Below, piece by piece: positions 1-64,000 of a stretch of 64,000 bases of DNA; positions within the stretch are counted from its first letter, which is position 1, and each line of letters begins with the position of its first letter. The translations under genes were made by a program, and so were the position numbers. Source of the DNA: an uncultured bacterium (lineage in GTDB: Bacteria > Babelota > Babeliae > Babelales > Vermiphilaceae); contig OY969561.1 of assembly GCA_963701085.1 (NCBI GenBank), positions 608,001 through 672,000 of the forward strand, in the 5' to 3' direction. The notes beneath the pieces were generated by a model. The model worked only from the letters and a program-made list of their open reading frames with translations. It did not search any database and was not told where the DNA came from.

Positions 1-24
1 AAGTCGTCAAACCTTTGAGAAGTT

Positions 25-57
25 GGCCTGCCATACGAAGCTTTACGCGAAGTATGG
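25..57 (-). repeat. Palindromic repeat family B fused to the tRNA-Ser CCA end
   Basis: Minus strand reads CCATAC-TTCGC-GTAAA-GCTTC-GTATGG-CAGGCC. The same architecture follows tRNA-Thr and tRNA-Leu. Confidence 0.8.
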
Positions 58-146
58 TGGAGAGAGAGGGATTCGAACCCTCGATGCCTCTTTCGAAACA
101 TACATGATTTCCAATCATGCTCCTTCAACCGCTCAGACACCTCTCC
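55..146 (-). tRNA. tRNA-Ser(GGA)
   Basis: GGAGAGG acceptor stem, CATGA-TT-GGA-AA-TCATG anticodon arm, long variable arm, GGTTCGAATCC T-loop, encoded CCA. Confidence 0.95.
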
Positions 147-159
147 TCAATGAGGAAAT

Positions 160-972
160 TTATTCCTGTGCATCAAGTTGTTGCAATGCTATTTCAACAT
201 CACTTGGAGCTTCTTCAACCACAACGCTTTGGACGCCTTTTTTAGTTACTTGAGCATCGCCTGCAGCTTTTACATTCTTAGCAGCTTCTTTACCACGAGT
301 AACAGCATCAGCAAGATATCCCAAAAGCAAGCTAATTGATTGAGGAGAATCATCATTTGCTGGAATAACAAAATCAACCAATGAAGGATCGGAATTAGTA
401 TCAACAATTCCAATTACCGGAATACCCATCAACACAGCTTCTTTAACCGCTGATTGCTCTTTGCTAACGTCAACAATAACAATTGCGCCAACTGGCAATG
501 CTAACTTTCTAATACCACCAACCGTTTTTTCAAGCTTGTCAGCAGTTTTTCTGTATAAGTTAAGCTCTTTTTTGGTATAAAAAGGATTTGATTCCGATTT
601 TACCAAAATATCTTCGTAATGAAGCAATCTTGTTAAAGATTTTTTAACTTGACTGAAATTAAGCAAAGTTCCGCCCAACCATCTGTGATTAACGTAAGGC
701 TGATTTAACTTAACCCCAATATCTTGAACAGTTTTTGATGCAGCTTTTTTAGTGCCTACCCACAAAACTGTTTTACCTTCAGCAGCTATCGACTCTAAGA
801 ATTTTTCTGATTTGTCCAACTGGAAAGCAGTTTTGGAAACATCAATCAAATGAACCTTATTTTTGTAGCCCCAAATATATTGCTCCATTTTAGGACACCA
901 ACGAGACTTTTGATGACCAAAATGAACGCCTGCTTTTACCAATTCTCCAAACAATTCTTTAAAATCTCTCAT
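160..972 (-). CDS. rpsB: 30S ribosomal protein S2
   Basis: AGVHFGH, VGTKK, RWLGGTL, GIVDTNSDP and IPANDD motifs. Confidence 0.98.
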   Translation of the reverse strand: MRDFKELFGELVKAGVHFGHQKSRWCPKMEQYIWGYKNKVHLIDVSKTAFQLDKSEKFLESIAAEGKTVLWVGTKKAASKTVQDIGVKLNQPYVNHRWLGGTLLNFSQVKKSLTRLLHYEDILVKSESNPFYTKKELNLYRKTADKLEKTVGGIRKLALPVGAIVIVDVSKEQSAVKEAVLMGIPVIGIVDTNSDPSLVDFVIPANDDSPQSISLLLGYLADAVTRGKEAAKNVKAAGDAQVTKKGVQSVVVEEAPSDVEIALQQLDAQE

Positions 973-1037
973 CCAAACATCCTTTATACTTTTATTTCAT
1001 TCATAGAAAGTGTAACAAAATAAGAGAAAAATGCAAT

Positions 1038-2468
1038 TTATACTGCATTCTTTCTATTAAAATCCCCTTCAGCCCCAATAACCTCATTATTAACAATCGC
1101 CTTCTCAAAGCGGCGACCTAACAAAAAGGCCACCCCAAACCACAAGCCGACTATCCCTGCGAAAAAGAAAGAATGAACCGGAAGCATGAATGATTCACCC
1201 ATTCTTGATGCAAAAATATTAAACATAGACCCTGCAGTTTTAGCAAACTTGCTCCCAAATGCATCAATCCATGATTTTGATTTAAACTTAATTTCTTTAA
1301 CCGTTGGTAAGTACAAGCTTTCTCGTACGGGAGAAAGGAATGCATAATTGAGTGCGGTAAACACAACAAAGGCATTTCGCAATGATTCTGGAGATGTTTC
1401 AAATACAAGGTAAAAGAGAATACCCCCCATAGAAAAAGGGATCAACATCAAACAAATACGGGTTCCAAGACGAGCTAACAACGCCTGCGTACCAACTAAT
1501 GAGATAATAAAGCCAACAAAATGCGCTTTAAATGCTATTTCAAACAATACCTTAGAAACATCAGAAATTGACCCTGCCCCAGCTTCTGCAACACCAAGAC
1601 GTAAATAGCCAAGCACCGTTGAAATTATTTCGTAAAAGAAGACCATACCAAAAATACCAAGCACATACGGATATTTTACAAACATTTCAAGCCCTGCAAA
1701 CATGCTTGGCTTAGCTACAACAGCAGTTTCACTTTTTTGCTTTTCAAGCTGATATGCCGCTTCATATCCATGTAATAAATGGCCAGGAACTGTTTTAATA
1801 AATAGTACTGCAACAACCGGAACTACTGCCAGAAAAAGCGAAGAAATTACTAAAATCAATTGGTGTGCCTCAACATGAGTTAAACATGGTTTGAGCAATT
1901 GAGCACTGAGTCCAAAAATATACCATGCCAAAGCCGCTGCAACCATGCCTCCAATTTTTGATCCTGCCACCATGTAGCCATAATTTCTTTTTGCTTCAGC
2001 AGGACTATTGACTGAATTGGCTAGTGCCCAAAAAACACTCACCACAAATGGTGAATAGCCTTCAACAAAGAAATAAAAAAACCAACCAAACAAACGGGAT
2101 GGATGCGCATCAGTATTGAGGATACCAATTGTTGGATGCCCTATATAATAGGCAAAAATAAGATTCGCCAACCCAAACACAACACTATAAAAAATGAGGA
2201 GCTGATAGCGACGAATTTTATCAACCAACCGCGAATAGAAAAAAATAGCGGGAACAAGCATGAGCATGGAAATAACTTTTACCCAAGGTATATATTCTTT
2301 TCCAACCGTTCCCAAAAAAATTGCGCTTTTAAGATCACGAGTTACGGTATATGCTCCAACAACAAGGAAATAGAGAAGCGACAAAAAGAAAAGTTTCATC
2401 CGCTCTTGTGGCTCAATCTCAAACAACCCACACACCATTTGTTTAACTCTAGATAACATTCTAACCAA
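1038..2468 (-). CDS. NTT/TLC family nucleotide transporter (ATP/ADP translocase-like)
   Basis: Multi-TM MFS-like protein with FWALAN..EAKRNY and LYLPT..IKFKSKSWIDAFGSKFAK, typical of the Npt/Tlc family. Confidence 0.88.
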   Translation of the reverse strand: MVRMLSRVKQMVCGLFEIEPQERMKLFFLSLLYFLVVGAYTVTRDLKSAIFLGTVGKEYIPWVKVISMLMLVPAIFFYSRLVDKIRRYQLLIFYSVVFGLANLIFAYYIGHPTIGILNTDAHPSRLFGWFFYFFVEGYSPFVVSVFWALANSVNSPAEAKRNYGYMVAGSKIGGMVAAALAWYIFGLSAQLLKPCLTHVEAHQLILVISSLFLAVVPVVAVLFIKTVPGHLLHGYEAAYQLEKQKSETAVVAKPSMFAGLEMFVKYPYVLGIFGMVFFYEIISTVLGYLRLGVAEAGAGSISDVSKVLFEIAFKAHFVGFIISLVGTQALLARLGTRICLMLIPFSMGGILFYLVFETSPESLRNAFVVFTALNYAFLSPVRESLYLPTVKEIKFKSKSWIDAFGSKFAKTAGSMFNIFASRMGESFMLPVHSFFFAGIVGLWFGVAFLLGRRFEKAIVNNEVIGAEGDFNRKNAV

Positions 2469-2500
2469 GACCTTTCTGCTGAATCTTACGGTGTTTTGCC

Positions 2501-2540
2501 AAAAAACGCCTTCTAAAAAATCAATTAGAAGGCGTTTTTT
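2501..2540. terminator. Intrinsic terminator between the two NTT genes
   Basis: AAAAAACGCCTTCTA...TAGAAGGCGTTTTTT inverted repeat with T-tails on both strands. Confidence 0.8.
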
Positions 2541-2568
2541 AATTACTTACTCAATAGTCAATAACATA

Positions 2569-3930
2569 TTAACATACAATACGTTTTTCTTTGATTGCTT
2601 TGTCATAGGTTTTAGCAACATAAATTGCAACTAAAAGCCATACACCAACAAGACCAAAAGAAATTATTGAACTGAACATCAAGAAACGAGCAACGCCATC
2701 GATTGCGCCATGATGCGCTACCAACGGTGCGCGGAATGTATTAATGTATGAGCCACTTCCTTTTGAGAATCGGCCGCCAAACATTTCAATCCATGCTTGT
2801 GCTTTATACTTAGTATCTTTTGATGTTGGAATATAAAGCTGTTTTAATGTTGGCTGATTCAACGCATAGTTAACTGCTTTTGAGAACACCATAATCCAGA
2901 AACCCATAATCAGTGATTGTGGATTAAATTTAATCAAAAGAACAGCGCATGCTGTTAACACAGGAAGCATTAATAATGATGCTCTCATACCCAAAACACG
3001 CTGAATGCTATTAATACCAAATAACACACACAATGTTGAAACAACACCGGTCATTGTTGCATACGATGCCAAATAAGCACCTACTTCAGCTTCATTAGTA
3101 AACGCTGTAGAAACACTCATTTTAAAGTGAAAATCAAGAACCGTTACGATAACTTCAAAAATGGTGATAATAAGGAACAAGCCGAGCAAGTAACCGCGCG
3201 TTACTAAAAGCTTTAATCCTTCAAAGAACCCTGGTTCGCTCTCAACTTCAGCTTCTTCACCTTCTGCACGGTATCCTTTAAGCTGTGATGCTGGCGTTAC
3301 GTGCATAAATCCCCAGAACATAAAACCAATCACAAACAAAAGACACGATAAAATACCAACTACAGGTGCGCTATTAGAAAAACCAAGTTTCTTAGCATTA
3401 AGCAACCATGGTCCGATCATGTTTCCAACTTGCCCAAACAATGCTACAAGAGGGAATCCTCTTTTTGCTGATTCAGGAGAAGTCATATCGGTAACAATTG
3501 CCCAGAAAAGAGCAACCATCAATGAACCAAAACTTTCAACCCAAATATACCACATCCATCCCAAAATACGGGTAGGACTTTTTACGGTATTTGCAAGACC
3601 AATTGAAGGATCAGAAAAACATAAAAACATAATGAAAGCGATTACGCCGTAGAGAGCTGTTAAAAAATAAAAAACTTTGTGACGCGGAAAAGTATCAACA
3701 AGTTTACTATAGAGAATTACAATAGGAAAAATAATCACAAGAGATAGCACTTTTGCCCATGGTTGCCATTCCATACCAATCATTGCATTAAAAATACTAT
3801 CCTTCATTGGACGTAATGCCCAATAAATACCAATAATCCCACAAAAGATAAGTGCAAGAATGCCAAATTTCTTCAGCTCTTCCTTGCTCTCAAAATTTCC
3901 CCAAAGCATTGTAGCTAGACGTTTTAACAT
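2569..3930 (-). CDS. NTT/TLC family nucleotide transporter (ATP/ADP translocase-like)
   Basis: LRPMKDSI, FWAIVTD..AKRGFP, KAVNYALNQPTLKQLYIP..KYKAQAWIE.FGGRFSK. Confidence 0.9.
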   Translation of the reverse strand: MLKRLATMLWGNFESKEELKKFGILALIFCGIIGIYWALRPMKDSIFNAMIGMEWQPWAKVLSLVIIFPIVILYSKLVDTFPRHKVFYFLTALYGVIAFIMFLCFSDPSIGLANTVKSPTRILGWMWYIWVESFGSLMVALFWAIVTDMTSPESAKRGFPLVALFGQVGNMIGPWLLNAKKLGFSNSAPVVGILSCLLFVIGFMFWGFMHVTPASQLKGYRAEGEEAEVESEPGFFEGLKLLVTRGYLLGLFLIITIFEVIVTVLDFHFKMSVSTAFTNEAEVGAYLASYATMTGVVSTLCVLFGINSIQRVLGMRASLLMLPVLTACAVLLIKFNPQSLIMGFWIMVFSKAVNYALNQPTLKQLYIPTSKDTKYKAQAWIEMFGGRFSKGSGSYINTFRAPLVAHHGAIDGVARFLMFSSIISFGLVGVWLLVAIYVAKTYDKAIKEKRIVC

Positions 3931-4088
3931 CGAGCAATCCTTCCGAATAAAAATAATGTTATTACTATAGAAACCTACTTTACCACCTAAATTTAGCAGA
4001 GGAATAATGATTTGTAAAAATTATATTATTTAATTATCAAAAAACAGCCTTTTTTGGAACTTAATATCACTTTTTGGCCATAATAGGC

Positions 4089-4160
4089 AAAAAAAAGGCC
4101 TACACATATAATGCAGGCCCTTCTCTACCCTAAACCCCTTCCGTAGAGGCCTGACAACAA
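4089..4160 (-). promoter_or_regulatory. Candidate attenuator leader or small RNA ending in an intrinsic terminator, upstream of the NTT genes
   Basis: GC-rich island: AGGCCUCUAC..GUAGAG stem followed by GGCCUGCA..UGUAGGCC-U8 terminator. The 5' AGGCC can alternatively pair with the terminator 5' arm. Confidence 0.55.
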
Positions 4161-4188
4161 CATTTACAATTAGAAACATCTTTTTTCA

Positions 4189-4216
4189 TTGACAAAAAAC
4201 AGCAACAATTTACTCT
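4189..4216 (+). promoter_or_regulatory. Putative sigma70 promoter of lon
   Basis: TTGACA-16 nt-TACTCT about 95 nt upstream of the lon ATG. Confidence 0.45.
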
Positions 4217-4308
4217 TAGAAGTAAGTAGTATTACTGCAAACATAAACAAGAATTTGAATATTTTGATAATCTAACCACTACAATTATCATCCACAGGGG
4301 GAAGCGCT

Positions 4309-6741
4309 ATGAAAACAGAAAAAACCAAAAAATTAAAAAAACAGGTACTTGAGCTTAATGAGGGCTCTCTTCCTCTCTTACCCCTCAAAAACGTAGCAAT
4401 GCTTCCAAAAAGCATTATTCCGGTTATTGTTGGCCGCGATATATCAATCAAAGCGGTAGAACATGCCTTAAAAACCAACCGCATGCTCTTTATTTCAGCA
4501 CAAAAAAATGCTACAACCGAGACTCCAAATAAAGACGATGTGTTCATCTATGGCACCCGCTCTACCATATTACAAGTCATGCGCATGCCAAACGGGCCAT
4601 TAAAAATACTTGCTGAAGGTCTCTGCAGAGCAAAAGCAACCCATTTTGAAGAACATGAAGACGGCTTTATCAATGTTACGTATGAAGACCTTCCAACGCC
4701 AAACATTGATCTTTCTATTGAACTTGAAGCAATGTGGCGTGAAACAGTTCATCTTTACGGCAATTATTCAGCACTTCATGATAAAGTTCCATCTGATCTG
4801 ATCTCAAAAGCAAAAACCATTCAAGATATTGATTACATGGTTGATACCATCGCTGTACACATTGATAATTTATCGCTTGAAGACAGACAAGCCATTTTGG
4901 AGCTACCTGATCTTAAATTACGCATGCTTAAATTATGTTATTTCTTAGAAAAGGAAATCGACATTCTCCAAACAGAGCAACGCATTCGTGGACAAGTTCA
5001 AACACAAGTTGATAAAAATCAACGCGAGTACTATCTCCACGAACAGATGAAGGCTATTCAAAAAGAACTTGGACGTGAAGACCAATCAGACGAAATTACC
5101 ACTATCAGACAAAAAATTAAAAATGCTGGGCTTTCTAAAGAAGCAAAGCAAAAGGTTGAAAGTGAATTAAAACGGCTTGAACAAATGCCTCCACTTTCAT
5201 CAGAGGCCGTTGTCAGCAGAAATTATATTGATTGGATTATATCATTGCCATGGCAAAACGTGAGCAAAGATACCATCAATATTGCGCAAGCGGACGATAT
5301 TTTAGACAAAAATCATGCAGGACTTAAAAAAGCAAAAGACCGCATTATTGAGTTCATTGCTGCAAAAAAATTCTCTAAAAATTTACATCGCTCACCCGTT
5401 ATTTGCCTTGTTGGCCCTCCTGGTGTTGGTAAAACATCATTGGCACGCTCAATTGCAGAAAGCATGGGGCGTGAATTTATTCGTATATCATTGGGTGGCG
5501 TACGGGATGAAGCTGAAATTCGTGGCCATAGACGCACTTATATTGGCGCATTGCCAGGAAAAATTATCCAAGCAATGAAAAAGGCAAATGTACTCAATCC
5601 AGTTATTTTGCTTGATGAGATTGATAAAATGTCACGCGATATGCACGGTGATCCTGCAGCAGCGTTACTCGAAGTGCTTGATCCAGAACAAAACAAAAAC
5701 TTTATCGATCATTTTCTTGATACAGGATATGATTTATCACAAGTTATGTTCATTGCAACCGCAAACATGATGGATCAAATTCCTTATCCTCTGTATGATC
5801 GCCTTGAAATTGTTAACCTTTCTGGATATTCAGATCATGAAAAGCTAGCAATTGCTAATCAATTCCTTATTCCAAAGAACTTAAAAGAATACAATCTCAC
5901 TAAAAAACAGTTCATCATTTCCGATGATATAATTTTATCCATCATTGATGAATACACAAAAGAAGCGGGTGTACGTCAATTGGAACGTATTATTGCAAAA
6001 TTAATGCGTAAAACCATCCAGCTCATTCTTAAGAATGACAAAATTAAATCGCACACAATCACCAAACCGCTTGTTTTAGAATGGCTTGGTAACTCTGCCC
6101 ATAAAAAAACAAGTATGAGTCAAAAAGCAGAACGCATTGGTCTCGCAACAGGTCTTGCATGGACTGAAGTTGGCGGTGATGTTTTAGAAATTGAAACATC
6201 AGTACTCACCGGCAAAGGTGGGCTTACGCTCACGGGACAACTTGGTGAGGTAATGCAAGAATCAGCACAAGCTGCAATGAGTTATATTAGATCACGCGCA
6301 AAAGATTTAGGGTTAAAACCAAATTTTTACTCAGCAAATGATATTCATTTGCATATCCCAGAAGGCGCAACACCAAAGGATGGCCCTTCTGCCGGCATCA
6401 CTATTTGCACAGCATTAGTTTCTGCATTGACCAACAATCCAACAAAACCAAAGCTTGCTATGACCGGTGAAATCACCCTGCAAGGAAGAATTCTTTCTAT
6501 TGGTGGCTTAAAAGAGAAACTTCTTGCGGCAAAACAACATGGATGCACTACCGTTATTGTTCCGCAAGAAAATGAGGACGATATCGAAGATGTCAAAAAA
6601 GAGATGTCTCTTGATGATCTCACCCTCAAATTTGTGAGCAATATGGATGAAGTGCTTAAAATTGCATTTATCAAGAATCCTTTTGATAAAAAAATACGGC
6701 CTATGAAAAAACGTCCAACTAAAAAAGTAAAAACAACATAA
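4309..6741 (+). CDS. lon: Lon ATP-dependent protease
   Basis: N-domain, Walker A GPPGVGKT, LLDEIDK, catalytic PKDGPSAG and IGGLKEK. Confidence 0.98.
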   Translation: MKTEKTKKLKKQVLELNEGSLPLLPLKNVAMLPKSIIPVIVGRDISIKAVEHALKTNRMLFISAQKNATTETPNKDDVFIYGTRSTILQVMRMPNGPLKILAEGLCRAKATHFEEHEDGFINVTYEDLPTPNIDLSIELEAMWRETVHLYGNYSALHDKVPSDLISKAKTIQDIDYMVDTIAVHIDNLSLEDRQAILELPDLKLRMLKLCYFLEKEIDILQTEQRIRGQVQTQVDKNQREYYLHEQMKAIQKELGREDQSDEITTIRQKIKNAGLSKEAKQKVESELKRLEQMPPLSSEAVVSRNYIDWIISLPWQNVSKDTINIAQADDILDKNHAGLKKAKDRIIEFIAAKKFSKNLHRSPVICLVGPPGVGKTSLARSIAESMGREFIRISLGGVRDEAEIRGHRRTYIGALPGKIIQAMKKANVLNPVILLDEIDKMSRDMHGDPAAALLEVLDPEQNKNFIDHFLDTGYDLSQVMFIATANMMDQIPYPLYDRLEIVNLSGYSDHEKLAIANQFLIPKNLKEYNLTKKQFIISDDIILSIIDEYTKEAGVRQLERIIAKLMRKTIQLILKNDKIKSHTITKPLVLEWLGNSAHKKTSMSQKAERIGLATGLAWTEVGGDVLEIETSVLTGKGGLTLTGQLGEVMQESAQAAMSYIRSRAKDLGLKPNFYSANDIHLHIPEGATPKDGPSAGITICTALVSALTNNPTKPKLAMTGEITLQGRILSIGGLKEKLLAAKQHGCTTVIVPQENEDDIEDVKKEMSLDDLTLKFVSNMDEVLKIAFIKNPFDKKIRPMKKRPTKKVKTT

Positions 6742-6767
6742 ACATTCATTATTAAGTGGAGTTCACT

Positions 6768-6977
6768 ATGAATAACAAATTGGCTACATTATTTTGCATT
6801 ACCGTACTTGCTCTTGCTCCTTCATGCAGCAAGCGCCAACAACCCTACTCTGCCAAGGCTACGAAGGGCACGAAATCTGTTGCTAAAGAAAACATTAACA
6901 CCATGATTGAATTAGATAATGCAGTTTTTGAAACTGAAGAAGCAACTGATGCAGAAAAATCGATTGTTAAATTTTAA
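6768..6977 (+). CDS. Small putative lipoprotein
   Basis: GGAG RBS, hydrophobic signal ending LAPSC, followed by a terminator. Contains a family B repeat in frame. Confidence 0.65.
   Translation: MNNKLATLFCITVLALAPSCSKRQQPYSAKATKGTKSVAKENINTMIELDNAVFETEEATDAEKSIVKF
6843..6872 (+). repeat. Family B repeat inside CDS (encodes PYSAKATKGT)
   Basis: CCCTACTCTGCCAAGGCTACGAAGGGCACG matches the copies at 19367 and 51791. Confidence 0.7.
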
Positions 6978-6999
6978 TTCAAAAATTTTTGAGTACTCT

Positions 7000-7025
7000 A
7001 AGCCGCCCACAAGGCGGCTTTTTTT
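7000..7025 (+). terminator. Intrinsic terminator
   Basis: AAGCCGCC-CACAA-GGCGGCTT-TTTTT. Confidence 0.85.
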
Positions 7026-7118
7026 ATGGCAAAACAGCAATTCTTGCGAATAATACTTATCATCATGTAAAATATCTATAGTAACTATTATTTAATTATT
7101 TTATTTATATATTTTCCC

Positions 7119-7256
7119 GCGCTCGCCCTGAACTTGTTGAAGGGTTTTCTTCGAGCGCTCGAGGATATCCTTTATTCCCCAATTTCCTCTTCGTTTCAAT
7201 TGGGGTCCCCGTCGAAAGGTACTGAAGATGGGGTTAAACAAGCTCAGGACGAGCGC
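7119..7256. repeat. Family A palindrome interrupted by a family C element
   Basis: GCGCTCGCCCTGAAC..GGATATCCTT[about 64 nt CCCC..GGGGTCCCC..GGGG]AACAAGCTCAGGACGAGCGC. Uninterrupted A copies lie at 30387 and 52906. Confidence 0.9.
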
Positions 7257-7312
7257 GGAAGAAGAATTAAAGCAAGTAATTAGTGCTATACCAAAAGGGG
7301 AAGGGATAGAAA

Positions 7313-7441
7313 ATGAAAAGAAATATTATGATCATATTCTGTTTTTTACTACTCGGATCGCTACCAAGTTGCAGAAAAAAAAGCCGTTCACAAAAACAAT
7401 TTGAAAAAAATACTAAAGCTCAGATGGCAAACAATCATTAA
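7313..7441 (+). CDS. 42-aa putative lipoprotein (below ORF-track cutoff)
   Basis: MKRNIMIIFCFLLLGSLPSCRKK... with a purine-rich RBS and lipobox-like LPSC. Confidence 0.5.
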   Translation: MKRNIMIIFCFLLLGSLPSCRKKSRSQKQFEKNTKAQMANNH

Positions 7442-8105
7442 TATACTTCATCATCTTTTCAGCCGTTTGTTGCACCGTTAATACTGAAGTATCAACCACA
7501 ATGGCATCTTTGGGTACAACAAGAGGTGCAATAATACGGTTTTTATCCCGATCATCGCGCTCTGTGATCAACACCATAGCCTCATCAAGAGAAAAGTGGT
7601 TGTCATAGCGTTCTTGATCTTTACGCCACCGCTCAGCACGAACAGCAACTGATGCTGTCACAAAAAATTTAACCTGCGCTTGCGGAAACACCACCGATCC
7701 AACATCACGACCATCAATAACAACATTGTAATCTCTTGCAATGTCACGCTGCATAGCAGTGACAGCTTTACGCACATCTTCATTCACACTAATTATTGAT
7801 GTTACCTGATCCATAAATTTATCTTTAAGATAGAGGGTAATATCATTTCCATCAAAAAAAACACGCTCCTGAGTAAGTTCGTCATAATAATAACGCAACT
7901 TTACCGGATCAGCGCACTGCTTAAGGTCTTCAACACGAATATTATTCAGTGTTTCTAATGTATAGCCATAATTATTAATCAAAAGATATGCAATCGCTCT
8001 ATACAACAATCCTGAGCACAAATAATAAAAACCCAACTTATCAGCTAAAATTCTACTAACCGTCGATTTTCCACTTGCTACAGGACCATCAATTGTGATA
8101 ATCAT
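7413..8105 (-). CDS. cmk: Cytidylate kinase
   Basis: TIDGPVASGKST, SGLLYRA, DGRDVGSVVFP, RDDRD motifs. Confidence 0.96.
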   Translation of the reverse strand: MIITIDGPVASGKSTVSRILADKLGFYYLCSGLLYRAIAYLLINNYGYTLETLNNIRVEDLKQCADPVKLRYYYDELTQERVFFDGNDITLYLKDKFMDQVTSIISVNEDVRKAVTAMQRDIARDYNVVIDGRDVGSVVFPQAQVKFFVTASVAVRAERWRKDQERYDNHFSLDEAMVLITERDDRDKNRIIAPLVVPKDAIVVDTSVLTVQQTAEKMMKYINDCLPSEL

Positions 8106-8159
8106 TTAAACCCCATCTTCAATTTTTTTCAATGGGGACCCCAATGAGGACCCCAATTG
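8106..8159. repeat. Family C repeat spanning the recJ stop and the cmk start region
   Basis: TTAAACCCCATCTTCA..ATGGGGACCCCAAT matches the copies at 62473 and (reverse complement) 7197-7237. Confidence 0.75.
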
Positions 8160-51973: not shown

Positions 51974-52058
51974 TGCCGAGAGCCGGACTCGAACCGGCAC
52001 GAGCGTTAAGCTCGAGGGATTTTAAGTCCCTTGCGTCTACCTATTCCGCCATCCCGGC
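51971..52058 (-). tRNA. tRNA-Leu(TAA)
   Basis: AGGGA-CT-TAA-AA-TCCCT anticodon arm, long variable arm, GGTTCGAGTCC, encoded CCA. Confidence 0.95.
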
Positions 52059-52068
52059 ACACCAATTT

Positions 52069-52106
52069 TTAACCCCATTCTTCATTTCATTCCGCATGGG
52101 GACCCC
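52069..52106. repeat. Family C half-element in the tRNA-Cys/tRNA-Leu spacer
   Basis: TTAACCCCAT..ATGGGGACCCC. Confidence 0.65.
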
Positions 52107-52125
52107 ACTAAAGAGGATAGAACTT

Positions 52126-52199
<74 letters not shown>

Positions 52200-52613
52200 A
52201 CACATAATTCAAATTATCTACCTTTAAAAAGTAAACATTCTCAATGTAGCAGAAAATAGCTATTCTGCAAGCTTTTTACCACCAATCAATGCTTCTGGCT
52301 GAATAAACAACAAAAAAATTCCCCGGCATCTCTTTTTTTATAGTTTTTTTCCATCGACCAAACTAAAGTCTTAATATTATAGATGAGAATGCTCAAACCA
52401 AGTGTTGGACCAAAATAATGTTAAAACGTGACATCTATTATCTCCTATGATAAATTCAATATGAAATCATACTTACCGAAAGTTATTATTTCATAAAATT
52501 GTAATACTGCCAAGTTGAATTCTTTGGATGAACAAAAGACAAAAAAAAGGGGGAAGTTGCGTTCTGCAAGCTGTTTTTAAAAAATCTAACCGCTATAGCC
52601 TTGAGGATGAATA

Positions 52614-52871
52614 ATGCAAAAACTTTATCTTACAAAATGCGTACTGATCGGATTATCAACCACTTTAATCTTTGTATCCGGAATGGATGGCAAGAGAGCC
52701 GCGGTAAAACAAGAAAAAGAAATCAATCGTTTTATCAACACAATTGCCAAAAACAACTACGCGCAAGCAGAAGCTATGCAACAGAAAAACAACATACAGT
52801 GGTACGTCTCAGTAACATCTGAACAGAATACAAAAAAGGCTCGACGTAAATTTTCAAGTAAAAACGCGTAA
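52614..52871 (+). CDS. Small secreted hypothetical protein (possibly truncated)
   Basis: GAGGA RBS, signal-like ..IFVSG|MDGK. Confidence 0.5.
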   Translation: MQKLYLTKCVLIGLSTTLIFVSGMDGKRAAVKQEKEINRFINTIAKNNYAQAEAMQQKNNIQWYVSVTSEQNTKKARRKFSSKNA

Positions 52872-52905
52872 CTCACTATAGTTGCTCGCTTCATGTATTC
52901 ATCCA

Positions 52906-52979
52906 GCGCTCGCCCTGAACCTGTTGAAGGGTTTCTTGGAGCGCTCAAAGATATCCTTCAACAAGTTCAGGACGAGCGC
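52906..52979. repeat. Family A 74-nt palindrome, intergenic between convergent genes
   Basis: GCGCTCGCCCTGAACCTGTTGAAGG..CCTTCAACAAGTTCAGGACGAGCGC. Confidence 0.93.
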
Positions 52980-53029
52980 AAGAAAAAATATAAATCGGGC
53001 AAGGCTAATGTTTTCTGCTATATAGTTAT

Positions 53030-54004
53030 CTAATTCATTATTTGGAAAAACCTGCTCCAACGGACACGTGACCAGAAATTAATAGGATGCTTGATAAGAT
53101 CAACTATCCACCATGATTCATCACTATCAATTGACCAAATACGGAAAATAATTCTGCCATGAATTTCTTTCTCTTTAATAGGGCCAAAGAAACGGCAATC
53201 ATGACTACCTAACCGGTTATCCCCCATACCCCAATATTCATCTGCGCCAAGCTTAACATAGAACAGATCAGACCGAGTCCAATTACTATGCGTTTCATCA
53301 GGCGATGTTTTACCATTTTTTGGCATGAGCGGCGTTCCAGGAATAAGCAACTCAGGATTACGTTGTTCATCACGAATAATACGATTTTCAATAATATCGT
53401 AAAATGGTTGCTTATTATACGGCTTACTTGGATCGTAAGAGCGCCACGTTGTTTCATAGCGTAAGCGCTGTTCTATATAATTATCTACCGCTGCCTGATC
53501 AACTTTATATCCACGAGCCATCTTTTGTATATCTTTTTCTACCTGTGCTCTTAAATCATCAATATCTTGTTTAAGAATATGAATTAATGGAAATGCATTA
53601 ATATACGGCTCATTTAATTTTTCACCATTGCGATACACAACTGGCTTACCATCTTCTATAGCTCCACGAATGACATCACCCGGAACACCAATCACGCGTT
53701 TTGTCCAATTTGATGGCCCCCAAACATAATGCTGAAAAAGATTCATTGCTGGATTGGCTGAATATTTAAATTCAGGATCATTAAATGAAATAATTTCACC
53801 CCACCGTGGTTTTCTAAAATTATAAGAAAATTTATCCGCAAAAAACCGTTCACCAACTAACATAGTTGTTTCCATTGATCCGGTCGGCACCTGGTATAAC
53901 CCAAATCCAAAGGTACGCACAATAAAAACAACTAACAATAAAAATGAAAACTCCGTAATGCTTGAAAGTAAACCTTGCTCTTTTGGTTTGTGTTCTTTAG
54001 CCAT
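53030..54004 (-). CDS. lepB: Signal peptidase I
   Basis: VPTGSMETT, TKRVIGVPGD, MGDNRLGSHDCRFFG. Confidence 0.95.
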   Translation of the reverse strand: MAKEHKPKEQGLLSSITEFSFLLLVVFIVRTFGFGLYQVPTGSMETTMLVGERFFADKFSYNFRKPRWGEIISFNDPEFKYSANPAMNLFQHYVWGPSNWTKRVIGVPGDVIRGAIEDGKPVVYRNGEKLNEPYINAFPLIHILKQDIDDLRAQVEKDIQKMARGYKVDQAAVDNYIEQRLRYETTWRSYDPSKPYNKQPFYDIIENRIIRDEQRNPELLIPGTPLMPKNGKTSPDETHSNWTRSDLFYVKLGADEYWGMGDNRLGSHDCRFFGPIKEKEIHGRIIFRIWSIDSDESWWIVDLIKHPINFWSRVRWSRFFQIMN

Positions 54005-54037
54005 AATTATTCCTTTATATAATATTTTTTTCTTCCG

Positions 54038-54088
54038 GTCATCCTGAGTGTCCTACGAAGCCTTGGCGTAGTAGGATGTATCGAAGGA
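54038..54088. repeat. Family D half-element with B insert flanked by TG/TG
   Basis: GTCATCCTGAG-TG[TCCTACGAAGCCTTGGCGTAGTAGGA]TG-TATCGAAGG. Confidence 0.8.
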
Positions 54089-55101
54089 TTATGTGGTGTG
54101 GGGTAAACAATGCATTGGGTTCACCCGCTTGCCCCACTCGTATACTTCAAAATGCAAATGCGAGCCATCTTTACCTTTTTTTCTAATAAATCCTGTTTCT
54201 CCCACCGTACCGACAATTGCACCTTGTTTAATTTTTTGTCCCGCACAAACACGTATTGCATGCAAATGAGCATAGCGTGTTTTTATTTTATCAGTATGCT
54301 GAACAACCACTGTATTGCCATACCCTGTCTGAAAGCAAGCTTCAGTCACCGTACCACCTCGCGCTACCTTAACAATGGTACCTTTTACCGCTGCCATATC
54401 AATGCCGTGATGAAATCCCCACGTACCATCAATACGTTTGCGCGGACCAAACAATGAACTCAACCAAAATTTATCTGCATCAATTGGCCACATAAATCCA
54501 TAATCTTTAATAGGACGATGCATTGCCGTAATTTTTGTTTCTTTCTTACCACGCTCCTGCGTAGATTTAACAAAAGAAGAAGCAACTGGTTTACGTACGT
54601 TCTGTTTTTTTTGTTGTGGGATCACAACTGGTTTCTCGGTATAATCAGACCAACGATCAACATCAATTGCCGTCATCAGTGTATTAAGATCCTGCGATTC
54701 TATATAATCTAATGTTGATTGCTTAAGATAATCAGGATGCCTATTAATCACCACAAAAGAATCATCGACATACTCATCATCATCATCAGGATCATCACTT
54801 GCCTCTGCTGCCATTATCTCTTCTACCCCAATTTCTACTCCTCCATCGCCCAATCTACAATGACATTCGTTCCAATTGGGGTGCCCATCAAAATTCTGCG
54901 ATGCGCTCCATCATCACCATTAACTTTCTTATTCAGCAGATCAACATACAAAGCATACTGCTGCTTAAGCGCCAGCATTTCTTGTGCTTGAGTACAAAAA
55001 AATCGGTATTCAGCAAAAAGAAGTACCATGAGAATCATCATGATACTTACACAAAAACCAAACAGTACTGAATACACAACAGGAAAACGTTTACTCACCA
55101 T
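54089..55101 (-). CDS. M23 family metallopeptidase with N-terminal TM (frame break near 54845)
   Basis: FHHGID, GYGNTV, YAHL and HLHFEV in 54089-54853. The TM-containing N-part 54835-55101 is in another frame. Confidence 0.9.
54847..54906. repeat. Degenerate family C element inside the M23 gene
   Basis: CCCAAT..TTCGTTCCAATTGGGGTGCCCATCAAAA..GATGCG resembles TTCGTTTCAATTGGGGTCCCCGTCGAAA at 7190. Confidence 0.65.
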
Positions 55102-55127
55102 ATGCTGCTATACGTTATGAGTTATAA

Positions 55128-55874
55128 TTATATAATTTGAACAACATCTGCTTCAACCCAGCCAATCATACCAGCATATCGAACTTTATACCACCCTTCT
55201 CTTGCTTCTTTTACTGCTACACCATGAGCATAAACAAGCGGACAAAGCGGACAAAGCCCCTTATCTGGACCAACAAAAAGCTGTGCTTCTTTTTTTACTA
55301 TAAGCCCATTCTGAGAGCCCTGCTTGCTGTAATGCACCATTATCACAGAACCAAAAATTGCCATAAAAAGAGATAAGCAACCCACCGTGGTTTTTTGTAT
55401 TTTTGTCTGCTGTTTTTTACGTACTAAAAAAATAAACATGTACCAACACAACAGAAAAAAAAGCTGTAAAAAAAAGAGCGTTGCATAGGGCAAAGCATTG
55501 TGTATAAAGGTTACTATTGCATACTTAAAAGAGTTATTATCCTGCTTGCCAACTATATCAGCAACACGCTTTTTGTTATGGGAAATTACTTTGTACTCCT
55601 GCGGCGTTGCACCAACTTCAGCACGCGACCAATACACAAGCGCTTGAGCATAATCACCTTTATGAAATGCGCAATTACCCATATTATATACAACAGCACG
55701 TCCTTTTTTACTCATCGCATCATATGAACGGAATGCACCATCATAATCTTTTTGTTCATACTGCTTGTTGCCACGCAAAAAAAGTTCTTCATCACTGCCG
55801 GCAAAATTTGACGCCGCAGTCAATGCACACATAAAAAACAGTACTATATACTTTTTTCTAAACGATCCAACCAT
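55128..55874 (-). CDS. BatE-like TPR plus TM plus SH3 protein
   Basis: GNKQYEQKDY..YNMGN TPR, two TMs, C-terminal EGWYKV..GWV. Confidence 0.82.
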   Translation of the reverse strand: MVGSFRKKYIVLFFMCALTAASNFAGSDEELFLRGNKQYEQKDYDGAFRSYDAMSKKGRAVVYNMGNCAFHKGDYAQALVYWSRAEVGATPQEYKVISHNKKRVADIVGKQDNNSFKYAIVTFIHNALPYATLFFLQLFFLLCWYMFIFLVRKKQQTKIQKTTVGCLSLFMAIFGSVIMVHYSKQGSQNGLIVKKEAQLFVGPDKGLCPLCPLVYAHGVAVKEAREGWYKVRYAGMIGWVEADVVQII

Positions 55875-57535
55875 TGCTTTGCCATCCTACATAATTCATC
55901 ACTATTTTTATTATCTGACTGCGCATAGGCAGCATGTGTAATCTGCTCAAAAAAATCATGCCATTCAGTTGACATTTCTTGCGACACTTTACCTAAATTC
56001 TGAAATAGCTGCATAAAAATCGCGTATAAATTTTTATCATTACCAGATTTTATAGCAAGCTCTATTTGTTTGCGCGCCTGTTTAAAGGCACGTCGACGTG
56101 TAAATCGCGAACTGCTTGCCAACCTCATAAACTTATCTGATACCAATGGATATCCCACATAAAGGCACGGCATTAAAAACAGAAATTGGAATAACCACCA
56201 TGGCAATGCCTGACGTTCTGGAAGTGGGTACCACTGCCCAACCGTGTTAATATCAGCAATTTTTTCTTCTGCTGCAACAGTTGTTGATGTGGGTTCAACA
56301 AATTCAAGAGGGGCAACTATATTTTTTTTTGCGCTCATAACCCCTGGCATAATTGATACTGCAAGCGGTGATGTACGCAATGTTACATACGCATTTTTTT
56401 CCGTATCAAAATAAGTAAACAGTTGCTCTGGAATTTCGCAATGACCGGATTCCATTCCCTGCACAATAAATTCGAATCTTTTTTTTGGAAATTCATCGCT
56501 ATGTTTTGGCTGAATTATTACGTTATTCGAATCATAATATTTTAAAGATTTAGGCATATTCAATGTTGGAACTGCTATAGCCTGCAAATTACCAACACCT
56601 TCAACTTCAATAACCATTACCATTCCTTCCCCTTCCTTTGCCATGCCAGGCTTTATTTCAGCAGAAAAACGCTCAAAAACACCAACAGCATGAACCGGAC
56701 GATCATAATGAGGAATCGGGGCCACTTTAATAGTCACCGCATTTGAGTACACACGTTTACGTTCACCGCGACTATTTAATAACGCAAAAAAACCACCAAA
56801 AAGGTGATTGTCTTTTGTAGGAATCTCATAATCAGCACTATGAGCAGGAATAAGAAACTCCCCTGGCTTTGTTGGATACATATCCCATCGCCATTGAGCA
56901 TAATAATATTCTGAACCATCAATTTCCGCAGTGCCTTTTTCTAATTCGCTCATCTCTTTTTTATCAAAGGCTGCTAATTCTGGCATGCTTATAGTAAGTG
57001 CTGTTGCTGATGGATCTTGATAATAAAAACGGATCATACAGCCTATTTTTTGCCCAACAACAACAGATTCAGAGTCAACCATTACCCGTAAAAATGCTTT
57101 TGCTTCTGTTGCCTGACTCTGCTTATTACCATGCGTTGCAACAACAATATCCTTCACAACATCAATCCGAACTTCATTAGAAATCATTTCTTGCTGCTGA
57201 TGATGCACTACTGCTGGACCAATAACATATGATCCAATCACATCAATACGCACCTGATATGAAAAGCGGGCCGTCGCTCTTCCATTAACACTGCTCATAT
57301 ATGAACCAGATTGTCGCGCAGCAAACCTATCTAACCCTTTAATTGTTGGCATTTGCACTGATCCATACACATCATCAATACTAACTTCAAGCGTAAATGG
57401 TTGCCCTACAACAACCTGGTTGCTGGTACCATTTTCAGTTGCTATTTTCATTGAAATACGAGCATCTAAACAAATAACTGCAAAACTTAAAAAGATTATA
57501 AAAATTTTACCAACAATTTTGCCCATTTTTTCCAC
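55844..57535 (-). CDS. BatD family protein
   Basis: VGQPFTL..SSVNG..GSYVIGPA, AVG.F, EGVGNL, C-terminal TM; operon position. Confidence 0.85.
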   Translation of the reverse strand: MEKMGKIVGKIFIIFLSFAVICLDARISMKIATENGTSNQVVVGQPFTLEVSIDDVYGSVQMPTIKGLDRFAARQSGSYMSSVNGRATARFSYQVRIDVIGSYVIGPAVVHHQQQEMISNEVRIDVVKDIVVATHGNKQSQATEAKAFLRVMVDSESVVVGQKIGCMIRFYYQDPSATALTISMPELAAFDKKEMSELEKGTAEIDGSEYYYAQWRWDMYPTKPGEFLIPAHSADYEIPTKDNHLFGGFFALLNSRGERKRVYSNAVTIKVAPIPHYDRPVHAVGVFERFSAEIKPGMAKEGEGMVMVIEVEGVGNLQAIAVPTLNMPKSLKYYDSNNVIIQPKHSDEFPKKRFEFIVQGMESGHCEIPEQLFTYFDTEKNAYVTLRTSPLAVSIMPGVMSAKKNIVAPLEFVEPTSTTVAAEEKIADINTVGQWYPLPERQALPWWLFQFLFLMPCLYVGYPLVSDKFMRLASSSRFTRRRAFKQARKQIELAIKSGNDKNLYAIFMQLFQNLGKVSQEMSTEWHDFFEQITHAAYAQSDNKNSDELCRMAKQWLDRLEKSI

Positions 57536-58538
57536 CTTGTTGATGCTGACGAACTTTTGCTTCCATTAACTGTTTATTAATTGCCTTGTCTTTCTGTTCC
57601 TGATTATTCAAAACCTGCAACAACCATGGATCATTAAGAGCAATTTCACTTTTCTTATCATCACCATCTGCTTGCCCATCTTGACCAGCTGCAGATGATG
57701 CATTACTCTTATTATCAGTTATATTCTGTTTCTCAGGAGTTTTATTGTGTTCATTACCTTGTTGATTTTTGGGCTTGCTTTGCTGATCCTTCGCTTTTTT
57801 ATCAAGCTCTTGATTACCATTCCGCTTCTTATTATCCTCGGAATTTTTTTGCTGCTGCTCTTTATTCCCATGCTCTTTTCTTTGTGCATCTTTATTACCC
57901 TGCTCAGCACTATCTCCCTGCTCACCTTGGGACTTCTTATCTGAGCCCTCATTCTGTTTATCTTTTTGATCGCCTGATTGCTCATCTTTTTGATCACCAT
58001 TCTGATTTTGCTGTTGTTGATCATCACCATTCTGCTTGTCTTTGTCTTGTTTATCATCTTTCTTTTGATCATCTTTCTGATCGTTTTCTTTTTGCTGTTG
58101 TTGTTCTTGCTCTAACATCTGTGCAACACGATCACGATTATGACGCGCATGCTCATTATCCGGTTCTAGAGCAAGTGCCTTATCATACTGCTCAAGAGCG
58201 CATGGTAAATTCTTATCATCAACACATGCGTTGCCCGCATTAAAATGTGCACGGAACTGTAAATTTTTATCATGATGTGCCAATTCCGCTGCACGAACAA
58301 AATAAGCAGCTGCCTGACTAAAACTACCAAGAGTATATGCCGCAACTCCTGCATCATACACAACATCAGCATTATCCGGCTTATTGGTCACAATGCTGTT
58401 GAGCTTTGCATGCGCATCTTGCCAATTACCTTTTTGTGCTGCATATATGGCAGAATCATAAGAGAATGAGTAGAGTGAGCTTGATACGCTCATCACAAAA
58501 AAACAAAAAAAATAATGTGTTAATCTCATAATAACCAC
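57507..58538 (-). CDS. BatC-like TPR protein with Q/D/K-rich tail
   Basis: AHFNAGNA..YDKALALEPDNEHARHN and a low-complexity linker. Confidence 0.82.
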   Translation of the reverse strand: MVIMRLTHYFFCFFVMSVSSSLYSFSYDSAIYAAQKGNWQDAHAKLNSIVTNKPDNADVVYDAGVAAYTLGSFSQAAAYFVRAAELAHHDKNLQFRAHFNAGNACVDDKNLPCALEQYDKALALEPDNEHARHNRDRVAQMLEQEQQQQKENDQKDDQKKDDKQDKDKQNGDDQQQQNQNGDQKDEQSGDQKDKQNEGSDKKSQGEQGDSAEQGNKDAQRKEHGNKEQQQKNSEDNKKRNGNQELDKKAKDQQSKPKNQQGNEHNKTPEKQNITDNKSNASSAAGQDGQADGDDKKSEIALNDPWLLQVLNNQEQKDKAINKQLMEAKVRQHQQGGKNGQNCW

Positions 58539-59539
58539 TCAAGGGCAAAACAGATAAAACTTACCAATAAAAAATAATGATATTGATCTTCATACCGAGC
58601 ATGTTTACGCTCAGCAAGGAACTCTTTATCAAATGCGTTTACCAAGCGCATAAACAATCCAATATCCTCATCATTATACGTTGCACGAATGTAACTACCA
58701 CCGGCATCTTGCGAAAGTGTGCGCAAGATTCCCTCATTTAATCGTGAAATAACAACGCCACCTTGCGTATCTTTTTGATGCCCAATAAGTTTACCATGAG
58801 GATCAAACAAAGGAACTGGTGCTCCTTCTGGCGTACCAATACCAATGGTAAAAATAGAAAGACCTGCATCAGTAGCCTCTTGTTTACTATCATGCAAGTT
58901 ATGCGAAAAATCTTCACCATCGGTGAATAACACAAGCAATTTGCTTTTACGATCTGGTAGTGCTGCAAACGATGTTAACGCCTGTTGAACAGCTTGAGCA
59001 AGTGCAGTGGTTCCCGAAGAAATAAGCTCAGCATCAACAGCGTCAAGATACAAATAAAACGCCGAATAATCAGATGTTAAAGGACATTGCACAAACGCAG
59101 AACCAGAAAAAAGAATGAGTCCAATGCGCTCACAAGAAAGTTTTTTTACTAATTTTTTAATTTTTTCTTTTGCAAATGTTAAGCGATTAGGCTCACAATC
59201 AGTTGCTAGCATACTGCGAGAAATATCAAGCGCAATATATAAATCACGCCCTTCCTGCATAATAGTTTCTTCTGATTTATCCCACTGCGGTCTCAATAAT
59301 GAGATGCATAAAAACAAACATCCAATAACCATCAAAAAAGATTTTAATACCTGCTTTGTTGGTGAAACATTACGCAAAAACTCACGATGACTGCCAACCA
59401 ATGCACTCTGTGCCGCACGCTGCTTTTTATAGCGCACCATTAAAAGCAATAACACAATCCCCACAAAAAACATGTACCATATATTGCCTGGTGAGCCCCA
59501 GTGGATACCGCTTATATTTGTTATCATAATGAAAACCAT
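58526..59539 (-). CDS. BatB-like vWA domain protein
   Basis: RPQW, LDISRSM MIDAS, PNRL, PLTSD, TDGED. Confidence 0.9.
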   Translation of the reverse strand: MVFIMITNISGIHWGSPGNIWYMFFVGIVLLLLMVRYKKQRAAQSALVGSHREFLRNVSPTKQVLKSFLMVIGCLFLCISLLRPQWDKSEETIMQEGRDLYIALDISRSMLATDCEPNRLTFAKEKIKKLVKKLSCERIGLILFSGSAFVQCPLTSDYSAFYLYLDAVDAELISSGTTALAQAVQQALTSFAALPDRKSKLLVLFTDGEDFSHNLHDSKQEATDAGLSIFTIGIGTPEGAPVPLFDPHGKLIGHQKDTQGGVVISRLNEGILRTLSQDAGGSYIRATYNDEDIGLFMRLVNAFDKEFLAERKHARYEDQYHYFLLVSFICFALEWLL

Positions 59540-60519
59540 ACGTATGTTGAAAGTAATAATTCAGACAAAACAACCGCCATAATCATGCCGACAATAGGAA
59601 TGAGTAGATCATAATAAAGACTAAACATCGGAACTTCATGATCTGTTTTTTCTAATGCATCGATGGTGTCATAAATACGCCGCATATCTGCTGCACTGCG
59701 TGCAAGAAAATAGTGACCACCTGTTTGATTTGCAATTTGCGTCAACAGCTCTTTATTAACTTTTGGCCGTATCATCATGCCATATAATGGATGTCTAAAA
59801 ATCTGTTCTTGCTCACTACCAATGCCAACAGTATATATTTTAATACCTAATTTTTTAGCTACATCAATTCCAACCGATGGATCCATATCCCCTTCACTTG
59901 GTTCACCATCAGTCAACACAATCATCACCTTGGTTTTTGCTTGAGAATGCTTAAGACGATTTGCAGCTGTGACAATACCAGTGACAAGCATAGTTCCATC
60001 AGAGTCTATAACACCAAGCTGTAACTCTTCAACCACTTTTTGGAGCAACTCTTTATCAAATGTAATAGGACAGCGCGATACGGTATCCTTACCAAACAAA
60101 ACAAGACCAAGAGCATCATTAGTACGTTTTTCAATAAAATGTATTGCTTCTGCCTTGGCAACTTCAAACCGTGAGCGGTCATCATCATCATAATCTCTAA
60201 ATTGCATACTGCCAGACACATCAAGCACTACAACAATATCAATACCTTGGACAGGAATCTGAGAACGCGAATCAACAATTTGAGGCTTTGCAATGATAAT
60301 CGCAAGAAGAATGAGCGTCAGTAAACGCAAAAAATAAAAAACTTTTTTATGAATATGAGAAAAGTTAGAACTGTTTTTCTTAAGCGCAAGCCCTAAAGAA
60401 TAACGATACACAACCGTTTTGCGCAAGAATTTACGTGCAAACATAATGACAATAATCACTGCAATTAAAACAACACTATACAATGGATATGTGCAACGCA
60501 TAAAAAAATGATTGATCAC
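59524..60519 (-). CDS. BatA-like vWA domain protein
   Basis: AKPQ, LDVSGSM MIDAS, LTDGE, KIYTVGIG, TGGHYF. Confidence 0.9.
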   Translation of the reverse strand: MINHFFMRCTYPLYSVVLIAVIIVIMFARKFLRKTVVYRYSLGLALKKNSSNFSHIHKKVFYFLRLLTLILLAIIIAKPQIVDSRSQIPVQGIDIVVVLDVSGSMQFRDYDDDDRSRFEVAKAEAIHFIEKRTNDALGLVLFGKDTVSRCPITFDKELLQKVVEELQLGVIDSDGTMLVTGIVTAANRLKHSQAKTKVMIVLTDGEPSEGDMDPSVGIDVAKKLGIKIYTVGIGSEQEQIFRHPLYGMMIRPKVNKELLTQIANQTGGHYFLARSAADMRRIYDTIDALEKTDHEVPMFSLYYDLLIPIVGMIMAVVLSELLLSTYVWFSL

Positions 60520-61247
60520 TTATTCTGCTCCATCTGTTCAACAAACCATTGTTGCACTCGAATTTTAAATGATTCATCCGTATCATGTTGTTCATACATA
60601 AATGGCTTACCCACAATAACGGTGATTGGATACAACTGCACCCAAAACGTTTCTGGCGGATATGCCTTATCAATACCAATAATACAAACAGGCACCACTG
60701 GACGTCCTGTTTTTTTTGCAATTACCGCAAATCCACCAAAGAAATCATGAATTTTACCATCCGTATACCGTGCACCTTCTGGAAATATCACAAGATTGCG
60801 ATGATGATTATTAACAATATTTAATATTTTGCGCAACGATAACATTGATTCTCGCGGGGAAGAAACATCAACCAGAACAGATATAAGTGGCACAATCCAT
60901 CTGATAAAAAAAGAATCCATTAATTCCGATTTTGCCAGCCAGACATGAGGAACTCCTTTTGAAAGCACCCCAATAAGAGGAATATCCAAAGTTGATTGAT
61001 GATTGGCTGCAAAAATTACCGCCTTATCCTTGGGAATGTTTTCCATCCCTTTATAGGTAATGGGCAACATTGATCCTTTTAATATTGCAACATAAAACCA
61101 ATGAATAGGATAAAAAAGTATTGGATACCTATAACGATAACGCTCCGGGATACAAATGAAAATAATAATTGGAATAAGAAAAATAATCGTAACCACTATT
61201 AACAAAAATCGTGAGAAAAGATTGCGTACTACCATTCCAATATTCAT
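60516..61247 (-). CDS. plsC: 1-acyl-sn-glycerol-3-phosphate acyltransferase
   Basis: NHQSTLD, FPEGAR, PVVPV. Confidence 0.9.
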   Translation of the reverse strand: MNIGMVVRNLFSRFLLIVVTIIFLIPIIIFICIPERYRYRYPILFYPIHWFYVAILKGSMLPITYKGMENIPKDKAVIFAANHQSTLDIPLIGVLSKGVPHVWLAKSELMDSFFIRWIVPLISVLVDVSSPRESMLSLRKILNIVNNHHRNLVIFPEGARYTDGKIHDFFGGFAVIAKKTGRPVVPVCIIGIDKAYPPETFWVQLYPITVIVGKPFMYEQHDTDESFKIRVQQWFVEQMEQNK

Positions 61248-61256
61248 AAAAATCCC

Positions 61257-61928
61257 TTATTGCGACTGTTTAAAATAAAGATCAAACTGATCATGAAGTT
61301 TTTTAATATAAATATTGGCATACGTACATACACCAATCGGTATCAAAAATGCTCCTATTATAGCTTGCGTTAATGGTGTAATAACAAACATATAATTAAC
61401 AATAAATACAAGAACGCTACAACAAAAATTCATAACAAATATGAGAGGAAAATTATAGAGCATCATTTTCAACCCATTCCACATAGAAAGAAGAAAATTT
61501 TTAAATCCTCCTTCTGAATCGGCAAAGAAGAGAATGAAAAACACATACCATGGCGAATATGAAGATACCAAAAAGAGCGGCACCAACAACAACATCAAAA
61601 GAAGCCAATATAAAATGATTTTTTTAAATTGGGTACGAAAATAAGTACAATCTTTTTGCAAAATAGAAGGACGAGTAATAAAACAAGTTCCTAAAAATAA
61701 TATTCCATATAAAAAATAAACAATGCATAACAATACAATGTATTGAATTGAACCGTTAGGCATAATAAACAAACATAACAGTGGCAGCGCTAACAACAAC
61801 CACCAAAAATACTTAAAATATAATGTGTATGCTTCTAGAATTGATTTGATTGTTACCATCACAAAAAGCTGTAAATTCTTTGGCTTGAGTAATGTCAATG
61901 AATCTACCCATGATTGAACTAATGTCAT
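61257..61928 (-). CDS. Multi-pass membrane hypothetical protein
   Basis: About 5-6 hydrophobic segments, RBS, operonic spacing. Confidence 0.75.
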   Translation of the reverse strand: MTLVQSWVDSLTLLKPKNLQLFVMVTIKSILEAYTLYFKYFWWLLLALPLLCLFIMPNGSIQYIVLLCIVYFLYGILFLGTCFITRPSILQKDCTYFRTQFKKIILYWLLLMLLLVPLFLVSSYSPWYVFFILFFADSEGGFKNFLLSMWNGLKMMLYNFPLIFVMNFCCSVLVFIVNYMFVITPLTQAIIGAFLIPIGVCTYANIYIKKLHDQFDLYFKQSQ

Positions 61929-62011
61929 AATTCACCCTTAATTTATTTTTTTATGTATCTACCGTATAAAAAATTAACTCTTTCGACAAGTTTGGAAAGT
62001 AAATTAAAGAT

Positions 62012-62383
62012 TTAAAATAACGGCTCAGCTTCTATATTATGCTCAAGCGCATATAAACAATGCTCAATATCTTCCGGCATAATATCGCCTTCTTCTTCCA
62101 GCTCTTCTAATATCTGAATAACACCGGCAACACAATCAGCATCTTCATCCTTGCAGGTATATAAATCTGAAAACCATACAAAGTGAACCCAATCAAAAAG
62201 ATCCACCTGCGATATAATTTCTTGTTTAAAGCGCTTGAGAAGATGAATCAGATGCTTGCGTTCAATAATAACAGGATTTTCAAGCAATTCAGTTTCATCA
62301 TCGTAGCGCAACTGCGGCATATCGTCTTTATTCATTTTCAAGTCTCTGACTTTTTCTAACATTTCACGATAATTAATAGACAT
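62012..62383 (-). CDS. Acidic hypothetical protein
   Basis: AAGGA RBS, 123-aa ORF. Confidence 0.7.
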   Translation of the reverse strand: MSINYREMLEKVRDLKMNKDDMPQLRYDDETELLENPVIIERKHLIHLLKRFKQEIISQVDLFDWVHFVWFSDLYTCKDEDADCVAGVIQILEELEEEGDIMPEDIEHCLYALEHNIEAEPLF

Positions 62384-62465
62384 TGTCCTTTACCCCCATT
62401 AACTTAAAGATACTTCTTAGTATCTATTTTACACAAAGTCCAATTATTAACAATGCATGCCCTAC

Positions 62466-62631
62466 GCGCTCGTTTAACCCCATCTTCAGTTCCTTTCGAC
62501 GGGGACCCCGATTGGAACGAAGTGGAAATTGGGGAATAAAGGATATCCCCGAGCGCTGGAAAGAACCTCAGAAATGAAAATTCTTTCTTATACGGGGTCC
62601 CCGGATTGGAGCTTTAGCGAAATCTGGGGTA
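62466..62631. repeat. Partial A::C composite plus a separate C half-element
   Basis: 62473-62566 is a near reverse complement of 7146-7238; GGGGTCCCCGGATT..AATCTGGGG at 62594. Confidence 0.88.
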
Positions 62632-62751
62632 TAATTATTTGACTTTTTGAAAATACATCTTCTATTATAGATAGAGAGAGGCAAAAAAAATAGAACTACG
62701 AGGTACTATGATACAACATAATAATTATTGGCTAACCCTAAAAAGATACTC

Positions 62752-64000
62752 ATGAAAAAGTTAATCATCGTTGAGTCCCCGGCAAAAATTAAAACCATTT
62801 CAAAATTTTTAGATAAAGATTTTGTCATCATGGCAACCATGGGGCATATTAAAGATCTTCCTTCTAAAAAAATTGGTGTTTCTATGGATCCAAAAGGTAT
62901 CCACATTGAATACGTTACCTTAGAAGGTAAAGAAAGCACCATTGCCAGTATTTGTAAGCAGGCATCTACCTGCGATACTATCTACATAGCACCCGATCCC
63001 GATCGTGAAGGGGAAATTATTGGGTGGCATATTGCACAAGAAATTGCAAAAGTAGCCAAAAAAGGCACTAAAACATACCGCATCGCGTTTAATGAAATTA
63101 CTGAACCTGCCATACAAGCAGCTATCAGCCATCCGGGTGAAATTAATATGAGGTTGGTTGAAGCACAGCAAGCACGCAGAGTTCTGGATAGGTGGGTGGG
63201 CTATGAAGTTTCCCCTATTTTATGGAAAAAAATAGCAAAAGGACTTTCTGCAGGGCGCGTACAATCTGTTGCATTGCGCATGATTTGCGATCGTGAAAAC
63301 TCAATCCGCAGCTTTGTGCCAGAAGAATATTGGACAATTACCGGTAACTTTGCGCACAATAAAGCAATGATCGCTGCACCTCTCACCAACATTGGTAAAG
63401 AGAAAGCGGAAATAAAAGATGAAAAAACAGCTAAAAAAGTTGTTGAAGCATTAAAGAATGAAGATTACGCGATTGATTCAATCACCGATAAAGTCCGCAC
63501 CAGAAATCCACTACCTCCTTTTATGACAAGCACCTTGCAACAAGCCGCATACAACATGCTTGGATTTTCTGTCAAAAAAACAATGCAATTAGCGCAGCAT
63601 TTGTATGAAGGTATTGCGTTAAAAGATCCAAGCACACCCGTTGCACTCATCACCTACATGCGTACGGATTCCCTGCGTATTTCTGACACTGCATTACAAC
63701 AAGTGCGGTCATATATTACTAAGCATTATCCCGCAGGTTATTTACCAACAAAAGCTAACTTGTTTGAAAAAAAGACAAAAACAAAAACGCAAGATGCCCA
63801 TGAAGCAATCAGGCCAATTGATATCAGTCTTGCTCCTGAAAAAATAAGACAATATCTTCCCGCTGATGAAGCAAAATTATATGACCTTATCTGGAAACGG
63901 TTTGTAGCATGCCAGATGAAACCTGCTGAATATGCGCAACGCCAAGTTGTTATCAAGGGTGGTGTGTATACATTTAAAGTAACCGGCTCAACACTTATTT
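62752..64000 (+). CDS. topA: DNA topoisomerase I (runs off window end)
   Basis: MKKLIIVESPAK, GHIKDL, DPDREGE, SAGRVQS, LITYMRTDS, AHEAIRP. Confidence 0.97.
   Translation, partial: MKKLIIVESPAKIKTISKFLDKDFVIMATMGHIKDLPSKKIGVSMDPKGIHIEYVTLEGKESTIASICKQASTCDTIYIAPDPDREGEIIGWHIAQEIAKVAKKGTKTYRIAFNEITEPAIQAAISHPGEINMRLVEAQQARRVLDRWVGYEVSPILWKKIAKGLSAGRVQSVALRMICDRENSIRSFVPEEYWTITGNFAHNKAMIAAPLTNIGKEKAEIKDEKTAKKVVEALKNEDYAIDSITDKVRTRNPLPPFMTSTLQQAAYNMLGFSVKKTMQLAQHLYEGIALKDPSTPVALITYMRTDSLRISDTALQQVRSYITKHYPAGYLPTKANLFEKKTKTKTQDAHEAIRPIDISLAPEKIRQYLPADEAKLYDLIWKRFVACQMKPAEYAQRQVVIKGGVYTFKVTGSTLI

Follow-up and report, generated by a model that had tools for sequence, protein, structure and literature searches.

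Do the small GC-rich hairpin repeats of a Babeliales genome, which lie nested in one another and placed inside genes, behave as mobile DNA, and which known elements do they most resemble? We analyzed a 64 kb stretch of the genome of an uncultured, intracellular Babeliales (Dependentiae/TM6-type) bacterium (the window) together with ∼165 kb from relatives, ∼230 kb in total. An initial annotation had proposed a family of nested palindromic repeats here, and this family proved real, as all the coordinates listed for its types A, B, and D passed statistical tests. Four of the six listed C coordinates were also supported statistically, but two copies (54864-54894 and 62594) were weak. The elements form three groups (Table 1): a clamp superfamily (A, D, and the C-carrying arm), a REP-like hairpin (B), and C, a cargo mostly within A. 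All are intergenic except an A copy in tilS and a partial C overlapping the last codons of recJ. A description of these nested repeats of Babeliales was not found in the literature, and only four tRNAs reached the gathering score in an Rfam 15 scan of the window, leaving the repeats without a family match; the sole sub-threshold match on an element was of a microRNA-precursor model to the long A hairpin (E = 0.088).

Table 1. Palindromic elements in the 64 kb window, ordered by position
Element	Position	Strand	Context and remarks
B	27..57	-	Its first three bases form the tRNA-Ser CCA end
B, solitary	6843..6872	+	∼100 nt downstream of lon
A with C cargo	7119..7256	+	C (7172-7241, strong, E = 4e-18) in right arm; between convergent lon and cmk
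C, partial	8107..8160	-	8107-8151 at E = 8e-4; encodes last codons and stop of recJ, abuts cmk start
A, cargo in both arms	19248..19413	+	Between ctpA and a DUF2608 gene
Left arm of 19248 A	19261-19287 and 19292-19321		A-arm-like hairpin, then B (minus)
Right arm of 19248 A	19367-19396	+	B
B, long-loop variant	25765..25800	-	Overlaps tRNA-Thr CCA end
B, solitary	25897..25926	-	Between a dksA-like gene and tRNA-Thr
D with inverted partial D left end	29475..29582	+	D arm 29520-29582, inner hairpin AT-decayed and B-like; inverted piece 29475-29500; gyrB-tilS spacer
A, intact 74 nt	30387..30460	+	Within tilS reading frame
B, solitary	51790..51819	+	
B, solitary, long-loop variant	51878..51911	+	
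Outer B	51912..51973	-	Overlaps tRNA-Leu CCA end; interrupted in 3' internal loop
Inner B in 51912..51973	51924-51955		32 nt; boundary ambiguous by 1 nt
C, partial	52068..52129	-	E = 0.017; between tRNA-Leu and tRNA-Cys
A, intact 74 nt	52906..52979	+	Between a small ORF and the lepB 3' end
D	54036..54091	+	Inner hairpin a GC-rich B (54047-54076, minus); lepB on one side, an M23 peptidase gene on the other
C-like, weak partial	54864..54894	+	E = 0.07; upstream of the M23 peptidase ORF
C-carrying single clamp arm	62466..62562	+	C (62472-62540, minus, strong, E = 8e-16) in place of inner arm; second arm absent
C-like hairpin	62594..62631	+	9-base core alone; no match in C seed search

The A core pattern was found with zero mismatches at all five window loci listed for A, against 0.00 expected from shuffles, and the A terminus motif matched nine times in the window versus 0.62 expected. 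A profile trained on 21 intact copies matched the window solely at those five loci. Element A had been described as a 74-nt double hairpin; the length is exactly 74 nt in 21/21 strictly intact copies, but the element is a single long palindrome whose halves are able to fold separately. Its two 37-nt arms, complementary at 29-36 of 37 positions, are fused without a spacer and share their central bases. The 7-base motif GCGCTCG pairs with its complement to close this clamp hairpin, which has a pyrimidine-rich tract on its left flank and a purine-rich tract on its right. The clamp is found either paired head to head (A) or alone, as one arm that holds an inner hairpin as its cargo (D and the C-carrying arm). 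Both window copies of D were confirmed as A-like halves, as first annotated, but D constitutes a widespread single-arm family of its own with a variable inner hairpin. We observed 19 single-arm D copies in the sample and rejected the idea that D is an A plus a chance insertion; inverted D pairs occurred five times.

Element B is 30-36 nt long and has a 6-bp stem and a short stem-loop at the apex, along with a 3x3 mismatch and a tail of four bases (CACG, CAGG, or CAAG on the modelled strand). The 3x3 internal loop is near-invariant among 15 aligned copies, the outer stem shows compensatory changes at 6/6 pairs, and 88% of the stem cells are paired (shuffles, 77%; slid controls, 22-47%). A covariance model recovered the nine uninterrupted copies already listed as well as an inner copy at 51925-51955, and gave no further match below E = 0.3 in the window; the copy listed at 51911 is the interrupted outer hairpin. 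The window carries 11-12 B copies in its 64 kb, all intergenic, and the relatives gave 20 matches in 165 kb, of which 14 were absent from the training set.

The nested arrangements reported initially were all recovered: C in A twice at the same junction (7150-7243 versus 62561-62468, 92.6% identity across 94 nt, E = 1e-33), the two B copies in the A at 19248, one to each arm, B in D at 54036..54091, and B in B at 51911, where excising 32 nt gives back the canonical outer hairpin. Loci of A, C, or D make up 1.4% of the window, yet four of the 12 B copies fall in them (binomial P = 1.6e-5). The sites taken by differing B variants are two positions in the A/D arm, the 3' internal loop of B (three cases), and the apical loop of B (two cases). 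The proposed preference for insertion into palindromes stands insofar as B occupies few fixed positions beyond chance, but some of the nesting is the spread of a few ancestral composites (A+C, and A+B+hairpin in one genome) and not repeated insertion. A four-base motif stands ahead of nested B copies but is missing beside solitary ones, and because of this a simple target rule for B fails.

We considered whether all of the nesting could be of this kind, that is, a handful of old composites that each had a single origin, through insertion or recombination, before being amplified like mosaic BIMEs with no preference for palindromes. C fits such a scheme: it does not look like an independent element, seldom occurs outside A, and has an identical junction in the window and at no fewer than eight loci of three genomes; the truncated arm-with-C at 62466 recurs as an identical variant with the identical junction at a non-orthologous site of another genome (L045). 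The A+B+hairpin composite, likewise, is present four times in one genome (L031 twice, L016, and L010). However, clearly different B stem variants occupy the same positions (at least four at arm site 1 and at least three at arm site 2), and the internal-loop site for B in B was occupied in three outer hairpins, each differing from the others and lying in a context of its own; several independent events are therefore needed. Also against a single origin, locus L060 has two identical mirrored B copies, one per A arm. We regard this explanation as unlikely for the nesting as a whole. C was found in both arms of one A at locus L040.

A pattern scan for family A across 185,579 species genomes returned 68 loci, of which 45 belong to the family and all come from five related Babeliales-type genomes, so the repeats are not confined to the window. 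We rejected the other 23 as chance matches to the 24-base pattern within coding sequence. The flanks of the 45 loci held ∼22 more full or half A copies. Empty orthologous sites, which the initial annotation had suggested looking for, are present, and occupancy varies between genomes. An A with C lies upstream of ctpA in L002 and an A lies beside the HAD gene in L030, and both sites are empty in the window; the gyrB-tilS spacer has a full A in L053 and a D in the window; and an arm with B at L065 is missing from L003, where the spacer otherwise aligns well. The tilS copy of A belongs to a net in-frame addition of 138 nt (46 codons, no stop within) that the L053 ortholog lacks. The indels at three empty sites are ∼120-160 nt, longer than 74 nt, and this extra sequence, for which A does not account, counts against the reading favored below. 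Composites with intact outer A ends recur at non-orthologous sites. In their dispersal, occupancy differences, and recurring composites, these related, non-coding palindromes behave like non-autonomous mobile DNA, as had been suggested, and they very probably are mobile now or were so recently.

A different view is that the repeats are host-selected structural motifs, maintained by selection and dispersed through recombination or gene conversion rather than by transposition. The roles envisaged are those of protein-binding sites, mRNA or tRNA 3'-end hairpins, and nucleoid organizers. Consistent with this view, A is 91% identical between genomes (93% within; permutation p = 0.01), whereas the DNA of the neighboring host genes gyrB and ctpA is merely 82-84% identical, and the conservation of A could reflect host function. 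Nearly all of the elements are intergenic, three of the four tRNA genes of the window are directly followed by a B that pairs with the CCA end, and the compensatory changes preserve the B stems. E. coli REPs and BIMEs, moreover, have host roles according to the passages cited (PMC2817692, PMC3479197). On the other hand, copies lie in frame within tilS and within a tandem ddl gene of relatives, orthologous sites vary in occupancy, and insertions within other copies are precise. The flanks have a polarity wrong for intrinsic terminators, as neither strand has a T-run after the hairpin. A host role is in any case compatible with mobility. As a replacement for transposition, host selection seems to us quite improbable.

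No transposase was encoded among the 62 ORFs of at least 100 aa in the window, in agreement with the initial annotation, and we found no RAYT either among these or among the 150 ORFs scanned of the 173 in the relatives' flanks. Two IS200/IS605 TnpA genes lie less than 2 kb from A copies (L014 and L057), that of L057 directly after a D copy. On the IS200 model (cutoff 55) these two Y1 genes reached 148 and 141 bits, but the RAYT model (cutoff 80) gave them 29-30 bits, and they were rejected as RAYTs. The hairpins that flank both genes are simple perfect stems unlike B and gave no match to the B model. IS608-type elements are known to have a strand bias. No strand bias was found for B (forward strand G-rich in 17 and C-rich in 14; un-nested copies 7 to 7) or for A (better-pairing strand G-rich in nine, C-rich in seven, and undecided in five), on small numbers and with local skew as a mere proxy for replication direction. 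Both of these tests of a replication-coupled single-strand mechanism came out negative.

DDE transposase genes of the IS982 family (L067) and the ISAs1 family (L025) lie within 0.1-0.5 kb of A, and classical MITEs have to be weighed, in which internally deleted ISs would keep the clamp ends as TIRs for a DDE transposase acting on double-stranded DNA. The inverted ends of A are perfect by construction, and composites with the same ends and different cargo have spread, as expected if the ends alone matter. Yet an abutting direct repeat of at least 2 nt, as a target-site duplication would leave, was present at 0/21 intact A copies; the A flanks are inverted in composition instead of being direct repeats; single arms and 30-nt B hairpins are dispersed too and are not TIR-bounded units; and the A copy is located beside the IS982 and ISAs1 transposase genes, not around them. 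We therefore consider MITEs highly unlikely.

Among known systems, the group-2 REPs of enterobacteria measure 30-40 nt; according to the passages cited (PMC3333891, PMC8266576), these imperfect palindromes carry a conserved foot tetranucleotide, need a bulge in the stem, and are cleaved by TnpA-REP in single-stranded form. To the extent of those passages, B is alike in being a GC-rich imperfect palindrome of 30-36 nt with a four-base foot motif and a mid-stem mismatch, and, in the stretches covered, in being mostly extragenic and dispersed, single or clustered, without target duplication. The B tag, however, is neither GTAG nor CGTC, although some stems contain CTAC/GTAG; neither a RAYT nor a REPtron was seen in the ∼230 kb; and the host belongs to another phylum and is an intracellular bacterium with a reduced genome. 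Another difference is the insertion of copies into one another at fixed sites, a behavior that the cited passages do not describe for REPs (PMC3333891, PMC8266576).

The REPIN of Bertels and Rainey is an inverted REP doublet that forms a long hairpin (PMC3337134). Element A is comparable to it as an inverted pair of hairpin units making one long hairpin, with single arms occurring as well, D often in inverted pairs, and copies slightly more alike within a genome than between genomes. It differs from the REPIN so described in its directly fused arms and fixed 74 nt, in bearing other hairpins as cargo in its arms, and in that no single-copy RAYT is known for A. In Coxiella burnetii, IS1111 targets the GTAG REP of QMITE2, so that one mobile element inserts into the palindrome of another (PMC5896051, passages cited). 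There, too, the small palindrome of an intracellular bacterium is a preferred landing site for another element, but the inserter is an autonomous IS of the IS110 family and not a 30-nt hairpin, and QMITE2, according to the same passages, has direct repeats of 7-11 nt, of which there are none here (PMC5896051).

The repeats share with IS200/IS605 elements a dependence on hairpins and the lack of target duplication, and Y1 TnpA genes lie near them in two related genomes. They differ in having no coding part, in the IS-flanking hairpins being unlike B, and in showing no strand bias. RPEs are palindromic repeats of the obligate intracellular Rickettsia that lie in frame within protein genes, and, as for the repeats here, no transposase is known for them. 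The A copy in tilS similarly lies in a coding gene, keeps the frame, and is absent from the L053 ortholog; A-derived peptides, also in frame, separate the N from the C domain in each of the two Ddl modules of the tandem ddl gene (L066/L038). The repeats here, in contrast, are mostly intergenic, shorter, and nested, and the likeness to RPEs is one of described properties, with none expected in sequence.

The best reading of these observations is a new, non-autonomous family that is REP/REPIN/RPE-like. More specifically, we favor, with a probability of about 0.55, a lineage-specific, non-autonomous, hairpin-forming mobile population of the REP/REPIN/RPE kind. In the mechanism that we propose, B units would enter other hairpins precisely and without target duplication at a few fixed, mostly unpaired positions, and the composites would then be copied as single units because copying would act on the outer clamp. 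Folded single strands would be processed by a structure-specific HUH/Y1 enzyme encoded elsewhere in the genome, for which a RAYT-like protein or an IS200/IS605-type TnpA is the candidate that we infer. The assignment of the mobilizing enzyme to the HUH/Y1 type is itself tentative.

One extension of the proposed mechanism, which we hold to be doubtful, is a self-targeting system, in which a structure-specific single-strand enzyme uses the folded hairpin both as a substrate and as a landing site for B, the landing sites being the bulge, the loop, and the two fixed arm positions. If so, the mirrored B copies of L060 and the double C of L040 would be double hits on symmetric targets or the products of arm-to-arm copying, and the enzyme, in this phylum of reduced genomes, would be either an undescribed one or a TnpA of the IS200 type working in trans, and no classical RAYT. 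Under this scheme, palindromes would be enlarged from within, and the whole stack would travel with its outer clamp to new places, even into essential genes.

We scanned 185,579 species genomes with a 24-base pattern taken from the middle of A, the 74-nt palindrome with two clamp arms, and obtained 68 loci. Five related metagenome-assembled genomes supplied 45 of these loci (see the table), disproving confinement of the family to the window. The remaining 23 loci, from unrelated taxa, carried the pattern alone, within coding sequence and with no surrounding palindrome, and were rejected. None of the 68 loci was identical to the window; the nearest flanks shared 82-84% DNA identity with it (ctpA in L002 and gyrB in L053, two loci of relatives), and the CtpA proteins of the window and L002 were 85% identical. 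We accordingly assign the window to Babeliales; a first assignment to Chlamydiae, suggested by the nucleotide transporters, was abandoned once the scan revealed these relatives. We worked with 64 kb from the source genome and with about 165 kb from the five relatives.

Dependentiae/Babeliales are uncultured and live as obligate intracellular bacteria; their genomes are small. The window has a G+C content of ~38% and a steadily negative GC skew, and it encodes, among others, two nucleotide transporters of the TLC type, lon, recJ, lysS, gyrB, tilS, dnaJ and topA, as well as a suf cluster, pilB and a batA-D cluster. We also observed three tandem paralogous genes with no family match, a pilB/gspE-type ATPase split into two overlapping ORFs, which suggests another frameshift besides those in tilS (see below), and a WD40-repeat gene likewise in pieces. 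In one relative (OY969806.1), two loci (L037 at about 30 kb, L055 at about 1,456 kb) were near-identical over several kb, A copy included, which points to a large duplicated segment of the chromosome (or to a repeat in the assembly).

The elements proposed in the initial annotation were for the most part recovered. All five A loci matched the core pattern with 0 mismatches (0.00 expected), the terminus motif of A occurred nine times in the window against 0.62 expected, and a profile built from 21 intact copies matched the window solely at those five loci. A covariance model of B, a REP-like hairpin of 30-36 nt, was built from 15 copies, of which the window supplied 10 and the relatives' loci five; it recovered nine of the 10 listed copies and the inner copy of a nested pair, with no others below E = 0.3. 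The B listed at 51911 proved to be the interrupted outer hairpin of that pair. Both copies of D, a single clamp arm with a hairpin inside, were real, and a motif search yielded 19 D copies across the window and the loci. The list of C, a double hairpin found mostly as cargo inside A, held up only in part: two copies were strong, two partial, and two were weak or matched on the 9-base core alone. Self-BLAST of the window, used in place of a blind 11-mer repeat census that was dropped as too noisy, gave significant pairs for A, B, D and the A+C composite, whose recurrence in the window was thereby borne out (92.6% over 94 nt, E 1e-33).

The length of A was exactly 74 nt in 21/21 strictly intact copies, and 29-36 of the 37 positions of its arms were complementary. 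A 7-base motif opens A and its complement closes it, and both recur, overlapping, at the centre, so that each arm can close on itself. Single arms were common (4/44 central copies in relatives, by reading), and many of the ~22 extra matches to the A profile spanned just one model half. The hairpin inside D varied, being GC-rich and B-like, AT-rich with the same shape, or short and simple; one D, in L031, held a further arm nested inside, and inverted D pairs were frequent. A copies shared 91% identity between genomes and 93% within a genome (p = 0.01), exceeding that of the surrounding genes, although these figures are somewhat inflated because the scan pattern fixes 20 of the 74 positions.

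Outside the A core, pyrimidines prevailed in the 6-7 bases on the left and purines in those on the right, a polarity incompatible with ordinary intrinsic terminators. Farther out, we found no general conservation or pairing in the flanks of 21 copies. Two observations pointed to a longer mobile unit: the copies at 30387 and 52906 share ~45 nt beyond A, and the indels at empty sites measure 120-160 nt. We rejected this reading, as pairing between a copy's own flanks scored 8.5 against 7.9 with the flanks of other copies (p = 0.15, 21 copies). The shared AT-rich stretch, found on one side, belongs to a subset of A copies and is not family-wide.

In B, an outer stem of 6 bp leads through a near-invariant 3x3 internal loop to an inner stem of 2 bp with a loop of 4-10 nt; the hairpin has a tail of four bases. 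Compensatory changes occurred at 6/6 outer pairs, and 88% of stem cells were paired, compared with 77% in shuffles and 22-47% with the partner slid. C has a 9-base palindromic core flanked by the double hairpin, and it lay within an A context or decayed A remains in 13 of the 18 places examined (by reading). Three of the four tRNA genes in the window were followed directly by a B whose first stem bases are the CCA end of the adjoining tRNA, and the fourth (Cys) by a partial C. For this arrangement, 3'-end processing, termination and an insertion preference are all conceivable explanations. The association was observed in the window; the relatives' 43 loci contained no tRNA genes. Another partial C encodes the last ~14 residues of RecJ with the stop codon and fills the 13-nt gap ahead of the cmk start codon.

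Cargo, that is, one repeat hairpin sitting inside another, was present at 3/5 A loci of the window and in 10/44 central copies of relatives (by reading). In the window, 4/12 B copies fell within loci of A, C or D, which make up 1.4% of the sequence (P = 1.6e-5). Furthermore, the positions of insertion recurred (see the table). Within an arm, one site lies between the halves of the inner repeat and had received at least four B stem variants, and a second adjoins the terminus. B also entered B, either in the 3' internal loop or in the apical loop. At 51912-51973, removal of the 32-nt inner copy restored a canonical B, with a boundary ambiguous by one base, and inspection of L052 and L010 showed that removal of the inner B likewise restored the outer one.

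Positions of repeats, insertion sites and associated features (window coordinates unless a locus or genome of a relative is named)
Feature	Position	Remark
Scan loci by genome	OY968764.1; OY969806.1; CAWAHQ010000001.1; CAZWTF01	15; 7; 7; 5
Scan loci by genome	DATAXH01 (labelled Candidatus Babeliales)	11 loci analysed
Relatives' A with cargo	L002, L012, L014, L031, L040, L044, L045, L052, L060, L064	
Arm site between halves of inner repeat	19292; L060 twice, L031 twice, L016, L010, L052	
Second arm site, adjoining terminus	19367; L012, L064, L065; D copies	
B in B, 3' internal loop	51925; L052, L010	three different outer hairpins
B in B, apical loop	L064, L060	
Inverted D pairs	29475-29582; L002, L012, L023, L037	
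AT-rich stretch, ~45 nt, beside A	30461-30504; 52980-53023; flanks of L050, L059, L030	
B after tRNA (Ser, Thr, Leu)	27-57; 25765-25800; 51912-51973	
Partial C at recJ/cmk	8107-8160	
tilS, three frames	29604-30700	first ~20 codons (ATG 29604); body 29606-30634; last ~30 codons
Extra stretch left of A in tilS	30337-30386	~51 nt (17 codons)
Fused tandem D-Ala-D-Ala ligase	L066 230-2707; L038 256-2568	A-derived peptide, same place in each module
IS200/IS605 TnpA	L057 3467-4024	with upstream hairpin, directly after D copy
IS200/IS605 TnpA, second	L014 27-452	A+C copy ~1.5 kb away
XerC-like gene	L021 2002-2949	half A right before start codon
XerD-like gene	L039 2056-2985	full A right after stop
Tandem paralogous genes	10086-12509	~250 aa; 84-95% DNA identity; period ~820 nt
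pilB/gspE-type ATPase	49029-50775	ORFs 49029-50282 and 50203-50775
WD40-repeat gene	34052-35828	

Part of the nesting is inherited rather than new, since a shared A+C junction, an arm-with-C variant and an A+B+hairpin composite each recur. The window and at least eight loci have the same A+C junction; the truncated arm with C at 62466 shares its junction with L045, which adjoins mutL, not topA; and one A+B+hairpin composite was found four times in the DATAXH genome. The two arms of a copy could also carry the same cargo, with B identical and mirrored in both arms in L060 and C diverged in both arms in L040. The preference for insertion into palindromes proposed in the initial annotation is supported by the recurring B positions, but some of the nesting counted towards it was inherited within amplified composites.

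Occupancy of orthologous sites differs between genomes, which is evidence that the elements are or were mobile. An A+C composite lies in the divergent promoter region upstream of ctpA in L002, where the window is empty, and an A lies beside a HAD-hydrolase gene in L030, where the window has no A and the orthologous sequence is clear on both sides. L065 and L003 share one A copy in a well-aligned spacer, with an extra arm carrying B only in L065, and the gyrB-tilS spacer holds a full A in L053 versus a D in the window. Two sites were set aside: a B-like match inside ctpA of L002 is no usable empty site, because the difference from the window amounts to just 4 residues of a variable linker, and the site downstream of ctpA was dropped because the genes adjoining it in the two genomes are not the same.

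Copies also occurred inside coding sequence. In the window, A sits in frame in tilS, and the protein has 46-49 extra residues and no stop at this place compared with the A-free TilS of L053. A contributes 25 of these residues, and ~17 on its left match no recognised element. The corresponding nucleotides, also absent from the L053 ortholog, loosely mirror, in their A-proximal part, the host sequence on the right of A. Both frame shifts of tilS fall at homopolymer runs and reflect either an assembly error or a decaying essential gene. In each of the two modules of the relatives' tandem Ddl-Ddl protein, an A-derived peptide lies between the N and the C domain, and the state of A varies between two genomes (full A, half A, or half A with D). 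Either the gene was duplicated after insertion, or the loop is a permissive hot spot. Rickettsia palindromic elements (RPEs) likewise enter essential genes in frame.

To our knowledge, how such hairpins move is an open question even for E. coli REPs. Here, the lack of a target-site duplication at any of 21 A copies, the hairpin nature of the units and insertion precisely at unpaired positions lead away from DDE transposition and point towards the processing of folded single strands. For E. coli REPs and TnpA-REP, such processing has been demonstrated in vitro (PMC3333891, PMC8266576). An IS608-like, replication-coupled mechanism made two predictions, on B orientation and on the pairing strand of A, and both failed in a small sample: B had no strand bias relative to local GC skew (17 to 14; 7 to 7 for non-nested copies), nor did A (better-pairing strand, 9 to 7).

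In agreement with the initial annotation, which saw no mobilising enzyme in the window, transposases were absent from the 62 window ORFs with at least 100 aa. We scanned 150 of the 173 ORFs in the relatives' flanks and found two IS200/IS605 TnpA genes, one ISAs1 and one IS982 transposase, and XerC- and XerD-like genes; no RAYT was present among these 150 ORFs or the 62 of the window. The two TnpA genes were 40% identical, and the hairpins flanking the IS copies were unlike B. The XerC- and XerD-like genes adjoining A copies were taken as coincidence, because they are housekeeping paralogs found at 2/43 loci.

The closest known kinds are REP/BIME elements with RAYT, REPINs, RPEs and the QMITE2/IS1111 pair of Coxiella (PMC5896051). 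B resembles the E. coli REP in size, foot motif and stem mismatch but lacks the GTAG tag (REP features from PMC3333891 and PMC8266576). Rfam contained nothing similar to the repeats, the A+C composite had no counterpart in plasmid and phage collections, and none of the repeat terms occurred in the genome paper on Chromulinavorax. The literature searched on Chlamydiae, Dependentiae, TM6 and Babeliales mentioned no such repeats, with subscription papers and supplements falling outside this search and an earlier mention there possible. The repeats are clearly REP/REPIN/RPE-like. What sets them apart is their sequence, the phylum of the host, a fused doublet with a fixed length of 74 nt, a clamp that carries cargo, and nesting at specific positions.

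The repeats offer practical markers; they can also break assemblies and mislead gene calling, for example through read-through ORFs across copies. Insertion at fixed positions, with the host hairpin cleanly restored when the insert is removed, provides a defined substrate/target pair for testing hairpin movement. Overall, our analyses indicate that REP/REPIN-like DNA is able to thrive in small intracellular genomes, including by in-frame entry into essential genes, and that layered palindromes are built at defined positions in such genomes.
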